A stretch of 64,000 nt of DNA from Chiayiivirga flava. Its GTDB lineage: Bacteria > Pseudomonadota > Gammaproteobacteria > Xanthomonadales > Xanthomonadaceae. The notes under the pieces are model-generated. The model had not been told where the DNA came from and made no database searches. It saw nothing but the letters and a program-made list of their open reading frames with translations. This document shows, one piece after another, positions 1 through 64,000 of the stretch. Where the stretch lies: assembly GCA_037190825.1 (NCBI GenBank), contig JBBCJS010000003.1, positions 1 through 64,000 on the forward strand. Direction: 5' to 3'. Positions within the stretch are counted from its first letter, which is position 1; the number at the start of each line of letters is the position of its first letter. Both the position numbers and the translations under genes were made by a program.

Positions 1-15
1 CGGGCCCTTCGGCTT

Positions 16-2376
16 TCAGTGCCAGTGCGCCGACACTTCGACGCCTGCGAATGAAGCCGACTTCGGCTTCAGCATCAGGTAGTTCCAGCCGCTTGCCGGC
101 TGGGGGACGGTCAGCGCCTCCTCGTTGCCCGGCTGGGTGGAGGAAAGATCGTAGGTGCTGTCGCCGGGCCAGTTTCCGGCACGGTAGTAGAGGTCGCCGT
201 CGCCGCTGCCGCCGCTCATCCGGATCCGCAACTCGGTCACGCCGGCCGGGATGTAGACGCTCAGCCATACCCTGGCCCCGGAGTGGGCCGCGGAGAGGTT
301 GCCGATCTTGCAGTCGTTGTCCAGGCGGCCCTCGGCGGCCAGTGGACATTCGCCGATTTCCGGCGGTTCCTGATCGTCGCCTTCGAAGCCGTCCGCGAAG
401 AGCGGCGCCGGCGGCTGCGGAGTGTCGCCGCCGCAGTTGGCGGTGTTGCCGTTGTTGCCGGCGAAGCACACCAGCCATGCGCGGAACTCGGTGTCGTAAA
501 TGTTGCGCAGGCCGTTCAGCCAGTTGCGGTAGCCGGGGCTGTAGTCGCCCACGCGGGTGAGGGCGAACATCGCCGCGATGTCGTTGCGGTGGCGCTCGAA
601 CATGAAGCGCGATGCCAGGTAGCCCCACTGGTAGATGCGCGAGGTGTCGTGGCTGTAGGTGGTGTCCAGCACCTGCGACAGCGTGTAGCGATCCGGCGCC
701 TGCGCCTGGTTCACGGCGGAGCCGTAGACCAGGTTGCGGTACGAGTAGGACATGTACTCGGCGAAGCCTTCGATGAACCAGATCGATGGCGCGGGAGCTT
801 CCAGCGGCAGGTCCCAGAAGGCGCCGTGCCAGTTGAAGCGGCCGTCCAGGTAGTGGACGTATTCGTGCGTGAGGTTCCAGACCTCGAACTGCGGCCGCAG
901 CCACTCGGCCTCGTAGGCCAGGAAGCGTGCCTGGTTACCGGGCACGGAAGGGTCGCCTTCCAGGTACATCCCGCCGTTGTTGGTGTCGTTGCCGAACAGC
1001 GTGCCCGAGTAGGTTTCGTAGTCGGTGCTGGAGTGGAAGATCACCATTTCCAGGCGGTCGTTGTGATCGTCGGCCACCGGCACGCCGCCGGTCTGGGCCT
1101 GGACGTGGAAGTAGGCTTCCTGTCCGGCCACTTCGGCGCAGACCCAATCCAGCTGCTGCGAAGTCAGCGCCTGGCTGCGCACCTTGAGCGTGGCGCTGCA
1201 CTCGCGTGCGTGTGCGGGCGGCAGCACCTGGGCTTCCAGATCGTCGATGAAGTCGCACAGGCCGAAGTAGGCGCAGTGGTCCATGTCGTAGTACACCACC
1301 ACGCCGGCCATGCGCACGTAGATGCCCGCGCCGGGGCCGCTGATGCCGAACTGGTCGAGGATGCTTTTGACCCTGGGATGCACCACGTTGTGGAAGGTGG
1401 CCGGGTAGCCGTACCACGGGCCGGGATTGAGGAAGCGCGCCAGCTCGCCGGCGGCGTTGTGCAGCATGTACTCGCGGTCGCTGCCGATGTCGGCGGCCTT
1501 GTTGTCGTTGACGAAGGCGACGAGCGAGTCGAGCAGGCCCAGGCCGGGCGACACCTGCACCGCGGCACGGAACTCGTCCAGGTAGTGGCCGCGGAACAGC
1601 ACGGTGAAGGCGTTGTTCACCGCGTTCTTCATGTACCAGTGCGGATGGTGCGAAGGGCCGTAGTTGTCCAGGATCGCGCGAACGGTGCCGATGTGGCCGG
1701 CGTTCTGGCCGGCGCTGTCGATCAGCGTGACGAATTCGGCGAGAACCTCGCCATGGGCTTCGTTGACGTCGCCAAAGCGGGGGCTGGCGACAAAGGCGTC
1801 CAGCGCCGCGCCGATGGCGGTGTTCAGTGCCGTGCCGTAGTCGCCGACTTCAGGGTTGTACCACTGCACGAAATAACCGGCGCGCATGAACATCACCAGT
1901 TGCAGCATGCGGCCGTCGTTGTTGCCCGGATAGCTTGCCGCGTCGGCGTGGATGGCGTTGGCGATGGTGACCATCTTCGACTCGGCGAACACCTGCGCGC
2001 CCACCGCGCCGCCGACGGAGAACAACTGGTTGATGCAGCCGGTCGTGGCGCCCTTCACCGTCGATACCAGCGTCGCGCCGCTGGCGCTGGCGAAGCTGTC
2101 GACGTCGCACCCGCCCTTGGCGCGCGCGGGCATGGGGCGGTCGTAATCGGTACGCAGGTGATCGCGCGTGGCAGGTAGCGGACGGCGCTGGTCGGCCGTC
2201 AACGGGCGTCTCTGGATGTGTTCGGCGATGTGGCCGCCATCGCCGGTGGTGGCCGGCGAGGGCGGCGGCGCGTCTGGCCGGTTGGATGGATGCGCGCTCG
2301 CCGCGGCGATGCCGAGCAAGCCAAGGGCCAGCGCCCGGAGGGCTGGCGTGAGCCGGTTGTTCGAATGCATGGGCAA
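16..2376 (-). CDS. Secreted M9-family metallopeptidase (microbial collagenase-like) with one C-terminal PPC (pre-peptidase C-terminal) domain
   Basis: 786 aa; N-terminal signal peptide (LTPALRALALGLLGIAAASA); zinc motif HEYVHYLDGRFNWHG typical of M9 collagenases; C-terminal PPC-like segment (GDGDLYYRAGNWP...); LFADGFEGDD motif at the catalytic/PPC junction. Confidence 0.8.
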   Translation of the reverse strand: MPMHSNNRLTPALRALALGLLGIAAASAHPSNRPDAPPPSPATTGDGGHIAEHIQRRPLTADQRRPLPATRDHLRTDYDRPMPARAKGGCDVDSFASASGATLVSTVKGATTGCINQLFSVGGAVGAQVFAESKMVTIANAIHADAASYPGNNDGRMLQLVMFMRAGYFVQWYNPEVGDYGTALNTAIGAALDAFVASPRFGDVNEAHGEVLAEFVTLIDSAGQNAGHIGTVRAILDNYGPSHHPHWYMKNAVNNAFTVLFRGHYLDEFRAAVQVSPGLGLLDSLVAFVNDNKAADIGSDREYMLHNAAGELARFLNPGPWYGYPATFHNVVHPRVKSILDQFGISGPGAGIYVRMAGVVVYYDMDHCAYFGLCDFIDDLEAQVLPPAHARECSATLKVRSQALTSQQLDWVCAEVAGQEAYFHVQAQTGGVPVADDHNDRLEMVIFHSSTDYETYSGTLFGNDTNNGGMYLEGDPSVPGNQARFLAYEAEWLRPQFEVWNLTHEYVHYLDGRFNWHGAFWDLPLEAPAPSIWFIEGFAEYMSYSYRNLVYGSAVNQAQAPDRYTLSQVLDTTYSHDTSRIYQWGYLASRFMFERHRNDIAAMFALTRVGDYSPGYRNWLNGLRNIYDTEFRAWLVCFAGNNGNTANCGGDTPQPPAPLFADGFEGDDQEPPEIGECPLAAEGRLDNDCKIGNLSAAHSGARVWLSVYIPAGVTELRIRMSGGSGDGDLYYRAGNWPGDSTYDLSSTQPGNEEALTVPQPASGWNYLMLKPKSASFAGVEVSAHWH

Positions 2377-2615
2377 CCCCTGCCTGTGGTGTTGGAATCA
2401 ACGGATGGAAGGCGCGATCGCGCCATGACGGGCAAGCCCGTCTCCCCTTTCGGCCAATCGCAGGGGCAGGGTGGCAGTGCGGGTATGCGCGGGTCTTGGT
2501 GGATTAGGTCGCGGGCGTGGCGACATTTGCCAAGCGGCGACTTCGTCGTGGGGCAGGCGCCGCCCTGCGCGGCGGAGGCGGCGCGCAGGATGGCGCAGGG
2601 ACGGGATGCGGCGCG

Positions 2616-3908
2616 TCAGGCGTCCCGGGTCTCGCGCGCGATCGCGCGCCAGCCGATGTCGCCGCGATGGAATTCGTTGGCCCAGCCGATCGCGTCCACG
2701 CCGGCGTAGGCATGGCGCTGCGCTTCGGACACCGAATCGCCCAGCGCCGCCACGCACAGCACGCGGCCGCCCGCGGTGACCACGTTGCCGGCGGCGTCGA
2801 ATGCGGTGCCGGCGTGGAATACCTTGGCCGCTGCCGGCACGGCATCCAGCCCGGCGATGACGTCGCCGGTGACCGGCGCATCCGGGTAGGGACGCGAGGC
2901 CATCACCACGCCCAGCGACGGGCGCCGGTCCCATTGCGCTTCCACGGCATCGAGCCGGCCGTCGAGCGCGGCCTCGACCAGGTCCACGAAATCGCTTTGC
3001 AGGCGCAGCATGATCGGCTGGGTCTCCGGATCGCCGAAGCGCACGTTGAACTCGATCACGCGCGGCGCGCCGCCGGCGTCGATCATCAGGCCGGCGTAGA
3101 GGAAGCCGGAGAACGGCATGCCCTCGGCCGCCATGCCGGCGACGGTGGGTTCGATCACCTCGCGCAGGATGCGCGCGTGCACCTCGGGCGTCACCACCGG
3201 CGCGGGGGAATACGCGCCCATGCCGCCGGTGTTGGGGCCGGTGTCGCCGTCGCCGACGCGCTTGTGGTCCTGGCTGGTGGCCATCGGCAGCGCGCTGCGG
3301 CCATCGACCATGGCGATGAAGCTGGCTTCCTCGCCTTCCAGGAACTGCTCGATCACCACGCGCGCGCCGGCCTGGCCGAAAGCGTTGCCGGCGAGCATGT
3401 CGCGCACGGCGGCCTCGGCCTCGGCCAGCGTCGTCGCCACGATCACGCCCTTGCCGGCGGCCCGTCCGTCGGCCTTGACGACGATGGGCGCGCCCTTCTC
3501 GCGGACATAGGCCAGCGCCGCATCCACTTCGGTGTGCACCGCGTAGAACGCCGTCGGAATGCCGTGGCGGGCGAGGAAATCCTTGGCGAACGCCTTGCTG
3601 CCCTCCAACTGCGCGGCCGCCGCGTTCGGGCCGAAGATGCGCAGCCCGGCGGCGCGGAAACGATCCACCACGCCGGCCACCAGCGGCGCTTCCGGCCCGA
3701 CCACGGTGAAGGCGACGGCTTCGCGTTGCGCCAGCGCCAGCAGCGCGTCGATGTCGCTGGCGGCCACCTGCGCATTGCGGCACCTGGCTTCGCGCGCGGT
3801 GCCGGCGTTGCCGGGCGCGACGATCACTTCGGCGACGCGCGGGGACTGGGCGAGCTTCCACGCGAGCGCGTGTTCGCGGCCGCCCGAGCCGATGACGAGG
3901 ATTTTCAT
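2616..3908 (-). CDS. purD: Phosphoribosylamine--glycine ligase
   Basis: 430 aa; MKILVIGSGGREHALAWKLAQS N-terminus and ATP-grasp core are diagnostic of PurD. Confidence 0.95.
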   Translation of the reverse strand: MKILVIGSGGREHALAWKLAQSPRVAEVIVAPGNAGTAREARCRNAQVAASDIDALLALAQREAVAFTVVGPEAPLVAGVVDRFRAAGLRIFGPNAAAAQLEGSKAFAKDFLARHGIPTAFYAVHTEVDAALAYVREKGAPIVVKADGRAAGKGVIVATTLAEAEAAVRDMLAGNAFGQAGARVVIEQFLEGEEASFIAMVDGRSALPMATSQDHKRVGDGDTGPNTGGMGAYSPAPVVTPEVHARILREVIEPTVAGMAAEGMPFSGFLYAGLMIDAGGAPRVIEFNVRFGDPETQPIMLRLQSDFVDLVEAALDGRLDAVEAQWDRRPSLGVVMASRPYPDAPVTGDVIAGLDAVPAAAKVFHAGTAFDAAGNVVTAGGRVLCVAALGDSVSEAQRHAYAGVDAIGWANEFHRGDIGWRAIARETRDA

Positions 3909-3965
3909 GAGGCCGGTTCCCGAGCGCCGTAGCCACGCAGGCAGCGATGCGGGCCGTGGCGAGAA

Positions 3966-4004
3966 GAAATAAAAAAGCCCGGTGCGCGGGGGAGCGCACC
4001 GGGC
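3966..4004 (-). terminator. Rho-independent terminator downstream of collagenase-2 (minus strand)
   Basis: GC-rich hairpin gcccggtgcgc/gcgcaccgggc followed on the minus strand by TTTTTTATTTCTTCTC; lies 106 bp downstream of the collagenase-2 stop. Confidence 0.6.
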
Positions 4005-4109
4005 GAAGTCTGCGCGCGCCGCAAGGTAGCCGAACGCGCAGGTCGGGGCAATCGGGATCGGGGCGGAAGCCCCCGGCGCGGCCCTGTCGCGCCGGGCCGG
4101 GGGATGGAG

Positions 4110-7100
4110 TCAGTCGCGGGTGATGTAGATGGAGACTCCGCTGAAGCTGGCGCTCTTGGGGCGCAGTCCGATGTAGTACCAGCCGCTGGCGGGCGCGTCG
4201 ATGCTCACGCTTTCCTCGTTGCCGACGTTGTCGGACAGGTGGGCGTAGACCGTGGCGCTCGGCCACACGCCTACCTCGCCGACGTACATGTCGGCATCGC
4301 CCGTCCCGCCGAAGGTATTGATCGTCAGCGAGTTGGCGCCCGCGGGCACATAGGTCAGGAACCAGGTGAACCACGTGGCGTTGGTCTGCTCGGCGCCACT
4401 GCGCTTGCAGCCGGGATCCAGTTGCCGCGCATCGCTCGCGGTGCATTCGGGCAGGTTGGACGGATCGTTCGGTTCCTCCGGTTCTTCCGGCTCCTCGGGC
4501 TCGGTCGTGGGGAAGGTCACGTAGATGCCGACGTCGGTGAAGCTCCCGGACGCCTTGGGCTGGAGCGTGAGGAAGTACCAGCCGGCGGGCGGGTCGGTCA
4601 GCGTGATGGTTTCGCTGTTGCCCGCGTTGGTGGACGCCTCCTCGTATTCGCCCGGCGGGTTGGGATAGGTGCTGCCGCTGCCGTACAGGTCCACGTCGCC
4701 GCTGCCGCCGAACGTCCTGATCACGACCGTCGGCGTGTTGGCGGGAATGTTCAAGAGGGCATAGGCGCGTCCGGTGCCGGACTGGCTCAGTCCGCTGACC
4801 TTGCAGCCTTCGCTGAGGGTGGGCGTGCCGGTCCACGTGCATTCGGGCAGGGTGGACGGATCGCCCGGTTCCACGGGTTCTTCCGGCTCTTCCTCATCCT
4901 CCTCGAAGAACACCACCGCCGTGACGCCGGCGAAGCTGCCGCCGTCCTTGGGGAACAGCGCCACATTGTGATACCCGGCGACGGGCGTGGTGAGGACGAT
5001 GGTTTCGTTGCTGCCGGCATAGGTCGAGGACGCCTCGAACGCGGTGGGCGTCGGGTAGGCCGAGCCGGGCAGGCTGTAGAACATGTCCGCATCGCCCGTG
5101 CCGCCGAAACTGCGGATCGTGGCCTTGGCGGGAATCGCGCCGGCCAGTACCTGGAAGTAGAAGGTCTTGCCGCTGGCGCCGCTCGCGCTCAGGCCGACGA
5201 TCTTGCAGCTCGTGGACAGGATGTAGTCGGTATCGCAGTCGGGCAGGTGGGCCACGTCCGGGATCGGATCGGGGTTCTCGCCCGGCTCCGGCTCCTCCGG
5301 CTCTTCGGGCTCTTCGGGCTCTTCCGGCTCCTCGCCATCGCCGAACGAGGGGTCGATGTCCTCCTGGCCGTCGAGCAGCCAGTAGGCGTAGATGTCCACG
5401 CCGGAGAAATATTCGCCGCCCTTGGCGTGCAGGCCGATGTTGTGCCAGACGTTGCCGGGGTTTTCGATCCGTACCTGCTCGGTATTGCCTGCCTCGGTGG
5501 AGGAATCGGCGCCGGGAGTGCTCGGGTAGGGCCAGGTGGGCGTCTTTGCGACGTACACGTCGACGTCGCCCACGCCGTTGCGGGTCTTGATCCAGAGCGT
5601 CCTGGCACTGGCCGGCGGCAGGATCGAGAGCCACACCACGCCGTTGCCCGAGGCTTGCAGGTTGGCGATCTTGCAGCCGTTGGTCAGGGTGGAAGTGGAA
5701 CCGCACACCGGCAGGTTCACCGGGATGTGCTCCGGTTCCGGCGGCGCCGGCTCGCCTTCGAACTCGTCGTTGAAGATGCGCTCGGCCACGTCCGCGTTGC
5801 AGGGCACGGTGTCGCCGTCGTTGAGCAGGTAGCAGTCCAGCCAGGCGCGGAACTCGCTGTCCTTGCCGTTGCGGATGTTGTCCAGCCAGAGGCGGTAGCC
5901 GGGCGCGTAGTCGCCCACGCGGGTCAGTGCGAACAGCGCATCCATGCTGCTCTTGTAGCGCTCGAACATGAAGCGCGTGGCCAGGTAGCCCCAGACGTAG
6001 ATGTTGTCCTGCGGGCTGACGCCGTACTGGTTGTCGAAGATCGTGGACAAGGGCACGTTGCGGCTGGGCGTGCCGCCGACGTACCAGACGTTGTCGTCGT
6101 TGCGGATGAGGAAGGACAGCGCGATCGCGTCGGCGATCGAGGGGAAGCTCGACGCCGGCAGGTTGCCGAGGAAGTTCTGGGCCATGTACTCGCCGAAACC
6201 CTCGGTGAACCAGACCGCCGAATACGGCGCGGTGCCGGGCAGCGAACTGAAGCCGCCGCGGAAGTTGTAGCGCCCGTCGAGGTAGTGGGTGTACTCGTGA
6301 TGCAGGTTCCACGGCTCCCAGATGCCGCTTCCGACCGGCCGGACCCAGCTGCTCGGTGCGACGAAGGTGATGAAGCGCGGGATGTTGGCGGGGTTGGCGG
6401 GATTGCCTTCCAGGTAGATGCCGCCGTTGTTGGTGGAGTTGCCGAAGAACGTGCCCGAATAGCTGGTGTAGTGGCTCTGGTTCTTGAAGATGATCACTTC
6501 CAGCGTGTCGTTGTGGTCGTCCGGCACGGGCTGGTCCGCCGCGACGCCGACCAGTGCCAGGAAGGCGGTCTTCTGCTGGCCGAGCGATTCGCAGATGTAG
6601 TCCAGCTGCGTGGTGGTCAGGTCGTGGTTGCGGATGCGCAGGTCGTTGCAGACGCGGGTCTGGGACGGAGGCAGGATCTCGTCCTGCAGGTCGGCCATCG
6701 CGGTGCAGACGGCGGGGGAGTAGTAGTTGCAGTTCCCGGCGTCGAAGTAGTTGATCATCTCCGCCAGCTTCAGGAACACGTTGCGCCCGTGGCTGAGGCT
6801 GTACTGGTCGGTGAGGGATTTGACCAGCAGGCGGGTTTCGGCGAGGTACGCCGGCGGATTCTTGATGTCCAGGTAGCGGCCCAGCTCGAAGGCCGAGTTG
6901 ACGATCAGGTACTCGGTGGTGCTGCTGCCGTAGTCGGCGGCGAAGTTGCGCACGACGAAATCGCGCAGCGCCTCGCGGATGCCGTGGTCGTTGGCGGCCA
7001 CGCCGGTATGGTTGGCCGGGACGCTGACCAGGTAGTACGTCAGGTTGAAGACGTAGTTCACCGCCTCGCGCATGTCGCGGTAGGGCGCGTAGTCGGCGCT

Positions 7101-7835
7101 GCTGTAGGCGTTGAGCACCGTGGTCATGGTGTCCAGGTGGGCGGGGATCACGTTCGCCGAGCGCAGCAGGATCAGGAAGTCGCGCAGCGCGTAGCCGTGC
7201 TGGGCCGAGCCGGCCGCCGTGAGGTTGGGGTTGTCGGCGAAGGCGCGCAGCGCGCCGGCCATCGCGGTGCGGAAGGCGCTGGTATCGAAATTCAGCGTGG
7301 TGCGGCCGGTGGCGTAGTAGCCCACGCGCAGGAACATGATCAGCTGCGTGACCTGGGTGCTGTTGTTGCCCGGATAGCCGGGGCTGGCAGCGGCCAGGGC
7401 GTTGGCCACGGCGGTCATCTTGGCTTCGGTGAAGATGGCCAGGTCGAGCGCGCTGCTGGTATTGCTGAAGTTCTCGTTGACGCAGTCCACCGTGGCGGCC
7501 TTGACCACGCTCACGATGGTGGCGGCAGTGGCGTCGGCGAACTGCGCGATGTCGCACACCGCCTTGGGGGCGGCCTTGGTGACGGGGCGGCTGTAGTCGA
7601 TGCGCTGGTAGAGATCGTCGCCGCGCTGGGGCGGGCGCTGTGCCGGGGTCAGCGGTTCACCCTGGACATGCGGGACGCTGACTGCATCGATGCGGTCGTA
7701 CAGCCCGATGTGCTGGATCGCTTCCGGCGGCGTCGGCGCAGGCTGCGGAGCGTGCGCCAGGGCGCCACTGGTCCCCAGCGCCAGCGTCAGCGCGAAACAT
7801 CGCGCCGGGATCGGGATTCGGTAGAAAGAGTTCAT
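4110..7835 (-). CDS. Secreted M9-family collagenase-like metallopeptidase with four tandem C-terminal PPC domains separated by (PEE)n linkers
   Basis: 1241 aa; signal peptide; HEYTHYLDGRYNFRGG zinc motif; paralogue of the 16..2376 product; four PPC-like repeats (GDVDVYVAKTP..., GDADMFYSLPG..., GDVDLYGSGST..., GDADMYVGEVG...) separated by EPEEPEEPEEPE linkers; IFNDEFEGEP motif at the catalytic/PPC junction. Confidence 0.85.
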   Translation of the reverse strand: MNSFYRIPIPARCFALTLALGTSGALAHAPQPAPTPPEAIQHIGLYDRIDAVSVPHVQGEPLTPAQRPPQRGDDLYQRIDYSRPVTKAAPKAVCDIAQFADATAATIVSVVKAATVDCVNENFSNTSSALDLAIFTEAKMTAVANALAAASPGYPGNNSTQVTQLIMFLRVGYYATGRTTLNFDTSAFRTAMAGALRAFADNPNLTAAGSAQHGYALRDFLILLRSANVIPAHLDTMTTVLNAYSSADYAPYRDMREAVNYVFNLTYYLVSVPANHTGVAANDHGIREALRDFVVRNFAADYGSSTTEYLIVNSAFELGRYLDIKNPPAYLAETRLLVKSLTDQYSLSHGRNVFLKLAEMINYFDAGNCNYYSPAVCTAMADLQDEILPPSQTRVCNDLRIRNHDLTTTQLDYICESLGQQKTAFLALVGVAADQPVPDDHNDTLEVIIFKNQSHYTSYSGTFFGNSTNNGGIYLEGNPANPANIPRFITFVAPSSWVRPVGSGIWEPWNLHHEYTHYLDGRYNFRGGFSSLPGTAPYSAVWFTEGFGEYMAQNFLGNLPASSFPSIADAIALSFLIRNDDNVWYVGGTPSRNVPLSTIFDNQYGVSPQDNIYVWGYLATRFMFERYKSSMDALFALTRVGDYAPGYRLWLDNIRNGKDSEFRAWLDCYLLNDGDTVPCNADVAERIFNDEFEGEPAPPEPEHIPVNLPVCGSTSTLTNGCKIANLQASGNGVVWLSILPPASARTLWIKTRNGVGDVDVYVAKTPTWPYPSTPGADSSTEAGNTEQVRIENPGNVWHNIGLHAKGGEYFSGVDIYAYWLLDGQEDIDPSFGDGEEPEEPEEPEEPEEPEPGENPDPIPDVAHLPDCDTDYILSTSCKIVGLSASGASGKTFYFQVLAGAIPAKATIRSFGGTGDADMFYSLPGSAYPTPTAFEASSTYAGSNETIVLTTPVAGYHNVALFPKDGGSFAGVTAVVFFEEDEEEPEEPVEPGDPSTLPECTWTGTPTLSEGCKVSGLSQSGTGRAYALLNIPANTPTVVIRTFGGSGDVDLYGSGSTYPNPPGEYEEASTNAGNSETITLTDPPAGWYFLTLQPKASGSFTDVGIYVTFPTTEPEEPEEPEEPNDPSNLPECTASDARQLDPGCKRSGAEQTNATWFTWFLTYVPAGANSLTINTFGGTGDADMYVGEVGVWPSATVYAHLSDNVGNEESVSIDAPASGWYYIGLRPKSASFSGVSIYITRD
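5280..5340. repeat. Tandem 9-nt (ggctcttcg-like) repeats encoding the (PEE)n linker; shorter copies near 4480-4510 and 4870-4900
   Basis: Direct tandem repetition visible in the DNA (ccggctccggctcctccggctcttcgggctcttcgggctcttccggctcctc); encodes EPEEPEEPEEPEEPE. Confidence 0.6.
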
Positions 7836-8117
7836 GATCGGTTCCTGAGTTCGCCCTGGGATGCCGCGCCGTGGGCGCGGGCTCGCGCCTTGCCGGTTTC
7901 TGAACCGGCGAGGCGCTTGCTGGCATGCTCCCCCTCGGGGCCGGACCGGGTATTGCGCGATTTCCGCGTCGCCGCGCGGCGATCTGCACAGCGGCCCGAA
8001 AACCGGGTCGATAGACTCTTGACCGAGGCTTAACGGCCGTGGCCGGGACGCTTGCGCCCGTCACGAAAAAGTCCGACACCGGAAGCGCTCCGGAGACGAA
8101 AAGGGGAGAAAAGGATC

Positions 8118-8876
8118 ATGGCGAGCGAAGACGCGCTGCGCTGGCGCGACAGATTCATGGCGAGCGCGGCCTCGCCCTGGTACGTGGAGCGGTTGTTCGA
8201 CCGGCTCCCGGACATCGTTTTCTCGATCAAGGACAGGCTCGGGCGCTACGTCTCCATCAGCGAGACGGCGGCGATGCGTTGCGGCCTCAAGCACCGCCAG
8301 GACGCCATCGGCAAGACCGCGTTCGACCTCTTCCCCAAGCCGATGGCCGAGCGCTACACGCGCCAGGACGAGCGCCTGTTCCGCACCGGCAAGCCGATCA
8401 TCGACAACCTGGACCTCACCGTGTACCGCGACGGCAGCGCCGGCTGGTGCCTTTCCACCAAGGAGCCGCTGCGCGACGCGCGCGGGGAGATCATCGGGCT
8501 GGCCTGCATTTCCAAGGACCTGACCGAGCCCAGCCGCGGCGGCTTCATCGACAGCGCCTTCGCCGACACCATCGACTACCTGCTCGAACACATCGACGAA
8601 CCGCTGCGCATGGACGCGCTGGCGCACCGCGCCGGGCTGTCGCAGGCGCAGTTCGACCGGCGCATGAAGAAGATCTTCCAGCTCTCGGCCGGCCAGTACG
8701 TCATCAAGACCCGCATCGACCACGCCACCCGCCTGCTCGCCAGCACGCGCCTGCCGATCGCCGACATCGCCCAGCAGGCCGGCTTCTCCGACCAGAGCGC
8801 GTTCTCGCGCCAGTTCCGCCACGTCACCGGCTTCACGCCGAGGCAGTATCGGCAGTTGATGCAGGACGAGGCGTAG
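8118..8876 (+). CDS. AraC-family transcriptional regulator with N-terminal PAS-like sensor domain
   Basis: C-terminal AraC-type HTH ([33 protein letters not shown]); N-terminal PAS-like segment; ATG at 8118 preceded by aaggggagaaaagga RBS; the ORF-track start at 8052 is an upstream extension; divergent from collagenase-2. Confidence 0.85.
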
Positions 8877-8950
8877 CCGAGGGAGGGGCTGACGCGCGGA
8901 ACGCGGCACGAACGGGTAGGCTCGCGTTCCCGCTCCGCTTCCCGCCGCGC

Positions 8951-9910
8951 ATGCCCGCCACGCTCCCCGACGCCCGCATCGACACCCGCCCGCCCGCCGT
9001 CGCGCTGATGGGGCCGACCGCCTCGGGCAAGACCGCGCTGGCGGTGGATTGGGTGGCGCGCTTCGGCATGGAGATCGTCAGCGTGGATTCGGCGCTGGTG
9101 TATCGCGGGCTGGACATCGGCAGCGCAAAGCCCGATGCAGCCATGCAGGCGCGCGCGCCGCACCGGCTGATCGACATCCGCGACCCGCACGAAACCTATT
9201 CGGCCGCCGAGTTCGCCGAGGACGCCCTGCGCGAAATGCGCGCGATCCACGCCGCCGGCCGCACGCCGTTGCTGGTCGGCGGCACCGGCCTGTATTTCCG
9301 CGCGCTGCTCCAGGGCCTGTCCGACATGCCGCAGGCCGATCCGGCGCTGCGTGCCGCCATCGCCAGCGAGGCTGCCGAGCGCGGCTGGGCGGCATTGCAT
9401 GAAGCATTGTCACGCATCGACCCGCCCGCGGCGGCGCGGATCAAGCCCGGCGACGCGCAGCGCATCCAGCGCGCGCTCGAGGTGTTCCGCGCCAGCGGCA
9501 CGCCGATCAGCCAGTGGCAGCAGGCCGCGCGCAGACGGCCGTTGCCGTTCCGCGTGCTGAAGCTCGTCGTCGCCCCGCCGGATCGCGCCGTGCTGCACGC
9601 GCGCATCGCGCAGCGCTTCGACCAGATGATCGCGGACGGGTTGCTCGACGAAGTGCGCCGCCTCGCCGCCGATCCGCGCCTGCATCCGGACCTGCCGTCG
9701 ATGCGCGCCGTCGGTTACCGGCAGGCGCTGGAACACCTGGCCCAGGGCACGCCGCTGGAGAGCCTGCGCGAACGCGGCATCTTCGCCACCCGCCAGCTCG
9801 CCAAGCGCCAGCTCACCTGGCTGCGCGGCGAACTGGACGCGCGCTGGTTCGATCCGGAACGCGATGGCGGCGAGATCGGGCGCGCGGTGGCGCAGTTCCT
9901 CGGTGCGTGA
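8951..9910 (+). CDS. miaA: tRNA dimethylallyltransferase
   Basis: P-loop [14 protein letters not shown] plus conserved [19 protein letters not shown] and [17 protein letters not shown] motifs; ATG at 8951 sits in frame within the longer 8039..9910 ORF. Confidence 0.9.
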
Positions 9911-9918
9911 CGCAGGCG

Positions 9919-11061
9919 TCAGCCCGCGCGCGCATGCCACAACCGAAGCAGCTCGGCCTCGCGTTCACGCGTGATGCCCGCGCGCAGTTGCGCCTGGCGT
10001 TCTGCCGGCAGCGCGCGGAACCAGGCCATGAGGTCGGTCACGGTGGCGGCGAGCGGGCGGAATGTCAGGCCCGCGGCGAGGGCGCGGGCGTTGCTCACCT
10101 GGCCGTAGCCGGCGTACGGCCCGTCGTTGCGCGGCACCCAGATCGGCAGCCCGGCTTGGTGTTCTTCCAGGAACGCCGGAGCGACGTGTGTCAGCGTCAG
10201 CGGGCCGCCCGTCAGCGCATGGCAGCCATGCAGCATCGCGTCCATGCCGAGGCGATAGTCCGGGCCGCAGGCGTTGAAGGTGCCGAACGTGCGCTGCTCG
10301 GCGAGGCGGATCGTCCATTCGGCCAGGTCGCGGCCGTCGATGACCTGGATCGGATCGGCGCCATCGCCCGGCACCAGCACTTCGCCGCCCTGGGCGATCC
10401 GGTGCGGCCAGTAGGTGAAGCGGTCGGTGTCGTCGCGCGGGCCCACGATGTAGCCGGGGCGGATGATGCTGACGTTGTCGCCGAACTGTGCGCGCGCCTC
10501 GGCTTCGCTCAATGCCTTCAGCGGGCCGTAGAGGTTGGCGGCGTCGGCGCGCAGGTTCTCCATCGTCTCGGCCATCGCGTCCTTGCCGCCATAGGTCGCA
10601 AGCGCCGCATCCTCGGCGATGCCGGGCTGGCTGCCGTCGGCGTAGACGGAGATCGTGGAGATGAAGAGGTAGTGCCCGACCCGGCCCTTCAGCGCGCGGC
10701 CTGCGTCGCGCACCCAGAACGGCAGCGTGGTGGGATTGTCGATGCAGACATCCCATTCGCGCCCCTTCAGCGCGGAAAGATCGCCGCTGTTGCGATCGCC
10801 ATGCAACTGTTCGACCTCGCCCGGCCATTCCGGCGAAGGCCGCTGGCCGCGATTGAACAGCGTGATCCTGTGCCCGCGCGCCAGCGCGTAGTTCACCTGG
10901 AACGGCCCGGTGAAGCCGGTGCCGCCGAGGATCAGGATGCGCAGCGGCTTTTCCGCGCGGCCGATGGGCGCGGCGGTGGACGCCATCCCGAAGGAAGGCA
11001 GAGCCGCAGCCGCAGCCGTGGCGACGCCGAGCCTGAGGAAATCGCGACGATCCGTATTCAT
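9919..11061 (-). CDS. Exported (Tat-signal) NAD-dependent epimerase/dehydratase (SDR family)
   Basis: Twin-arginine signal MNTDRRDFLRLGVATAAAAAL; Rossmann motif ILILGGTGFTGP; start refined to the ATG at 11059-11061 (residue 60 of the track ORF). Confidence 0.8.
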   Translation of the reverse strand: MNTDRRDFLRLGVATAAAAALPSFGMASTAAPIGRAEKPLRILILGGTGFTGPFQVNYALARGHRITLFNRGQRPSPEWPGEVEQLHGDRNSGDLSALKGREWDVCIDNPTTLPFWVRDAGRALKGRVGHYLFISTISVYADGSQPGIAEDAALATYGGKDAMAETMENLRADAANLYGPLKALSEAEARAQFGDNVSIIRPGYIVGPRDDTDRFTYWPHRIAQGGEVLVPGDGADPIQVIDGRDLAEWTIRLAEQRTFGTFNACGPDYRLGMDAMLHGCHALTGGPLTLTHVAPAFLEEHQAGLPIWVPRNDGPYAGYGQVSNARALAAGLTFRPLAATVTDLMAWFRALPAERQAQLRAGITREREAELLRLWHARAG

Positions 11062-11224
11062 GACAGCCCCCGAGGTTGGAATGGCCGCCACGGTGGCACT
11101 GCGCGCAGGGCGCGGCATGTGCAGGAAGTCGGCATGACGAATGGCGGTGACGTAGCAAGGCGGGACCGGATGCGATCCAGGATGCACCCGGATCAGGTCC
11201 GGAGTTGCCCGGGTTGCGTCACTG

Positions 11225-11262
11225 CCCCCCGGCGTCATCCCGGCGAACGCCGGGATCCAGTG
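11225..11262. repeat. REP-like hairpin (gtcatcccggcgaacgccgggatcc)
   Basis: Perfect 8-bp stem tcccggcg/cgccggga in the intergenic gap between the epimerase start and the giant-gene stop; same family as the 'PAFAGxx'-translating repeats elsewhere in the window. Confidence 0.5.
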
Positions 11263-11280
11263 CTTCCATCAGAAGCAACC

Positions 11281-14200
11281 TCATGACGAGGCACCCTTTG
11301 GCTTGCGGGGTTCCTTGCTGCGCGTATTCGCCGGCGAGTCGGATGGCGTGGCCGCCGGCCCCATCCGCCGTGCGATCTCGCGCAGGATCACCTGCAAGGC
11401 GTCGTGCTGGTCGGCGCGCTTGTGCATGCCGTCCACCAGCGGCTTGAAGCCCAGTTCCAGCGCGTTGCGCAGGCCGCCGAGCCACATCGCCGCATCGGTG
11501 CTGGTATCGCGGGAGAAGGTGCGGGCGAGTGCCTGCTCGCTGGCGATGCGTTCGAGCAGATCGATCAGGGCGGGCCAGTGCGTTGCTTCGTCCGCCGTTG
11601 CCGATGCGGGTGCGGCATCGGGCGAAGGCAGGCCGCGCTCGAGCGCGCGCACGCCGGCCACGAGGTCATGCAACTGCGCGACCACGCGCGTGCCCACGTC
11701 GGCATCGGCGCCGCCGATGGACTTGTTGCGGCGGAAGTCGGCCTTGATCTGTTCCCAGCGCGCGGCTTCGTCGTCGGTGAGCGTGCCGCGCAGTTCGGCC
11801 AGCTTGAGCAGGTTTTCTTCCGCGCCGGTGGTGAGCAGTTGCGATTCGCCGAGGTAGTGGTCGGCGATGAGCTGCTGCAATTCGGCCTCGTTCATCACCG
11901 CCGACACCTTTTCCGCCAGCTTGTTCATGTTGCGGTAGCTGCCTTGCAGGCGGAACGGCGGCTCGGTGCGGTAGGCGTCGGCCTGCGCGGCGCTGGCGAT
12001 GTATTGCTGGTTGACGCGGTAGACGATCTCGCGCACCGCGATCAGGCGCGCGAGGGTGCCGACGATCTCGTTGATCTCCGCGCCGCTGTAGTCGTGCCTG
12101 AGCGCGTTGGTGGAGACCTCGCGGCCCTGCGCCTTGTCCACCAGCAGGTAGAGATCGGCCATGTCGCGCGTGGCCAGCGGCGCGAGCACGGGGTTGGAGG
12201 TGAGGCTGTTCTCGATGTAGCTGAGCTTGAAGGAATCCTCCATGCCGCCGAGCACGTCGCCGAGGTTGTAGATGTCGGCACGGTTGGCGAGCATGTCGGG
12301 AATCCTGAACACCTCGCCGGACTCGGTATACGGATTGCCGGCCATGACCACGCAGAACTTCTTGCCGCGCATGTCGTAGGTCTTGGTGCGGCCGTTCCAC
12401 ACGCCCTCGATGCGGCGCGTGCCGTCGCACAGGGAGATGAACTTCTGCAGGAACTCCGGGTGCGTGTGCTGGATGTCGTCCACGTACAGCATCACGTTGC
12501 TGCCCATTTCCAGCGCGAGGTTGAGCTTCACCAGTTCCTGCCGCGCGGTGGCGTCGGGCGCCTGTGCCGGATCGAGCGAGCGCACCTCGTGGCCGAGCGC
12601 CGGGCCGTTGATCTTCATGAAGATCAGGCCCAGCCGGTTGGCCACGTATTCCATCAGCGTGGTCTTTCCGTAGCCGGGCGGGGAAATCATCATCAGCAGG
12701 CCCATCAGGTCGCTGCGCTTGTTTTCGCCCGCGGTGCCCATCTGCTTGGCGAGGTTGTCGCCGATCAGCGGCAGGTAGACGTCGTTGATGAGCCTGTTGC
12801 GCACGAACGAGGCCAGCGGGCGCGGCTTGAATTCCTCCAGCCGCAGCGCCTCGCGCTCCCGCACGAGCGCGTCGTGGCGCAGGCGTTGGAAATCCTGGAA
12901 ACCGGAAAGCCAGACGCGGCGGTGATCGGCCAGGCGCTGCATCAGGTCGAACAGGCGCAGGTTCAATGCGCCATCGACGATGCGCGGGTGTTCGCTCAAC
13001 AGGCCGTGTACGGATACGTCCAGATCGGCCTGCGAAACCCGGTGCGGCAGCGTTGGGCCGAGCAGCAGCAACGCAGCGGCCTCGGGAACGTAGGCTTTGA
13101 GCGATGCAAGTTCTGCCCGCGCGGAATCTTCCGTATTGCCCACGCCGTCGTTCCCGCGAAGGCGGGAACCCAGTGCCTTTGCGCCATCATTCGAAAAAGT
13201 CGCCGGGCTCCCGCCTTCGCGGGAGCGACGACGATCTTCGGCATCGTCCACCAGCGCGCGCAGCCACTGGCGCAGCAGGGCGTGGCGGGCGCCGTTGCCG
13301 TCCAGCGCTTCGAGCGTAGTGCTGAGTGTGTCCCAGCGCGGGCCGTCGAGTGTTGATTTCAGTGCGGTGGCCAGTTGCTGGGCGTAGCGGCTGAAGGCGA
13401 ACTGAGGATGTGGGGCGGAGAGTTCCTGTGCCAGATAGGCGGCTGCAGACGAAGCGAGTGCGGCATCGAAGGGTAGGGCGTGGTGCGCGGCCTGTGCGGC
13501 GATGACATCAGCGATGTTCTTGCGTAGCGTGGCGAGTGCGGCATCGTCATCGAACAACTCACGGATTTGCGCGGCATTGCGTGCCTGCGCCGGCCAGCGC
13601 GTGGCCTCGGGCGAATCGGCGAGCGCATCCCAGCACAACAAGGCCAGCGCGCGTGCTTCGGGTGAGTGAACCAGCGAACCGGCCGCATCGCGCAGCGGCG
13701 TCACCGCGCGCAGGATCAGCGCGGCATCGTGGTCGTGGATGCCTTTCTCGTAGCCTTCGCGGTAGCGCGGCGTGGCGAAGTCGCGCACCGCGCGGGCCAG
13801 TGCGTCCGGTTCCAGCGCCAGTTGCGCGAGGCGTTCGCGGGTGAAGCCTTCGGTGCTGCGGTCGGCGGCATCGAGCACGAGGCCGGCGAGGTATTCGGCG
13901 CGGGAAAGCTCGGGCGATTCGGATTCCAGCGCGGCCTGCCAGTACGGGCGCAGCGGCTCCAGCGCCGGGTCATTGAGTTGCGCGAAGTAATCGGTGCCGG
14001 TGAGATGCAGCGCCAGGCCATCGCCACGCGGAAGAATGGTCAGATCCAGTTCCTGCGTGTTGACCGAGAAGCGGTGACGCCCGAGGCGGATCAGGTTGCC
14101 GCCTTCCTCGAACAGTTCGCTCTTGTCGCGCAGCGCGCGCACGGCCTGGTCGCGCACGCCCTTGAGGCGCGCCTCCACGTCGTCGGCCTTGACGCTGTCC

Positions 14201-16695
14201 TTCAGATCACGCAGCCGGTTCGCCAGCTCGCGCAGTTTCAGGATCAGCGCATCGCCGGCGAAGAAGGCGTTGAGTTCGTCCGGGCCGGCGAAGCGCGCGG
14301 TGCGGCGCGGCAGGCCGTCGAGGATGCGGCGCGCGGCGTCGAACACCGATTGCGCCTTGCGCTGGCGTTCGTCGAGCAGCGCCTGCTTGTGCGCCTCGAA
14401 ACTTTCCAGCAGTTCCTCGCGCTTTTGCAGGATGTCGTCGAGGAACCGGCCGTGCTCGCCGAACTGGCTTTCCAGTTCCTCGAGCTGGATCAACAGGCGC
14501 GCGAGTTGTTCGTCGCAACGCTCCGGGTCCGTCGCCGCCGACAAGGCGCTCGCGATGGACTGGGAGAACAGCGCGAACTGCGCGCCGAACTGCGCCACCT
14601 GCTCGCCGGATCCCAATTGCCTGCGACGCTGCTCGGCGCGGGCGCGGGACTGGTTGAGGCGCGCGTACAGCTCGGCGATGGCTTCCACGATGGCGGTGCG
14701 CTGCGTGGCATCGTCCACGCGCAGCGTCGCCATCAGCTCGGAGAGCAGGTCGAGATCGGCGGCGAGCGCGGTGAGGCCGTCCAGCGGTTCGCGCAATGCG
14801 GCGACGGTGGCGGCCTGCTGCGCGGCGGTGTCCAGTTCGGCCAGGCGCGCGTCGAGCGGCTTGAGCGAAGCCGCATCGGCGAGGTAATCGCCCGTGGCGG
14901 TGCCGATGCGCTCGTTCGCGGCGACCAGTTCGGCTTCCATCGCATCGATGGCGGCCACCTCGATGTAGCGCAGTTCGCGGATCGTCAGCAGGTGCCCGCG
15001 CTGCGCCGAGATGGACTGCAACGCCGCCACGTAATCCTGCACGCGCTCGAAGCGGTCCGGATTGAGGCCGGTGAGCAGCGCCTTCTGCCTGGTCGTCGCC
15101 TCGCGCATCGCGCGGTCGGATTGCGCGCGGATGCTTTCGACTTTCTCGTATTCGTCCAGCACCGCCTCGCCGGTGGTGGCGATCTCGTGCAGCAGCGGCG
15201 CGAAGTCGCCGGCCTGCGCATCGGCGATCCAGTGGTGCGTGTCGAACATGCGGCGCGTGGCCTGCACCAGCAGGGTGTAGCGCTGCACCGAGACGGCATC
15301 GCTGTCGATCTCGTGCGCCAGCGACAGCAGGTCGGAAATGCCGCGAACGAGCTCGGCATTGCCGATGCGCCCGAGGAAGCCGGTGGCCGGCGGCTGGCGT
15401 GCGGCGTATTCCTCGAAACAGAACGGCGTCTGCCACACCTGCATCGGATGCACGCGCGTGGGCTCGGCGCTCTCGGCGCTGAAGATCACCATGCGCCCAT
15501 CTTCGAGTCGCGCGTAGCCGTGGCAGAGGATCGGCGGTTGTAGGCTGCGCTCGATCAGGTTGTAGGTGAACAGCGCGTTGCGCCCGGACACCGGCTCGTG
15601 GAACACGTACAGCACGTCCTCGCCGTTGGGCGAGCGGATCGCGCGCTTGAAGCGCATGCCGTCGAACTGCGTATCGAACTGGCGCGTCTCGCCGTTCTGC
15701 AGGAGATAGCCGCCGGGCCAGACGATGCCGTGGTCCTCGGGCAACTGGATCGCCGCCAGCCCCAGCGCGTCGATGCGCTGCACGCGGCGCGTCAGCGTGT
15801 TGTAGGCCAGGTGGCGCCACTGCTCCTCGCGGTACGGCAGCACGCGCAGCAGGATCAGGCTGCCGACGCGGGCGAATTCGATCTGCGCATCGTCGAGCGA
15901 TTGGGTGGCGTCCTGCACCGGCTCGCGGTAGATGCCGAGCCCGTCCTCGGTGTTGTTCTCGATCTTGATGGTGAGGTCGCCGCCGACGGTTTCCACGAAC
16001 ACCGTGTCCAGGATGTTCATGTGCGGATGGCGGCCGTTGACCACCATCTCGCGCGTGGTCGGCTGCCACTCGAAATCGTAGGGCGCGGGCAGCGCCACGT
16101 CGCGCTCGCCGCGGTTGTCGATGTAGCGCACTTCACTCCCGGATCCAGTCCGGGACAGGCTCTGTGGCGAAACGCTCCAGCGGAACACGCGGATGTCGGT
16201 CAATCGCTCGCCGATCTGGAAGCTCGCCAGCAGCTTCCCGTCGCGCACCATCAGTTGCAGCAGGCGGGTGTTCTTGTAGTAGGCGTAAAGCTCGCGGAAA
16301 TCCTGCGCGAAGCTGTCGATGGCAAGGAAGGTGCCTGCGATGTCCACCGGCGTCACGTCGTAGCCGTCCGGCGTTTCGACGAGGCGGTACAGCGAGAACA
16401 CGTCCTCGATCCGGGTTTCCTTCTTCAGCCCGATGAAGACGTTGTAGCCGAACAGCAGCAGGTCGCCCACCTGCACGATGTCGCGCGCCACGCAGTTGTG
16501 CTCGGTGCGCACCCGCAGCCGCCCGACGACTTCCAGCTTGCTGCTGGCGAACTGCTCCAGCCGCCGCGCATTGAGCGCATTGGCCAGCCCACGCAGCCGC
16601 GCGCCCTGTTCGGCCAGGCGCCTGTGCAGAACCTCGTAGGCGCCGCCGGAAGCGACGGCCTGGTCGATGGCGGTGGTGTCGGTGGAGTCGGTCAT
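11281..16695 (-). CDS. Giant (1804 aa) coiled-coil protein with a single dynein/MoxR-like AAA+ (AAA_5-type) ATPase core in its C-terminal third; function unknown
   Basis: Uninterrupted 5.4-kb ORF; Walker A ISPPGYGKTTLMEYV, Walker B VMLYVDDIQH, plus KFCVVMAGNPY (AAA_5-like); long N-terminal coiled-coil-rich region; 43 bp downstream of the NYN gene in the flotillin gene string. Confidence 0.85.
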   Translation of the reverse strand: MTDSTDTTAIDQAVASGGAYEVLHRRLAEQGARLRGLANALNARRLEQFASSKLEVVGRLRVRTEHNCVARDIVQVGDLLLFGYNVFIGLKKETRIEDVFSLYRLVETPDGYDVTPVDIAGTFLAIDSFAQDFRELYAYYKNTRLLQLMVRDGKLLASFQIGERLTDIRVFRWSVSPQSLSRTGSGSEVRYIDNRGERDVALPAPYDFEWQPTTREMVVNGRHPHMNILDTVFVETVGGDLTIKIENNTEDGLGIYREPVQDATQSLDDAQIEFARVGSLILLRVLPYREEQWRHLAYNTLTRRVQRIDALGLAAIQLPEDHGIVWPGGYLLQNGETRQFDTQFDGMRFKRAIRSPNGEDVLYVFHEPVSGRNALFTYNLIERSLQPPILCHGYARLEDGRMVIFSAESAEPTRVHPMQVWQTPFCFEEYAARQPPATGFLGRIGNAELVRGISDLLSLAHEIDSDAVSVQRYTLLVQATRRMFDTHHWIADAQAGDFAPLLHEIATTGEAVLDEYEKVESIRAQSDRAMREATTRQKALLTGLNPDRFERVQDYVAALQSISAQRGHLLTIRELRYIEVAAIDAMEAELVAANERIGTATGDYLADAASLKPLDARLAELDTAAQQAATVAALREPLDGLTALAADLDLLSELMATLRVDDATQRTAIVEAIAELYARLNQSRARAEQRRRQLGSGEQVAQFGAQFALFSQSIASALSAATDPERCDEQLARLLIQLEELESQFGEHGRFLDDILQKREELLESFEAHKQALLDERQRKAQSVFDAARRILDGLPRRTARFAGPDELNAFFAGDALILKLRELANRLRDLKDSVKADDVEARLKGVRDQAVRALRDKSELFEEGGNLIRLGRHRFSVNTQELDLTILPRGDGLALHLTGTDYFAQLNDPALEPLRPYWQAALESESPELSRAEYLAGLVLDAADRSTEGFTRERLAQLALEPDALARAVRDFATPRYREGYEKGIHDHDAALILRAVTPLRDAAGSLVHSPEARALALLCWDALADSPEATRWPAQARNAAQIRELFDDDAALATLRKNIADVIAAQAAHHALPFDAALASSAAAYLAQELSAPHPQFAFSRYAQQLATALKSTLDGPRWDTLSTTLEALDGNGARHALLRQWLRALVDDAEDRRRSREGGSPATFSNDGAKALGSRLRGNDGVGNTEDSARAELASLKAYVPEAAALLLLGPTLPHRVSQADLDVSVHGLLSEHPRIVDGALNLRLFDLMQRLADHRRVWLSGFQDFQRLRHDALVREREALRLEEFKPRPLASFVRNRLINDVYLPLIGDNLAKQMGTAGENKRSDLMGLLMMISPPGYGKTTLMEYVANRLGLIFMKINGPALGHEVRSLDPAQAPDATARQELVKLNLALEMGSNVMLYVDDIQHTHPEFLQKFISLCDGTRRIEGVWNGRTKTYDMRGKKFCVVMAGNPYTESGEVFRIPDMLANRADIYNLGDVLGGMEDSFKLSYIENSLTSNPVLAPLATRDMADLYLLVDKAQGREVSTNALRHDYSGAEINEIVGTLARLIAVREIVYRVNQQYIASAAQADAYRTEPPFRLQGSYRNMNKLAEKVSAVMNEAELQQLIADHYLGESQLLTTGAEENLLKLAELRGTLTDDEAARWEQIKADFRRNKSIGGADADVGTRVVAQLHDLVAGVRALERGLPSPDAAPASATADEATHWPALIDLLERIASEQALARTFSRDTSTDAAMWLGGLRNALELGFKPLVDGMHKRADQHDALQVILREIARRMGPAATPSDSPANTRSKEPRKPKGASS
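13145..13235. repeat. REP doublet (two inverted REP hairpins) inserted in-frame inside the giant AAA+ gene
   Basis: Hairpins gttcccgcgaaggcgggaac (13150-13169) and gggctcccgccttcgcgggagc (13205-13226) in inverted orientation; translated in frame as ...GSRLRGNDGVGNTEDSARAELASL..., an odd-composition segment; the opposite frame gives the typical REP translations VVAPAKAGARR / WVPAFAGTT. Confidence 0.6.
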
Positions 16696-16737
16696 GGGGC
16701 TTATGAAATTGGAAGTTTTGGGTGTGCTGATGGATCG

Positions 16738-17532
16738 TTACTTTGCGCGAACATAGAGCGCCTTCTGTGTTTGTCCATCTGGCGTCCGCTCTTCGATCTG
16801 GAAGATGTCAGGCCTGGACCGAACAAGATCCGAGAGCTTCTTGTGGCCATAGAGACGGGAGTCGAAATCAGGCTGAACCTTTGTCAAGTAACTACCGAAC
16901 GGACCGAGGTGTACCCAGCCAGATTCATCGCTGGACTGTTCCAATGCATCAAGAAGGAGCTCCTTGGGAAATGGTGCGGCTTTGCGTTGAGGCTCTTCTG
17001 CCTTTTGTGGCGCAGGCTGACTTGCCTTTCCGGTTGTGTCGGCGATGGCTGGCGTGCTGCTTGGGCGCAGTACTTCGGTGAAGGTGAACTTGTGACATGC
17101 GTTACGGAAGGCTTCTGGGGTCTTTTCTTCGCCAAACCCGAGAACCGTCAAGCCCTCCTCGCGGATGCGAACGGCCAATCCTGTGAAGTCGCTATCGCTC
17201 GAAACAAGGCAAAAGCCATCGAACTTCCTTGTGTAAAGCAAGTCCATGGCGTCGATGATGAGCGCGCTGTCGGTTGCATTCTTTCCTGTTGTGTAAGCGA
17301 ACTGCTGTACTGGCTTGATGGAATGTTTCTGGAGAACCTTCTTCCAGGACGAACTCTGCGGCGAGGTGAAGTCGCCATAGATGCGCTTGACGGTGGCCTC
17401 ACCGAATCTGGCGATCTCCGTCAGCAACCCTTCGATTACTGAGGCCTGCGCATTGTCTGCGTCAATCAGAACGGCCAGGCGGATGCTGGGTTCCTCGGAT
17501 TCGATCTTTGCTACCAATCGCGGTGATGCCAT
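16738..17532 (-). CDS. NYN (PIN-like nuclease) domain protein with C-terminal OST-HTH/LOTUS domain (LabA-like)
   Basis: VLIDADNA ... GKNATDSALIIDAMDLLY ... FCLVSSDSDFTGLAVRIRE (NYN acidic residues); C-terminal KELLLDALEQSSDESGWVHLGPFGSYL (OST-HTH); about 55% GC against a ~70% background. Confidence 0.85.
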   Translation of the reverse strand: MASPRLVAKIESEEPSIRLAVLIDADNAQASVIEGLLTEIARFGEATVKRIYGDFTSPQSSSWKKVLQKHSIKPVQQFAYTTGKNATDSALIIDAMDLLYTRKFDGFCLVSSDSDFTGLAVRIREEGLTVLGFGEEKTPEAFRNACHKFTFTEVLRPSSTPAIADTTGKASQPAPQKAEEPQRKAAPFPKELLLDALEQSSDESGWVHLGPFGSYLTKVQPDFDSRLYGHKKLSDLVRSRPDIFQIEERTPDGQTQKALYVRAK

Positions 17533-17681
17533 GGGAATCGTCTCGATCTGGTTCGGGGGGCGGCATAGGTCAGGGTGAGCGGAGTGAATTCCGGCGCTGT
17601 GGACTGTGGTGAATCAGAAGCGCCCCTCATCCGCCCTCCGGGCACCTTCTCCCCGCACGCGGGGAGAAGGGGAGGGAGAGG

Positions 17682-19670
17682 CTACGGTGCGGGTGGCGGG
17701 TTGCTGGGTTCCGAAGCGATGCCTTTGGCCCCCAGCAGCTTCTGGATCAGATCGCCCACCAGCGGGCTCTTGCCGGCCACGCCTTCGATCGCCTTGCCCA
17801 CCGAGAGGCTCTTGGCGAAGGAGTCGAAGAACGCGCCTTCGCCGCCCACGATGTCGATCTTGGCCTTGGACAGCGCGGCGGAAAGCACTTCGGCCTGTTC
17901 GCGGGCGATGTCCTTGCCGGCGGCGATCTGCGCGATGGCCTGCTCGAAGTTCTTTTCCAGCTGCATGCGGAACTCTTCGTGCGCGCGGGCGTCGTCGCTG
18001 AGGGCTGCCAGGGCCGCGAACTTCTCGGTGAGGCCTTCGGCTTCGGCGTGCAGTTTCTGGCGCAGCACGTCGGCTTCGGAGATGCCCACGTCGCGCGTGG
18101 CCTTGCCCTTGGCGGCGCCGAGCTGTTCTTCGCCGCGCGCCTGCGCGGTGAGGTTTTCTTCCAGCACCTTCGCTTCGGCCAGGCCCTTGTCCTGCGTGCC
18201 GCGTGCTTCGGCGGCGAGCTTTTCGGCGATGACCTTGGCTTCCGCCAGGCCTTCCTTCTCCATCGCCGCCGCGGTGATTTCGCGCACGCGCGCATCGGCC
18301 AGGCCCGGCGCGGCGCGCTCGGCCTCGATGCCTTCGGCCAGCTTCTTCTTGGCCTCGGCCTGCTTGGCGGCGGCTTCCAGTTCCGCCTGCGCCAGCACGG
18401 TGATTTCCACGGACTTGTGGCGGGATTTGGTTTCGTCGGCTTCGGCCTGCTTGACCTGCTTGACCAGTTCTTCCTCGGCGGCGGCCTGGGCTTCCAGGAT
18501 GCGGACCTGCTTCAGGCGCTCGGCCTCGGAGACTTCCCGCACTTCCTTGATGCGCTCCTCTTCCTGCGCGACGGTCTTTTCGACGGCCACGCGCTCGCGG
18601 ATCACGTTGGCGATGTCCTTGCGCTGCTCTTCCAGCGCCTTCTCCTTCTCGATGCGCTGCAATTCCACTTCGCGCTCGCGCGCGACCACTTCCAGTTCCT
18701 TCGCCCGCGAGACTTTCTCCACCTCGATGACGACGGCGCGCTGGCGGTTCTGCTCGGCCACTTCCACTTCGCGCAGGCGGTTCTGCTCGCGGATGTCCAG
18801 TTGCTCCTGCGTGGCGATGCGGGCCTGTTCGGCCTTCAGGCGCTCTTCTTCCTGCACCTTCTGCGTCTCGGCCTGCTCGCGCGCCTGGATGGTTTCGATC
18901 TCGCGCTTCTGGCGCGCCTCGGCGTCGGCCTGCTGGCGTTCGAGCGCGAGCAGCGCCTCTTTCGTCTCGACGTTCTTCTTGGTGATGGCCAGTTGCTCGT
19001 TGCGCTCCAGTTCGTTGGTGATGACGTTCTGGGCGGCGGTCAGCTCGGTGATCTTGCGGATGCCTTCGGCGTCCAGGATGTTGTGCGGGTCGAGCGAGGC
19101 CTTGGGCGTCTGCTCGAGGTAGTCGATGGCGACGTCTTCGAGGATGTAGCCGTTCAGGTCGTTGCCGATCACTTCCACGATGCGGTCGCGGAACTCCTGG
19201 CGGTTCTCGAACAGCTTGACGAAGTCGATCTGCTTGCCGACGGTCTTGAGCGCCTCGGAGAACTTGGCGTTGAACAGTTCGTTGACGGCGGCCTTGTCCG
19301 AGGCGCGTTCCACGCCGATGGCCTTGGCGACCTTGAGCACGTCCTGCTGGGTTTCGTTGACGCGCAGGTAGAAGGCCACGGTGATGTCCGCGCGCATGTT
19401 GTCGCGGCAGATCAGCCCGTCCTTGCCACGCCGGTCCACTTCCAGCGTGATCAGGGAGATCTTCATGAACTCCTTCTTGTAGATCACCGGGTACACCAGC
19501 GCGCCGGTGAAATGCACCTTGGGCGTGGAGGACATGTCGTTGACGATCAGCGCGGTGCCCTGCGGGACCTTGATGTAGAAGGCCTTGAACAGGATGAACA
19601 GGCAGAAGATGAACAGCAGTGCGGCACCGACGACCATTGCGCCGACAATCAGGGTGTGGGGTATGTCCAT
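17682..19670 (-). CDS. yqiK: Flotillin-family SPFH/band-7 protein (YqiK-like)
   Basis: N-terminal TM helix, SPFH domain, long E/A/K/R-rich coiled-coil, C-terminal glycine-rich tail; typical flotillin architecture. Confidence 0.9.
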   Translation of the reverse strand: MDIPHTLIVGAMVVGAALLFIFCLFILFKAFYIKVPQGTALIVNDMSSTPKVHFTGALVYPVIYKKEFMKISLITLEVDRRGKDGLICRDNMRADITVAFYLRVNETQQDVLKVAKAIGVERASDKAAVNELFNAKFSEALKTVGKQIDFVKLFENRQEFRDRIVEVIGNDLNGYILEDVAIDYLEQTPKASLDPHNILDAEGIRKITELTAAQNVITNELERNEQLAITKKNVETKEALLALERQQADAEARQKREIETIQAREQAETQKVQEEERLKAEQARIATQEQLDIREQNRLREVEVAEQNRQRAVVIEVEKVSRAKELEVVAREREVELQRIEKEKALEEQRKDIANVIRERVAVEKTVAQEEERIKEVREVSEAERLKQVRILEAQAAAEEELVKQVKQAEADETKSRHKSVEITVLAQAELEAAAKQAEAKKKLAEGIEAERAAPGLADARVREITAAAMEKEGLAEAKVIAEKLAAEARGTQDKGLAEAKVLEENLTAQARGEEQLGAAKGKATRDVGISEADVLRQKLHAEAEGLTEKFAALAALSDDARAHEEFRMQLEKNFEQAIAQIAAGKDIAREQAEVLSAALSKAKIDIVGGEGAFFDSFAKSLSVGKAIEGVAGKSPLVGDLIQKLLGAKGIASEPSNPPPAP

Positions 19671-19737
19671 GAGTGACTCCAGAGGTTGGCCGGGACGTGC
19701 CGGGTGGAACGAGAAAGAAGATGGGTTGAAAGCGGGG

Positions 19738-20349
19738 TCAGGCGCGGATGACGCGATAGGCGTTCTGGTCGGGCAGGTATTCCACCAGCACCACGCGCTC
19801 GCCGCGCAGGAATTCTTCGTCGTGGCTGCGCACCTTGAGGATCAGGCCGGCGCCGCCATCGTCCAGATCGACTTCGCCCTGCGATGGCCCGACCCTGGGG
19901 CTGCGCACGATGGCTTCGCGGCCCAGGAACGAGGCGGCTTCGGGGCCGGCGAGGTTGGCGAACAACGGGCGCAGCGGATGCAGCGCCAGCCCGGTGAGCG
20001 GTACGGCGACGACGAACACCGCCAGCACCGTCGCCGCGCCCAGCGCGGTGCGCAGCAGGCCGGGCGAAAGCTGGCGCAGCAGCAGGAAGTCGGCGAAATA
20101 GCTCATCACCCACGCGAAAAGACAGATGCCCGATACGATCAACGCGATTGGGAGTCCATCGAGGCCAAATTTCAGCAACGCCCCGGAAAGCCCGCCCAGT
20201 TCGCCTTCGCCGCCGACCCCGCCCAGATCGAGCAGATCGGTATCAAACAGACCAAGAAGGGTCATCAGCCAGTAGCCCACCGCTATGGCCAGCAATACGC
20301 TGAAAACGACGGTGGGGAAGGACAGGGCGATGTCGAGAAAGGTCTGCAT
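19738..20349 (-). CDS. yqiJ: YqiJ/NfeD-like inner-membrane protein (flotillin operon partner)
   Basis: 203 aa; multiple TM helices followed by a C-terminal OB-fold-like soluble domain; 68 bp upstream of yqiK on the same strand. Confidence 0.75.
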   Translation of the reverse strand: MQTFLDIALSFPTVVFSVLLAIAVGYWLMTLLGLFDTDLLDLGGVGGEGELGGLSGALLKFGLDGLPIALIVSGICLFAWVMSYFADFLLLRQLSPGLLRTALGAATVLAVFVVAVPLTGLALHPLRPLFANLAGPEAASFLGREAIVRSPRVGPSQGEVDLDDGGAGLILKVRSHDEEFLRGERVVLVEYLPDQNAYRVIRA

Positions 20350-20471
20350 ACGGCCTCGGTTGCGGGTCGATGCCCACAGGGACGAAGGAAAGGCGGAATG
20401 GTGACGCAGAACTTACCCGCAAGTTCGATTTCCGTCATTTCTGCGAACGCGTACTACTGTCCGGGAAACCA

Positions 20472-20502
20472 TCCGTCGCACCCGCCTTCGCGGGGATGAC
20501 AC
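20472..20502. repeat. REP-like hairpin (cgcacccgccttcgcggggatgac)
   Basis: Stem cccgc/gcggg with cttc loop; translates as PAFAGMT in a spurious ORF; intergenic between yqiJ and the PIN toxin gene. Confidence 0.5.
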
Positions 20503-20504
20503 TG

Positions 20505-20957
20505 TCAGAGGGGCAATGGTTGGCGTATCCATTCGGCCAGCGCCTGTGCCGGTGTCAGGATGCGAATCCCGTCGATGGGCGGAAGGACGAGCAGGTCGGT
20601 GTCGCCGCTCACCAGCAGCGGTGCGTCTGATGCCAGCGCGGTACGGATGAAGGCATCGTCGTCCGGGTCACGGCACCAGGCGTGCGCTGCCAGATCGGAA
20701 GGAATCCTGACCCAGTCGGCGCTGGCGTTGAGGTCGTGCAGCAGGCGCTGGCGCAGGTCGATGTCGAGATAGCGGTCGAACTTCGGCCGCCACAGGCGGG
20801 ATTCAAGCTCGGCGAAGGTTTCGGCGGAAAACACCGGGCGCCGATGGGCGAGGACGTATCGCGCCACGTGCTTCGCCGTGCCGCCGGCCGAAAGCGCGGC
20901 ACTGATCCAGACGTTGGTGTCCAATACCACCCGCTGTCGGGCGATGTCAGCTTTCAT
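20505..20957 (-). CDS. PIN-domain toxin (VapC-like) of a type II TA module
   Basis: 150 aa; VVLDTNVWISA ... SGDTDLL PIN acidic motifs; overlaps the upstream antitoxin gene by 11 nt; paralogue of the 56194..56607 product. Confidence 0.85.
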   Translation of the reverse strand: MKADIARQRVVLDTNVWISAALSAGGTAKHVARYVLAHRRPVFSAETFAELESRLWRPKFDRYLDIDLRQRLLHDLNASADWVRIPSDLAAHAWCRDPDDDAFIRTALASDAPLLVSGDTDLLVLPPIDGIRILTPAQALAEWIRQPLPL

Positions 20958-21198
20958 CGGCCAGCAGGCGTTCCAGCTCGTCTTCGGTCAGGCCGGCGCG
21001 GGCGGCGGCGGCGGCGGATTCGTCCAGGGTCTGCCGCAGGCGGTCGGCATAGAAAGCGCGCATGGCCTCGTAATCCTGCGCGCTGACCATCACGCCGACC
21101 ACGCGCTCGTGGCGCATCACCCGTACAGGCTCGCGTTGCGCCCGGTCGAGGAACTCGCCGAAACGGGTCTTGGCTTCGTTGGCGGTGTAGGTCTGCAT
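20947..21198 (-). CDS. Phd/YefM-family antitoxin
   Basis: 84 aa (MQTYTANEAKTRFGEFLDRAQREPVRVMRHERVVGVMVSAQDYEAMRAF...); start refined to the ATG at 21196-21198; translationally coupled to the PIN gene. Confidence 0.8.
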   Translation of the reverse strand: MQTYTANEAKTRFGEFLDRAQREPVRVMRHERVVGVMVSAQDYEAMRAFYADRLRQTLDESAAAAARAGLTEDELERLLADES

Positions 21199-21277
21199 GG
21201 TGGGGATTCTGGTCGAATCGAACGATTCGGTCAATTTCGACGGGAAGGCGGAGTCGTTCCGCCTTGCCGTCCATGGC

Positions 21278-24200
21278 TCACGGCCCGACGCGGAACTGCC
21301 CCACGTCGATGCGCTGCTTGCCGGTTTCCAGCCGCCGCGTGGTGGCCTGGCGGGTGGGTTCGGCGCTGCCGAAGGCGGTCTGGAATTCCAGTTGCACCGT
21401 GACCGGGCCGGTGAGGGACTGGCGGCGGTCGCCGAAGTAGTGGGCCTGCACGCGGTAGGTGCCGGGCAGGGGGCGGGCGATGGTGAAGGCTTCCGGGCCA
21501 TAGCCCTGGGTGAAATCGCGGCTGACCTGGCCGCCGCTCCTGCTGCGCGGTTGGGCGTAGTAGACGGCTTCGCCGGTCGGGTCGATCACCCACAGGTCGA
21601 TGTCGGTGTTGTCCGCGTCCCAGGTCAGCACCACGCGCAGGCCGACTTCCACCGGCGGCATCAGTTCGGGCGGGATGCCGAGTTTTGCGATTTCCAGAGT
21701 CGGGCGGGCGGCAGCGACCAGGGCGGTGAGTTCGTGCAGGGCGATCAGGTCGATGTCCGGGAAGCGGCCGTGCCAGTCGTGCGTGGCGACGTGCCACAGG
21801 AGCGCGATGGCGCGTTCGGTCTGCGGTTGCGGCAGGCGGGACAGCGCGAGCGCGAGGTCGCGATGGCTTTGCGGTTCCTCGGGGCGCTGGGCGAGCGCGT
21901 CCTGGAACGTGCGCAGCGCCAGATCGGGGCGGTCCCACTGCGCCAGCCGGTAGCCGAATACGCGCAGGAGCGCCGTGTTCTCGTCGCCGATTTCGGCCAG
22001 GTTGGAGAGGATGCGCAGCGCCAGTGCGGGTTGTCTGGCCTCGTTGCGGAAGAAGTCGGCGGCGTCGAGGAAGAACGAGGGCGTGTCGGCGTGCTCGGCG
22101 CGCAATTGCAGGTAGGCGGCGTAGGGGTCTTTCGCGGCGCGCAGGGTTTTCAGGTACGGCGTGTCCGGGTTCCAGCCGCTCAACTGGATATCGGCGGTGA
22201 GTGCGGGGGCGGCGGCCTCTTCGAGGTCCGCGGCGGTGATGCGTGAGCCGGTGACTTCGATGCGGTCGAGTGTGGCGGATTCGTTCCGAGCGCTGCGCTG
22301 CCGGGCGGGTGCAGGAGGTGCGGGCGGCGGGGGCGCCGCCGATTCTGCAAGGTGGGCAGGCTCGGACGCGGGCGCGCTTCCTGACAGCGGGTGCAGTTCA
22401 AGGCCAGCCTGTTGCTCCTGCATGGATTCGGGCGCCAGGTCGAGGCGGCGCTGGCGCAGCGCGTCCAGCCGCAGCATCAAGGCGGTGGCTTCGCGCTCCC
22501 ATGCCGCGCGCGAGGCGGCTTCGGCGCCGTCCTTCGACCAGCGCCCGGCCAGTGCGCGGCCTTGCCTGGCGATGGCGTCGATATCGCGGCGCGAGGCCGT
22601 CAGGGTTTTTTCCGGCAGTCCGGCCGATGGCGCGAGGCGTTGCCACGATGCGGCTTCGGCCTCGGCGGCGGGCACGAGCAGGGTTTCCAGCCACGGATGG
22701 CGCTTGGCGTGCCATTCGCGGAATTCGCGCCAGCGCGTGGCGAGCGAGGCGATGCGCGCATCGCGGTCGATGTCGGTGCCGGCGGGTTTGGGCTGGCCGG
22801 CGCGCAGGCGGTCGTATTGCGCGCGCAGCTCGGCCTCCTTCGGTGCGACGCCGTAGCGCGCGTAGTCCTCGATGCGGTCGAGCACCAGCAGCGAGGTTTG
22901 CGAGGTGACGACACCGTGGCGCACCGCCAGTTCGGTGATGGCGGCGGTGTCGGGAGTGGCCTGCGCCTGCATCTGCGCGATGCGCGCCTGCGCCACCGCG
23001 CGCCAGACCGAATCGGCGAGCGCGCCGGTGGCGGGCGTGGCGTCGCCGACGGTCACTTCACGTTCCACCTTCGCCGAACCATCGCCGGTGCCGAAGGCAA
23101 GGCGCAGCGTGGCCTTGCCGGTGCAGCGCGCGCTCAGGGTCAGCGCCGTGCCGACGGGCTGCGGGGCGAGGGGGGAGATATCGGTGCAAGAGTTGCCCGG
23201 CTCGATGGAAAGCAGTCGCCAGCCGGTGGCCGACAGCGCGGCGCCGGCCTGTGCCGCCGACATGCGGGTGAGATCGAGCACTTCGCCGTTGCCGCGCCGC
23301 GCGATGTCGGCCAGGCGCGCGTGATCGGCGCGTTGCGCGGCGTGCAGTGCGAACAGGCGCGATGGCGCGCCGGTGAAATCGATGCGGCCGCTGCCGAAGG
23401 TGTCCAGCCCGTCGCCGATGACGAGGGCGGCGTCGGCTCTGGCGATGGCGCGGAAGTCGATGGCGCCGTAGTTGCTCGCGCCATCCAGCGGCAGTGTTTC
23501 CAGCGCATCGAGAAGCGCGGACGCATCGCCGCCGCGCACGCGGAAACGGCGCGCGGGTTCGGCCGCGTCGCGGAAGGCGATCAGGTCGACCTCGACGCTG
23601 CCGAGCGTTGCGAGCCACGCCGCCAGCGCCTCGCGTTCGCGCGCCAGGTCGCGGTCGCGCGCGCTGCCGGAGGCATCGAAGAACAGGGCGATGCGATCCG
23701 GTTTTTTCGGTGCCGGCAGAGTGTCCGGGCGGCCGCTGTCGATACGGGCCAGGATGGCGCGCTGCGCCGGTTCCAGCGCATCGGGCGCTTCCAGCGCGGC
23801 CATGTCGCCGGCCTGCTTGGGCACGCGGAAGCTCAGTTCGCGCTGCGGCGCGATGTCCTCGCGCGAAAACTCCGCGCGCCAGACGGTGGCGACGCGCTCG
23901 AAACGCAATTGCGCATCCGGCGAATCGGCGGCCAGTTCCGGCGCGGGCGCATCGACGGGCGCTTCGGCTTTCACCGAGAAGCGCCGCACCTTCTCGCGGA
24001 ACTGCAACGGCAGCAGATACCGCCAGTGCGCGCCGGCATCGTCCATCGCCTGCTCGAACTGAAGCGCGATGCGCTTGCTGCCGTGCGCGGGAATCGGATA
24101 CAGCCGGGTGCGGAACACGTTGCCGCGGGTCAGCTCGGCCAGGCCCGGATCGACCTGCTGGCGGGTGATGTCCTCGAACGCCACGCGCGCGGTCTGCCTG

Positions 24201-24505
24201 GGCACGACCACGCCTTCGCGCATCGCGCCATCCACTTCCAGCGCATAGCCGGTGACCGTCTGCCCCGGCCCGAGCGGGAACACGAACTCGCCCTCCAGCA
24301 CGCGCGCGTTGGGGTTGGCGAAGGTCATCTCGATGCGGGTATGCGCGAGGAAGCCGCGCATCGTCACGTCGATCTTCACTTCGTCCAGCACGATGGGTCG
24401 CAGGTCGGTCTCGGGCGGAATCCAGACCTGTGGCGGGCGTTGCGCCAGTGCGGCGGCGCTGGCGAAAAGGGCGAACAGCAGGGCGAGTCTGGACAGCGCG
24501 TTCAT
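21278..24505 (-). CDS. Large secreted VIT + von Willebrand A domain protein with a C-terminal DUF2135-like domain
   Basis: 1075 aa from signal peptide MNALSRLALLFALFASAAALAQ; VIT-like N-terminus; vWA MIDAS-like DRIALFFDASGSARDRD; C-terminal LTWDADNTDIDLWVIDPTGEAVYYAQPRSRSGGQVSRDFTQGYGPEAF segment. Confidence 0.85.
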   Translation of the reverse strand: MNALSRLALLFALFASAAALAQRPPQVWIPPETDLRPIVLDEVKIDVTMRGFLAHTRIEMTFANPNARVLEGEFVFPLGPGQTVTGYALEVDGAMREGVVVPRQTARVAFEDITRQQVDPGLAELTRGNVFRTRLYPIPAHGSKRIALQFEQAMDDAGAHWRYLLPLQFREKVRRFSVKAEAPVDAPAPELAADSPDAQLRFERVATVWRAEFSREDIAPQRELSFRVPKQAGDMAALEAPDALEPAQRAILARIDSGRPDTLPAPKKPDRIALFFDASGSARDRDLAREREALAAWLATLGSVEVDLIAFRDAAEPARRFRVRGGDASALLDALETLPLDGASNYGAIDFRAIARADAALVIGDGLDTFGSGRIDFTGAPSRLFALHAAQRADHARLADIARRGNGEVLDLTRMSAAQAGAALSATGWRLLSIEPGNSCTDISPLAPQPVGTALTLSARCTGKATLRLAFGTGDGSAKVEREVTVGDATPATGALADSVWRAVAQARIAQMQAQATPDTAAITELAVRHGVVTSQTSLLVLDRIEDYARYGVAPKEAELRAQYDRLRAGQPKPAGTDIDRDARIASLATRWREFREWHAKRHPWLETLLVPAAEAEAASWQRLAPSAGLPEKTLTASRRDIDAIARQGRALAGRWSKDGAEAASRAAWEREATALMLRLDALRQRRLDLAPESMQEQQAGLELHPLSGSAPASEPAHLAESAAPPPPAPPAPARQRSARNESATLDRIEVTGSRITAADLEEAAAPALTADIQLSGWNPDTPYLKTLRAAKDPYAAYLQLRAEHADTPSFFLDAADFFRNEARQPALALRILSNLAEIGDENTALLRVFGYRLAQWDRPDLALRTFQDALAQRPEEPQSHRDLALALSRLPQPQTERAIALLWHVATHDWHGRFPDIDLIALHELTALVAAARPTLEIAKLGIPPELMPPVEVGLRVVLTWDADNTDIDLWVIDPTGEAVYYAQPRSRSGGQVSRDFTQGYGPEAFTIARPLPGTYRVQAHYFGDRRQSLTGPVTVQLEFQTAFGSAEPTRQATTRRLETGKQRIDVGQFRVGP

Positions 24506-24649
24506 CGGGAGGCTTCCTGTGGCGTGGACAGTGCGGGCCTTGCAACGTGGCGGTGGGCGGAGTGGGGTTGGGGCGCCGCGTCCGGCCGTCGAAAACGAAG
24601 ACGGCACCGCCAAGCGCGCGGTGCCGTCGTGGCATCGATGCCGCAAGGA

Positions 24650-25621
24650 TCAGCCCGGCAGTCCGTCCCAGAACGCCTCGATGCGCTTGCGCTGCTCGGC
24701 ATCGGGCAGCGGGTCGTATCCGGCGGCGAGGTTGTCCTCGAGGTTCGCCAGCTTGGTGGTGCCCGGCAGCGCGGCGGTGACGGCGGGGTGGCTGATGGCG
24801 TACTTGAGGAACAGTTGCGCCCAGCTCGCCGCGCCGAACTCGGCCGCCCATTCGGGCAGCGCCACGTCGCGCACGCGCCCGAACAGCGGGCCGCGACGCC
24901 CGCCCAGCGGCATGTTCAGGAGGACGGCGACGCCGCGCTCCTGCGCGGCGGGGAACACGGTGTCTTCGGCGGCGCGGTCGTCCACCGAGTAGTTGACCTG
25001 CACCACGTCGAGCCGGTGGTTGCGGATCAGCGCGGCGGCTTCCTCGTGTTGCGCAGTGTTGGAGGTGGTGATGCCGATGTAGCGCAGCCGGCCGGCGGCT
25101 TTCCATTCGGCCAGCGTCGGCAGGATGGCTTCGGCGCCGGTGAGGTTGTGCACCTTCATCATGTCGATGACATCGGTGCGCAGGTGGCGGAACGAGGCTT
25201 CCAGCTGCGCGATGCCGGCGGCCGCGTCGCCGCCGGGCGCCGTCACCTTGGTGGCCAGGAACAGGCGCTCGCGGATGCCCAGTTCCTCGATCAGTTCGCC
25301 GAGCACGGCCTCGGAATTGCGATAGGCCGGCGCGGTATCGACGATGCGGTTCCCGGTCTGCGCCAGTGCGCGCAGCACCTCGCGCAGCGGGGCTTTTTCC
25401 TCGTCGGTCTGCACGCCGTAGTTGTTGGTGCCCAGGCCGATGACCGGGACACGTTCGCCGCTGGACGGGATCGCGCGAAGCAGCGGTGGATTGGCGGCGG
25501 CAAGGGCTTCTGCCGCGCGGCCGAAGCCGGGCAGCGCCAATGCGGCGGCGGAAACGGCGACGCCTTGCATCAGGCGGCGGCGGGCGGGATCGAACGTCGC
25601 GTCGGTCATGGCAATCTCCAT
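24650..25621 (-). CDS. Tat-exported aldo/keto reductase
   Basis: RRRLMQGVAVSAAALALP twin-arginine signal; AKR fold motifs (IDTAPAYRNSE, GITTSN). Confidence 0.85.
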   Translation of the reverse strand: MEIAMTDATFDPARRRLMQGVAVSAAALALPGFGRAAEALAAANPPLLRAIPSSGERVPVIGLGTNNYGVQTDEEKAPLREVLRALAQTGNRIVDTAPAYRNSEAVLGELIEELGIRERLFLATKVTAPGGDAAAGIAQLEASFRHLRTDVIDMMKVHNLTGAEAILPTLAEWKAAGRLRYIGITTSNTAQHEEAAALIRNHRLDVVQVNYSVDDRAAEDTVFPAAQERGVAVLLNMPLGGRRGPLFGRVRDVALPEWAAEFGAASWAQLFLKYAISHPAVTAALPGTTKLANLEDNLAAGYDPLPDAEQRKRIEAFWDGLPG

Positions 25622-25644
25622 AGGTATCGGAATGACGATGGAGA

Positions 25645-25710
25645 ACCTCGAAAACCTCCGTCGTTCCCGCCACCGCGGGAATGACGGGAAGAAGCAGGGT
25701 TTCCAAGGCC
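25645..25710. repeat. Nested-hairpin REP-like element (outer cctcgaaaacct/agggtttccaagg, inner gtcgttcccgc-cacc-gcgggaatgac)
   Basis: Same architecture as the 30508..30572 copy; intergenic between the AKR start and the stop of the 25757 gene. Confidence 0.6.
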
Positions 25711-25756
25711 CTCGATGGGAAAACGCGGTGCCCGTGCGGAACGGACACGGGCCAGC

Positions 25757-26695
25757 CTACCGCGGGCGCGGTGGCCGGGTCATCCCGCTGGCCGGTTCGA
25801 AGCCATCGGAGAAAAGCGCGTCGTCCAGGCCCAGGTGGGCGCTGACCACCTCCCAGGCGATCTCCTGCATCACCGTGGCCGTGGCCTCGGACGGCAGGGT
25901 GTAGGGCGTGCCCCATTCGTTGCTGATCTGGTGCGTCAGCCCGACCGGCGATTCGCGGTAGATCGCCGCGTACATCACCAGCGCGACGAAGTAGTTGCCG
26001 GCGTGGTTCAGATGGATGTCGTCGGGGAACAGTTCGAACACGTGGCTCATGCCGGGCACGGCGCCGCCTTCGATGCGGTCGTGCAGCCGTGCCAGCGCCT
26101 GCCCGGCGGGCACCAGTGTCACGCGCGGGCCGGCGAAGTCCGCGTTGAGGTGGTCGGCGATGCCCTGCCATTTCGGCAGGTCGTCGTCGAGGCGCTGCCG
26201 CCAGGGGACGTGATCGTCGTCGTCCCAGGGGCAGCCGGTGGGGGTGCCGCTGTTGATGCAGTGCCAGGTTTCGTAGATGAAGGTGCGCGTGGACGGGTTG
26301 CCGTCCAGCGCGAGCTGGTGGAAGTTGCCGGCGTTGAGGTAGGTGTCGGACCAGGTGAGATGGTTCTGCAACGGGATCGCCTCGGTCATCACCAGCACGT
26401 CCCAGTCGCCGGTCGGCAATGCCACGCGGGCGTCCAGTCCCTGCGCCAGATGCGAGTTTTCCCAGTTCGCCTTCAATGCGCCGCCGATGGTGATCTGCTC
26501 GCCGCGCTGGTGGGTCTTGCCGGCGTCGTCCGCCAGCGCGGCCAGCATCCACGGCATGTCGAAGTTGACCAGGCTGTGGCCGATCATCAGCACGCGGGCG
26601 TCGTCGATGGCGCCGGCCGATGACGATGCGGCCGGTGTCAGCAGCAGGGCGAGCAGGGCGGTGCGCAGCGCGTGGTGGAACATGGCGTGCCCCAT
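25757..26695 (-). CDS. Secreted hypothetical protein (possible SGNH/GDSL-like hydrolase) carrying a C-terminal LFSDGFEP motif
   Basis: 312 aa; N-terminal signal peptide (ALRTALLALLLTPAASSSAGA); MIGHSLVNFD resembles a GDSL block; near-C-terminal DDALFSDGFEPASG... Confidence 0.6.
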   Translation of the reverse strand: MGHAMFHHALRTALLALLLTPAASSSAGAIDDARVLMIGHSLVNFDMPWMLAALADDAGKTHQRGEQITIGGALKANWENSHLAQGLDARVALPTGDWDVLVMTEAIPLQNHLTWSDTYLNAGNFHQLALDGNPSTRTFIYETWHCINSGTPTGCPWDDDDHVPWRQRLDDDLPKWQGIADHLNADFAGPRVTLVPAGQALARLHDRIEGGAVPGMSHVFELFPDDIHLNHAGNYFVALVMYAAIYRESPVGLTHQISNEWGTPYTLPSEATATVMQEIAWEVVSAHLGLDDALFSDGFEPASGMTRPPRPR

Positions 26696-26829
26696 CGGCG
26701 GGAAAGCGTGTTGCCGGATGCTATAAGCCCGATGGGCCGAATCCGGCGCCGTCCCTCGCGGACGGCGCTACCAGCCGATGAGCGGCGCGAAAGCGTGTGC
26801 GATGCGCCGCTCGCGATCGAAGTGTTTCT

Positions 26830-28119
26830 TCACGCCGCCGCCAAGGCCTGCTCCAGATCCGCGATCAGGTCGTCCACGTGCTCGATGCCGATCGACAGGC
26901 GGACGGTATCCACGCTCACGCCGGCTTTTTCCAGTTCCTCGGGGGAAAGCTGGCGGTGCGTGGTGGAGGCCGGGTGCGTGGCGAGCGACTTGGCGTCGCC
27001 GATGTTGACCAGGCGGGTGAACAGGCGCAGCGCATCGAGGAAGCGCGCGCCCGCTTCGCGCCCGCCGGGCAGGCCGAAGGTGAACAGGCCCGAGGGCGCG
27101 CCGCCGCGCAGGTACTTCTGCGCCAGCGCGTGCTCGGGGTGGTCCGGCAGGCCGGCGTAGTTCACCCACGCCACCTTCGGGTGCTGCCGGAGGTGCTGCG
27201 CGATGGCGCGCGTGTTCTGCACGATGCGCTCCATGCGCAGCGCCAGCGTCTCGATGCCTTGCAGGATCAGGAAGGCGTTGAACGGCGACAGCGCCGCGCC
27301 GGTATTGCGCAGCGGCACCACGCGGGCGCGGCCGATGTAGGCGGCCGGCCCGAGCGCCTCGGTGTAGACCACGCCGTGGTAGCTCACGTCCGGCGTGTTG
27401 AGGCGCGGGAAGCGCGCGGCGTGCTCGGCCCACGGGAAGCGGCCCGAATCGACGATCGCCCCGCCCAGGCTGTTGCCGTGGCCGCCCAGGTACTTGGTCA
27501 GCGACTGCACCACGATGTCCGCGCCGAAGTCGATGGGGCGCAGCAGGTAGGGCGTGGCGACGGTGTTGTCCACGATCAGCGGCACGCCGTGGGCATGGGC
27601 GATCCTGGCGATCTTCTCGATGTCGGTGACGTTGCCGAGCGGGTTGCCGATGGATTCGACGAACACCGCCTTGGTTTTTTCGTCGATCAGCTTTTCGAAC
27701 GCATCCGGTTCCCGGTAATCGGCGAAGCGCGTCTGGATGCCGAACTGCGGCAAGGTGTGCGCGAACAGGTTGTAGGTGCCGCCGTACAGCGCGCTGGCCG
27801 AGACGATGTTGTCGCCGGCCTCGGCGATGGTCTGGATCGCATAGGTCACCGCCGCCTGCCCGGAAGCCAGCGCCAGCGCCGCGATGCCGCCTTCCAGCGC
27901 CGCGATGCGCTGCTCCAGCACATCCTGGGTCGGGTTCATGATGCGGGTGTAGATGTTGCCCGGCACCTTGAGGTCGAACAGGTCCGCGCCGTGCTGGGTG
28001 TTGTCGAAGGCGTAGGCCACGGTCTGGTAGATCGGCACCGCCACCGCGCGCGTGGTGGGGTCGGGCGAATAGCCGGCGTGGACGGCGAGGGTTTCGGGTT
28101 TCCAGCTGGCTTGGCTCAT
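26830..28119 (-). CDS. metY: O-acetylhomoserine aminocarboxypropyltransferase (sulfhydrylase), PLP-dependent
   Basis: PETLAVHAGY ... SLTKYLGGHG (PLP lysine block) is a Cys/Met-metabolism PLP-enzyme signature; start could be 28152 (MMSAPPP...) or 28119 (MSQASW...). Confidence 0.9.
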   Translation of the reverse strand: MSQASWKPETLAVHAGYSPDPTTRAVAVPIYQTVAYAFDNTQHGADLFDLKVPGNIYTRIMNPTQDVLEQRIAALEGGIAALALASGQAAVTYAIQTIAEAGDNIVSASALYGGTYNLFAHTLPQFGIQTRFADYREPDAFEKLIDEKTKAVFVESIGNPLGNVTDIEKIARIAHAHGVPLIVDNTVATPYLLRPIDFGADIVVQSLTKYLGGHGNSLGGAIVDSGRFPWAEHAARFPRLNTPDVSYHGVVYTEALGPAAYIGRARVVPLRNTGAALSPFNAFLILQGIETLALRMERIVQNTRAIAQHLRQHPKVAWVNYAGLPDHPEHALAQKYLRGGAPSGLFTFGLPGGREAGARFLDALRLFTRLVNIGDAKSLATHPASTTHRQLSPEELEKAGVSVDTVRLSIGIEHVDDLIADLEQALAAA

Positions 28120-28243
28120 CGGGGCGTGCTCGGGCGGCGGGGCGCTCATCATGCCTTGGGGTTATAAGAAGACTCGATACGAAACGGCATGTGCTCATGG
28201 CGGTTTCGCCATGACGAGCGAATGTTGCTGCACACTGCGCGGC

Positions 28244-28951
28244 ATGAGCATCCGTTCCACCCGCCTGCTGCGACTGATCGACGAACTGAACCGGCGGCAT
28301 CGCACCGTGCGCGGCGCCGAGCTGGCGGAACGGCTGGGCGTGAGCCTGCGCACGCTGTACCGGGACATCGAGACGCTGCGCGGGCAGGGCGCGGAGATCG
28401 ATGGCGAGGCCGGCGTCGGCTATCGCCTGCGGCCGGGTTTCATGCTGCCGGCGATGATGTTTTCCGAGGACGAGCTGGAAGCCGTCGTGCTGGGCGCACG
28501 CTGGGTCGCGGCACACGCCGATCCGGAGCTGGCTGAGGCGGCCCGCGCCGCACTGGACCGCGTGACCGGCGTGCTGCCGGCCGCATTGCGGCTCCAGGTG
28601 GAAACCAGCGGGCTGTTCGCGCCGGACTGGCGCGGGCCGACGGTCGAACCCTGGCTGCCGGCGCTGCGCCGGGCCATCCGGCATGGGCATCGCATGCGGA
28701 TGTGCTACGTCGATGTCGAAGGGCGTGCCAGCGAGCGCTTCGTCTGGCCGTTCGCGATGGCCTTCCTGTCCGAAGTGCGTTTGCTGGCGGCCTGGTGCGA
28801 ACTGCGCGGCGGGTTCCGGCATTTCCGTGCCGACCGGGTGCGGGCGCTGGAGGACACCGGACAGCCGTATCCGGATCGGCGCCACCACCTGCTGCGGCGC
28901 TGGCGCGCGCAGTGCGCGCACCAGCACGCGAATGCTGCTGACGAAAACTGA
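28244..28951 (+). CDS. YafY-family transcriptional regulator (HTH + WYL domain)
   Basis: N-terminal HTH (RLLRLIDELNRRHRTVRGAELAERLGVSLRTLYRDIETLR) then WYL-like region; start taken as M32 of the track ORF. Confidence 0.8.
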   Translation: MSIRSTRLLRLIDELNRRHRTVRGAELAERLGVSLRTLYRDIETLRGQGAEIDGEAGVGYRLRPGFMLPAMMFSEDELEAVVLGARWVAAHADPELAEAARAALDRVTGVLPAALRLQVETSGLFAPDWRGPTVEPWLPALRRAIRHGHRMRMCYVDVEGRASERFVWPFAMAFLSEVRLLAAWCELRGGFRHFRADRVRALEDTGQPYPDRRHHLLRRWRAQCAHQHANAADEN

Positions 28952-28997
28952 CAGCAGGCTGCGGACATACTGGCCGCCCTTCCACTGGAGCCGAACC

Positions 28998-29615
28998 ATG
29001 AGCCTGACGCTTTACACCCACCCCCAATCCCGTGGCCAGATCGCGCGCTGGATGCTGGAGGAAACCGGCCTGCCCTACGAGGAAGTCCTGCTCGACTACG
29101 GCACCACGATGAAAGCGCCCGAGTACCTGGCGATCAACCCGATGGGCAAGGTGCCGGCGATACGCCACGGCGACACCGTCGTCACCGAGGGCGTGGCCAT
29201 CGGCCTGTACCTGGCCGACCTCGTTCCGGAAAAACGCCTCGCGCCGCCGCCCGGCAGTCCCGAGCGCGGCCCCTACTACCGCTGGCTGCTGTTCCTCGCC
29301 GGCCCGCTGGAAGCCATGCTGACCGCCAAACAGGCCGGCGCGCTGGCCTCGCCCGTCAGCGCGGGCTATGGCGCGGAAGGCGACGTGGTGCGCGTGCTGG
29401 AACAGGCCGTGAGCGGCAAGACGTACCTCGCCGGCGACCACTTCACCGCCGCCGACCTGTTCATGACGGCGTACCTGAGCTTCTACATGGAGTTCGGCAT
29501 GCTCGAACGCCTGCCCGCCTTCGAGGCGTTCTGCGCCCACCACCTCCACCGCCCGGCAGGGCTGGCCGCGAAGGCGCGGGACGAGGCGTTGATCGCGGCG
29601 CGGAAGGCGGGGTGA
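28998..29615 (+). CDS. Glutathione S-transferase
   Basis: 205 aa; MSLTLYTHPQSRGQIARWMLEETGLPYEEVLLDY thioredoxin-like GST N-domain; start fixed by length arithmetic from the stop. Confidence 0.9.
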   Translation: MSLTLYTHPQSRGQIARWMLEETGLPYEEVLLDYGTTMKAPEYLAINPMGKVPAIRHGDTVVTEGVAIGLYLADLVPEKRLAPPPGSPERGPYYRWLLFLAGPLEAMLTAKQAGALASPVSAGYGAEGDVVRVLEQAVSGKTYLAGDHFTAADLFMTAYLSFYMEFGMLERLPAFEAFCAHHLHRPAGLAAKARDEALIAARKAG

Positions 29616-29628
29616 GAGCGCTCCGGTG

Positions 29629-30378
29629 TCACTCGAAACCATCCTCGAAGACGAGCGGCACGCCGCGGAAGCCCGCCATGGTCATCACCGCACGGGTGGC
29701 GTTGCCCGTTCCGGACGTGATGTCGTAGCTGCCGGTCGCCGTGGTGATGCGGTAGGCCGGTACCACGCAGAACGCGTTGCCGGCCGTGCACGCCAATTGC
29801 AGGGGATTGCCCGGAAACACCGAAATGCCGTTCGGCACGCTGTCGTAGACGAAGACCGAATGCAGCAGCAGGTGCGCGAATGACGTCGGGCCCGAATTGA
29901 TCGTGTGGGTGTTGATCGCAGCCGTGTCGTCCGAGGTCTGCACATCCATCGCGATGGGGATGGAGACGGCGTCGAAGCGTGCCAGGCTGACGCAGCTCGA
30001 CTCGCCACCGGGCGCCGCCGCGGCATAGGTCAAGGTGACGCTGTCGCCCGCTTGCAGGGCGGTGGCGACCGGCGCGGCGAAGCTGAAGCCGCGATAGGTC
30101 GGATTCAGCGCGGCGTGGGTGCGCGACATCGTGACGGTGTAGCCATTGCCGCGCGTGTCGCCGATGCTCCCGAACGTCGCATTGCCGGTCGTGCCGGCCG
30201 ACACCAGCAGCACGCTGCCGACGGGGACGGCGCCGGTCAGCACGACAGAGTGACTGCCGCCGGCCTGCGGAATGTTCGCGCAGGACGCGCCACGGTCGCC
30301 CCCGAACACTTGCGCGAATCCTGTGGCCGGAAGCAGCAGCGCCAGTGCGGGAAGGACACGATGCCGCGTCGTGCGCAT
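29629..30378 (-). CDS. Secreted hypothetical beta-rich protein ending in ...LVFEDGFE
   Basis: 250 aa from signal peptide MRTTRHRVLPALALLLPATGFAQ (ATG at 30376-30378 preceded by a GGAGA RBS); Gly/Thr/Ser-rich; stop falls immediately after the DGFE motif; the track-ORF N-terminal extension translates a REP element (IPAKAGMTEVF). Confidence 0.7.
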   Translation of the reverse strand: MRTTRHRVLPALALLLPATGFAQVFGGDRGASCANIPQAGGSHSVVLTGAVPVGSVLLVSAGTTGNATFGSIGDTRGNGYTVTMSRTHAALNPTYRGFSFAAPVATALQAGDSVTLTYAAAAPGGESSCVSLARFDAVSIPIAMDVQTSDDTAAINTHTINSGPTSFAHLLLHSVFVYDSVPNGISVFPGNPLQLACTAGNAFCVVPAYRITTATGSYDITSGTGNATRAVMTMAGFRGVPLVFEDGFE

Positions 30379-30507
30379 GACCTTTCTCCAAGGCTCGGCG
30401 TGCGAGCCAGTGTGCGCCGCGCATGCGGCATCGGCAACACGGTGCAGCCGTGGTCGCACGGGAATGTCCCGTCTCACCGCGCCGAGGCCGGACCGTATCC
30501 CTTGGGC

Positions 30508-30572
30508 ACCTCGAAAAACCTCCGTCATCCCCGCCTTCGCGGGAATGACGAGCAAAAGCAGGTTTTTCGAGG
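30508..30572. repeat. Nested-hairpin REP-like element (~65 nt)
   Basis: cctcgaaaaacct-ccgtcatccccgc-cttc-gcgggaatgacg-agcaaaagc-aggtttttcgagg: the outer 13-nt arms are exact reverse complements and the inner 11-nt stem is nearly perfect. Confidence 0.7.
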
Positions 30573-30582
30573 TTCCCCCTTC

Positions 30583-32283
30583 CTACTCGAACCCGTCGTC
30601 GAACATGGCGTCGGGCGCCGCCAGCAGGATGCTGTGCGGCGTGATCACGTTGGCGGGGCCGGCGAGCTGTGTGAGTTCGAGCGACACGGCCTGATCGCGC
30701 GCGTCGGGAACTTCCAGCGCAATGATGGCGCGCTGTTCGCCGCCGGCGGGAAACGCCAGCGTGCCCGTGGTTTCGTAGCCGCCGCTGGCGGCATAGGCCA
30801 GCGACAGGGCGGAACTGGTGTTCGAACGTACTACCGTCGCTTCCACATGCTGCACGCCGGCACCCGGTGTCACCGAGACATCGGCGAGCCAGACATTGAC
30901 GCGCGGGCGCGGCGCGTTGGCCGGCACGTAACCGGCATCGAAACCGGGTGCGGGAAATGTCGCCGCCGTAGGCGCGATGCCCGAGGCCGTCCAGTCGCCC
31001 AGCGCATCCAGCGCGGTCAGCACCTGCATGGCGTCGAACCGGCAGTGACGGGTGCCGCTGGCGAAGGTGCCGTGGAAATGCGCGCTTCGGCCCGATGCCG
31101 CGACCACTTCCCGGTACTGCGTGAGGCCCCAGTCGGGCGTGACGGCATCGGCCTTGTTCTGCACCATCAGGGCCGGAATCCGCACATCGCCGGTCACCTC
31201 GCCCAGGGCGTGCAGCGCATTGCGGGCCGTTTGCGAGGCGCTCAGTTGCGCGGGCAGGGCGTTGGCGGCATCGAGGTATTCGATCAGGGTTTCGAACGCA
31301 TCCTCCCCTCCAAGCGATATGAAGTAGGCGATCTGTGCCGCATCGAGCGAGTAGCCGGACGACTGCCCGTTCAGGGTTTCCAGCGGCCCGAACGGCGCGC
31401 CGACCTGATCCTGCAAGTCCGCGATCAGTTCGGTCGCCAACTGCACGACATCCGGGATCACCGGCGACGGCAAGAGGTAGTACTCGTTTCCAGTGTTCGG
31501 CAGGCGGGACGTGAGGCGCTGGAATTCGAGTTTTCTGAATGCCGAAGGGGTTTGGAGTTGGAGAATCATCTGCGACCGGACGCCATCGGCCTCGAAGTCG
31601 AAGGGCCAGGGCACGGCGTTTGCCGCATGGGTGCCGGGGTAGTTCGGCAGCGTGGCGGCCTGTTTGAGGATGGAAAAGTCGATCAGGCCATCCACCCAGC
31701 GGCTCAGCCCCATGCCCGGCGTACACATCGCCAGTGCGCCGTCGAAGGCGGCGGCGTGCGTGGGGCTTTCGGCGATCTGCAAGGCCACCAGCCCGCCCAT
31801 GTCGGCTCCGGCGATGAGCCTGCGCTGGATGTCGCAGTCCGGCTGCAAGGCCGCGATCCGCGCGGGAATCGCTGCGCTGCTGGTCACGCCCAGCGGCACC
31901 GCCCAGCGCCCCTGGCAATAGTTGCCGTTGCCCTGGCAGGCATCGGCATCGGGCAGGCTGTACTGCGCCGCCGCCAGCAGGTAGCCGGCATCCAGCAGCG
32001 CCTGCCTGAGCGCGGCATTGCCGAGGAAAACCGGGGTTTGCGTGTACTGCCCGCCGTGGCTGTCGTCGGCGTAGCCCTGCGCGTACACTAGCAGGGTGCC
32101 GTTGAAGGACGGCGGAATCTGATAGACAAGTTCCATGCCGTCCACGGTATCGGTGTATTCGCCGGGCGTGCAGGCCGCCTGGGCGAACGCACTGCCGCAC
32201 GCAAGCCATGCGCCGCAGGCGATGAGGCGACCCAGAAGCCGTGAACTCCATCCGTGCGTCATCGTGCATTCCCCTTTCGTCAT
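30583..32283 (-). CDS. Secreted alpha/beta-hydrolase-like protein ending in ...MFDDGFE
   Basis: 566 aa; signal peptide; Cys-rich N-terminal region; nucleophile-elbow-like IAGADMGGLVA; stop falls immediately after DGFE; the true start may be M8 (32262). Confidence 0.7.
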   Translation of the reverse strand: MTKGECTMTHGWSSRLLGRLIACGAWLACGSAFAQAACTPGEYTDTVDGMELVYQIPPSFNGTLLVYAQGYADDSHGGQYTQTPVFLGNAALRQALLDAGYLLAAAQYSLPDADACQGNGNYCQGRWAVPLGVTSSAAIPARIAALQPDCDIQRRLIAGADMGGLVALQIAESPTHAAAFDGALAMCTPGMGLSRWVDGLIDFSILKQAATLPNYPGTHAANAVPWPFDFEADGVRSQMILQLQTPSAFRKLEFQRLTSRLPNTGNEYYLLPSPVIPDVVQLATELIADLQDQVGAPFGPLETLNGQSSGYSLDAAQIAYFISLGGEDAFETLIEYLDAANALPAQLSASQTARNALHALGEVTGDVRIPALMVQNKADAVTPDWGLTQYREVVAASGRSAHFHGTFASGTRHCRFDAMQVLTALDALGDWTASGIAPTAATFPAPGFDAGYVPANAPRPRVNVWLADVSVTPGAGVQHVEATVVRSNTSSALSLAYAASGGYETTGTLAFPAGGEQRAIIALEVPDARDQAVSLELTQLAGPANVITPHSILLAAPDAMFDDGFE

Positions 32284-32334
32284 CGAACAGCGAACTGCCG
32301 CCGCAGGCTGGAAAAATCATACTCCCGGGTGCGT

Positions 32335-34953
32335 TCAGACCATCTTCTTGAGTCGATACAGCAGATCGTGCGCCTCGCGCGGACTCACTGCATCCGGATC
32401 GAGGCCGCGCAGGGTTTCTTCCACGGGCGAGGGCATCGGCGGGGCGAACAGGCCCATCTGCGGCGATGCGGGTGTGGCTGCCGCGGTGGCTGCTGGTGCA
32501 GGTATGTCGAGGCTCGCGGCCATGCCGGATTCGAGGTGGTGCAGCGTCGCGCGCGCCTGCGCGATGACCGGCTTGGGCAGGCCGGCGAGGGCGGCGACTT
32601 GCAGGCCGAAGCTGCGGTTGGCCGGGCCGTCCTTCACCGCGTGCATGAACACCAGGGCGTCGCCATGCTCGACGGCATCCAGGTGCACGTTGGCGATGCC
32701 GCTGGGGTGGCCGTCGGCATTCGCGTCCGCGAGGGTGGTCAACTCGAAGTAGTGGGTGGCGAACAGGGTGAAGGCGCGGTTGGCGTGCGCCAGATGCCGG
32801 GCGCAGGCTTCGGCCAGCGCGAGGCCGTCGTAGGTGGAGGTGCCGCGGCCGATCTCGTCCATCAGCACGAGGGAGCGGTCGGTGGCGTGGTGCAGGATGT
32901 AGCTGGTTTCGCTCATTTCGACCATGAAGGTCGATTGACCTTTGGCCAGGTCATCGCCGGCGCCGATGCGGGTCAGGATGCGGTCGATAGGGCCGATCCG
33001 CGCGCGCGTGGCGGGCACGAAGCTGCCAATGTGGGCGAGCAGCACGATCAGCGCGTTCTGGCGCATGTAGGTGCTCTTGCCGCCCATGTTCGGGCCGGTG
33101 ATGACGAGCATGCGGCGCTCGGGCGTGAGGTGCAGGTCGTTCGGCTCGAAGGGCTCGTCGCGCACCGCTTCCACTACAGGATGGCGGCCGCGTTCGATGG
33201 CGATGCCGGGCGTTTCGGTGAGTTCCGGGCATGACCAGTCCAGCGCCAGCGCGCGTTCGGAAAAGCAGCACAGCACGTCCAGTTCGCTCAACGCGGCGGC
33301 GCAGCGCTTGAGCGGCTCCAGTTCGACGTTGAGCGCGTCGAGCAGTTCCTCGTACAGCAGTTTCTCGCGCGCCAGGGCGCGTTCGCGGGCGCTGAGGACC
33401 TTGTCCTCGAAGGCCTTGAGTTCCTCGGTGATGTAGCGCTCCGCGCCGGTGAGGGTCTGGCGGCGGGTGTAGTGCACCGGCGCCTTGTCGGCCTGGCCCT
33501 TGCTGATCTCGATGAAGTAGCCGTGCACGCGGTTGTAGCCGACCTTCAGCGTCGGGATGCCGCTGGCGGCGCGTTCGCGCGCTTCCAGGTCGATCAGGAA
33601 CTGGTCGGCGTTGGTGGCCAGTTGCCGCAGTTCGTCCAGTTGCGCATCGAAGCCATCGGCGATGACGCCGCCGTCGCGCAGCAGCAGCGGTGGCTGCGGC
33701 ATCACGGCGCGGGCGAGCAGTTCGGCGTTGGCCGTGTGTTCGCCCAGTTGCGCGGCGAGGGTGGAAAGGCGCGGGGAATCCAGCGGCGCAAGCTCGGCGC
33801 GGATCGCCGGCAGCGCGCCCAGGCCATCGCGCAGGGTGGACAGATCGCGCGGGCGGGCCGAGCGCAGCGCGACGCGGGCGAGGATGCGTTCCAGGTCGCC
33901 GAGGGCGCGGAAGCGCTCGCGCAGCGGCTCGAAGCGGCGGGTGTCGAGCAGGGTCTGCACGGCGTGATGGCGTTCGCGCAAGACGTGCTGATCGCGCAGC
34001 GGGCGGTGCAGCCAGCGCCGCAGCAGGCGGCCGCCCATCGGCGTGATGGTGCTGTCCACCACGCCGAGCAGGGTGTGGCGGGCGTTGCCGTCCACGCGCG
34101 AATCCAGTTCCAGGTGGCGGCGCGTGGCGGCGTTCATCGCGATGCCGTCGTCGGCCGATTCGAACGCGATGGAGGATAGATGCGGCAGGCGCTGTTTCTG
34201 GGTTTCTTCGACGTAGGCCAGCAGCGCGCCGGCAGCGGCGGTGGCCAGCGCACGTTGTTCCAGCCCGAAGCCGGAAAGATCGTGCAGATTGAAGAAGCGC
34301 AGCAACTGGCGGCGGCAGGCGTCGGCATCGAACAGCCATGGCGCGCGGCGGCGCACGCCGGCACGGGTGGCCAGCGTCTCGGGCAAGCCTTCTTCGTCCG
34401 GCAGCAGCAGTTCGGCCGGCTCCAGTCGCGCCAGTTCGGCCGCGAGCGCGTCCTCGGTTTCCACTTCGTTGACGAGGAAGCGCCCGGAGGAAAGATCGGC
34501 CCAGGCCAGGCCATAGCCGTTCCTGCCGCGCGCGACCGCCATCAACAATGTGTCGCGGCGTTCCTGCAACAGGGCTTCGTCGGTGACGGTGCCGGGCGTG
34601 ACGACGCGGACGACCTTGCGTTCCACCAGTCCTTTCGCCAGTGCCGGATCGCCGATCTGCTCGCAGATCGCCACCGATTCGCCCAGCGCCACCAGCCGCG
34701 CCAGGTAGCCTTCGTACGAATGCGCCGGCACGCCGGCCATCGGGATCGGCGCGCCGCCGGAACTGCCGCGCTGGGTCAGGGTGATGTCGAGAAGCTTCGC
34801 CGCCCGGCGCGCATCGTCGTAGAACAGTTCGTAGAAATCGCCCATCCGGAAGAACACCAGGATGTCCGGGTGCTCGGCCTTGGCCGCGAAATACTGCTTC
34901 ATCAGCGGCGTGTGCTCGGGCGTCTTGTCCTTCGGGAGTGCGGGAGGGGTCAT
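32335..34953 (-). CDS. mutS: DNA mismatch repair protein MutS
   Basis: N-terminus [34 protein letters not shown]; Walker [14 protein letters not shown]; C-terminal domain; start refined to 34953 (M108 of the track ORF). Confidence 0.95.
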
Positions 34954-35191
34954 CGGGTGCGGTGCGCGAACGGGCGGAGCGGGCCGGGAATGGTACAGGA
35001 GCCGGTCGCGCGGGCCGGGCAGGGGCATCGGTCGTGTCGACGGTGTGTCGGCGTACGTGGGTCGTGGGACGGGCGGGAGAGGGGTGTCGACTGGCTCCGA
35101 TCCGAGCAGGTGGTTATGGCACGATGACGGAGGCGGCTGGCCGGGAGGAAGGGAAGAGGAATGGCCGGGAGTTTGATGGGAAGGAAGCCCG

Positions 35192-36388
35192 ATGGCACGG
35201 CATGAGTTCTCCGCCGCCGTACGTCGGCAGATTGCCGAGCGTGCAGGGCACCAGTGCAGTTTTCCGGCGTGCAATCGCCGTACCGTGGGCGGCAGCGCGG
35301 ACGGCCGGCATGTTTCTCGGAGTGGGTACGCTGCCCACGTTTACTCCGCTTCTTCCAACGGCCCCCGTGGCCAGGGTGGTTTGTCGCCCGAGGAACTGCG
35401 CAGTGCGGACAACGGGATTTGGTTGTGCGGCGTGCACGCCAAGCTGGTGGACAACCATGAAGGGAGTGAGTATCCGCCGGAGGTGCTGCATAGCTACAAG
35501 GCTTTGCACGAGGCGCGCGTGGCGCTGGAGCACGAAGGGCTCTATCCGCCGGTAGGATGGCTGCACGAGTTCACGGTTGGGCAGAATCCGCTGTTCGTTC
35601 CGAATCAGCGTTTCCAGTTCGCCAAACTGAACCTGTTCTACGGGATGAACGGAACGGGTAAGACAGCGCTGACCGAATGGATCACCGGATTTTTCGACGC
35701 GACGCGATACTCCCGCTGGATGAAGAGTCGGGCGGTGCCTATCCAGGCGGCCATGTCGGTGCTCAATCCCAGGCTTCAGCGGCTGTCCGTGGTGGTGACG
35801 CAGAACGATGCCGCTTATGAGATCGACGGCATTCCGTGCGCCTTCGTCCCGCTGGGCTTCAACGTGATCCAACTGCGTCTCTTGCCGCTGGGCAGGGACC
35901 ATGTCGAGTGGCTGTCGCAGGTGCTGGGGCTGCCGAAAGCCGTCATCCGAGGGTTGGCGCAGGAGGTGGCCCGAGCTCCGGGCGCGCGGATCTCGAATCT
36001 GCGGTTCGAGCGCGATCCGGGCGATGACCAGAAGGAAGTGCTTCGCCTGGATGTGAAGGGAGCACATCCGGGGCTGATGCTGAATGGCCTGAGCGGTGGC
36101 GAGGAAGCCACGGTGGTGCTGGAGCTGGCGATCGCGGCCGCACGGCTTTCGGGCAGGTATTGCCCCACCTTGCTGGTTCTCGAGGGGCGCCCGGTGAACA
36201 TCCTGGGGAGCTTCTTCGAGAATTACTCACGTCATCTGCTCGATCCGGAAAACCAGTTCCAGACGCTGATGAGCCTGCCGGAGCGGGACATGAATCTTGG
36301 CGAGGTGCGCTGGAATGGATGGCAGGTCATCCATACTCAGGGCCAGCGCCCTGGATTGCGGTTCACTCAAAACGCTGCCGGATACTGA
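35192..36388 (+). CDS. HNH-endonuclease / ABC-type (AAA_21-like) ATPase fusion protein; candidate single-gene antiphage defence
   Basis: N-terminal HNH ([11 protein letters not shown] ... [15 protein letters not shown]); central P-loop [18 protein letters not shown]; ABC-signature-like [14 protein letters not shown] and Walker-B-like TLLVLEG; about 63% GC and relaxed third-position bias compared with neighbours; divergent from mutS. Confidence 0.8.
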
Positions 36389-36411
36389 TCGCCGTCGGCG
36401 GGCCGGCATCG

Positions 36412-37284
36412 CTAGCCAGTGCCGGCAGAGGAACCGAAAGTCTTCAGCCAATAACCCACGCCGCTACCGGAGATGCCGGCGCCCCACAGCGCAATGGCCT
36501 CGCTGAGTTCGGGTATCAGCACGAGGACGATGCCGAGAACGAACGCAAAGAAAGCGAACAATGGCTCCAGGCGTGCACGCAGTTGACCAGCGAACGTGCT
36601 CGGCCGGCTGTTCCAGTGCTTGAGCAGCAGCAGGATGTAGGTGGCGAGGAATACAACCACGCACAGCGTGAGCAGACCCAGGAACAGGACGCTCCAGATC
36701 CGACTGGGTGCGGGCTTCTGTTCGGCGGGCGGGGATTGAGCAGAGGCGATTGCAGCCTCCAGTTCCCTTATTTTCTCGGCAAGATCGGCAGTCAGGCGAG
36801 CTGTGCGCAAGCTTGGTTCCGCTACGGTGGCCTCTCCGATTTCGAAGGTCGCCGAGGTCAGCAGAGTCACGAACTCGGTGTTGATCTCCTTATTGGCGCT
36901 GGTTCTCAGATGCTCGGTGGCCTTCACCAGTTTGTCGATCGCACGCTCCAGGTGGCGCTTGGCCTCTGGGGTTTCTGCGCTGGCCAGGGTTTCGGCCAGC
37001 GCGATCCGCATCTGTACCAGATCGGCGGCGTGTACGGCGACACGGCTCTTGACGTTGTAGTCCTGGTAGCTGGGAAGTGCGATCGCCGCGAGAATGGCGA
37101 CGACGGCGATCGGAATGGCGACCTTGATCCAGGACAGGCCGCCGCGTCGTGGCTTGCCGGTGCCATTCGTCTGGCCGTCACTGGAAGACGCCCGTCGTTG
37201 TTCGGCGGATCGCCAGGGTTGGCGCGAAAGCAGCCACATGCAGGCCAGCGTGGCGAGTCCGAGAACGAATGCCCATGCGTTCAT
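36412..37284 (-). CDS. Membrane protein with an internal degenerate type-IV-pilin-like N-terminal helix
   Basis: 290 aa from MNAWAF (ATG ~37284 with a GGGGA RBS); predicted TM1; then GGLSWIKVAIPIAVVAILAAIALPSYQDY aligns to the pilin consensus [28 protein letters not shown] (E5 replaced by K); helical middle region and two C-terminal TM helices. Confidence 0.6.
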   Translation of the reverse strand: MNAWAFVLGLATLACMWLLSRQPWRSAEQRRASSSDGQTNGTGKPRRGGLSWIKVAIPIAVVAILAAIALPSYQDYNVKSRVAVHAADLVQMRIALAETLASAETPEAKRHLERAIDKLVKATEHLRTSANKEINTEFVTLLTSATFEIGEATVAEPSLRTARLTADLAEKIRELEAAIASAQSPPAEQKPAPSRIWSVLFLGLLTLCVVVFLATYILLLLKHWNSRPSTFAGQLRARLEPLFAFFAFVLGIVLVLIPELSEAIALWGAGISGSGVGYWLKTFGSSAGTG

Positions 37285-37595
37285 ATGATCCCCTTGTGCA
37301 GCGTACGCAACCGGCAGGCGGAAGGCGAGGTCGGCAATCTTTTGCTGCCGCTGTGGGCCTGTCAATAGAAGGCGCTCGTCGCCAGAGCGACGCCGTTCTT
37401 CCGGAGTGTCCTTAGGTCACGGCGCCGCATGGGCCTTCCGCAGAGCCATGCGAACATCTCCAAGGCGACTCCCCCCATGTGTGCCGTGTTCACGGCCGAC
37501 TTCGCTCTCTTCGCCAGGATGGAGCAGGGGATGGACATCAGCGCCAGGTGCATGAGCCGCGCGGGCCGGCCGGTCGCGTACCCGGCGCCGCTGGG

Positions 37596-38270
37596 TCAGG
37601 AGCCGTCGCCGGGGCGCTCCGGCGCGTCGCCGTAGTACAGCACGCCGAGCCTGATCTTCTCCCGGCCCTGCGCGCGGCGGTGGCGGTTGGTGTCGCGCAG
37701 GGAGTAGAGGCAGCCGCAGTATTCCTGCTGGTAGAAGTGTTCGCGCTTGGAGATTTCGATCATGCGCTGGCTGCCACCGCCCTTGCGCCAGTTGTAGTCC
37801 CAGTAGACGAGGTTGTCGTAGGGCGCGGCGGCGCGATGGCCGCAGTCGTTGATCTGCTCCATGTTCTTCCAGCGCGAGATGCCCAGCGAGCTGGTGATGA
37901 CCGGGAAGCCGTGCTCGTGCGCGTAGAGCGCGGTGCGTTCGAAGCGCATGTCGAAGCACATGGTGCAGCGGATGCCGCGCTCGGGTTCGTTTTCCATGCC
38001 CTTGGCGCGGGCGAACCAGTTGTCGGTGTCGTAGTCGGCGTCGATGAACGGCACGCCGTGCTTCTGCGCGAAGCGGATGTTCTCCTCCTTGCGCAGTTCG
38101 TATTCCTTCACCGGGTGGATGTTGGGGTTGTAGAAGAAGATGGTGTAGTCGATGCCCGATTCGACGAACGCCTCCATCAGCTCGCCCGAGCAGGGAGCGC
38201 AGCAGGAATGCATGAGCAGGCGGTCGCCTTGGGGAAGCTGCAGGCGGGGACGGGAACTGTGGGTGGTCAT
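37596..38270 (-). CDS. queH: Epoxyqueuosine reductase QueH (DUF208)
   Basis: [12 protein letters not shown] cysteine motif plus conserved [13 protein letters not shown] and EYCGCLYS blocks. Confidence 0.85.
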
Positions 38271-38305
38271 GTGTGGTTCCGAAGGTCACGGGTGGACGGG
38301 GCCGA

Positions 38306-39862
38306 TCAGCCCTCGTCCGTTTCTGCCGGGCGCAGCCGCGCCATGCCCACGCGGCGGCGTTCCAGGGTGAGCACGTCCAGCTGCCAGTCGCCCGTGCGCA
38401 CGATGTCGCCCACGTCGGGCAGGCGTTCGAGGCGGTGCAGGAACAGGCCGGAGACGGTGACGTAGGCCGGGTCGCGTTCCAGGTTGACACCCGTGGCGCG
38501 TTGCAGGTCTTCCATCGACATGGAGGCGTCGATGATCCAGCTTCCGTCGTCCTGCCTTTCCGCGCCGTAGTCGGCGTCGCGGGTGTCGGCCAGGTCGCCG
38601 GCGATGGCGGCGAGCAGGTCGTTGGCGGTGACCAGGCCCTCGACACCGCCGTATTCGTCCACCACCACGGCCAGCGGGATGGGGTGTGCGCGGATGCGTT
38701 CGAGCGCCTGCAGCGCGGTGGTGGATTCGGGCAGCATCACCGGTTCGCGCAGGTATTCGGTCAGCGACAGCGGCTTGCCCGTGAGCACGCCGGCGAGCAG
38801 GTCGCGGCTCTGGACCACGCCTTGCAGGTTGTCCAGGTCGCCGTCGCAGACCAGCAGCCGGGTGTGCGGGGATCTGGTCAGGCGCGCGGTGGCATCCTCG
38901 ATGCCGCGCCGGCTGTCGATCCACTGGATGTCCGGGCGCACCGTCATGACGCTGGCGACGGAGCGTTCGGCCAGGGTCAGCACGCTGCGGATCATGTCGT
39001 GTTCGGCCGCTTCCAGCCCGGCCTGTTCCTGCGCCTCGGGTTTGTCGGTGGCGGCGGTTTCGCCTTCGGCGCTCGATTCGGCCGGGCGCGAGCCGAGCAG
39101 GCGCATCACCGCATCGGCGGTGCGCTGGCGGAAGGGCAGCTTGCGCTCGGCCCGCGTGCGGTTGAACAGCGACCACTGGTTGAAGAACTCGATGAGGATC
39201 GAGAACGCGATGGCGGCGTACAGGTAGCCCTTGGGAATCTTGAAGCCCAGGCCCTCGGCCACGAGGCTGAAGCCGATCATCAGCAGGAAGCCCAGGCACA
39301 GGATCACCACGGTGGCATGGCGGTTGACGAACTCGGTCAGCGGCTTGCTCGCGAGCATCATCACCGCCATCGCGATGATGACGGCGGCGTACATCACGCC
39401 GAGCTGGTCGACCATGCCCACGGCGGTGATGACCGAATCCAGCGAGAACACGGCATCGAGGATCACGATCTGGGTGACGACCACGCCGAAGCTGGCGTAG
39501 ACGCGGTTGCCGGCATGTTCGTGGCCGCGGCCTTCGAGCCGCTCGTGCAGTTCCATCGTGGCCTTGAACAGCAGGAACAGGCCGCCGCCGAGCAGGATCA
39601 GGTCGCGCCCGGAGAAGGCGTGCCCGAACACGGAGAACAGCGGTTCGGTGAGCTGCATGATCCACGACAGCGTGGCCAGCAGCACCAGACGCATCAGCAG
39701 GGCCAGCGAGAGGCCGATGATGCGGGCCTTGTCGCGCTGGTGCGGCGGCAGCTTGTCCGCCAGGATGGCGATGAATACGAGGTTGTCGATGCCCAGGATG
39801 ATTTCCAGGATCACCAGGGTTGCCAGACCCATCCAGATGGTCGGGTCGCTGAGCCATTCCAT
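38306..39862 (-). CDS. TerC-family integral membrane protein with C-terminal CBS pair and CorC/HlyC transporter-associated domain
   Basis: 519 aa from [34 protein letters not shown] (TerC hallmark) through CBS repeats and the CorC_HlyC tail; the 1406-aa track ORF upstream is a high-GC read-through artefact. Confidence 0.85.
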
Positions 39863-39957
39863 GCGTGCGTTCTTGATGTGGCGGGACGGGCATTTTCCCA
39901 CGACAGGGGCGCGCTGCGCGTTAAGCTCGCACGGTCGGGCGGGACAGGAGACGGGGA

Positions 39958-40010
39958 TGATGCTGCTGCAAGCGTTGGGCGCGGTGCGCGGCCTGGGCCG
40001 GGTGCGGAGC
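39958..40010 (+). pseudogene. Orphan duplicated 5' fragment of the ubiB-family kinase gene ([16 protein letters not shown]...)
   Basis: 39961-40007 matches 40811-40857 (ttgggcgcggtgcgcg and ctgggccgggtgc blocks identical); it encodes the same MLL(E/Q)ALGAVR(D/G)LGRV start as the intact gene 850 bp downstream. Confidence 0.5.
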
Positions 40011-40045
40011 CGTCCCCCGATCGACGCGTCGGCGGCCCGGCGCGC

Positions 40046-40738
40046 ATGAGCCGGCACGCGACCGCGACCGACCCCTTCCCGGGCTGGGACGGCAGCATCG
40101 CCGGCGCGCGCGCGTTGCAGGCGGAACTGGCGGCACGGGTCCGGCTGGAGGACGGCTTCGTCGCGCCGCTGCGCACGGTGGCCGGCTTCGATGTCGGCTT
40201 CGAGGACGGGGGCGGGACCACGCGCGCGGCGGTGGTGTTGCTGGACGCCGATTCGATGCAGCCGCTCGAATCGCATGTCGCCAGGGTGCCGACCGCGATG
40301 CCCTACGTCCCCGGCCTGCTCAGCTTCCGCGAACTGCCGGCGCTGCTGCGGGCGCTGGCGATGCTCTCGCGCACGCCGGATCTGGCGATGATCGACGGCC
40401 AGGGCATCGCGCATCCGCGCCGGCTCGGCATCGCCGCGCATTTCGGCGTGGCCACGGACCTGCCGGCCGTGGGCGTGGCCAAGAAGCTGCTGGCCGGCCG
40501 TTTCGCCGAACCTGGCCCCGTGCGCGGAGATCGCAGCCCGATCCTGCATCGCGGCGACACCGTCGGCTTCGCCCTGCGCAGCAAGCCGCGCTGCAATCCG
40601 CTGATCGTCTCGCCCGGGCATCGTGTCCGCCTGGACACGGCGGTGGCGCTGACCCTGCGCTTCCTGGGCGGCTACCGCCTGCCCGAGCCGACGCGCCTGG
40701 CCGACCGCCTGGCTTCGCGCCGCGACGAGCGGCGCTGA
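40046..40738 (+). CDS. nfi: Endonuclease V (deoxyinosine 3' endonuclease)
   Basis: 230 aa; [20 protein letters not shown] ... [27 protein letters not shown] conserved Nfi blocks; start fixed by arithmetic from the stop. Confidence 0.9.
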
Positions 40739-40810
40739 GGAAGCCCGGCCGACACCGGAAGTGGCCGTTCGCAAGTAAGCTTCCGGCAGGATGCTGGCGG
40801 AGGACGGGCG

Positions 40811-42493
40811 ATGTTGCTGGAAGCCTTGGGCGCGGTGCGCGATCTGGGCCGGGTGCAGGAAATCGCGGCGGTGCTGATCCGCTACGGGTTCGGCGACGTG
40901 GTGCAGCGCATCGGCATGGCCGGCGTGCTCGAACGCGCCGGCCGGGTGCTGCACTGGCATCCCGTGGGCGAGGAACTGCTGGCGCTCGCCCCGCCGCAGC
41001 GGGTGCGCCGCGCCCTGGAGGACCTGGGGCCGACCTTCGTCAAGCTCGGGCAGATCCTGGCCACGCGCGTGGACCTGTTCGGTCCCGAATGGATCGCCGA
41101 GTTCAGCCGCCTGCAGAACGCGGTGCCGGCGGTGCCTTTCGAGCGCATCGCCGTGCAGATCGAACAGGACCTGGGCCGCCCGCCGCGCGAGGCGTTCCGC
41201 AACCTGGAGGAAAAGCCGCTCGCCGCCGCCTCGCTCGGGCAGGCGTACCTGGCCGAACTGGACGATGGCACGAAGGTGGTGCTGAAGGTGCGCCGCCCCG
41301 ACATCGGGCCGACCATCGAGGCCGACCTGCGCCTGCTGAACCGCCTTGCCGAAGCCATCGAGAACGAGATGCCCGACTGGCGCCGCTACCGCCCGCGCGA
41401 CGTGGTGCGCCAGTTCGGCATCTCGCTGCGGCGCGAGCTGGATTTCGCCGCCGAGTGCCGCAGCGCCGAGCGCATCGCGCGCAATTTCGCCGGCCGCGCC
41501 GAGATCGTGGTGCCGCGCGTGCACTGGGATTACGTGAGCGAGCGGCTCAACGTGCAGGATTTCGTCGCGGGGATTCCCGGTTGCGCGATGGAGCGCCTGG
41601 ACGACGCCGGGCTGGATCGCGTGGAACTGGCGCGGCGCGGGGCGGCGGCGATCCTCAAGATGGTGCTGGAGGACGGCTTCTTCCACGCCGACCCGCATCC
41701 GGGCAACGTGTTCTTCCTGCCGGAAAACCGCATCGCGCTGATCGACTTCGGCATGGTCGGCCGGCTGAGCGTGGAGCGCCGCCAGCAGATCGCGCGCCTG
41801 CTGCACGGGCTGGCGACGCAGCAGGTGGAGGCGGTGTCGGACGTGCTGCTGGACTGGAGCGGCAATGCCGACATCGACGAGGCCCAGCTCCTCACCGAGA
41901 TCGACGCCTTCGTGGACAACTACCGCGGCGTGCCGCTCAAGCACCTGGGCTTCGGCCGCATGCTGACCGACATGATCGCGGTGATGCGCAACAACGGCCT
42001 GACGCTGCCGCCGGACCTGGCGCTGATGCTCAAGACCTTCGTCACGCTGGAAGGCATGGCGCGCGAGCTGGACCCGGACTTCGACATGGCCGCCGTGGCC
42101 GCGCCGTACCTGCGCCGCGCGCTGATCGAGCAGTATTCGCCGAAGGTGCTGGCGCGGCGCGGCTGGCACGTGCTCTCCAGCGCGATGGACCTGGTGTCCA
42201 GCCTGCCGCGCGACCTGCGCCAGATATTGCGCCTGGCGCGGCGCGGCAAGCTGCACGTGGAAGTGGAAGTCACCTCGCTCAAGCCCTTCGGCGACCAGCT
42301 CGACCGCGCCGTCAGCCGTCTCACCATCGGATTGGTCACTTCGGCGCTCATCATCGGCTCGGCCATCGTGATGAACATCAAGGGGCCGATTTCGCTGTCC
42401 AGCCTGTCGGGCTTCGGTGTGCTGGGTTTCATCGGCGCGGCGATCGGCGGGGTATGGGTGCTGGTGTCGATATTGCGAGGCGGGCGGCGGTGA
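40811..42493 (+). CDS. ubiB: UbiB/ABC1-family atypical protein kinase
   Basis: 560 aa; ABC1 kinase-like motifs ([34 protein letters not shown]); C-terminal TM helices. Confidence 0.9.
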
Positions 42494-42712
42494 CAGGCAC
42501 CCACCACGCACCGGGTGATGCCGCATCTATTGAGAGCAGTCGCAGGTGCATATCATCGTCGTCACGCCCTCCATCTGTGCCGGTTCGTATCTGGAATTGG
42601 CGGCTGGTTCTCGCCTCCGCCAGCTGGTGTTGCGAGCAATGCGCGGCGTGTGGACAAGGCAATGGGAAGCCCGTACACGCTTTAGAATCACTCTGACACG
42701 CAGTGCGGGAGA

Positions 42713-44752
42713 TTGCGGGTGGGACAGGACAATCTGGCCGGTTATGCATTCGATGGTTATTTCCTGGACTTGCGCTCACGCCAGGTTGTGGGACCAGAGG
42801 GTGCATCGCTGACGTTGACAACCAAGGCGTTCGATACGCTGCTTTATCTGATCACGCGTCCAGGCGAAGTGGTTGGCAAGGAAGAGTTGCTGAAAGCTGT
42901 CTGGCCGGGGCGAGTGGTGGAAGACAACAACCTCACCCAGGCCATCTCGGCGCTGCGCCGGGCACTGGGCGTTGACGGCGGCGATCGACGGTACATCCTG
43001 ACTGTTTCCGGGCGCGGCTATCGCTTCGTTGCACCCGTGCGCAAGGTTTACCTGGAGGGTGGGGCACTTCCGGGCGGGGCAGATGCCGATGGCCAGGCCG
43101 TGACGGAGGAAATTGCACCTGCGCTGCCCGCGGCGGGGGCGCCTGGCCTCACGCTCGATCGGCTCGATAGACCAGCCAAGACCGTCAATCAGCGCTTTTC
43201 GCGCCAACGCGCAGCGAGCGCCCTGGCGTGGACCACGCTCGGCGCACTGTTGCTGGGCGCATTCACGTGGATGGGATACCGTGGATCGACCGCGCCCTTG
43301 GATATATCGGTCGCGCCCTTGTCACCCGAACCGGTTCCGGCAGCGCAGGCGTTGCCGGCCATCGCGGTGTTGCCGTTCCACATGCTGGGTAAGGCAGACT
43401 CCGATTCCATGATCGAAATCGGCCTGGCGGAAACGTTGATCGCGCGCCTGTCAGAGTCGCACCAATTGCATGTGCGCGCGATCGGCTCTGTCCTTCGCCA
43501 GGTCGAAGATACGCGCGATCCGGCCAATGTCGCCGAGGCGCTGGACGCGCAGTACGTCCTCAGTGGATCGGTGCAGGCGCGGCAGGACCGTGTGCGTGTC
43601 GTTGCGCAACTTTTTTCACGATCGCGCGATGCCGTGATATGGGGCGATACCTTCGATGCGCATGTCGATGCCGTGTTCACTTTGCAGGACGCCATAGCGC
43701 ACGCGGTATTGCAATCGTTGTCGATGACGTTGCCCGCGGGATCCGCATCGCACCGCAGTCCCTGCGATGGTGCCGACCCGATGGCGTATCGCGACTATCT
43801 GGCGGGGCAGCACCTGATGAGCGCGCCGATTCCCGATCGGCTGACGCGAGCCATAGGCGCATTTCGTGCCGCACTTGAACGCGATCCGACCTGTGCACGT
43901 GCCTGGGCCGGACAGGCATTTGCCTGGCGGGCCATGACCATTACGGGGGACATGGCGCCGCACGATGCCTTCCCGCTGGCCGAGGCTGCCGTCGCGCATG
44001 CGCTCGCATTGGATCCGGAACTGGCAGAAGCCCATGCCGCACGGGGTTTCAACCGATTCTGGTACGACTGGGACTGGGCTCAGGCCGAACAGGCCACGCG
44101 TCAGGCAATGGCTGCAGGTCCCAGTTGCGTGGATGCGCATTTTGCTCACGCCCATCTGATGAGCAACCTTGGACGTACAGCGGAAGCGTTGCAGGCAATG
44201 GAAATCGTGCGGCAACTGGATCCACTCTCCCCGCTGATCAACGCCATCCATGGGCAGATATTGGCGGCCGCGGGTGAGGAAGAAGCCGCTGCGCATCAGA
44301 TCGACATCACGCTGCGACTCGCCCCGGATTTCTGGATTGGCCTCTTGATGCGCGGCAGTCTGGCCTTGCAGCAGGGCGACACCCAGGGGGCGATTGTCGA
44401 TCTGGAAAACGCTGCAGAGCGTTCCCAGCGTGCCAGTCTGGTTCTGGCAACGCTGGGTATGGCGTACGCCCGCAACGGACAGCCCGAGCGGGCCCAGACG
44501 CTGCTGGATGAATTGGAACTGCGTTCAAACCATGGCTATGTCCCGCCGACGAGTCTGGCTGCGATCCATTTGGCGTTAGGCCGCACCGAGCAGGCACTTC
44601 AGCTGCTGGAAGACGCGTACCAGGCACGTGACCTGCGCATGACATTCCTCCGCGTGGACATGCGCTGGAACCCAATCCGAAGGGAGCCGCGCTTCATCGC
44701 GTTGGGGCAGCAGATGGGGTTAACACAAACGGAACCCGCGACAGGACTTTGA
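42713..44752 (+). CDS. CadC-like winged-helix (OmpR/PhoB-type) transcriptional regulator with a TM segment and C-terminal TPR repeats
   Basis: N-terminal YAFDGYFLDLRSRQV...GRGYRF DNA-binding domain; a hydrophobic segment near residue 165; TPR-like C-terminus; the track start at 42713 is TTG (GTG at 42719 is an alternative). Confidence 0.8.
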   Translation: MRVGQDNLAGYAFDGYFLDLRSRQVVGPEGASLTLTTKAFDTLLYLITRPGEVVGKEELLKAVWPGRVVEDNNLTQAISALRRALGVDGGDRRYILTVSGRGYRFVAPVRKVYLEGGALPGGADADGQAVTEEIAPALPAAGAPGLTLDRLDRPAKTVNQRFSRQRAASALAWTTLGALLLGAFTWMGYRGSTAPLDISVAPLSPEPVPAAQALPAIAVLPFHMLGKADSDSMIEIGLAETLIARLSESHQLHVRAIGSVLRQVEDTRDPANVAEALDAQYVLSGSVQARQDRVRVVAQLFSRSRDAVIWGDTFDAHVDAVFTLQDAIAHAVLQSLSMTLPAGSASHRSPCDGADPMAYRDYLAGQHLMSAPIPDRLTRAIGAFRAALERDPTCARAWAGQAFAWRAMTITGDMAPHDAFPLAEAAVAHALALDPELAEAHAARGFNRFWYDWDWAQAEQATRQAMAAGPSCVDAHFAHAHLMSNLGRTAEALQAMEIVRQLDPLSPLINAIHGQILAAAGEEEAAAHQIDITLRLAPDFWIGLLMRGSLALQQGDTQGAIVDLENAAERSQRASLVLATLGMAYARNGQPERAQTLLDELELRSNHGYVPPTSLAAIHLALGRTEQALQLLEDAYQARDLRMTFLRVDMRWNPIRREPRFIALGQQMGLTQTEPATGL

Positions 44753-44838
44753 TCGCGTAGTTCCTTGCTTGATTTGAGGTTGCCCCTTCTCCAACACCGA
44801 CGCCACCTATGGCTTGGCGGTGGTGCGCCGCTCAGACA

Positions 44839-45390
44839 TCAACCTCCATCCGGTTCCTGCACATCCTGGTCAAAACGCCAGAGTATGCCACCTGGTGCAT
44901 CGACTGCGTATTGCTGATAGACGGCCCGGCCAGTATTGACATCGACATGCAGCACCTGAGGTTCACCTGGCCCATGGGTCAATCGGAACGCATAACGCTG
45001 TACGCGCTGGCCGGCGAGTTCCCCTGTACCCAGCAGCGTGCAATCTTCCATTCTGCCTACGGCTGCAGACGCGTTGCCTGTGGCGATATGAGCTTCTGCA
45101 TCGGGGTCGCGCTGGTAGCGGCCCATGAGGTCTTTTGACCATGCCTTCTGATCGATGCGGACGCTGACCGGTAACCCCGGTTGAGTTGGATCGTCCACGT
45201 GGTAGGTGGACGTGCGCGGATGAGCCGACGTGAGCGCCAACGCCTTCTGCAAAGGCGCGCAACCCTCACCTCCGGTCGTTGGCGCGCAGGACACAGAGGT
45301 GAAGGGCGCTGCGATCAGCATCAGCCAGCGCGGGATCACCAGCACGCGCCTCGAAGCTGGCAGAGTGTTGGCATGCTGGACAATGGGCAT
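44839..45390 (-). CDS. Hypothetical small lipoprotein/secreted protein
   Basis: Signal/lipobox-like MPIVQHANTLPASRRVLVIPRWLMLIAAPFTSVSC; lies in a lower-GC region; weak support, may be non-coding. Confidence 0.35.
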   Translation of the reverse strand: MPIVQHANTLPASRRVLVIPRWLMLIAAPFTSVSCAPTTGGEGCAPLQKALALTSAHPRTSTYHVDDPTQPGLPVSVRIDQKAWSKDLMGRYQRDPDAEAHIATGNASAAVGRMEDCTLLGTGELAGQRVQRYAFRLTHGPGEPQVLHVDVNTGRAVYQQYAVDAPGGILWRFDQDVQEPDGG

Positions 45391-45590
45391 GATCCAACCT
45401 TTGCACACATTGGCACTAGCGGTAAATGGATGGAAGCGAGGCAAGTTGATGGTGCGAGGTACGGATCGTTGCATGGGGATGGCTCCATGGATAGGTCGGC
45501 AGGGCGAACCCGGAGGGCTTCATGGCGCGGCGCTTTTGCTCGAACAATGACATTCACTGGCGTCGCACGGGCTGGACAAGACGCACATAT

Positions 45591-47090
45591 TCATTCGAAT
45601 CCGTCGGCGAAGAGGTCTTCGCTTGCAGGTTGCAAGCCGAGCAGACCTCCCATGTGCCAGCCTTCGAGCGCGAAGGGGTAGAGGGAGTTGTCGTAATAAC
45701 GATGCAGCCCACCCACCACGATCCGGTTTGGGCCCATGTCTAGCAGGTCGTGCATCGAAAGATACGCATGATCGAGGCTGATTCTTTGTAATCCCAGCGC
45801 CGCACCGGACGTTGCGTCTACCATTCCCAGAAGTCCATCAAATGCTGGGCTTGTGGGATCTTTCAGATAGCCTGCCAGCCCGATTCTGCCGCCTTCCAGA
45901 AGTTTCATGCGATGTACGTGAGATGCCGGCAAGCTTCCAAAATACTGATTGCACGGCAGGCGAAGCCCGCCGAGCACCGCCGTGCCCGTGTCCCCGAAGC
46001 TTGTGATCCTGTTGCCGCTGGCGTCCAGCTTCAGCACGCCAATGCCGGGCCGGCACGTCCGCTCCACCTCGCCAGCGAGGTAGACGACATGGGTGGCCGT
46101 GCCCGTGGTCGAGAAGGTGGGTGTGACCTGGATCTGGGTGGCCTGTGCCGAGCGCCACTGGCCGTCCTCGAAGATGGCGAAGGTCTTTGTTCCGTATGAG
46201 GAACCGGGTGTGCCGCCCATGTCGTCTATCTTGGTGAGCGCATATTCCCACTTGTTTACCAATGGATTCAAACTCGCGCCGGCCAGATAGAAACTGGTCG
46301 GGGAAATGGCGGACGAGCTGGGGACTTGTGCGATAGCCGCCACGGTGCAGGAAGAAACACAGTCGCCCACCTCCACAGCTCCTGTATCGGGCGTCAGTGT
46401 GCCAGATGGGTCCACGGTATAACGACGGAAAATCGGCACGTAACGGCCATCCGCTTCCTGCCGCATGCCGGCAACAGCGACCTTAAACGCCGCTGCATTC
46501 TCGTAATACACAAGCCCTCCGCCAAATTCCTTCCTGTTGGTCGTGAAAACATTGGTTCGCGACAGGAATCGCCCTTCCATGCTGAATGCCAGTACCGCGA
46601 CATCGATGTCGCCGCTGGAGTATTGCTCCTCGAACTGTATGAAAATCTTGGATTGCGATATTGTCGCGTCGATGACATTGCGTACGCGCGCCACCGATGA
46701 CCTCGGGTAGGTAATGTAGTGGTGTTCCGGGATGCTTCCGGAGTGGCTGTATTCGGGGCTTGGGTCGGGCCATTGCAACTGTTGGCCATTCTGCGTGTAG
46801 CGGCTCAGGGAAATATTCCAGAAACCGTTGCTTTGAAGTTGTGGCTGCGGGGGGTTTGCCACGCCAATCGCGACCAAATCGCCATTGGGTAGCGTCAGCA
46901 GGCGGCGTATGAATGCGCCCTGTCCATTGGGGTTGAGCGTAGGATAGGCGCTGCCGAAATTTTCCACCAGGTCGACCCCGTAATTAAAGGATGGGTCGGG
47001 CTGGTACGGTCCGCTGGTGATTTGCGATGCATGCAATGGGTTGAATGCCATGAATGGCAAGAAAAACAGGGGTGCGAGGTGGCGAATCAT
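45591..47090 (-). CDS. Secreted hypothetical beta-rich protein (low-GC) ending in ...DLFADGFE
   Basis: 499 aa; signal peptide MIRHLAPLFFLPFMAFNPLHASQ; about 55% GC; no recognisable catalytic motif; stop falls immediately after DGFE. Confidence 0.7.
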   Translation of the reverse strand: MIRHLAPLFFLPFMAFNPLHASQITSGPYQPDPSFNYGVDLVENFGSAYPTLNPNGQGAFIRRLLTLPNGDLVAIGVANPPQPQLQSNGFWNISLSRYTQNGQQLQWPDPSPEYSHSGSIPEHHYITYPRSSVARVRNVIDATISQSKIFIQFEEQYSSGDIDVAVLAFSMEGRFLSRTNVFTTNRKEFGGGLVYYENAAAFKVAVAGMRQEADGRYVPIFRRYTVDPSGTLTPDTGAVEVGDCVSSCTVAAIAQVPSSSAISPTSFYLAGASLNPLVNKWEYALTKIDDMGGTPGSSYGTKTFAIFEDGQWRSAQATQIQVTPTFSTTGTATHVVYLAGEVERTCRPGIGVLKLDASGNRITSFGDTGTAVLGGLRLPCNQYFGSLPASHVHRMKLLEGGRIGLAGYLKDPTSPAFDGLLGMVDATSGAALGLQRISLDHAYLSMHDLLDMGPNRIVVGGLHRYYDNSLYPFALEGWHMGGLLGLQPASEDLFADGFE

Positions 47091-47528
47091 CTTGGAATAG
47101 CTCCTGCTGAAGGAATCGATACGTAAATGCTTTTGATCTGGTTTCCCATTGCGGTGTCACGAAGGCCGAAGTTCCCTGCTCCTCAAAGGGGCCGCGGTAC
47201 CCGACGACGCATAGAAGTGGCTTGGGCTGCCACGGATGGATAACGTGCCTATGTCCCGGTGCAGAAGATCTGCGAGGAGGCATGAAAAGTCATGCGTCGA
47301 TGGATGAAATATCGTGAAGATCTCTGAAAATGCGTCGGGGGCTGTCAATGCGTTGGGTCAGCCAGACGCTGTCACGCTTCCGCCTGGAGCGGCTGGCTAA
47401 GGGGAATTGTTGGCCCCAATGGCAGGTATCTCGCGCGTGGGGTGGGCATGCTGAATGAATAGTCTTCGCCGTCGCGCAGATGTCGCCTGCTGGCGGACAT
47501 GGGTGCAGCCCTCAAGCTACAACTCGGA

Positions 47529-49031
47529 TCAGGGCTCGAAACTGTCGGAGAAGATATGGATGGGAATGCTGAACACGTAGGCCGCGCCTGCACCATTGCG
47601 GCTGTTATTGTCGGGGCCGCTTCCGTCACTGGCCTCCAGCGGAGCGGAGATCGAGATGTCATGATCAGCGATGGCAACTGAGTCACCGAAGCGGTCGCCG
47701 GGTCCTGCATTGATTGCTTTCAGATAAGTCTGATCACTCCAGCTACCGTCCCTGCGCCAGAAGGCATAGACGGCACCGGCGTCGGTGGCGGCGTTGTTGC
47801 CTGGGTTGCTGCCGTTGCCATCCTCTCCGGGGGCGCCGACAACGATCCGGTTGCCCCATATCGCCACGGAGTGCCCGAACAGATCATCGGAGGCTGCGTT
47901 TTCCGCCTTCAGGAAATCCGTCCAGTACCACGTTCCATTGCTTTCCCGCGTGTACACATAGGCCGCACCGGCATCGGAGGCGTCGTTGTTTCCTCCGTGG
48001 CTGCCGTTACTGTCTTCGTAAGGCGCACCAATCACCAGCGTATCGTTGAAAATGGCCACGCTGCTGCCGAAATTATCGCCGGAATCGGCGTTGATGGCTT
48101 TCAGGCGCGTTTGTTCGATCCAGACGTCACCATTGCGAACGAACACATAGGCAGCGCCGGAATCGGGCACACTGTTATCGGAGGCGCTGCCCCACGCGCT
48201 ACCGTCTTCGCCATGCGCACCGATCACGGCAACATCACCCGAAAGAGCCACGGAATAACCAAATCGATCCGATTCGCCGCCGTTGCTCGCCAACAGGCGC
48301 GCCTGCTGTTCCCATTCGTGACCTTGGCGAACGAAGACATAGGCAGCGCCAGTGGTGCCGGCGCCGTCCCTGTGCTCCGCAGAGGCGCCGACCAGAATTG
48401 TGTCTCCGCAAATCGCCACCGAGTCGCCGAAGATTGAGAAACTGCCCAGTGTGGTTTGCCTGCTCAGGTAAGCCTGCTGCTGCCAGTGTGTTCCAGCGCG
48501 TGTGAAAACATAGGCGGCACCTCCCGCCGCGTTGGCCGCTACGTCGTTATGATATGGCGCGCCGACGACGATGGTGTCCCCTGAAATTGCGACCGAATGA
48601 CCGAATCTGTCACCGCTCTTGCTGTTTCCGCCTTTGAGAAAGGCCTGTTGCGTCCAGTGATCGCCACTGCGTGTGAATACATATACGGCACCGGAGTTGG
48701 GTCGGCTGTTGTCCCCAGGGCCATTGCCGTTGCTGTCTTCGGAAGGCGCTCCGATCACCACGGTATCTCCGGATATAGCGATGGAATGGCCGAATCGATC
48801 GTCCATGTCTGCAACGTTGGCTTTCAGGTAGGCCTGCTGGGTGATCCAGGTCGTCGGGAAAATAGGGGCGTCCTGCCATCGGACGCTCCTCCAGTTGGCG
48901 ACGGACAATGCCGATGCCGGTTCGGGCACATGAACGTTGTTTGGGTCGAACGCAATGCGCTGCTTTGCGATCAGCGATGAGGATTGCAGGCCGCCCACTA
49001 ACAGAAGTGCCAGTGACGCCAACAGCGACAT
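47529..49031 (-). CDS. Secreted FG-GAP-repeat (integrin-alpha-like beta-propeller) protein ending in ...IFSDSFEP
   Basis: Roughly seven repeats of DRFGhSVAIsGDTiVVGAP ... GAAYVF (FG-GAP); probable start at the MSLLASLALLLVGGLQSSS signal peptide (~49031, +/-2 nt); lower GC. Confidence 0.7.
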   Translation of the reverse strand: MSLLASLALLLVGGLQSSSLIAKQRIAFDPNNVHVPEPASALSVANWRSVRWQDAPIFPTTWITQQAYLKANVADMDDRFGHSIAISGDTVVIGAPSEDSNGNGPGDNSRPNSGAVYVFTRSGDHWTQQAFLKGGNSKSGDRFGHSVAISGDTIVVGAPYHNDVAANAAGGAAYVFTRAGTHWQQQAYLSRQTTLGSFSIFGDSVAICGDTILVGASAEHRDGAGTTGAAYVFVRQGHEWEQQARLLASNGGESDRFGYSVALSGDVAVIGAHGEDGSAWGSASDNSVPDSGAAYVFVRNGDVWIEQTRLKAINADSGDNFGSSVAIFNDTLVIGAPYEDSNGSHGGNNDASDAGAAYVYTRESNGTWYWTDFLKAENAASDDLFGHSVAIWGNRIVVGAPGEDGNGSNPGNNAATDAGAVYAFWRRDGSWSDQTYLKAINAGPGDRFGDSVAIADHDISISAPLEASDGSGPDNNSRNGAGAAYVFSIPIHIFSDSFEP

Positions 49032-49433
49032 GCGCGCACGAATCGGCAGGGTGGGTGCTATCGCTATCGAGGTGAACTGCGTGGTCAGGAGCATATGCAT
49101 CCAGTCCGTTACCGGCTTGCCATCACGCAGCACGGAATTTTTCATGAGAGCTCTCCCGATGTAGTGGCATTGACGTCGATGCACGGTGCTTGTGCCGTGG
49201 CGTGGATACCATGGTCGTGACGGTGCCCAGGCAAGGATGAGTCGTGTCATCCAAGGGGCCTGATGTGGCATGGCCAACTGTCAGACATGACCGTGCTCAC
49301 ACTCGGGGGTGGGGCGGTGAAATGTCATAGGTTTCGAATGAAAAATTGTGAAATCCAATGAAAGCGCATGCGACGGTGTTGCGATGCGTCTGGATCATGG
49401 CCTGCTACGATCCAGCCGTGGACGATTTAGTGG

Positions 49434-51563
49434 TTGAACCCGGGGAGAAGCAGGATGCGGATGGGATTGATGGGAGTGGCGATCGTGCTGGCCGGCATTG
49501 CGCCGACGCAGGCGGCCGGCGCACGGGAATCGGGCAAGGCGGCGATCACGCACGAGGCGCTGTGGACGATGCCGCGCGTGGCGCCGGCGGCGATTTCTCC
49601 GAATGGGCGGCTGGCCGTGGTGCCGGTGCTGGAACCTGCCTACGAGGCCGGCGCGCAGCAGGGCGACCTGTGGTTGCTGAGCACCGACGGCAGCCAGCCG
49701 CCGCGCCGTTTCACCTCCGACGCGGCGAGCGAGAGCGCGCCGGTGTTCAGCCCCGACGGCACGCGCCTGGCCTTCGTCGCCAAGCGCGCCGGCGACGAGG
49801 TGGCGCAGGTCTACGCGATGGAACTGTCCGGCGGCGAGGCACGGCGCGTTACGTCCCTTTCCACTGGCGCGCGGGCGCCGCAGTTCTCGCCCGATGGGCG
49901 GAAGATCCTGTTCGTCAGCGATGTGGACGTGGGCGCGCGGGTGGATGCCGACCAGCGCCGCAACGATGCCGAACGCAAGGCGCGCGACTACAACGCCCGC
50001 GTCTATACCGGCTTCCCGATCCGCAACTGGGACCGCTGGATCGGCGAGCGCCGCCCGCAGGTGTTCGTGCAGCCGCTCGATGGCGGCGAGGCGGTGAACC
50101 TGCTGGCCGGCAGCGCACTGGTGGCCGCGTCCGGATACGGCGGGCGCGGCGGGCTGGGCAGCGAGGAACTGGATGCGGTGTGGTCGCCGGATGGGCAGTC
50201 GGTGCTGTTCGTGGCCAGCCGCAACCGCCACCGCAGCGCGTATGCCTTCACCCACCTGGACATCTGGCAGGTACCGGCCGCGGGCGGCGAGCCGCGCCGG
50301 CTCACCGGCGGCGACGGCGAGGATGCCGACGATGGCTATTCCACGCTGCGTTTCTCGCCCGACGGCAAGCACCTGTTCGCGCTGCTCGGCCCGCGCAGCG
50401 AATCGGTCTACAACGCCACGCGGCTGGCGCGCTTCGACTGGCCGGCGCTGCGCACGCGCAAAGTGCTGGAGGCGCCCGGCACGCTGTCGGTTTCCACCTA
50501 TGCCATCGCGCCCTCGGGCGGCGAGGCGCTGTTCTCGGCCGAGATCGACGGGCAGGAAGCGGTGTTCCGCGGCGGCTTCGACGGCAAACCCGCGCGCATC
50601 GTCGCAAGGCCCGAGCGCGGGCTGTACACCAACCTCGCGCTCGGCGGCCGCGGCCGCGACACGGTGCTGCTGGGCAGCTACGAGAGCGCCACGCAGCCGC
50701 CGGAGATCGTCCGCATCGATCCGGTGCGCGGCGGCCACGCCGCGCTGACGCGCTTCGCCGCGCCGCACGCGGAAAAGCTCGACCTCGCGCCGCTGGAGCA
50801 CTTCTGGTTCGAGCGCGATGGCCGCCGCATCCACAACATGCTGCTGCGCCCGCCCGGTTTCGATCCCGCGAAGAAATACCCGCTGCTGGTGCTGATGCAC
50901 GGCGGCCCGCACACCATGTGGCGCGACATGTGGGTGCTGCGCTGGAACTACCACCTGCTCGCCGCGCCCGGCTACGTGGTGCTGCTGACCAATTACACCG
51001 GTTCTACGGGTTTCGGCGAGGCGTTCGCGCGCGGCATCATCGGCGACCCGCTGCGCGGCCCGGCGCTGGACATCAACCAGGCCGCCGACGAGGCCATCGC
51101 CCGCTACGGCTTCATCGATGCCGGACGCCAGTGCGCCGGCGGCGCGAGCTACGGCGGGCACCTGGCGAACTGGCTGCAAGGCACCACGGATCGCTACCGC
51201 TGCCTCATCAGCCACGCCGGCCTGGTGAACCTGGAAGCGCAATGGGGCACCAGCGACATCGCCTGGTCGCGCGAGGCCGCGTCCGGCGGCCCGGTATGGG
51301 AGCAGGGCGCGGTGTGGCGCGAGCAGAACCCGATCCGCCTGGCCGCCAACTTCAAGACCCCCACCCTCGTCACCTTCGGCGAAAAGGACTTCCGCGTGCC
51401 GATCAACAACGGGCTGGAATACTGGACCGCGCTGCAACGCCAGCGGGTCGAGAGCCGCCTGGTCGTGTTCCCGGAGGAGAACCACTGGATCCTGAAGGGC
51501 GGCAACAGCCGGTACTTCTACAAGGAAGTGCACGACTGGCTGGCGCGGTGGCTGGGCGACTGA
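49434..51563 (+). CDS. S9-family serine peptidase (prolyl oligopeptidase/acylaminoacyl-peptidase-like) with N-terminal beta-propeller
   Basis: Signal peptide; TolB-like propeller repeats (SPDGTRLAF, SPDGRKILF, SPDGQSVLF, SPDGKHLFA); C-terminal alpha/beta hydrolase with GASYGG nucleophile elbow and a catalytic D...H. Confidence 0.85.
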   Translation: MNPGRSRMRMGLMGVAIVLAGIAPTQAAGARESGKAAITHEALWTMPRVAPAAISPNGRLAVVPVLEPAYEAGAQQGDLWLLSTDGSQPPRRFTSDAASESAPVFSPDGTRLAFVAKRAGDEVAQVYAMELSGGEARRVTSLSTGARAPQFSPDGRKILFVSDVDVGARVDADQRRNDAERKARDYNARVYTGFPIRNWDRWIGERRPQVFVQPLDGGEAVNLLAGSALVAASGYGGRGGLGSEELDAVWSPDGQSVLFVASRNRHRSAYAFTHLDIWQVPAAGGEPRRLTGGDGEDADDGYSTLRFSPDGKHLFALLGPRSESVYNATRLARFDWPALRTRKVLEAPGTLSVSTYAIAPSGGEALFSAEIDGQEAVFRGGFDGKPARIVARPERGLYTNLALGGRGRDTVLLGSYESATQPPEIVRIDPVRGGHAALTRFAAPHAEKLDLAPLEHFWFERDGRRIHNMLLRPPGFDPAKKYPLLVLMHGGPHTMWRDMWVLRWNYHLLAAPGYVVLLTNYTGSTGFGEAFARGIIGDPLRGPALDINQAADEAIARYGFIDAGRQCAGGASYGGHLANWLQGTTDRYRCLISHAGLVNLEAQWGTSDIAWSREAASGGPVWEQGAVWREQNPIRLAANFKTPTLVTFGEKDFRVPINNGLEYWTALQRQRVESRLVVFPEENHWILKGGNSRYFYKEVHDWLARWLGD

Positions 51564-51574
51564 GGCGTTCTGTC

Positions 51575-51650
51575 GCCTGCGAGCGGGCTCCTGCAGGGCC
51601 TTGGCTTCTGTAGGAGCGAGCTTGTGCGGGAGCGAGCTTGCCCGCGACCT
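51575..51650. repeat. REP-like element cluster (tgtaggagcgagcttgtgcgggagcgagcttgcccgcgac family)
   Basis: Imperfect palindromes gcgagcgggctcctgcagg / ctgtaggagcgagcttg...cgagcttgcccgcgac in the intergenic gap between the S9 peptidase stop and the purH stop. Confidence 0.55.
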
Positions 51651-53260
51651 CAGTGACGGAAATGCCGCACGCCGGTGAACACCATCGCGATGCCGTGTTC
51701 GTCGGCGGCGGCGATCACCTCGGCATCGCGCATCGAACCGCCGGGCTGGATCACCGCGGCGATGCCGGCCTGCGCGGCGGCGTCGATGCCGTCGCGGAAG
51801 GGGAAGAAGGCGTCGCTGGCCATCACCGAGCCCGGCACCGCGAGGTCCGCGTCGGCGGCCTTGATGCCGGCGATGCGGGCCGAATACACCCGGCTCATCT
51901 GGCCGGCGCCGACGCCGATGGTGCGGTGGTCCCTGGCGTAGACGATGGCGTTGGACTTGACGTACTTGGCGACCTTCCACGCGAACAGCAGGTCGTCGAA
52001 CTGTTCCGGCGTGGGCGCGCGCTTCGTCACCACGTCCAACTCCGCGCGCGTCACCACGCGCGAGTCGCAGGTCTGCATCAACAGGCCCGAACCCACGCGC
52101 TTCACGTCCATGCCGTAGCCGCCATCGCCTGGCGGGATGCGCAGCACGCGCACGTTGGCCTTCTTCGTCGCCACGTCCAGCGCGGCGGCGTCGTAGTCCG
52201 GCGCGATCAGCACTTCGACGAACTGGCGGTCCAGGATGGTCTGCACCGTGGCCGCGTCGAGCGGACGGTTGAACGCGAGGATGCCGCCGAAGGCGCTGGT
52301 CGGGTCCGTGGCGTAGGCGCGCTCGTAGGCTTCGCCCGGCGTGGCGGCGACGGCGACGCCGCAGGGATTGGCGTGCTTGACGATGACGCAGGCCGGGGCG
52401 TCGAACTGGCGCACGCACTCCCAGGCCGCGTCGGCGTCGGCGATGTTGTTGTAGGACAGTTCCTTGCCCTGCAACTGCGTGAACGTGGCGAGCGTGCCGG
52501 GCGTGGGATACAGGTCGCGATAGAACGCGGCCCGCTGGTGCGGGTTCTCGCCGTAGCGCAGGTCCATCACCTTGACGAAGTTGCCGTTGGCCTGCGCCGG
52601 GAACGGCGTGCGCTGCCTGGCGCCTTCGTCCGACGGCGCGTCGATGGCGGACAGGACATCGCTGATGCGCGCGTCGTACTGCGCCACGCGATTGAACGCG
52701 GCCACCGCGAGCGCGAAGCGGGTGGCGGCGCCGAGGGTGCCGTCGTTGGCGTCCAGTTCCGCGACCAGATCGGCGTACTGCGCCGGATCGGTCGTCACCG
52801 CCACGTGCGCGAAGTTCTTGGCCGCCGCGCGCAGCATCGCCGGGCCGCCGATGTCGATGTTCTCGACGATGTCGGCGAAGCGGGCGTCCGGGTCGGTGGA
52901 TACCTTCTCGAACGGGTACAGGTTCAGCACCAGCAGGTCGATCGGTTCGATGCCGTGCTCGGCCATCACCGCGTCGTCCGTGCCGCGCCGGCCTAGCAGG
53001 CCGCCGTGCACTTTCGGGTGCAGGGTCTTGACGCGTCCGTCCATGATTTCCGGGAAGCCGGTGAGGTCGGCCACGTCGCGCACCGGCAGGCCGGCCTCGC
53101 GGATCGCCTTGGCGCTGCCGCCGGTGGAGAGCAGTTCCACGCCGCGTTTCGCCAGCGCCATGGCCAGTTCGATCAGGCCGGTCTTGTCGGACACCGACAG
53201 CAGGGCGCGGCGGATGGCGACGCGGTCGGGCGCGGCCGAAGGAGCGGGGGCAGGGGACAT
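51650..53260 (-). CDS. purH: Bifunctional AICAR transformylase / IMP cyclohydrolase
   Basis: [40 protein letters not shown] (MGS-like domain) plus the AICARFT domain; start refined to 53260; the track-ORF N-extension translates a REP element. Confidence 0.95.
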
Positions 53261-53296
53261 GGCGGTTCTCGGTGCGGAACAGGGAGTCTCTGACGC

Positions 53297-53360
53297 AGCG
53301 GTCGCGAGCAGGCTCGCTCCTGCACGGGGATCCATGCGCTGTTGCAGGAGCCCGTGCAGG
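53297..53360. repeat. REP-like element (gtcgcgagcaggctcgctcctgca ... tgcaggagcccgtgcagg)
   Basis: Same family as the 51575..51650 copy, opposite orientation; lies between the fis stop and the purH start. Confidence 0.55.
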
Positions 53361-53365
53361 CGATA

Positions 53366-53641
53366 TCAGGAAACGATGCCGTGCGCGCGCAGCTTCTTGC
53401 GCAGCGTGGCGCGGTTGAGGCCGAGCGTGGCGGCGGCGCGGCTCTGGTTGCCGTCGTGGTGGCGCAGCACTTCACGCAGCAGCGGCGGTTCGATTTCGCG
53501 CAGCACCACGTCGTAGAGATCGTCGGCGGGATGGTCGTGCAGGTCGTGCAGGTAGCGGCGCACGGAGCGGGCGACCACCTCGCGCAGCGACGCGGGCACG
53601 CCGGCGTCGGCGGCCGGGGAATGATGGGCAGGGGTGTTCAC
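53366..53641 (-). CDS. fis: DNA-binding protein Fis
   Basis: 91 aa; C-terminal [29 protein letters not shown] is the Fis signature. Confidence 0.9.
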
Positions 53642-53746
53642 GCGGGATGAGACTCCGGATGTCGCTGCGGCGCGCGGTCGGCGCGCGCCGTGGGTCGGCC
53701 ATTTTAGCCGTCCCCTTCGGCTTTCGCCACGAAAGCGTGGCGAAGA

Positions 53747-54787
53747 TCAGCGGAAGTCGAACTCGAACGCGACCGCCTGCTTGCCCGGATCGCGCACTTC
53801 CAGCGCCACGCTGGCGGTCTGGCCGGGCTGGATCGTCAGGTCGCGCGCGGCCATGCCCAGGTACTGGTCGGGCGCGAACTCGCGCTGCGCGATGGTCTGG
53901 CCGTTGAGGTCGGACAGGCTCAGGTGCAGGCGCGGCCAGTGCTGCGCCCAGGGCGCGTCGTTGCGGAAGCTGGCGCTGATCAGCAGGGCATCGGGCACGG
54001 AGGGGTGCGGGCGCACGTCGCGCGTCATCAGGCGCATCGCCGAAGGATCGTGCCAGGCCGGCAACGCGCAGCCGAGGCTGGCGCAGGCGCGTTCCAGCCA
54101 TGGGCGCCAGCGCGCGTCGGCGGCCAGATGGTCGCGCTCGGCGTGGATGGATTGCCCGGCCAGCAGCACCAGCAGCGCCGCGACGGCCAGCCAGCGCGGC
54201 CATTGCCGCTGCGCGGGGGCTTCGACGGGAATCGCGGGCGCGGTATCGGGGATGAAGCTGGGCGTGGGAGCGCTGAGGACCGGGTGGAACGGGGCGATGG
54301 CATCACGTGCGATTTCGGCCGGATCGGGCAATACGGCCTGGGTGGCGCCGGATGAGGGCGATGCGCGTTCCGGGGAGGGGTCTTTGTGGTGTGGCGTGTC
54401 CGTTGCGTCCTGATCCGGATCGACGGATGTTCCCGTTTCCGCGGGTGCGGCCTGGTCGCCGGGCATATCGGTGGCGGAAGCGGCGCCGGCGTCGTCGACG
54501 GCATCCAGCGGCTCGATGAAATCCGCGTGCGCGGCGAGCACGTCCACCAGCACGTCGGTGCGTGGCGGTGCAGGCTCGGGTGCCTCGGGTTGTGCCAGGT
54601 CCAGCGTGCCCTGTGGTGGCGCGACGGGCGGCGGCGCGGCGAGGTCCGCCGGTGCTTTGCGCGAGAGGTGTTCGAGTGCATCGAAATCGAGCCCGCAGTC
54701 GGGGCAGCGCAGGCGACCGCGACCGCGCGCGAGTGCTTCGGGCGAGACTTCGAAGGCGATGTGGCAATGGGAGCAGCGGGTGTACAT
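53747..54787 (-). CDS. Zinc-ribbon (MJ0042-type) protein with Pro-rich linker, TM segment and DUF3426-like C-terminal domain
   Basis: MYTRCSHCHIAFEV ... RLRCPDCG zinc ribbon; long Pro/Ala-rich low-complexity region; TM helix WLAVAALLVLLAG; conserved C-terminal beta domain. Confidence 0.7.
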   Translation of the reverse strand: MYTRCSHCHIAFEVSPEALARGRGRLRCPDCGLDFDALEHLSRKAPADLAAPPPVAPPQGTLDLAQPEAPEPAPPRTDVLVDVLAAHADFIEPLDAVDDAGAASATDMPGDQAAPAETGTSVDPDQDATDTPHHKDPSPERASPSSGATQAVLPDPAEIARDAIAPFHPVLSAPTPSFIPDTAPAIPVEAPAQRQWPRWLAVAALLVLLAGQSIHAERDHLAADARWRPWLERACASLGCALPAWHDPSAMRLMTRDVRPHPSVPDALLISASFRNDAPWAQHWPRLHLSLSDLNGQTIAQREFAPDQYLGMAARDLTIQPGQTASVALEVRDPGKQAVAFEFDFR

Positions 54788-54820
54788 GCCAGGTTCCGGT
54801 AGGCGGCTTGCGGGTGGGCG

Positions 54821-55726
54821 TCAGCGACGACGGCCGTCGATCCGCACCCAGTCCTCGCGGGTGTGCACGGCCAGATCGTCGAACCATTGCGCATAGCGTT
54901 GCAGGAGTTCGGCTTCCTGCCCGCGCAGGATGCCCGACAGCGCGATGCGCCCGCCCGCTTCCACGCGGCCGGCGAGCAGCGGCGCGAGCGCATCCAGCGC
55001 GCTGGCGAGGATGTTGGCGACGACGACGGGGTAGGTCGCGGCCGGCTCGTCCTGCGGCAGGTGCACGGCCAGATGCTCCGCGACGCCGTTGCGCTGCGCG
55101 TTGTCGGCGCTGGCCGCGAGCGCCTGCGGATCGTTGTCCACGCCCACCGCTTCGCGCGCGCCGAGCTTGAGCGCGGCGATGGCGAGGATGCCCGAGCCGC
55201 AGCCGAAATCCAGCACGCGTGCGCCGGCAAGATCGAGCGCGTCGAGCCATTCCAAGCACAGCGCCGTGGTCGGGTGCGTGCCGGTGCCGAACGCCAGTCC
55301 CGGATCGAGTCGCACCACCGCCGCGCCTTCGGACTGCGCCTCGGGCGGCAGCTCCCGGTTCCACGGCACGATGAAGGTGCGCGCACCGAAACGCATCGGC
55401 TGGAACCGGTCCATCCACGCCCGCTCCCAGTCCTGGTCCGCCACCGTGCGGAACGCCGCGCCGGAAAGGTCCAGCCCCGGATCGAACGCATCCAGCGCCA
55501 TCAGGACCAGTTCGGGCACCGCATCGCCCGGGAACAAGGCGGTCAGCACCATCTCCCGCCACAACGGCGTCTCGCCGACGCCCGGCTCGAAGATGGCCTG
55601 TTCGTCCGGCGCTTCGGCGTGGGCGTCCATCAAGGTGACGGCCAGCGCGCCGACGTCGTCCAGCGCGGTCTGGTAGCGGGATTCCTCGGCTTCGGTGCAG
55701 GGGAGGGTGAGTTCGAGGTAGGGCAT
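54821..55726 (-). CDS. prmA: Ribosomal protein L11 methyltransferase
   Basis: MPYLELTL start; SAM-binding [20 protein letters not shown]; FGTGTHPTT block; start refined to 55726. Confidence 0.9.
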
Positions 55727-55895
55727 GTCAGTCCGGATGGTTGAGTGTCCATATCGAGGGATGCGCGACCGCAACATGGCTCGCCGGATTCTGGTGAGCT
55801 ACCGGGCAGGGATCAAGCATGCCTTTGATGTGCTTGTGACTGCCTGCCGTGTAATGGCACTTGCGTGAATCATGCATTAGGCCATAATGACCATA

Positions 55896-55910
55896 TCAAT
55901 CATATTGATC
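55896..55910 (+). promoter_or_regulatory. Putative operator inverted repeat upstream of the antitoxin gene
   Basis: atcaat-cat-attgat imperfect palindrome in an AT-rich stretch 12 bp upstream of the antitoxin ATG; fits autoregulated TA promoters. Confidence 0.3.
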
Positions 55911-55921
55911 GAGTGGCCGAC

Positions 55922-56194
55922 ATGATTACCGAGATCAGCGCCGTCAACTTCCGCCAGAACCTCGGCGAGATGCTCAACCAGGTGCAGTATCGCAACGACA
56001 GCATCGTCATCAACAAGGATGGCAAGCCAGTCGCGGCGCTGGTCGATGCCGAACTGTTCGCCCGCATCCGGCGCATGCGCGAGCGTTTCGATGCGCTTGC
56101 CGGCCGGATCGCCGAAGCCTATGCGCAGGTACCGATGGAGGAGGGGCTGGCCGAGATCGAAGCCGCCGTGGCGGCCGAACGCGGCCGTCGCTGA
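55922..56194 (+). CDS. Phd/YefM-family antitoxin
   Basis: MITEISAVNFRQNLGEMLNQVQYRNDSIVINKDGKPVAALVDAELFARI; its stop overlaps the toxin ATG (ATGA); the track start at 55865 is probably an upstream extension. Confidence 0.75.
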   Translation: MITEISAVNFRQNLGEMLNQVQYRNDSIVINKDGKPVAALVDAELFARIRRMRERFDALAGRIAEAYAQVPMEEGLAEIEAAVAAERGRR

Positions 56195-56607
56195 TGGCGA
56201 CGCTGCGCGTGGTGCTCGATACCAATGTGCTGGTATCGGGCTTGGCCTACCCGGGTAGCGTGCCGGGGCGCATCGTTGCCGCATGGCGCGAAGGTGGATT
56301 GGACGTGGTGCTGTCTCGCCACATCCTCGACGAGATGGTGCGGGTATTGCCGCGCTTGCCGCGCGTGTCGCTGAGCGATGCGGAAATCCGCGATATGGCC
56401 GACAGTTTCATGTTTCTGGCCGATGTCGTCGAGCCGTCCGGTGTACAGGACGAACGCCTGCGCGACCCGAACGACCGGCCCGTGCTGCTGACCCTGCTGG
56501 CTGGCCATGCGGATTACCTGATCACCGGCGACAAGGACTTGCTGGCGCTGGCCGATCGCCATCCCATCCTTGCGCCGGCGGATTTCTGGTCCCGGCACGG
56601 GAACTGA
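56194..56607 (+). CDS. PIN-domain toxin (VapC-like)
   Basis: RVVLDTNVLVSG ... ITGDKDLLAL PIN motifs; paralogue of the 20505..20957 product. Confidence 0.85.
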   Translation: MATLRVVLDTNVLVSGLAYPGSVPGRIVAAWREGGLDVVLSRHILDEMVRVLPRLPRVSLSDAEIRDMADSFMFLADVVEPSGVQDERLRDPNDRPVLLTLLAGHADYLITGDKDLLALADRHPILAPADFWSRHGN

Positions 56608-56610
56608 ACG

Positions 56611-58902
56611 TCACGGGCCCGGCACGGAATACTCCACGTGCAGGGTCGGTGGCGTGGTGGCGCTCAGGAACAGGTAGTTGTTCGTCGCCGGATGGGAGGC
56701 GAAGCGCAGGCGTAGCTGGGTCTTGCCGGCGAGGTTGATCGCGGCGCGTCCGGCGGCGTCGAACTCGGTCGAGGTGGCGCTGCCGCTGGAGAACTGCGGC
56801 AGCGTCGCGACCGCGCCGGCGCTGGCGATGGCGGCGTAGTCGTCGGCGCCGATGGCGCAGCTTGCGCCGAAGCAGCCGGTCCGCACGTCGATCGCCAGGC
56901 TGTTGCCGCCCGCCCACGGCGAGCCCAGGCCGGAGGCGCGGGTCACGGTGAGGGTGACGCGCCCGATCACCGCGTCGTCCGGTATCTGGGAGGTGTCGAA
57001 CGACAGGACGCTGCGGCTGTTCTTGCCGTCCCAGCCGGTGCCCAGCGCGTAGCCCGCCTGGTTGCCGATTTCGATCGCCCCGCCGCTGGCGTTGGCCTTG
57101 ACGTACTTCGACTCGCCCAGCGCGGCGAACGAGGCAGTGGATGTTCCGCCGCCACCATCACCGCCGTCACCGTCACCGTCACCGTTGCCATCATCACCAC
57201 CACCACTGCATGCCTGTACCGGCCCCTGGCAACTGCCGGCGCCGTCCGCCACCCAGCGGCACTGGCCGCCGCCCTGGGCCGTTTCGCGCATCGTGAAGGC
57301 GCTGGTGCCGAAGGCCAGGTAGCAGGCGGCGTAGCCGTTGCCCCAGGTGATGTGGCCCTGGGCGATGTGGAAGTTGTAGTCGCCGGTCTGGCCGGCGTCG
57401 ATGCCGAAGGCCACGGTGTCGCTGGCCGACAGCGCGGTGCTGTCGGTGGCGGTGACGACGGCGCTCTGCGCTCCGCCGGGCAGGTTGCAGTGCTGCGCGC
57501 TGTACTGGGTGCCGCTGAGCGAGGCGGTCACGCTGCCGCCGGCGCTGAACGCCACAGTCACGCTGGACAGGTTCTCGTTGGCGTCCACTACGGTGCCGCT
57601 GACGGTGGCGCACTGGCCGCTCACGCTGACCGTCGTGCCGCTCAGTACCGGCGGTGCCGGCGGCGGCTCCGGGCCCACGCGGACGGTGATCTGCGCCGGC
57701 GCGCTGGTGCTGCCCGCATCGTCGGTCGCGATCGCGGTGATGCGATACAGGTCGTCGGTCAACGGAGCGCTGCTTGCGTTGAAGCTGGTGCCGGAGAGGC
57801 TCGCATCCAGCGTCTGCACCGGCACCGGGCCGCCGCCGCCGAGGCGGTGCAGGGCGATCGATACCTGCTGCACGGTGCCGTCGTCGTCGCTGGCGGTGCC
57901 GGTGATCGACAGGGCTCCGGCGGTTTCGACGGCGCTCAGGCCGGAGATCTCCGGCGGCAGGTTGCGGCTGACGCGCGCGTTGTGCTGCGCGAACCATCCG
58001 CCGAGAAAGTCGGCGAAGTTGATGCTCTGGTTGCCGATGTAGGAACCGCTCGCGCCGTTGCCGCCGGACCAGGCATGGCCCAGGCCGTTGAGCCACAGCA
58101 TCGCCACGCGGCCGTCCTGCCACTGGTGCAGTTCGGCGGTCTTGCCGGGCATGTCGGTGATCGTGCTGGTGCCGGGCAGCTTGCCCACGCCGTACACGTT
58201 CGCGAAGCCGTTGGCGCTCATTTCGTTGTAGCAGGTGTTGACCGTGGTGTCGGACGTGCCGTGCGCGATCACCGCGATCTGCGTGGCCAGATGGGGCGCG
58301 TGGGTGCCGGCGTAGGTTTCGCAGCGCTGCTTGAACACCGGCGCGGAGACGTTCTCGCAGGTCGAGACCGCGCCGCCTGAGCTGGTGCCGATGGCCGGGC
58401 CGGCGCTGGGCGCGACGCCTGCGAAGATGTCCGGCGCAAGGCACGCCGTCTGCGCCGCGAACGCGGCGCCCGAGGACAGGCCGGCGATGTAGACCTGGTC
58501 CGGGTCGATGTCGCGGGTCTGGCGCAGCGCGGTGGCTAGCGCGATGAGCTTGGCGTAGTCGTTGAAGCCGCGACTCTTGGTGCTGTTCCAGTAGTCCCAG
58601 CAACTGAAGCCGGCCTTGTGCATCGCGTCGGGCACGGCGACGACCATGCCGTGCGTTTCCGCCGCGACTTCGAGCCGGGCTCCCGAGAACGCGGTATGCG
58701 CCTGGGTGCAGCCGTGCAGCACGATCAGCAGCGCACGGCCGCCGCCGACCGGCGATACCGTGTCGGGCGTGTAGATGTTGACGGCATTGAAACCGCCGAG
58801 CGAGACGTTGTTCTGCCAGCTTCCGGCCTGCGCGGCCAGCGGCGGCGAAGCGAGCAATGCGATGAGGCCCAGACGCGCGAGCCAGGTGTGCAAGGTCAAC
58901 AT
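56611..58902 (-). CDS. Secreted PHB-depolymerase-family esterase with tandem Ig-like domains, Gly/Asp-rich linker and C-terminal beta domain
   Basis: 763 aa from signal peptide MLTLHTWLARLGLIALLASPPLAAQA (GGAGGAGGG RBS); esterase motifs LIVLHGCTQ and GLSSGAA; GGGDDGNGDGDGDGGDGGGG linker. Confidence 0.8.
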   Translation of the reverse strand: MLTLHTWLARLGLIALLASPPLAAQAGSWQNNVSLGGFNAVNIYTPDTVSPVGGGRALLIVLHGCTQAHTAFSGARLEVAAETHGMVVAVPDAMHKAGFSCWDYWNSTKSRGFNDYAKLIALATALRQTRDIDPDQVYIAGLSSGAAFAAQTACLAPDIFAGVAPSAGPAIGTSSGGAVSTCENVSAPVFKQRCETYAGTHAPHLATQIAVIAHGTSDTTVNTCYNEMSANGFANVYGVGKLPGTSTITDMPGKTAELHQWQDGRVAMLWLNGLGHAWSGGNGASGSYIGNQSINFADFLGGWFAQHNARVSRNLPPEISGLSAVETAGALSITGTASDDDGTVQQVSIALHRLGGGGPVPVQTLDASLSGTSFNASSAPLTDDLYRITAIATDDAGSTSAPAQITVRVGPEPPPAPPVLSGTTVSVSGQCATVSGTVVDANENLSSVTVAFSAGGSVTASLSGTQYSAQHCNLPGGAQSAVVTATDSTALSASDTVAFGIDAGQTGDYNFHIAQGHITWGNGYAACYLAFGTSAFTMRETAQGGGQCRWVADGAGSCQGPVQACSGGGDDGNGDGDGDGGDGGGGTSTASFAALGESKYVKANASGGAIEIGNQAGYALGTGWDGKNSRSVLSFDTSQIPDDAVIGRVTLTVTRASGLGSPWAGGNSLAIDVRTGCFGASCAIGADDYAAIASAGAVATLPQFSSGSATSTEFDAAGRAAINLAGKTQLRLRFASHPATNNYLFLSATTPPTLHVEYSVPGP

Positions 58903-59128
58903 GGTCCCTCCTCCAGTCATCGACTGTCGGGACGCGCCTCGCGCAGCACGGTCTTCTCTGTTTTCGTCCGCGGCTCCGGTGTGGCCGCATGGCGCGTGCT
59001 GTCTGTATTCGGCCAGGATCGCGTCCCGATCCCGATGGCACTGTAGGCAGGAAGATCGGCCGGCGACTATTGGCCGAAGGTACCAAGGACGGAACTGGCG
59101 TTCCGTCTTTCCCGCACGCTGGTTGTTG

Positions 59129-59746
59129 TCACGATTTCTGGAGCCTCTCCAACGCTCCCGCCAGATTGACGCGGGCTCGAGTTTCGAGGCGCCCGTGGAA
59201 AACCTCGGTGTGGAAGACGCGTTCCCGTTGCATGAACGAGCGCAGTATGTCGCCGCGCCGACGGCGATAGAGCGGGCCGGGAACCCAGCGGTATTCACGC
59301 CGGATGGCGTGCTCGAAGGCGAGGAAGCGATCCTCGTCGGCGCCGAGGATGGAGAGATCGATGTCGATCAGCAGCGCGGCGTCCGGATCGTGCGCCGGGG
59401 CGTCGTGGCAGGTGGCGAGGATCAGGTGGCGAGTATGTTCGACGAGGGCGGGATCGGCGGCATTGTCGTTAAGGAATCGCGCTGCCCAGTCCGCACTTTT
59501 TTCCTCGTTGTCGGCACGGTAGGGGTTGTACACGGCATCGTGGAACCAGATCGCCAGTTCGATGGCATCGGGGCTCGGGGCGAGATGGCGCGAGATGGCG
59601 AGTTTTTCCAGGCAGTCGTGGATGTGTTCGCCGGTGTGGTAGTGCCGGTGGCGTTCGGCGTAGGCGGCGCGCAGGGCGTCGAAGGTCGCCGTGTTCGGTG
59701 GCAGGTGCAGTGCCTGCATCAGGCGTCGCCAGCGTGCTGGTGTCAT
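59129..59746 (-). CDS. HD-superfamily metal-dependent phosphohydrolase-like protein (COG4339-like)
   Basis: RHYHTGEHIHDCL ... IWFHDAVY HD-like His/Asp motifs; start refined to 59746; overlaps the upstream gene by 4 nt. Confidence 0.65.
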   Translation of the reverse strand: MTPARWRRLMQALHLPPNTATFDALRAAYAERHRHYHTGEHIHDCLEKLAISRHLAPSPDAIELAIWFHDAVYNPYRADNEEKSADWAARFLNDNAADPALVEHTRHLILATCHDAPAHDPDAALLIDIDLSILGADEDRFLAFEHAIRREYRWVPGPLYRRRRGDILRSFMQRERVFHTEVFHGRLETRARVNLAGALERLQKS

Positions 59747-60117
59747 CGCAGGCTCCTGGGAGCGTCGTCGCGGCGCAGGCCGAGGCCCTGCAAGAGATTC
59801 TTGCCGCACAGTACGAAGTAGAGCCATGCCTTTCGCCAGCGATTGCCCAGCAGCACGATGTGGATGTGCCAGCCTTTTTCCCGGCGCGCGCTGTAGCCGC
59901 TGTAGAGCAGCGTGTACGCCTGCGGATCGCCAGTGTGTTCGCGCGCCAGCCGCCCGGCTTCGCGCAGGCCGAGCGTCAGCATTTCCCGCACTTCTTCGGC
60001 ATCCGGCTGCCCCTGCGCGAGAGGGAAGGCCAGCACGTAGTAATGCGGGATCAGTTCGCGCCGGATCCGCAGCAGTACGCACTGCCGGCCGGAGGCGAGT
60101 GCGTGCTGCTGTTTCAT
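59743..60117 (-). CDS. Small HIT-like (histidine-triad-like) protein
   Basis: 124 aa; WHIHIVLLG resembles the HxHxHxx HIT motif; translationally coupled (ATGA overlap) to the HD protein gene. Confidence 0.55.
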   Translation of the reverse strand: MKQQHALASGRQCVLLRIRRELIPHYYVLAFPLAQGQPDAEEVREMLTLGLREAGRLAREHTGDPQAYTLLYSGYSARREKGWHIHIVLLGNRWRKAWLYFVLCGKNLLQGLGLRRDDAPRSLR

Positions 60118-60124
60118 GGCCGGA

Positions 60125-61492
<1,368 letters not shown>

Positions 61493-61502
61493 GGCGCGAC
61501 CG

Positions 61503-61970
61503 TCAGGAGATGACGAACAGGGGTTCGTCGAACTCGACCGGCTGGCCGTTCGTGGCCAGGATCGCGGTGACGGTGCCGGCGACTTCGGCTTCGATCGGGT
61601 TGAACATCTTCATCGCCTCGATGATGGCGAGGGTATCGCCTACCTTGACCGTCTGGCCGACGCTGACGAACGGCGGGGCGTCGGGGCTGGCGGAGGCGTA
61701 GTAGGTGCCGACCATCGGCGAGCGCAGGATCTGGCCGGGCGGCAGGTCGGCATGGCCCCTGGCAGCCTCGGGGGCCGATGCGGCCGGTGCCGGAGTGATC
61801 GCCTGCGGTGCGGCGATGGGGGCGGGCGCAGCGGCCTGGTACACCTGCGCCGGCGCGCCGGTGGCCGCGCGCGAGAGGCGGACCGATTCCTCGCCTTCCT
61901 TGATCTCGATCTCGGTGAGGTTGGATTCTTCGAGAAGATCGATCAGCTTCTTGATTTTTCGCAGGTCCAT
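61503..61970 (-). CDS. accB: Acetyl-CoA carboxylase biotin carboxyl carrier protein
   Basis: [24 protein letters not shown]; Ala/Pro linker; biotinylation motif EAMKMFN. Confidence 0.9.
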
Positions 61971-62013
61971 GTCGGTTTCCGATGCAGGCTCGCGCGGCGC
62001 GCGGAGCAATGGG

Positions 62014-62469
62014 TCAAGTGGTTTTTGGGGATGTTTCGAGGTGGCGCACGGCGGCGGCCAGCGCCAGGCCGTAGCTCAACGGGCCGAAGCCGGCGACGAC
62101 GCCGACGGCCAGGTCGGTGAAATAGCTGGTGTGGCGGAAGGGTTCGCGCCGGTGCGGGTTGGACAGGTGCACTTCGATGAACGGGATGCCCACCGCCGCC
62201 AGCGCGTCGCGGATCGCCACGCTGGTGTGGGTGAAGGCGGCGGGGTTGATCAGGATGAAGTCGGTGCCATCGCCGCGCGCGGCCTGGATGCGGTTCACCA
62301 GGTCGTGCTCGGCATTGGACTGGAAGCTCGTCAGCGCGTGGCCGTGCCCGGCGGCGCGGGTGGCGAGGTCGGCATCGATGGTGGCCAGGTCCGTGTGCCC
62401 GTAGATGCCCGGCTCGCGCGTGCCGAGCAGGTTGAGGTTGGGGCCGTGCAGGACGAGAAGGCGCGCCAT
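62014..62469 (-). CDS. aroQ: 3-dehydroquinate dehydratase, type II
   Basis: [21 protein letters not shown] ... [15 protein letters not shown]. Confidence 0.95.
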
Positions 62470-62596
62470 GTGGCTCGGGAACGATCCGTTGCGGGGGGCG
62501 GCAGTGTGCGGCAGAGGCCGGGGCTTGTCCAGAAATTTTGCGGAAGTTCGGCGAAGTTGGACGATTTAATCGACTGTTTGAATTTTGCCGCCGGGT

Positions 62597-63193
62597 TCAG
62601 TCGGCAACCCAATCTTCCAGCTCGTTGTCCCGGAACGCGCCGAGCTTGGTCTTGCGCAGTCTGCCGTCCGCGTCGATCAGTACCGAGTAGGGCAGCACGC
62701 CGCGTGCGTTGCCGAGCAGGACGGAGCTGTCGTTGGGGCCGGAGGTTTCCAGGTAGATGGGGAAGGCGACGGGATGGCGCGCGAGGAAATCCTTCACTTC
62801 GTCCGGTTCGTCCAGCGCGATGCCGACCACGCGCACGCCATCGGGGCCTTGCGTGGTAGCGAGGGTGTCCAGCAGCGGCATCTCCTCCACGCAGGGCGGG
62901 CACCAGCTCGCCCAATAGTTGATGAGGATCGGTTGTGCGCCCGTTCCGAGCGTATGTGGCTGGCCGTCCAGCCCACGCAGCGGCAGCGGCGGCACGCTGT
63001 CGCCGAAGCCGATCACGGCGCGGCCATCGGGTGTCGTGGCCTGATGGCCGAGCAGGTGGCGCAGCGCCCATTGGCCAGCCGGCGTGCCGAGTACCGCGCC
63101 GGGGCCGAGTACGGCCATCGCCGCGCCCAGCCCGGCCATCGCGCCGACCAGGCCGAGCGCGCCGATCAGGACGACCTGCTTCCACGGCTTCAC
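62597..63193 (-). CDS. TlpA/ResA-like periplasmic thiol:disulfide oxidoreductase (thioredoxin fold)
   Basis: WASWCPPCVEE active site; N-terminal TM anchor; probable GTG start at ~63193 directly abutting the dsbD stop; the track ORF to 63808 is an out-of-frame extension over dsbD. Confidence 0.8.
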   Translation of the reverse strand: MKPWKQVVLIGALGLVGAMAGLGAAMAVLGPGAVLGTPAGQWALRHLLGHQATTPDGRAVIGFGDSVPPLPLRGLDGQPHTLGTGAQPILINYWASWCPPCVEEMPLLDTLATTQGPDGVRVVGIALDEPDEVKDFLARHPVAFPIYLETSGPNDSSVLLGNARGVLPYSVLIDADGRLRKTKLGAFRDNELEDWVAD

Positions 63194-64000
63194 GGCGTGC
63201 TTTCCAGCGCGTGTTCCACCATGTCCAGCGTCAGCACGGTCGGCAGCACGGTATCGGGCCGGCCGGGGGCGATCACCACGTACAACGGCACGCCGACCGC
63301 GCCGTGGGATTCGAGGAAGGCGGTGATGGCCGGGTCCACGTTGGTCCAGTCGCCTTTCATGTAGACCGCCTCGTGGCGGGCGAGCAGGCTGCGGAAGCCG
63401 TCGGTGTCCAGCACGCGCTTTTCGTTGAATTTGCAGGTGACGCACCAGTCCGCCGTCATGTTGACGAACACGGTGCGGCCTTCGGCGCGCAGGGCATCGA
63501 GGCGTGCGGCGGAATAGGGCGCCGATCCGTTGGTGGCGGCTTCCGCCGCCGTCGGCGCGGCGAGCGCGGGAATCTTCCAAAGCGGCCACAGGGCCAGCGC
63601 CAGCAACGCCAGCGCCAGCACCCGCGCCGCGGTGCCGCCGCCCCAGCGCGCCTTTTCCCAGCGCCACAGCGCCAGCGCCAGCACCACGATGCCGGCCAGG
63701 GCATAGCCCAGCGCATCCACGCCGCGCTGCTGGCCCAGCACCCACAGCAGCCACACGGCGGTCAGGTACATCGGGAAGGCGAGCGCCTGCTTGAGCGTCT
63801 CCATCCACGCGCCGGGGCGCGGCAGGCGCTTTGCCAGTGCCGGCACGAAGCCGATCAGGAGGAACGGCAGCGCCAGTCCCAGGCCGAGCGCGAGGAACAC
63901 CGTCAGCGCCAGCGCCGGCGAGGCGGCGAACGCGAAGGCCAGCGCCGAACCCATCAGCGGCGCGGTGCAGGGGCTGGCGACCACCACGGCCAATACGCCG
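63190..64000 (-). CDS. dsbD: Thiol:disulfide interchange protein DsbD (C-terminal part; gene continues beyond the window end)
   Basis: TM-domain helices and C-terminal thioredoxin-like domain with WCVTCKFNEKRVL; 5' end lies off-window. Confidence 0.85.
   Translation of the reverse strand, partial: GVLAVVVASPCTAPLMGSALAFAFAASPALALTVFLALGLGLALPFLLIGFVPALAKRLPRPGAWMETLKQALAFPMYLTAVWLLWVLGQQRGVDALGYALAGIVVLALALWRWEKARWGGGTAARVLALALLALALWPLWKIPALAAPTAAEAATNGSAPYSAARLDALRAEGRTVFVNMTADWCVTCKFNEKRVLDTDGFRSLLARHEAVYMKGDWTNVDPAITAFLESHGAVGVPLYVVIAPGRPDTVLPTVLTLDMVEHALESTP

Follow-up and report, generated by a model that had tools for sequence, protein, structure and literature searches.

A conserved C-terminal hFxDGFE tail on unrelated exported proteins of a Lysobacterales branch, a candidate sorting tag without a membrane anchor

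Seven motif copies in a 64-kb window

The window, by which we mean the whole 64,000-nucleotide stretch of Chiayiivirga flava DNA analysed here, contains exactly seven matches to [LIVMF]F.D[GES]FE in a six-frame regex search (Table 1). All seven lie on the minus strand, within long high-GC3 open reading frames that represent real minus-strand genes. In three genes the motif runs straight into the stop codon, and in two more it ends 1 and 12 residues short of it; the remaining two copies occupy the linker between the catalytic domain and the PPC region of a collagenase. A relaxed regex revealed no further C-terminal copies in the window.

Table 1. Motif copies and associated features in the window
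Feature	Position	Strand	Gene	Context
LFADGFE, collagenase 1	382..402	-	16-2370	internal, 121 aa before stop
IFNDEFE, collagenase 2	5757..5777	-	4110-7835	internal, 548 aa before stop
LFSDGFE, g25757	25796..25816	-	25757-26683	12 aa before stop, extension PASGMTRPPRPR
VFEDGFE, g29629	29632..29652	-	29629-30378	directly before TGA
MFDDGFE, g30583	30586..30606	-	30583-32262	directly before TAG
LFADGFE, g45591	45594..45614	-	45591-47090	directly before TGA
IFSDSFE, g47529	47535..47555	-	47529-49031	then Pro, then TGA
PPC domain, collagenase 1	about 70-267			one domain
PPC-like segments, collagenase 2	about 4113-5756			four in tandem
CadC-like wHTH-TM-TPR regulator	42713-44752			adjoins g45591 and g47529

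The first-pass annotation had counted the same seven copies, and 50 codon-block shuffles of the window confirm that this number is exceptional (expected mean 0.02, maximum 1). Synonymous codons vary among the copies (GGC/GGT/GGG/GGA, GAC/GAT, GAA/GAG), and conservation is therefore at the level of the protein rather than that of a DNA repeat. The view that chance or high-GC composition produced the motif has only the shortness of the motif in its favour and next to no probability: it is rejected by the shuffles and by control scans, and it is contradicted by the variable codons, the terminal position, the taxonomic concentration and the association with signal peptides.

Plausible signal peptides are present on all seven window carriers. 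Apart from the two paralogous collagenases, BLAST detects similarity among the carriers only in the tail itself (E > 0.5), which bears out the earlier claim that they are unrelated. Pfam assigns M9_N, M9 and PPC to both collagenases and seven FG-GAP_2 repeats to g47529, while no Pfam match was obtained for g25757, g29629, g30583 or g45591. The last of these has a weak delta-60-repeat match, g29629 is an exported protein of 249 aa, and g30583 is a distant relative of the alpha/beta hydrolases with an additional C-terminal beta-rich region.

A terminal and portable tail in one Lysobacterales branch

The motif is strongly biased in position in related genomes, as had been proposed from the window. 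Among 92 relaxed matches, 80 abut the stop codon and 7 more lie within 3 aa of it (87/92); of the 12 that do not abut it, 11 end within 11 aa, providing 11 non-ascertained cases of post-motif extensions of 1-11 aa, and one is internal (>60 aa away). The extended consensus is D-x-[LIV]-F-x-[DN]-G-F-[ED]-COOH, with the nine-residue main form D-x-[LIV]-F-x-D-G-F-E followed by a stop codon, so that, as first noted, no anchor follows. At position -9, which was not selected for, Asp occurs in 43/82 tails. Across positions -16 to -8, Lys, Arg and His are depleted 2.5- to 4-fold and Asp is enriched 2.7-fold.

Tail proteins are enriched for signal peptides (49/70 versus 156/600, P = 7e-13), a prediction of the first-pass annotation that we checked directly, and most of those scored negative have a signal peptide when inspected by eye. 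The tail is portable and has been added to many folds, again as anticipated: 62 tail-ending proteins from other genomes matched 61 Pfam families, and the 118 aa upstream of the tail fell into 54 clusters among 67 proteins. Four FG-GAP_2 proteins of the g47529 type end in the tail in other genomes. NCBIfam names of carriers include choice_anch_Q (8), choice_anch_D (2), choice_anch_B (1) and rhombotarget A (2), as well as M36 peptidases named myxosortase- or rhombosortase-dependent (2) or T9SS-dependent (1). The choice-of-anchor, rhombotarget and sortase-dependent M36 families have members elsewhere that carry known sorting signals; the tail occupies the place that PEP-CTERM, GlyGly-CTERM, MYXO-CTERM or T9SS sorting domains take in homologues from other lineages. 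Some carriers belong to usually periplasmic families (multicopper oxidases, MauG-like haem enzymes), and a purely extracellular destination is hence not certain.

Both the position and the sequence of the tail are conserved, and it is almost always terminal. Orthologues of g30583 at 62-97% identity (P0001-P0005) end IFDDGFE, IFANGFE, IFADGFDG, ILQDGFE and IFADGFE, whereas its distant homologues P0007 and P0008 lack the final ~130 aa and the tail with it. Nine phmmer homologues of g29629 end in the tail or a degenerate version (IFADGFQ, IFGNGFE, IFAGGFE and others), and this domain family exists in three forms: tailless, with a GFE tail, or ending in some other short tail. In a beta-helix family, 88/120 homologues end in the tail, down to 36% identity. 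The idea that terminal copies are recent truncations, which the first-pass annotation had raised against its own proposal, is rejected by these three families, whose members stop at the same place.

In an alignment of 107 sequences, conservation reaches 90% or more at F505, G508 and F509. In an AlphaFold2 model of P0009 (mean pLDDT 93.2, pTM 0.90), the sole segment with pLDDT < 50 is 502-510, which is the tail. The tail is thus predicted to be unpacked against its carrier, and to be conserved yet the only unpacked segment of the model is typical of short linear motifs that a partner recognises.

A DNA scan for hFxDGFE plus stop in 185,579 species genomes (GTDB) returned at least 121 matches. 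Among the matches listed, 93 close an open reading frame of 120 aa or more, and 88 of them come with a label of the Lysobacterales lineage or a generic proteobacterial one; the labels listed include Dokdonella, Aquimonas, Chiayiivirga, Tahibacter, Rudaea, Ahniellaceae and Wenzhouxiangellaceae, while the 22 short-ORF matches listed are nearly all from unrelated taxa. The same pattern gave 3 matches in the whole of IMG/VR, none ending an open reading frame of at least 120 aa. The tail is concentrated in one Lysobacterales branch, comprising the seven taxa just named and Marinicella, and judging from the matches listed, which are a sample, it appears to be absent from Xanthomonas, Stenotrophomonas and Lysobacter. 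Among open reading frames not selected by the scan, 16 of ~411 (3.9%) carry it.

Collagenases and the boundary of the catalytic module

In collagenase 1, the motif follows the Pro-rich linker GGDTPQPPAP and precedes GDDQEPPEIGEC and the single PPC domain. In collagenase 2, it is followed by GEPAPPEPE and then by PPC-like segments separated by Glu/Pro-rich acidic linkers of the (PEE)n type. Pfam recognizes three PPC stretches in this protein, and BLAST with the PPC of collagenase 1 places copies at residues 873-971, 992-1104 and 1123-1236; the PPC-like copy immediately after the motif can be made out only by reading the sequence or within the alignment of the full-length proteins. Although PPC (PF04151), a C-terminal region of secreted peptidases, lies directly downstream in both window collagenases, the motif falls outside the PPC profile, is separated from it by a variable linker and also occurs on proteins that lack PPC. 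Across the family, four architectures were found: core-motif-stop, core-motif-PPC, core-PPC without the motif (out-clade) and core-BACON-repeats-motif-stop. The suggestion that the motif is merely the first strand of PPC, also raised in the first-pass annotation, is rejected by this comparison, since PPC occurs in out-clade collagenases that lack the motif, and collagenases devoid of PPC terminate at the motif. Because the motif is internal in the two window collagenases, a free alpha-carboxylate cannot be strictly required, unless cleavage removes the PPC domains.

Such cleavage is the basis of a different reading, in which the motif would mark a boundary or serve as a site of proteolytic maturation: a protease of the envelope or the extracellular space would recognise hFxDGFE, cut next to it and remove PPC-like extensions, and terminal copies would be what remains after a gene has lost its extension. 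In about 36 collagenases of the clade the motif does lie exactly where the catalytic module gives way to PPC, and the next residue is mostly Gly, Ala, Thr or Ser; extensions of 1-12 aa beyond the motif are tolerated. PPC is annotated in Pfam as a pre-peptidase domain removed after secretion, but the PPC-type domains of clostridial collagenases are retained as collagen-binding modules. We consider this reading unlikely, given that 80/92 copies have nothing to remove, that a cleavage site with no leaving group does not explain why terminal copies are kept down to 36% identity, and that collagenase P0164 has its large accessory domains upstream of the motif and none downstream.

Longer forms of the tail, IFSDGFEDGTTSEWSRTTP-stop (L033), TDGFETGDLTGWDLHNP-stop (P0258) and IFNDGFENQTTNNWSAVAN-stop (P0259), together with larger proteins in viral contigs that open with the same words (L117, L034), raise the possibility of a relic, namely the remnant of a C-terminal jelly-roll-type domain that starts FxDGFESGxLxxW and of which all but the first strand has been lost. 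Its acidic, aromatic end would then have been kept, without any dedicated partner, as a passive cap that shields against tail-specific proteases. Against the NTTRR-F1 domain model, the long form gives a weak match (E = 0.16) that covers positions 5-23 of 155. This origin is decidedly unlikely: that two Phe, Gly and Asp hardly vary, with a further Asp at -9, in hundreds of unrelated carriers exceeds what protection from exoproteolysis needs, independent truncation of dozens of families at an identical residue is implausible, and in a collagenase linker the tail has been inserted at a point where relatives from outside the clade possess no such domain.

Relation to known C-terminal signals and a proposed route

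The tail resembles the LPXTG/sortase, PEP-CTERM/exosortase, GlyGly-CTERM/rhombosortase and MYXO-CTERM/myxosortase signals in its place at the extreme C-terminus, its many copies per genome and its few near-invariant residues. As with these tripartite sorting domains, the tail is borne by otherwise unrelated proteins with an N-terminal signal peptide, whose homologues elsewhere have no tail or a different signal (choice-of-anchor, rhombotarget, M36). Six of Haft's eight sorting-signal criteria describe the tail (attributes 1, 2, 3, 6, 7 and 8); the other two, the transmembrane helix and the cluster of basic residues by which every known small sorting domain of prokaryotes is defined, are both absent, the protein simply ending instead. 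Lacking the helix and the Arg/Lys cluster, the tail cannot be the substrate of an intramembrane sortase-like protease, and we know of no cognate enzyme. The Bacteroidota T9SS C-terminal domain (Por_Secre_tail) likewise tags the C-termini of a range of Sec-exported enzymes and adhesins, and of the two M36 peptidases with the tail, one is also recognised by the T9SS-dependent M36 model; that domain, however, is folded and spans about 70-100 aa, whereas the tail comprises ~9 shared residues with nothing common in the preceding 118 aa. The outer-membrane-protein beta-signal, or YxF-COOH sensed by the DegS PDZ domain, is also a short, aromatic-containing C-terminal peptide read in the periplasm, as proposed for the tail, but it ends in an aromatic residue on the last beta-barrel strand, while the tail ends in Glu or Asp on soluble folds. 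Alike in logic only are KDEL/HDEL (ER retention) and PTS1 -SKL (bound by the Pex5 TPR), which are very short, unstructured, anchorless and placed at the extreme C-terminus of unrelated cargo; they differ in domain of life, compartment and sequence, and the receptor for the tail is putative.

The tail may serve in secretion, processing or sorting, and it looks like a sorting tag without a membrane anchor of a kind undescribed so far; we found no description of it in the literature. The best explanation, to which we give an even chance, is a lineage-specific C-terminal short linear motif on exported proteins that is read in trans for onward sorting. The tail sits on a short, acidic, base-poor tether after the last folded domain of unrelated Sec/Tat-exported proteins. 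After export, an envelope component would read it in trans in the periplasm and send the protein through the outer membrane or onto the surface of the cell, by a logic closer to receptor-read C-terminal signals such as KDEL and PTS1 than to cleavage of the sortase type within the membrane. The tag of the collagenases would mark the end of the enzyme module, with PPC appended beyond it and possibly removed or binding collagen. Inspection of the window and clustering of the neighbours in 96 loci revealed no protein that would recognise the tail, no sortase-like enzyme and no secretion gene dedicated to it.

The same 96 loci suggest a further role, that of a periplasmic signalling ligand. Here the tail would bind TPR domains of transmembrane regulators (an ECF sigma factor with a Ser/Thr kinase, or a CadC-like protein) and report the load or identity of exported proteins rather than sort them, much as DegS senses outer-membrane-protein C-termini. 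A bitopic Ser/Thr kinase with one transmembrane helix after the kinase domain occurs in 15/96 loci and adjoins the tail gene in about 9-11, often with an ECF sigma factor (PF07638); one kinase scanned has TPR repeats C-terminal to the helix, predicted to be periplasmic. TPR domains are classic readers of C-terminal peptides (Hop/EEVD, Pex5/SKL), and the window's CadC-like regulator lies beside two tail genes. We nevertheless judge this role very unlikely, as most tail genes have no such neighbour and the tail on choice-of-anchor families is left unexplained. Regulators that merely control adjacent exported-protein genes account for the adjacency equally well, and the kinase counts, which come from the tail loci alone, establish no enrichment.

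A second tail, PVELQSFx[VI]E-stop, is about as common in metagenomes. Among the homologues of one window protein that bear it, those with names are from Acidobacteriota.

Seven motif copies and their position in the carrier proteins

A six-frame search of the 64-kb window with the pattern [LIVMF]F.D[GES]FE returned exactly seven sites, the same seven recorded in the first-pass annotation, all on the minus strand and within long ORFs of high GC3; codon-block shuffles of the window gave 0.02 matches on average. The Gly, Asp, and Glu codons vary among the copies, indicating that the protein is conserved and ruling out a DNA repeat as the source of the motif. Pfam identified M9_N, M9, and PPC domains in both collagenases and seven FG-GAP_2 repeats in the 47529 gene (g47529), and found no match in the remaining four carriers. 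In BLAST comparisons among the carriers, the motif at or near the C-terminus (hereafter the GFE tail) was the only similarity apart from that of the collagenase pair, in line with the earlier description of the bearers as unrelated. The absence of a hydrophobic anchor was likewise confirmed, as the stop codon comes directly or within a few residues. Plausible signal peptides are present in all seven carriers, while the motif is absent from two other exported proteins of the window, a VIT-domain protein and a PHB-depolymerase-like esterase, so that it marks a subset of exported proteins.

Positions of motif copies and other features in the window (genes are named by their lower coordinate)
Feature	Position	Strand	Remark
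Motif copy, M9 collagenase 1	382-402	-	internal
Motif copy, M9 collagenase 2	5757-5777	-	internal
Motif copy, g25757	25796-25816	-	12 residues ahead of stop
Motif copy, g29629	29632-29652	-	stop codon directly after
Motif copy, g30583	30586-30606	-	stop codon directly after
Motif copy, g45591	45594-45614	-	stop codon directly after
Motif copy, g47529	47535-47555	-	Pro, then stop
PPC-like segments, collagenase 2	4113-5756	-	four in tandem
Gene g29629	29629-30378
REP-like site	11234-11253
REP-like site	20475-20500
REP-like site	25660-25685
REP-like site	30524-30549
Further REP-like match	13147-13166		2 mismatches; within 11281-16695 gene
ATPase and two membrane-associated proteins	11281-20349	-	1804-aa DUF3686 + DUF7902 + AAA_5 ATPase, then 662 aa and 203 aa
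PIN-domain gene	20505-20957		near the 11281-20349 genes
HNH-type protein	35192-36388	+	N-terminal ~110 aa match PADLOC effector models
Membrane protein	36412-37365	-	no family match; adjoins HNH-type gene
CadC-like regulator	42713-44752	+	wHTH, probable transmembrane segment, TPR repeats
Lower-GC stretch	42713-49277		GC 0.58-0.64 vs about 0.68

The first-pass annotation had named recent truncation as a reading that would undo its proposal. Orthologues of g30583 with 62-97% identity end in IFDDGFE, IFANGFE, IFADGFDG, ILQDGFE, or IFADGFE, and for one of them, from a 41-kb contig, the surrounding genes differ and are of housekeeping type, so that no operon is conserved; in the distant homologues P0007 and P0008 the last ~130 residues are missing together with the tail. 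In the choice-of-anchor Q beta-helix family, collected with a Chiayiivirga flava seed (120 homologues, 36-100% identity), 88 members have the strict motif no more than 6 residues from the C-terminus and the others mostly have degenerate ends such as LFADDFEP and IFANGFQ, with 4-8 residues separating the choice-of-anchor Q domain from the tail. A full phmmer search with g29629 found 36 relatives, nine of which have the tail, intact or degenerate, at their C-terminus; the family also occurs with no tail or with a tail of the PVELQ type described below. The ends shared in these three families rule out recent truncation. Nor are the positions random: among 92 relaxed matches in the fetched Lysobacterales loci, 80 abut the stop codon, 7 lie within 3 residues of it, 4 lie within 20, and 1 is internal. 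An 1188-aa protein of locus L145 ends in a tandem double tail, ...FFADGFEGSDDLFSDGFE-stop (position 3798-3820).

The two internal copies had been placed at the junction of the catalytic and PPC modules, with the caveat that the motif might simply be the first PPC strand. Both window collagenases belong to M9 (PF08453 and PF01752, E-values 3e-31 to 6e-103) with PPC downstream, and the closest named relatives of collagenase 1 are M9 peptidases of Chiayiivirga, Dokdonella, and Tahibacter (61-64% identity). Members of this group have the motif, or a degenerate form, e.g. IFADDFD, in the linker, with the Cys-rich catalytic-module end on one side and the 'PEC' that opens PPC on the other; the junction placement holds for the window pair. 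In collagenase 1 the motif spans residues 659-665 and the PPC match begins at residue 704. Collagenases of Frateuria, Dyella, Myxococcus, and Pyxidicoccus run through a Pro-rich linker directly into PPC with no motif; eight relatives that lack PPC (P0177, P0182, P0189, P0191, P0193, P0196, P0240, and P0242) end 0-8 residues past the motif or a degenerate form of it; and P0164, with BACON and InlB-B-repeat domains, has a junction free of the motif and a C-terminal IFSDGFE. These arrangements show a modular element that does not depend on PPC and is not the first strand of that domain, lying outside its profile, missing from PPC collagenases outside the clade, and present where PPC is absent. 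The junction position would agree with a protease maturation site, a role in which 80 of the 92 copies would nevertheless have nothing to remove. Acidic, Glu/Pro-rich linkers of the (PEE)n type lie between the PPC-like segments of collagenase 2, in which Pfam recognises three PPC stretches; the relatives found carry either a single PPC domain or PPC together with a PKD domain.

Distribution and carriers of the GFE tail

We scanned the DNA of one genome per species (185,579 species) for hFxDGFE followed by TAA or TGA and obtained at least 121 matches. Among the matches listed, 93 end ORFs of at least 120 aa, and 88 of these carry Lysobacterales-lineage labels (Lysobacterales, Lysobacteraceae, Rhodanobacteraceae, Dokdonella, Aquimonas, Chiayiivirga, Rudaea, Tahibacter, Pseudofulvimonas, Denitratimonas, Ahniellaceae, Wenzhouxiangellaceae, and Marinicella) or a generic proteobacterial MAG label. 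The short-ORF matches, 22 among those listed, are nearly all from unrelated taxa and reflect chance background. IMG/VR as a whole contains just three matches to the tail plus stop pattern, all within ORFs of 33-108 aa, and when the stop codon was not required, 3 of 45 long-ORF matches on viral contigs lay within 3 residues of the stop. Some MAGs (e.g. JBGAPI01, JANMSL01, and JAKJFE01) contribute several of the tail loci. The tail is found on 16 of about 411 ORFs outside the scan selection (about 3.9%), which suggests that GFE tails number on the order of a hundred per genome, a figure inflated by tandem paralogues.

Two contigs with tail-bearing proteins, L121 (DATMVT010000327.1) and L176 (DATLNY010000221.1), come from MAGs labelled Patescibacteria and Saccharimonadia; with 66-70% GC, they are probably mis-binned Lysobacterales DNA. 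The FxDGF word also stands at protein starts in phages, where a family of about 340 aa opens with M-A-[LV]-[LIV]-F-[IVMC]-D-G-F-D-H-Y (e.g. L006, L012, L017, L058, L060, L077, L114, and L116), and L117 and L034 open with the longer FxDGFESGxxSxW.

Enrichment on signal-peptide proteins, suggested earlier as a check, was borne out: a crude signal-peptide heuristic was positive in 49/70 tail ORFs versus 156/600 control ORFs (P = 7e-13), and by eye most of the heuristic's negatives also have a signal peptide, two of them Tat-type. Pfam assigned 61 families across 62 carriers, including beta-helices, FG-GAP and delta-60 propellers, reprolysin-like peptidases, and Ig-like domains, to which NCBIfam added M36 peptidases, multicopper oxidases, a GH44 glycosidase, and MauG-like enzymes. 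By NCBIfam, many carriers belong to families whose defining trait is a variable C-terminal sorting signal: choice-of-anchor Q (8), D (2), and B (1), rhombotarget A (2), and myxosortase- or rhombosortase-dependent M36 peptidases (2), one of which matches a T9SS-dependent model as well. The 118 residues upstream of the tail fall into 54 clusters among 67 proteins, ruling out a hidden C-terminal domain shared by the carriers.

A conserved, unstructured peptide and its proposed reader

The consensus of 82 terminal examples is D-x-[LIV]-F-x-[DN]-G-F-[ED]-COOH. Position -9, which lies outside the scan selection, is Asp in 43 of the 82 tails, and in the nine residues from -16 to -8 Asp is enriched 2.7-fold and Lys, Arg, and His are depleted. 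In an AlphaFold2 model of a Chiayiivirga beta-helix protein (P0009; 107-sequence alignment, mean pLDDT 93.2, pTM 0.90), the tail at residues 502-510 is the sole segment with pLDDT below 50, and F505, G508, and F509 are at least 90% conserved, among the top conserved columns of the alignment. Conserved yet unpacked in this model, the tail has the behaviour of a short linear motif that a separate molecule reads. The AlphaFold2 model of g30583 (8 sequences) is poor, with a mean pLDDT of 39.5, and lends weak support to a disordered tail in that protein.

Longer forms such as TDGFETGDLTGWDLHNP exist and would fit a passive relic of a truncated jelly-roll domain, as would the long variant P0258, which weakly matches the start of NTTRR-F1 (profile positions 5-23, E = 0.16). 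We rejected identity with the N-terminal strand of an NTTRR-F1-like domain ('FxDGFESGxLxxW', ~155 residues), as the window copies stop at GFE or at most 12 aa later.

Haft lists eight attributes of small prokaryotic C-terminal sorting domains (bioRxiv 10.1101/2023.06.07.544157), of which the GFE tail displays six. It is terminal (three window copies abut the stop and two lie within 12 aa of it; in related genomes 87/92 copies lie within 3 aa), recurs within a genome (five terminal and two internal copies in 64 kb), has conserved residues (F, D/N, G, F, and E/D), is accompanied by an N-terminal signal peptide in most carriers, is all that many pairs of carriers have in common, and is missing or replaced in homologues elsewhere (P0007, P0008, the collagenases outside the clade, and the g29629 family). 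The two attributes it lacks are a hydrophobic transmembrane segment past the motif, since the stop follows directly or a few residues on, and a terminal basic cluster, since the proteins end in Glu or Asp with K, R, and H depleted nearby. The missing helix and basic cluster exclude a sortase-like intramembrane enzyme and imply a soluble or outer-membrane reader.

Known signals are also distinct from the tail. The T9SS C-terminal domain is a folded, shared domain of about 70-100 aa, whereas GFE carriers share nothing upstream of the tail; type I secretion substrates have no N-terminal signal peptide, whereas these carriers have Sec or Tat signals; and the outer-membrane-protein beta-signal is the last strand of a beta-barrel with an aromatic terminal residue, whereas the tail ends in Glu or Asp on peptidases, hydrolases, beta-helices, and propellers. 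All three identities are thus ruled out. No description containing GFE motif strings was found in the literature searched, and comparison of the tail peptides with NCBIfam gave no match even at E <= 10.

What the analysis shows is a portable and conserved tail: unstructured, terminal, attached to exported proteins, concentrated in one clade, and situated where other lineages carry sorting domains. The earlier proposal of a secretion, processing, or sorting tag withstands the objections from truncation, the PPC strand, and random or non-exported occurrence, and its function is what we infer. Carriers would first be exported by Sec or Tat, after which an envelope component would read the tail and route them through the outer membrane or to the cell surface; we regard the case for such a reader as evenly balanced. 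Beyond T9SS and sortase-like systems, the selection of folded periplasmic proteins for the outer membrane or surface is poorly understood, and we know of no linear signal for type II secretion. Should such a nine-residue, anchor-less tail mark exported proteins in numbers of the order of a hundred per genome, it would give a concrete means of probing this selection step by mutation, a simple exoproteome prediction rule for Lysobacterales common in soil, wastewater, and saline settings (Dokdonella, Aquimonas, Chiayiivirga, Tahibacter, and Wenzhouxiangella), and a minimal tag with which to secrete proteins or display them on the surface.

Clustering of neighbouring genes at 96 loci for a sortase-, protease-, or secretin-like partner yielded only ECF sigma factors, Ser/Thr kinase-TPR proteins, and unrelated enzymes, one apparent family being antisense shadow ORFs of the kinase, and no candidate processing or sorting enzyme was found among the window genes. 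The Ser/Thr kinase (about 900-1000 aa; 15/96 loci) has its sole transmembrane helix after the kinase domain and, in the one member scanned, TPR repeats C-terminal to this helix. Alternatively, the tail could be a ligand for periplasmic TPR sensors: the kinase directly adjoins tail genes in about 9-11 of the 96 loci, often with a PF07638 ECF sigma factor, and in the window the CadC-like wHTH-TM-TPR regulator flanks g45591 and g47529. Cassettes of the sigma factor and kinase adjoin and sometimes sandwich tail-bearing genes (L129, L138, L154, L167, L171, L175, L177, L179, L233, and others). The CadC-like regulator, with its probable transmembrane segment near residues 176-198, is convergent with the tail-bearing repeat proteins g45591 and g47529; the lower-GC stretch in which they lie may be an acquired island.

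A second anchor-less tail, and further features of the window

Homologues of g29629 from Acidobacteriota (Thermoanaerobaculia) end in PVELQ(R/K)hxxE instead of the GFE tail, and a second anchor-less C-terminal tail, [VIL]PVELQ[ST]Fx[VI]E-stop, was found on metagenome contigs (loci L244-L363) and on proteins P0251-P0255, P0267, and P0278. Where g29629 homologues bear it, the carriers with a name are Thermoanaerobaculia MAGs; many metagenomic ORFs that have no label also end in this tail. A metagenome scan for PVELQxFxxE plus stop gave at least 126 matches; among those listed, 104 end ORFs of at least 120 aa, with Val or Ile at the unselected position -2 in 100/104 and a hydrophobic residue at position -11 in 94/104. 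The carriers among the matches listed form 52 sequence clusters, and 75 of 85 complete ORFs look signal-peptide-bearing. This tail has no NCBIfam match, and we found none in the literature.

That one domain family carries two different anchor-less tails points to a wider, undescribed class, and the parallel PVELQSF tail suggests that the phenomenon extends beyond one clade. The GFE tail is a lone strand-like peptide similar to the strand that opens a beta-sandwich or jelly-roll domain, and we take the second tail to be so too. Such a tail could therefore act as a donor strand, completing a domain that lacks one in an envelope receptor or secretion-system component. Only tentatively, and as a rather unlikely reading, do we propose that the GFE and PVELQ tails form an unrecognised anchor-less sorting-tag class of two-membrane bacteria, possibly read by strand complementation; if true, this would be the first linear recognition signal for a post-Sec export step in such bacteria.

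A REP-like palindrome with the consensus of about GTCATCCCCGCGAAGGCGGGGATGAC occupies four sites at or between gene ends, two of them just downstream of tail-bearing genes, and the pattern has 8 matches versus 0.39 expected. Read in frame, the element gives the 'IPAKAGMT' or 'IPAFAGMT' peptides of spurious ORF extensions. The 662-aa and 203-aa membrane-associated proteins encoded after the 1804-aa ATPase have no family match. A PADLOC scan of window neighbours, irrelevant to the motif, matched the HNH-type protein to HNH endonuclease effectors (PDC-M68A and SAVED-HNH, E down to 1e-21); it may form with the adjoining membrane protein a small defence locus between mutS and the downstream genes.

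What the first reader, a model, noticed from the sequence alone, without database searches (positions are those of the whole stretch)
11281..20349. Flotillin operon (yqiJ-yqiK) extended by a NYN/OST-HTH gene and a giant 1804-aa AAA_5-type ATPase
Four same-strand genes run with short gaps (68, 150 and 43 bp): NfeD-like YqiJ, flotillin YqiK, a NYN nuclease with OST-HTH, then a 5.4-kb ORF. The giant product has roughly 1200 aa of coiled coil followed by a single dynein/MoxR-like AAA+ core (GYGKTT; VMLYVDD; VVMAGNPY). This architecture (huge coiled-coil scaffold, single AAA_5 motor, flotillin linkage) matches no familiar named family and suggests a membrane-microdomain-associated mechanochemical or scaffolding system. 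The function of such giant AAA proteins next to flotillins is, to my knowledge, undescribed.
Basis: partly seen in the sequence, partly recalled or inferred. Interest (0 to 1): 0.55.

Follow-up and report, generated by a model that had tools for sequence, protein, structure and literature searches.

The report
Known flotillin–giant ATPase operon, foreign RNase inserted
The flotillin genes and the giant ATPase gene really do form a unit that is conserved across bacterial phyla, but this unit was already described in 2024, and the nuclease gene in the middle is a recent foreign insertion seen in only a few close relatives.

Summary
The four genes exist as described. They lie on the minus strand, with gaps of 67, 149 and 42 bp.

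The giant protein is not an orphan. It matches Pfam DUF3686 (E=2e-199) and DUF7902, NCBI names it "DNA repair ATPase", and it has more than 6,500 homologues. The Pseudomonas aeruginosa homologue is PA3728/BacE.

It is not 1,200 aa of coiled coil. The model shows a β-propeller, a helical stalk, a small β domain, a helical bundle and one AAA+ module of RuvB/MoxR type.

The order yqiJ-like → flotillin-like → giant ATPase held in 78 of 81 genome loci from several phyla; the other three are cut off upstream. It also held in 50 of 63 metagenome loci.

This linkage is already published. Ravi et al. 2024 describe the operon, and Wallart et al. 2024 show by RT-PCR that bacABCDEF is one transcript.

The NYN/OST-HTH gene is foreign: GC3 is 0.63 against 0.87–0.89 for its neighbours. 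The nearest relatives (92–94% identity) lack it. Only two other contigs carry it, and elsewhere the family sits in mobile islands.

It occupies a spacer that takes many kinds of insert in other lineages. The function is still untested; ATP-driven remodelling of the flotillin scaffold is the best guess.

The parts
19738..20349 (-). YqiJ/YuaF-like small membrane protein (203 aa): three hydrophobic segments followed by a soluble C-terminal domain of about 70 aa. It is the first gene of the conserved triad.
   Evidence: ORF. Hydrophobic segments at 2-37, 54-91 and 96-127. Homologues sit directly upstream of the flotillin gene in 75 of the 81 genome loci. No Pfam or PDB sequence match.
17682..19670 (-). 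Flotillin-like SPFH protein (662 aa): N-terminal membrane anchor, Band_7 domain, then a long Glu/Ala-rich helical region.
   Evidence: Band_7 at 32 bits on residues 34-182 when the N-terminus is scanned alone; Flot domain only E=0.09. Hydrophobic segment at 1-37. Present upstream of the giant gene in 78 of 81 genome loci.
17645..17670 (.). GC-rich palindrome (REP-like hairpin, 11-bp stem) in the spacer between the flotillin and NYN genes. It has no T-run.
   Evidence: Palindrome found once in the window (one site, matched on both strands), with 0 expected by chance. It forms the dominant stem of the spacer fold. It is not flagged as a terminator. REP-like repeats occupy the same spacer in relatives L099 and L111.
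16738..17532 (-). NYN (LabA/DUF88-type PIN-like RNase) + OST-HTH/LOTUS protein, 264 aa. It is a foreign insertion, not part of the conserved operon.
   Evidence: Pfam NYN E=5e-38 and OST-HTH E=4e-19. The OST-HTH part matches PDB 2kpm at E=3e-32. GC is 54.6% and GC3 0.63, against 0.87-0.89 for the neighbours. It is absent from the 81 genome loci and from the nearest relatives. It occupies the same slot only in L088/L098 and L089.
11281..16695 (-). Giant cytosolic ATPase of the DUF3686/DUF7902 family, 1804 aa (NCBI name 'DNA repair ATPase'; P. aeruginosa PA3728/BacE).
   Evidence: Pfam. More than 6,500 homologues that align end to end. No hydrophobic segment.
15232..16596 (-). DUF3686 domain (residues 34-488): an N-terminal helix followed by a β-propeller (about 55-422).
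   Evidence: PF12458 E=2.4e-199. The AlphaFold model has pLDDT mostly 85-93, dipping to about 55-67 over residues 231-270, and is all-β over 55-422. Foldseek matches are β-propellers.
14617..14868 (-). DUF7902 (residues 610-693), lying within the long helical stalk (440-860).
   Evidence: PF25472 E=1.9e-24. Long helices in the model.
13975..14091 (-). Small conserved β domain (residues 869-907) carrying the invariant residues G872, H874, F876, V878 and N879.
   Evidence: Four strands in the model. G872 and F876 are invariant in the 28-sequence alignment; H874, V878 and N879 are invariant in the 41-sequence alignment.
12256..12723 (-). AAA+ α/β core (residues about 1325-1480): Walker A GYGKTT (K1344), Walker B hhhhDD (D1406, D1407), a pre-sensor-1 β-hairpin (1428-1441) and sensor-1 N1454.
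   Evidence: Invariant columns. Model. Foldseek matches to RuvB (E=1e-5), NorQ/CbbQ (TM 0.55-0.59), ClpB NBD2 and MCM.
20401..20426 (-). Candidate promoter of ECF/σE type (GAACTT-N16-TCAC), about 52 bp upstream of the yqiJ-like start. Low confidence.
   Evidence: Read from the sequence. The motif is conserved in relatives L083 and L084, and its -10 half also in L082 and L087. Not tested. No σ70-like site lies in this spacer.

Best explanation
Shown:
- The locus is the 'abbreviated' form of a published, widely conserved membrane-stress operon. It lacks the adjacent PspA/DUF2170 pair and the phospholipase D gene.
- Its core is three genes inherited together across phyla: a YqiJ-like 3-TM protein, a flotillin-like SPFH scaffold, and a giant soluble protein. 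The giant protein is built from a β-propeller, a helical stalk and a single AAA+ module.
- The NYN/OST-HTH gene is not part of this machine. It is a recently acquired stand-alone RNase gene of foreign composition.
- It landed in the spacer between the flotillin and ATPase genes. That spacer takes many kinds of insert in other lineages: REP repeats, transposases, toxin-antitoxin pairs and small accessory genes.

Inferred:
- The three core proteins work as one membrane-associated complex. The flotillin-like protein, by analogy with other SPFH proteins, would form an oligomeric assembly on the cytoplasmic face of the inner membrane together with the YqiJ-like partner.
- The giant protein docks on that assembly through its propeller or stalk. 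It uses ATP binding and hydrolysis in a ring of AAA+ modules to assemble, disassemble or reshape the scaffold, or to load and extract client proteins.
- Where a PspA polymer is encoded next door, it may act on that too. This would parallel FtsH inside HflK/C cages or Vps4 acting on ESCRT-III.
- The NYN gene is probably transcribed by read-through from the operon promoter.
For: Identity of the giant protein:
- PF12458 E=2.4e-199, PF25472 E=1.9e-24, AAA/AAA_5 just above cut-off.
- More than 6,500 homologues of 1,600-1,900 aa, named 'DNA repair ATPase'.

Linkage:
- yqiJ → flotillin → giant on one strand in 78 of 81 genome loci from Gamma-, Beta- and Zetaproteobacteria, Myxococcota, Actinomycetota and a Clostridia MAG. 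The three exceptions are contigs cut off upstream.
- The same order holds in 50 of 63 metagenome loci.
- The median flotillin-to-giant gap is about 90 bp. Four loci have overlapping stop and start codons.
- PspA is adjacent in 41 of the 81 loci, DUF2170 in about 39 and PLD in 17. None of the three is in this window.

Literature:
- Ravi et al. 2024 describe the operon and its abbreviated form.
- RT-PCR shows bacABCDEF is one transcript, and all the Bac proteins rise 6- to 13-fold in a bacA mutant. The P. aeruginosa locus has the same gene order.

ATPase:
- Walker A, Walker B, sensor 1 and several arginines are invariant.
- The fold is AAA+ with a pre-sensor-1 hairpin. The closest structures are RuvB, NorQ/CbbQ, ClpB-NBD2 and MCM.
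- The protein has no membrane segment.

NYN as an insertion:
- GC3 is 0.63 against 0.87-0.89 for the neighbours.
- It is absent in relatives with 92%, 88%, 85% and 78% giant-protein identity. It is also absent in relatives that are 93-94% identical over the N-terminal 400 aa.
- It is present in only two other contigs.
- Homologues at 78% identity or less sit beside integrases, IS110, HicAB, ParE or Prim-Pol genes.
- Anantharaman et al. 2010 found no conserved neighbourhood for this family.

Permissive spacer: different cargo sits in the same slot elsewhere.

No terminator-like site in the spacers on the coding strand.
Against: - No experiment links the ATPase physically to flotillin. The mechanism rests on gene order and on analogy.
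- Walker B is DD rather than DE, and the position of pore loop 1 carries an invariant His instead of an aromatic residue. Classical substrate threading is therefore doubtful, and slow, switch-like ATP use is possible.
- Deleting the P. aeruginosa flotillin gene gave only about 20% less biofilm, so phenotypes are mild under the conditions tested.
- A few relatives lack flotillin within 1.5-6 kb upstream: L140, L130, L131 and L157.
- A second, unrelated PIN-like gene (PIN7) sits in the same slot in relative L083. This could mean the slot is not neutral.
- The model of the C-terminal part is only moderate in quality (pLDDT 70).
Confidence: 0.7

Rival explanations
1. One reading: all four genes, NYN/OST-HTH included, form one functional and previously undescribed system. 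In it, a flotillin microdomain, an RNase and a giant motor act together.
For: The genes share a strand and have short gaps, with no terminator-like site between them. The same NYN gene lies in the same slot in two other contigs. A different PIN-like + HTH gene fills the slot in L083.
Against: NYN is absent from the 81 genome loci. Among the 63 metagenome loci it appears only once, on the same contig as L088. The closest relatives lack it. Its composition is foreign, and elsewhere the family is carried on mobile islands. The three-gene core is already published.
Confidence: 0.08
2. Defence reading: the flotillin/AAA+ module senses envelope damage, for example from phage. The variable slot carries interchangeable nuclease effectors (NYN, PIN7, PD-(D/E)XK), which would make this an abortive-infection system.
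For: Nuclease-type cargo sits in the slot in several lineages: NYN here, PIN7 in L083, PDDEXK_2 in L033 and a PDDEXK_5-like gene in L065. The operon is linked to the phage-shock protein PspA in about half of the loci. A Phd/PIN_3 toxin-antitoxin pair sits just upstream in this window.
Against: Most loci have an empty slot of about 90 bp. Other cargo is clearly selfish or unrelated: a RAYT-like transposase, REP repeats, HipA, Zn-ribbon and TerB-like proteins. The PDDEXK_2 genes are transposase-family proteins. PADLOC gives no match except a weak coiled-coil hit to LmuB at E=1e-3. The triad behaves as a core chromosomal gene set, with 3,222 identical-cluster members in P. aeruginosa, not as an island gene.
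Confidence: 0.06
3. The database name is right: the giant protein is an SMC/Rad50-like DNA repair ATPase, and its position next to flotillin is incidental.
For: NCBI and Pfam call the family an 'ATPase involved in DNA repair'. There is a weak LmuB (SMC-like) match in the helical region (E=1e-3). RuvB is the top structural match for the ATPase core. recJ lies nearby in P. aeruginosa.
Against: The ATPase is an AAA+ module, not an ABC/SMC head. The LmuB match covers only the helical stalk. The RuvB match is at 14-17% identity and is shared with MoxR, ClpB and MCM. The linkage to flotillin and YqiJ is near-universal across phyla. No DNA-binding domain was detected. No paper in the library gives evidence for a repair role.
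Confidence: 0.03
4. The giant protein is a MoxR-type chaperone that matures or inserts a specific client protein together with a VWA partner. Flotillin serves only as its platform.
For: AAA_5 match at 23.5 bits. The best TM-scores are to the MoxR ATPases NorQ and CbbQ (0.55-0.59). A VIT-domain gene lies upstream in this window.
Against: No VWA partner is conserved. The VIT gene is replaced by unrelated genes in L085 and L087 and is absent in other lineages. Walker B is DD, not DE. The protein is about six times the size of a MoxR ATPase, with a propeller and a stalk that MoxR lacks.
Confidence: 0.08

Closest known systems
PSP-associated flotillin operon of Ravi et al. 2024 (mSystems; PMC11237479), which is the bacABCDEF operon of Pseudomonas aeruginosa (PA3732-PA3727; Macé 2008 PMC2587700; Wallart 2024 PMC10948618)
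   Same: It has the same three core genes in the same order: the YqiJ-like gene (BacC), the flotillin-like gene (BacD) and the DUF3686 AAA+ giant (BacE). The giant is 64% identical over 99% of its length. [quoted passage not shown]
   Different: This window has no DUF2170/CesT-like gene, no PspA gene and no phospholipase D gene anywhere in its 64 kb. It has an extra NYN/OST-HTH gene between the flotillin and ATPase genes. No convincing σ54 site lies upstream; a candidate ECF-type motif is there instead.
E. coli yqiJ-yqiK and B. subtilis yuaF-floT (an NfeD-type gene plus a flotillin gene)
   Same: A small multi-pass membrane protein gene followed by a flotillin-type SPFH gene. Ravi et al. use YqiJ/YuaF as the prototype of the first gene.
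   Different: From my own knowledge, those two operons have no giant ATPase gene. Sequence similarity here is too low for Pfam NfeD or Flot to reach threshold. A 2026 study states that the P. aeruginosa counterpart (PaFlo3) has no E. coli orthologue. The names yqiJ and yqiK therefore describe the type of gene, not orthology.
HflK/C-FtsH (an SPFH cage enclosing an AAA+ machine) and Vps4-ESCRT-III (an AAA+ machine that disassembles a membrane-remodelling polymer)
   Same: Both are working analogies only: an SPFH or PspA-type membrane scaffold genetically coupled to an AAA+ ATPase. Ravi et al. draw the ESCRT/Vps4 parallel.
   Different: The giant has no protease domain, no membrane anchor and no MIT domain. 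Its AAA+ core is of the RuvB/MoxR/ClpB-D2 structural type rather than the classical clade. It lacks an aromatic pore loop, and its Walker B is DD.
Bacterial LK-nuclease (DUF88/NYN) + OST-HTH family (Anantharaman, Zhang and Aravind 2010; PMC2848206). NE0665 (PDB 2kpm) gives the OST-HTH structure.
   Same: The same two-domain architecture, with strong Pfam matches. The OST-HTH part matches 2kpm at E=3e-32. Homologues are 72-88% identical across distant phyla. The family is described as sporadic, stand-alone and without a conserved neighbourhood.
   Different: Nothing in the protein itself differs. Only its position is unusual: inside a flotillin/ATPase operon, which is restricted to this window and two related contigs.

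Membership tests
DUF3686/DUF7902 giant AAA+ ATPase family ('DNA repair ATPase', BacE/PA3728) | N-terminal PF12458 (DUF3686) domain | tested here: met
   E=2.4e-199, covering profile positions 2-448 of 448.
DUF3686/DUF7902 giant AAA+ ATPase family ('DNA repair ATPase', BacE/PA3728) | PF25472 (DUF7902) in the helical region | tested here: met
   E=1.9e-24 on residues 610-693.
DUF3686/DUF7902 giant AAA+ ATPase family ('DNA repair ATPase', BacE/PA3728) | A single C-terminal AAA+ module with the family's invariant motifs, and a full length of about 1,600-1,900 aa | tested here: met
   SPPGYGKTT, DDIQH, GNPYTE and QGSYRNM are all on invariant columns. The protein is 1804 aa and aligns over 98-100% of its length with homologues.
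DUF3686/DUF7902 giant AAA+ ATPase family ('DNA repair ATPase', BacE/PA3728) | Encoded directly downstream of a yqiJ-like and flotillin-like gene pair | tested here: met
   The order is met here, with one inserted gene. It holds in 78 of 81 genome loci and 50 of 63 metagenome loci.
PSP/Bac operon (full six-gene form) | A DUF2170 (CesT/Tir-like) gene and a PspA/IM30 gene upstream | tested here: not met
   Profiles built from 40 loci find no PspA or DUF2170 gene anywhere in the window. A Phd/PIN_3 pair and a VIT-domain gene lie upstream instead.
PSP/Bac operon (full six-gene form) | A phospholipase D (HKD) gene downstream of the ATPase gene | tested here: not met
   No PLD match in the window. 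The downstream gene is an epimerase-like protein with a TAT signal.
Flotillin-type SPFH protein | An N-terminal membrane anchor plus an SPFH/Band_7 domain | tested here: met
   Hydrophobic segment at 1-37. Band_7 scores 32 bits against a cut-off of 23.6, but only when residues 1-226 are scanned alone. The full-length scan gives nothing.
Flotillin-type SPFH protein | A C-terminal flotillin (PF15975) domain | tested here: inconclusive
   E=0.092, 13.3 bits against a cut-off of 27. Ravi et al. assign a flotillin domain to the family.
NfeD / YqiJ-YuaF family | NfeD domain (PF01957), or sequence similarity to solved NfeD/YuaF domains | tested here: inconclusive
   No Pfam match for this protein or for 19 homologues. 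No PDB match with a 20-sequence profile. The 3-TM plus soluble-tail layout fits, and published work labels the P. aeruginosa homologue a 'short NfeD'.
NYN/LabA + OST-HTH stand-alone RNase family | An NYN (PF01936) domain followed by OST-HTH (PF12872) | tested here: met
   E=5e-38 and 3.6e-19. Match to 2kpm.
NYN/LabA + OST-HTH stand-alone RNase family | RNase activity | not testable with these tools
   The acidic motifs (DADN, GKNATD, SSDSDF) can be read in the sequence. No assay was possible.
MoxR-type AAA+ (AAA_5) chaperones | A protein of about 300 aa with a DE Walker B and a conserved VWA-domain partner | tested here: not met
   The fold is similar (TM 0.55-0.59 to NorQ/CbbQ) and AAA_5 scores 23.5 bits. 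Against membership: Walker B is DD, the protein is 1804 aa, and no VWA partner is conserved.
SMC/Rad50/SbcC-type DNA repair ATPases | An ABC-type ATPase head split by a coiled coil | tested here: not met
   There is one contiguous AAA+ module and no ABC head. The only SMC-like signal is a weak LmuB match (E=1e-3) in the helical region.

The most novel reading that the evidence does not exclude
The spacer between the flotillin and ATPase genes is not just a permissive landing site. It is a cargo slot that places interchangeable PIN-like RNases under the control of an envelope-stress operon: NYN/OST-HTH here, and a PIN7 gene with an HTH-like C-terminal tail in a sister strain. Membrane damage, for example from phage, would then trigger RNA degradation. 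In these strains the flotillin/AAA+ module would serve as the sensor arm of an abortive-infection-like system.
Probability: 0.07. Interest if true: 0.6.

Novelty: new member of a known kind. Interest (0 to 1): 0.3.

Why it matters
What bacterial flotillins actually do is still unsettled. A giant AAA+ ATPase travels with one flotillin family in nearly every genome that has it. That makes the ATPase a concrete handle for the problem: mutate its Walker A motif, or image the complex. This point has already been made in print, however, and this window adds only one more example, in the short form without PspA.

The locus-specific addition is modest. The spacer between the flotillin and ATPase genes is a hot spot where foreign genes settle without breaking the operon. 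Two unrelated PIN-like nuclease genes occupy it in sister strains.

There is also a practical lesson for annotation. The database name 'DNA repair ATPase' has no support and should not be passed on.

Tried and rejected
- Full-length Pfam scans of the flotillin-like and YqiJ-like proteins gave nothing, even at E=10. Only the isolated N-terminus of the flotillin gene matched Band_7.
- NCBIfam has no family-level model for any of the four proteins; only far sub-threshold RuvB and CDC48 matches appeared.
- PADLOC gave no defence-system match, only a weak coiled-coil hit to LmuB.
- PDB sequence searches found nothing for the full-length flotillin, its N-terminus or the YqiJ profile. For the ATPase they matched only the Walker A stretch of p97-like proteins.
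- The literature search for 'DUF3686' returned no papers. Papers that mention PA3728 only list it among mutated genes.
- No convincing σ54 promoter lies upstream of the yqiJ-like gene; the best matches carry 4 mismatches and the spacing is not conserved in relatives.
- No intrinsic terminator lies between the genes on the coding strand. The terminator-like hits in the region number no more than shuffled sequence gives (7 against 8.3 expected), and they lie inside coding sequence or on the other strand.
- A degenerate DNA pattern from the 5' end of the ATPase gene found nothing in the metagenome contigs.
- The idea that a VWA partner (the upstream VIT-domain gene) belongs to the system was rejected, because that neighbour is not conserved.
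- The nuclease-slot idea was weakened by finding transposases, REP repeats, toxin-antitoxin pairs, and Zn-ribbon and TerB-like genes in the same slot.


Full report
**The observation**

The window is GC-rich (about 68%). Four consecutive ORFs lie on the minus strand:
- 19738-20349 (203 aa)
- 17682-19670 (662 aa)
- 16738-17532 (264 aa)
- 11281-16695 (1804 aa)

The spacers are 67, 149 and 42 bp. Three of the four genes have the high third-position GC typical of real genes in this genome: 0.82, 0.89 and 0.87. The NYN gene has only 0.63, with 54.6% GC overall.

**What the proteins are**

The third protein is a clear NYN + OST-HTH protein (E=5e-38 and 4e-19). Its C-terminal part matches PDB 2kpm, which the OST-HTH paper identifies as Nitrosomonas NE0665.

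The giant protein is not an orphan:
- Residues 34-488 match Pfam DUF3686, 'ATPase involved in DNA repair', at E=2.4e-199.
- Residues 610-693 match DUF7902.
- Residues 1334-1457 match AAA and AAA_5, just above their cut-offs.

The full-length protein matches nothing in Pfam, even at E=10. Residues 1-226 alone match Band_7 at 32 bits, and the Flot domain is sub-threshold.

The first gene has no Pfam, NCBIfam or PDB match, even with a profile of 20 homologues. It has three hydrophobic segments and a soluble tail. It is homologous to PA3730, the gene at that position in the P. aeruginosa operon.

**Architecture of the giant protein**

The two AlphaFold models were built on 41-sequence alignments.

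N-terminal 1,190 residues (mean pLDDT 78):
- a helix at 19-49
- an all-β region at 55-422, with pLDDT mostly 85-93 and a dip to about 55-67 over residues 231-270
- long helices at 440-860
- a four-stranded β domain at 869-907, carrying invariant residues
- a helical bundle at 913-1159

Foldseek matches for this part are β-propellers, and proteins built as a propeller plus an α-solenoid: Nup155, IFT-A, Elp1 and Vps18. The global TM-scores are very low, so only the propeller call is safe.

C-terminal 655 residues (pLDDT 70): an AAA+ α/β core with a β-hairpin before sensor 1, followed by a helical lid.

The closest solved structures to the core are RuvB (E=1e-5), the MoxR-type ATPases NorQ and CbbQ (target TM 0.55-0.59), ClpB NBD2/Skd3 and MCM. 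Identity to these top matches is 12-17%.

So 'about 1200 aa of coiled coil' is wrong, while 'MoxR-like core' is a fair description of the fold.

Across 28 diverse homologues the following are invariant:
- Walker A: GYGKTT, with K1344
- Walker B: D1406-D1407
- sensor 1: N1454
- R1427 and R1472
- the QGSYRNM motif

Walker B is DD, not DE. From my own memory, not tested here, DnaA has the same DDIQ motif and is a slow, switch-like ATPase. The pore-loop-1 position carries an invariant His rather than an aromatic residue. The protein has no hydrophobic segment.

**How widespread the family is, and whether the flotillin linkage is real**

- The protein has more than 6,500 homologues, typically named 'DNA repair ATPase'.
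- Its N-terminal 700 residues match 889 clusters at the 50% identity level. The complete proteins among them are mostly 1,600-1,900 aa.
- A scan of one genome per species found at least 588 species with a relative. The best 80 loci were fetched with 10-kb flanks.

I then searched all ORFs of these loci, plus the P. aeruginosa locus, with the window proteins and the P. aeruginosa neighbours. Profiles built from the first hits were used for a second pass.

- The order yqiJ-like → flotillin-like → giant, on one strand, is present in 78 of 81 loci. The three exceptions are contigs that end within 360 bp upstream of the giant gene.
- The loci span Gamma-, Beta- and Zetaproteobacteria, Myxococcota, Actinomycetota and a Clostridia MAG.
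- The median flotillin-to-giant gap is about 90 bp. Four loci have overlapping stop and start codons.
- A second scan of metagenome contigs gave 63 loci, and 50 show the same order. Most of the rest are short fragments.
- Genuine exceptions are few. L140 has an HD-domain gene upstream. L130, L131 and L157 have no flotillin gene within 6 kb. In L132, a relative of L130 and L131, flotillin lies 5.2 kb upstream, behind an inserted block.

**It is already described**

The P. aeruginosa homologue is 64% identical over 99% of its length and stands for 3,222 member sequences. It sits in the order DUF2170 – PspA – YqiJ-like – flotillin-like – giant – PLD, upstream of yaeQ, recJ and an M4-peptidase gene that I take to be lasB. 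From that gene order I identify these six genes as PA3732 to PA3727.

- Macé et al. 2008 named PA3729-PA3732 the biofilm-associated cluster, bac.
- Wallart et al. 2024 showed by RT-PCR that six genes, bacA to bacF, form one operon. These include PA14_16190 (bacE, the giant) and PA14_16200 (bacF). BacB to BacF all rise 6- to 13-fold in a bacA mutant.
- Ravi et al. [quoted passage not shown] They note that abbreviated operons with only flotillin, YqiJ and sometimes the ATPase are more widely distributed. They propose ATP-dependent membrane remodelling by analogy with Vps4/ESCRT-III.
- A 2026 survey of P. aeruginosa SPFH proteins calls the flotillin PaFlo3. It finds no E. coli orthologue for it, and only about 20% less biofilm in the deletion mutant.

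This window carries the abbreviated form. No PspA, DUF2170 or PLD gene occurs anywhere in its 64 kb. In the survey, PspA was adjacent in 41 of 81 loci and PLD in 17.

**The NYN/OST-HTH gene is a recent foreign insertion**

- It is absent from all 81 genome loci.
- It is absent from relatives whose giant protein is 92% (L086), 88% (L087), 85% (L082) and 78% (L085) identical.
- It is absent from the metagenome relatives that are 94% and 93% identical over the N-terminal 400 aa, L096 and L097.
- It is present, 86% identical and with the same 43-bp gap to the ATPase gene, in only two other contigs. These are L088 (re-fetched as L098) and L089, whose giants are 84-88% identical to this one.
- The family is very large: 8,000 proteins reached E≤1e-10, which is the search's candidate limit. 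The 120 best are 72-88% identical to this one and come from bacteria as distant as Desulfomicrobium, a cyanobacterium, Aeromonas and Accumulibacter.
- Four relatives of 74-78% identity were checked. All sit beside integrases, IS110, HicAB, ParE or Prim-Pol genes, not beside flotillin.
- The 2010 paper that defined the architecture found no conserved neighbourhood and proposed a stand-alone RNA-degrading enzyme.

**The spacer is a hot spot**

In other lineages the same flotillin-to-ATPase slot holds:
- a different PIN-like gene (PIN7 plus an HTH-like tail, only 25% identical to the NYN protein) in L083
- a 465-bp low-GC filler in L084
- a TerB-like protein of about 80 aa in Pseudomonas and some Lysobacter
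- a Zn-ribbon protein of about 180 aa in Burkholderiales and others
- two PDDEXK_2 transposase-family genes (L033)
- a PD-(D/E)XK-like gene (L065)
- a RAYT-like transposase (L135)
- REP-like repeats (L099, L111)
- a 5-kb block with HipA, AIM24 and an M48 peptidase (L130-L132)
- toxin-antitoxin pairs (L157)

In this window the spacer upstream of NYN carries a GC-rich palindrome at 17645-17670. A Phd/PIN_3 toxin-antitoxin pair has been inserted just upstream of the yqiJ-like gene. It is absent from L082-L084, where the VIT-domain gene directly precedes the operon.

The simplest reading is that these spacers tolerate mobile DNA. Two unrelated PIN-like genes in sister strains are notable, but the rest of the cargo is too mixed to call the slot a nuclease slot.

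**Expression**

- No terminator-like site lies in any of the three spacers on the coding strand. The count for the whole region is no higher than in shuffled sequence.
- About 100 bp upstream of the yqiJ-like start are conserved among close relatives.
- That stretch contains GAACTT-N16-TCAC at 20426-20401. This resembles ECF/σE-type promoters; the resemblance is my own reading and is untested.
- No convincing σ54 site was found.
- A weak σ70-like match inside the 3' end of NYN (16777-16750) could drive the ATPase gene.

**How it most likely works**

Shown:
- a three-gene unit inherited together across phyla
- frequent stop/start overlap between the flotillin and ATPase genes
- co-transcription and co-regulation in P. 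aeruginosa
- a soluble giant protein with a propeller, a stalk and an AAA+ module whose nucleotide-binding motifs are conserved

Inferred:
- The flotillin-like protein and its YqiJ-like partner form an oligomeric scaffold on the inner membrane.
- The giant protein docks on that scaffold and uses ATP to assemble, disassemble or reshape it. Where PspA is present, it may act on PspA polymers too. Alternatively it may load or extract clients.
- The DD Walker B and the non-aromatic pore loop argue against classical threading. They favour a slower, switch-like or clamp-like action.

I put about 0.9 on the identity and linkage statements, and about 0.35 on the remodelling mechanism.

The name 'DNA repair ATPase' has no support. 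The module is AAA+, not SMC-like. The only SMC-like signal is a weak coiled-coil match, and no paper in the library gives evidence for a repair role.

**Verdict**

The flotillin linkage is one of the most consistent gene-order signals one could ask for.

The NYN gene does not extend the operon in any conserved sense. It is a passenger.

The function of the system is still untested, which keeps some interest. This window adds a new member of a known kind, plus a small observation about an insertion hot spot.

Noticed in passing
window 20505-21198 (minus strand): A type II toxin-antitoxin pair lies immediately upstream of the yqiJ-like gene. The antitoxin is Phd/YefM-type (20947-21198, PF02604, E=6e-12). 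The toxin is PIN_3 (20505-20957, E=1e-18), and the two genes overlap by 11 nt. The pair is absent from relatives L082-L084, where the VIT-domain gene directly precedes the operon. This is a second foreign insertion at the locus, and it also carries a PIN-like domain.
   Followed up: partly
window 17645-17670: A GC-rich palindrome (CCTTCTCCCCGC GTGC GGGGAGAAGG) lies between the flotillin and NYN genes. It occurs only once in the window (one site, matched on both strands). It resembles the REP-like repeats that fill the same spacer in relatives L099 and L111, and a RAYT-like transposase sits in that slot in L135.
   Followed up: partly
window 20401-20426 (minus strand): GAACTT-N16-TCAC lies about 52 bp upstream of the yqiJ-like start and is conserved in L083 and L084. 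It looks like an ECF/σE-type envelope-stress promoter, not the σ54 promoter reported for the P. aeruginosa bac operon. Untested.
   Followed up: partly
L083:5308-5988: In a strain whose giant ATPase is 88% identical to this one, the same flotillin-to-ATPase slot holds a different PIN-like gene: PIN7 (E=3e-25) with a C-terminal HTH-like tail. It is only 25% identical to the NYN protein here.
   Followed up: partly
L004:9604-9843, L007, L014, L020, L060, L126-L129, L141; L051, L055, L064, L132, L138, L144, L150: Two small proteins recur in the flotillin-to-ATPase spacer of whole lineages. One is a TerB-like protein of about 80 aa (Pseudomonas, some Lysobacter). The other is a protein of about 180 aa with Zn_ribbon_TFIIB motifs (Burkholderiales and marine Gammaproteobacteria). 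Their recurrence across genera suggests they are real accessory subunits of the system. The literature I read here does not mention them.
   Followed up: partly
L130:3898-5699, L132:3743-5545: In a sediment lineage the giant ATPase gene is preceded by an AIM24-like gene and an M48-type (HExxH) peptidase gene. The flotillin gene lies 5 kb further upstream, and L130 also carries a HipA-like toxin pair. This may be a variant operon with a protease.
   Followed up: no
window 21278-24646 (minus strand): A large protein with a VIT domain and DUF2135/YfaP_C (1122 aa) lies upstream of the locus. It is conserved at that position in the closest relatives (L082-L084) but not in L085 or L087. Its function was not examined.
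   Followed up: no
window 44001-49000: This stretch has markedly lower GC (0.58-0.60) than the rest of the window (0.64-0.74). It may be a horizontally acquired island.
   Followed up: no
window 4110-7835 (minus strand): A secreted M9 collagenase (1241 aa) with three PPC pre-peptidase domains. The divergent neighbour at 8052-8876 is a PAS/AraC regulator. The same regulator-collagenase pairing appears in relative L084.
   Followed up: no

Follow-up and report, generated by a model that had tools for sequence, protein, structure and literature searches.

A Cap5-type HNH nuclease fused to an SMC/RecF-like ABC ATPase head: a candidate single-gene defence protein in an insertion beside mutS

A gene carried on an insertion between TerC and mutS in Chiayiivirga flava encodes a 398-residue protein in which an N-terminal Cap5-type HNH nuclease domain is joined to a C-terminal ABC ATPase head of the SMC/RecF/Rad50 kind. 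We propose, with a probability that we put at about 0.6, that this protein is a stand-alone, single-polypeptide nuclease directed against phages (or against mobile DNA), that it represents a family without a name, and that it works through ATP-dependent oligomerisation. The fusion gene (HNH-ABC; 35192..36388, forward strand) lies in a window of 64,000 nucleotides, the whole stretch of DNA analysed here.

The open reading frame of the fusion gene runs from an ATG through 398 codons to a TGA stop, an AGGAAG-like ribosome-binding site is found 4-10 nt 5' of the start codon, and the product is identical to a protein in public data (P0001). A sequence-only reading of this DNA had delimited the same frame and quoted four motifs from it; the frame exists exactly as given, and all four motifs are present. 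That reading had also estimated the GC content of the gene at about 63% against a background of about 70%. The first figure holds (62.6%), whereas the mean of the 64-kb window is lower than supposed, at 67.2%. The weaker codon bias that it described is borne out by a GC3 of 75.4% (0.75, as compared with 0.87-0.93 for the native neighbours mutS, TerC, ubiB and nfi). A long mutS ORF (32335..35274) overlaps the start of the fusion gene. On the basis of sequence conservation with relatives, the true mutS start is probably the ATG at 34953, which lies 238 bp from the fusion gene, and the two genes are divergent, as first read.

The N-terminal domain spans residues 1-115 (35192..35536, forward strand) and includes an N-terminal helix at residues 8-17. 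In a comparison with PADLOC profiles, residues 1-112 matched PDC-M68A best (7e-23), together with CBASS 'Effector/Endonuclease' and SAVED_HNH models (1e-22 to 1e-9) and an HNH-bearing SduA (Shedu) model (7e-10); no PtuB model is among the 15 PADLOC families that match this domain. A PDB search with a profile built from 47 family members gave matches spanning residues 7-116, namely 9om4, the SPARHA HNH-APAZ effector (2e-17; PMC12738770), 8ysq (1e-14) and Cap5 itself (7rwk, 3e-13). Pfam gave no HNH match on the full protein, and the HNH domain of the family is invisible to every Pfam model. The profile searches that had been suggested as a check of the fusion are divided in their outcome: Pfam finds no HNH and only a sub-threshold P-loop, while PADLOC and PDB profiles detect the HNH. 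A lack of domain matches, which the sequence-only reading was prepared to count against itself, would misfire as a test here, because Pfam alone misses the HNH.

Residue conservation was counted over 219 full-length members of the family. H49, P58, R59, N74, C79 and D87 are conserved in 100% of these, C22 and C27 are kept in all but one non-gapped sequence, and residue 82 is His in 209 of the 219 and Cys in the other 10. His49 (35336..35338, forward strand), which would act as the general base in HNH catalysis, is present in all 219 and aligns with the AHI histidine of Cap5 and SPARHA. The HNH motif of the protein comprises CSFPAC and a segment with N74, C79, H82 and D87 (35411..35452, forward strand), which belongs to the beta-beta-alpha-metal core; in the AlphaFold2 model described below, the HNH core consists of a strand at residues 45-49, a strand at 75-79 and a helix at 80-88. 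Alignment with Cap5 and SPARHA makes C22, C27, C79 and H82 a likely CCCH zinc site. The His/Asn/metal-binding residue core, the Cys/His zinc site and a significant profile match, which together characterise the Cap5-type HNH subfamily, are all found. As judged from these profiles and alignments, the N-terminal domain is a Cap5-type HNH DNA endonuclease in which every catalytic and zinc-binding residue is intact. In Cap5 and SPARHA, this domain is a latent, sequence-nonspecific dsDNA nuclease that dimerises through its N-terminal helix, and it is activated by sensor-driven oligomerisation, in which two dimers come together to form a composite active site (PMC12738770). SPARHA activity is abolished by H53A or by N71A/H80A, H53 being the equivalent of His49 in the fusion (PMC12738770). 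The Cap5-type HNH module is also encountered alone: many ~110-kb E. coli plasmids carry it, and so do the 'lysogenic conversion' proteins of two phages, P2-EC46 and a P2-like phage of Yersinia.

Residues 120-398 (35549..36385, forward strand) make up an ABC ATPase head that resembles those of SMC, RecF and Rad50 proteins without a coiled coil. Curated profiles recognise it poorly. In Pfam, the P-loop matches to AAA_13, AAA_23 and AAA_15 are all sub-threshold (AAA_13, 19.9 bits versus a cut-off of 36), and in NCBIfam a RecF P-loop match scores 16 bits versus a cut-off of 172, such that no match of the fusion protein in either collection reaches its curated cut-off. PADLOC defence ATPase profiles likewise match the C-terminal ~280 residues at the P-loop only, with E values of at least 1e-4. 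An AlphaFold2 monomer model built on the family alignment (mean pLDDT 85.5, pTM 0.79) was more informative. A Foldseek search with this model placed SMC heads first (5h68, 6.5e-12), then Rad50, cohesin SMC1A and RecF, and the structural relatives of the head also include MukB and JetC; a BFVD fold search returned only generic viral ABC ATPases. The modelled fold leaves no doubt that the C-terminal domain is an ABC head, and its type is that of SMC, Rad50 and RecF. The model contains no coiled coil: at the position where the coiled coil exits the head in SMC and Rad50, it has beta-strands and a short helical pair (residues 237-261), and the spacing from Walker A to the signature is only ~140 residues. 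An assignment to SMC or Rad50 proper was rejected on the absence of a long antiparallel coiled coil between the head halves.

The nucleotide-binding motifs of the head, all on the forward strand, are unequally conserved. Walker A (GMNGTGKT, residues 151-158, 35642..35665), at which the Pfam P-loop matches fall, is close to invariant: G151 is found in 213 of 219 members, G156 and K157 in 217 each, and T or S at position 158 in 218. The ABC signature-like LSGGE (residues 300-304, 36089..36103) aligns to the signature-Walker B region of Rad50 and SMC, with L in 175, S in 184, G in 132 and E in 181 of the 219. Walker B (TLLVLE, then G; residues 326-332, 36167..36187) has Glu as its acidic residue and no catalytic Glu after it. 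Position 331 is acidic in 212/219 members; Asp occupies it in most of them (192), and the Glu of the window protein, which may affect Mg-ATP binding and counts against the reading proposed here, is shared by 20, or 9% of the family. Position 332, which follows, is G in 69, A in 24, S in 23, E in 20 and D in 16 of the 219 members, so that the catalytic Glu is missing in ~90% of members and a Glu stands there in 20/219. The non-canonical Walker B pattern hhhhEG, noticed in the single sequence, thus proves to be a family-wide feature (hhhhD/E, then G/A/S). Further on, Gln357 (in FQT; 36260..36262) is found in 218 of 218 non-gap sequences and would occupy the H-loop, or switch, position of the canonical His, judging from its spacing after Walker B and from the modelled strand at residues 356-363.

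The ABC fold, Walker A, a signature motif and the Walker B acidic residue, by which the ABC superfamily is recognised, are all present in the head, and the catalytic Glu and H-loop His of a hydrolysis-competent site are both absent. ABC heads dimerise by sandwiching ATP, with the Walker A of one head facing the signature motif of the other, and an ABC site without this Glu resembles in its behaviour the EQ mutants with which engaged heads are trapped. The absence of the catalytic Glu from most members, together with an invariant Gln in place of the H-loop His, suggests that ATP binding serves here as a switch and not as a motor. Loss of the Glu and the His, with the Walker A Lys strictly kept, makes the family a natural test case for the gating of an immune nuclease by ATP binding alone, with no turnover.

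The fusion is a genuine one, and it is kept as a single polypeptide across the family. A word-indexed search yielded 122 clusters at 90% identity that are 30-73% identical to the query, nearly all of them 390-420 aa long and covering 96-100% of it. When 1.84 billion representatives were searched exhaustively with an HMM, 579 clusters at 50% identity were obtained (E<=1e-30); the best 150 of these are mostly full-length matches of ~400 aa, with some shorter fragments. As judged from these searches, the HNH and ABC domains fused in one polypeptide are the conserved unit of the family. The residue counts given above point to family-wide selection on both the nuclease and the ATP-binding residues, with strong purifying selection on the ATP-binding domain. 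Hosts are scattered (Burkholderiaceae, Pseudomonas, Caballeronia, Thiobacillus, Opitutae and Nitrospinae), distant copies reside on plasmids of Sphingomonas, Kitasatospora, Rhizobium and Priestia, and distant full-length members are carried by four IMG/VR contigs. Members that bear a name in the databases are entered as 'hypothetical protein' or 'AAA family ATPase'.

The trigger, oligomeric state, ATP dependence, substrate and outcome set out here are those that we infer. ATP-dependent head engagement is proposed because three things coincide: the oligomerisation precedent of the HNH domain, the ATP sandwich of ABC heads and the missing catalytic Glu. The ABC head would act as the sensor, or switch. 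Its trigger may consist in the ends or structures of foreign DNA, in analogy to Lamassu (PMC12663957), or alternatively in a phage protein, as for PARIS and Gabija. Once triggered, two heads would sandwich ATP, and their crippled hydrolysis would give rise to a long-lived engaged state. Engaged heads would then join HNH domains that are already paired via the N-terminal helix, as in Cap5 and SPARHA, and the expected outcome, again as in those proteins, would be a dimer of dimers (an HNH tetramer) with a composite active site. Non-specific double-strand DNA cleavage would follow, by which phage DNA would be destroyed, the infected cell killed (abortive infection), or both. Should the head indeed be an ATP-gated sensor, immunity might be coupled to the cellular ATP state or to the sensing of foreign DNA by a bare SMC head. 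A head this small (~280 residues, with no coiled coil and no partner subunits) would be a tractable model for SMC-like foreign-DNA recognition.

No conserved partner gene was found across the family loci examined, in agreement with the earlier remark that the gene has no housekeeping partner, and members often lie beside defence systems and mobile elements. A relative that is 73% identical lies after rpoD, in an island bounded by an integrase whose cargo includes an nSTAND NTPase and an AAA_21+DUF4238 gene. Elsewhere, a Pseudomonas island houses one member along with an integrase, DUF3987 and Lamassu (LmuB_C), another member follows jetD of a Wadjet operon at a distance of 34 bp, and a third has a DDE transposase on one side and an AAA_15/21 pair on the other. 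In 19 further metagenomic or viral loci, crude ORF calls gave 136 ORFs, which include three type I hsdR, hsdS/hsdM, two PDC-S06, integrases and Phd/ParE toxin-antitoxin pairs. By per-protein scans, members in this set lie directly after an hsdM-S-R operon (L113), at 3 kb from an hsdR (L110), in the vicinity of a DolB/PDC-M37B-like gene (L119) and abutting PDC-S06 (L135). Another, on one of the four IMG/VR contigs (L094), comes after P2-like prophage genes for baseplate J, a tail protein, the tail fibre and tail-fibre assembly, a position that in P2 is occupied by the non-essential accessory (moron) gene Z/fun; two papers on P2 hotspots make no mention of HNH or of the tail-fibre position. Defence neighbours occur, as a raw count, at ~9 of the 24 loci with flanks. 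Against the reading as an anti-phage nuclease, one member (L009) stands alone among metabolic genes, and the islet in the window contains no recognisable defence gene besides the fusion. The gene travels as a one-gene cassette, nucleotide homology to the 73%-identical relative being limited to the gene, and lands in variable or defence loci.

Some of the same settings would also fit a different mode of action, in which the protein would act directly on foreign DNA in the manner of restriction, without abortive infection. The fusion would then be a minimal analogue of SbcCD/Mre11-Rad50, whose head would depend on ATP for clamping DNA ends, or DNA that is unusual or modified, and would hand it to the HNH. 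Members adjoin type I restriction-modification genes and Wadjet, the nearest structural relatives of the head (SMC, RecF, Rad50, MukB and JetC) are DNA-clamping proteins, and the HNH is of a DNA nuclease type. However, no DNA-binding or modification-reading domain was detected in the fusion protein, the coiled coil and partner subunits of Rad50 and SMC are missing, and ~90% of members lack the catalytic Glu that clamp cycling needs. Moreover, the Cap5-type HNH modules that have been characterised are indiscriminate suicide effectors. We regard direct, restriction-like action as unlikely, and we retain the switch-operated nuclease as the preferred reading.

In the window, the fusion gene belongs to an islet with defined borders. 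Homology of the window to three related contigs (L090, L092 and L093) in blastn ends at 35008 and restarts at 38303, which delimits a 3294-bp insertion (35009..38302) between the TerC stop and the upstream region of mutS. The site is empty in L090, L092 and L190 (TerC 89-91% identical) and in the Denitratimonas contig L093; the gene order there is ubiB(-) TerC(+) mutS(+), with a TerC-mutS spacer of ~90 bp. Among relatives with a name, Denitratimonas sp. CY0512 comes closest, its TerC being 88% identical. A fifth contig, L189 (TerC 91%), carries unrelated cargo at the same place, a beta-lactamase-family gene and a LytTR/His-kinase pair. The TerC|mutS junction thus varies in this lineage, with four relatives empty and one bearing other cargo. 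The presence/absence polymorphism that the sequence-only reading proposed to look for at a mutS-queH junction was observed, but the junction is TerC|mutS, and queH lies inside the insertion. The same islet is found in three Logan metagenome contigs at 98.5-100% identity.

Besides the fusion gene, the insertion holds TM290 and queH. TM290 (36412..37284, reverse strand; gene call in L001-L003) encodes an orphan 290-aa membrane protein with no Pfam or PADLOC family, is convergent with HNH-ABC and has a GC3 of 0.74. As a partner or immunity gene it was rejected, since it is an orphan (a cluster of 2) and absent beside every other member checked. The epoxyqueuosine reductase gene queH (37596..38270, reverse strand; Pfam QueH 5e-65) has a native-like GC3 of 0.92, and in 80 queH loci of other genomes none of mutS, TerC, TM290 and the fusion was found near it. 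The foreign GC3 of HNH-ABC and TM290 (0.75 and 0.74), as opposed to the 0.92 of queH, suggests that the insertion was built by at least two events. As judged by its absence from four related contigs and its atypical GC3, the HNH-ABC gene is acquired, much as the sequence-only reading had supposed when it described an acquired cargo; that reading would have been abandoned had the gene been universal at this position with native codon usage, and neither was found. Traces of a mobilising element are scarce. No tRNA was found in the 64-kb window, and no integrase or convincing att repeats at the islet, where promoter and terminator counts are at chance level and repeats are short (<=27 nt) and imperfect. 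One imperfect 14-nt repeat pair (34991/37592) brackets HNH-ABC and TM290, and may be due to chance.

An intergenic insertion with no integrase nearby could also be the work of a selfish nuclease or addiction-type element (a homing-endonuclease-like protein or a toxin) that brings its host no defence benefit. The distribution of the family is patchy, the gene is a single-gene cassette whose nucleotide similarity to the locus of the 73%-identical relative is confined to 35181-36347, that is, to the gene alone, and homing endonucleases often carry HNH domains. In this case, however, the context is neither that of an intron nor that of an intein, the target is not duplicated, no conserved antitoxin-like partner accompanies the gene, and the HNH belongs to the Cap5/SPARHA/Shedu defence type and not to the homing type. 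Purifying selection on the ATP-binding domain would be hard to understand in a homing enzyme, for which that domain is superfluous, and members recur in defence islands and at a prophage moron position. We consider a purely selfish role improbable. Finally, a housekeeping role in DNA repair or recombination tied to mutS (a RecF/RecN-like factor with a nuclease), to which the divergent position beside mutS, the RecF/SMC/Rad50-like fold and the weak NCBIfam RecF match might point, is very improbable and largely refuted by the lack of synteny: four related contigs in which mutS directly follows TerC lack the gene, and no other family member examined lies beside mutS. In addition, the GC3 is foreign, the RecF score is far below its cut-off and the phyletic distribution is sporadic.

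The pairing of an ABC ATPase with a nuclease is a recurrent defence design, seen in Septu, Gabija/OLD, PARIS, Lamassu and HEC-01 to HEC-04, and the anti-phage nuclease proposed here would, if confirmed, be a compact (1.2 kb), one-gene member of this group. No description of an HNH-ABC fusion was found in the literature searched, and an earlier one is possible, for example in the ABC-ATPase survey of Krishnan et al. 2020. PADLOC v2 (2023) contains no full-length model of the fusion protein, which weighs against the anti-phage reading, and membership of a validated system can accordingly not be claimed. The best PADLOC match, to protein A of the candidate system PDC-M68, pairs query residues 1-111 with positions 1-109 of a 253-position model; PDC-M68 is a multi-gene, unvalidated candidate with no matching ATPase component, and no mention of it was found in the literature searched.

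Septu was the comparison first drawn, and it survives as an analogy. In Septu, as in the PtuAB of retron Ec78/Eco7, an ABC ATPase and an HNH are two proteins, whereas here they are one polypeptide with the HNH at the N-terminus; this HNH is of the Cap5/SPARHA type and not PtuB, and the ATPase, which lacks the catalytic Glu, is nearest to SMC/RecF/Rad50 heads and not to PtuA. A fused Septu was rejected, as PtuB gave no match and PtuA models match residues ~141-162 only (E 2e-3 to 1e-2). OLD, Gabija GajA, PARIS AriAB and HEC-04 likewise have an ABC ATPase fused to or paired with a nuclease in single- or two-gene defence. In these systems, however, the nuclease is a C-terminal TOPRIM and the OLD-clade ATPase has a canonical Walker B DE, in contrast to the N-terminal HNH, SMC/RecF-like head and degenerate hydrolysis motifs of the fusion. 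Membership of this group was rejected, with no TOPRIM detected and GajA and AriA models matching at the P-loop only (E>0.01).

Lamassu, with its SMC-like ATPase LmuB, its LmuA (often a Cap4 nuclease) and LmuC, likewise combines an SMC-family ABC head with a nuclease from the CBASS repertoire, and follows the same logic as that proposed for the fusion. Membership was again rejected: the LmuB model matches at the P-loop only (E 3e-3), the coiled coil is lacking, and no LmuA or LmuC is adjacent in the window.

CBASS Cap5 (HNH-SAVED) and the SPARHA HNH-APAZ protein have the same HNH effector module as the fusion. They differ in the sensor, which is SAVED (cyclic-nucleotide) or APAZ (Argonaute-binding) in those proteins and an ABC head in the fusion, and in the signal, a second messenger or guide/target binding as compared with the ATP-dependent head engagement proposed here. 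No CD-NTase or pAgo gene is found near the fusion gene, whose neighbours are mutS, TM290, queH and TerC. Membership as a CBASS Cap5 effector was rejected on two counts, the C-terminal domain being an ABC ATPase and the neighbours including no CD-NTase. We suggest, tentatively, that a bare SMC/RecF-type head, devoid of coiled coil and hydrolytic residues, may serve as an ATP-gated dimerisation sensor that assembles the Cap5-type HNH into an active nuclease for single-gene immunity, and that this would constitute a third independent licensing route besides cyclic nucleotides/SAVED and Argonaute/APAZ. If confirmed, the fusion would also show that the Cap5/SPARHA HNH effector is a portable module, open to control by a third kind of sensor.

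The junction between TerC and mutS is a variable cargo site within this lineage, because the same gap holds different genes in a relative. In that relative (locus L189), whose TerC is 91% identical to the TerC of the window, the gap at 7512-10901 is the counterpart of window positions 35009-38302 and carries a beta-lactamase-family gene, a LytTR response regulator, and a histidine kinase. In relatives, mutS comes directly after TerC; in the window, the insertion parts mutS from the upstream TerC. Conservation with relatives on the mutS side stops at 35008. The longest mutS ORF (32335..35274, minus strand; 979 aa, TTG start) overlaps the HNH-ABC fusion gene by 83 nt on the opposite strand, and an ATG at 34953 gives a MutS of 873 aa.

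Beside the fusion gene lies TM290 (36412..37284, minus strand), an orphan membrane protein of 290 aa whose sequence cluster has two members. Its GC3 is 0.74, and 23 bp separate its stop codon from the stop codon at the end of the fusion gene. TM290 contains an internal type-IV-pilin-like helix (AILAAIALPSYQDYNVKSRV), preceded by an additional N-terminal hydrophobic segment and followed in the C-terminal part by two hydrophobic stretches resembling transmembrane helices. The third gene of the insertion, queH (37596..38270, minus strand), has a native-like GC3 of 0.92 despite its location inside 35009..38302. Its DNA homology is limited to the coding sequence, and in 80 other genomes queH (75-93% identical) never lies close to mutS, to TerC, or to the fusion gene. 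An imperfect 14-nt direct repeat, at 34991-35004 (TGGTACAGGAGCCG) and 37592-37605 (TGGGTCAGGAGCCG), flanks the low-GC3 pair of the fusion gene and TM290, with the second copy overlapping the queH stop codon. This repeat could have arisen by chance, or it could be micro-homology left by a second insertion event.

As compared to relatives, where ubiB and TerC adjoin divergently across a gap of ~100-170 bp, the window has a second small insertion holding nfi (endonuclease V; 40124..40738, plus strand). On either side of this gene lies one copy of a 47-nt direct repeat (at 39959-40005 and at 40810-40856, 89% identical), which is a duplication of the ubiB 5' end. Additionally, an OmpR-type winged-helix/TPR regulator (42713..44752, plus strand), within another lower-GC stretch at 42.4-44 kb, has the minimum GC3 among the genes examined (0.69) and may be another acquired gene.

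The Cap5-type HNH N-domain is also found alone in phages and plasmids, at 37-43% identity across residues 3-113. The phage proteins with this domain are annotated for 'lysogenic conversion' and come from P2-EC46 and from a P2-like phage of Yersinia (AJ512680.1, OM140653.1). Many enterobacterial plasmids of ~110 kb, such as E. coli NZ_CP024264.1, encode it within hypothetical proteins, where it is presumably fused to other sensor domains. A distant full-length member of the fusion family (29% identical; locus L094, 4345-5556) resides in a P2-like prophage fragment, after the genes for baseplate J, a tail protein, the tail fibre, and tail-fibre assembly, the position at which P2 has a non-essential accessory (moron) gene. 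A closer member, 54% identical (locus L007, 8001-9224), starts 34 bp downstream of jetD on the same strand, placed as if it were an add-on to the Wadjet jetABCD operon.
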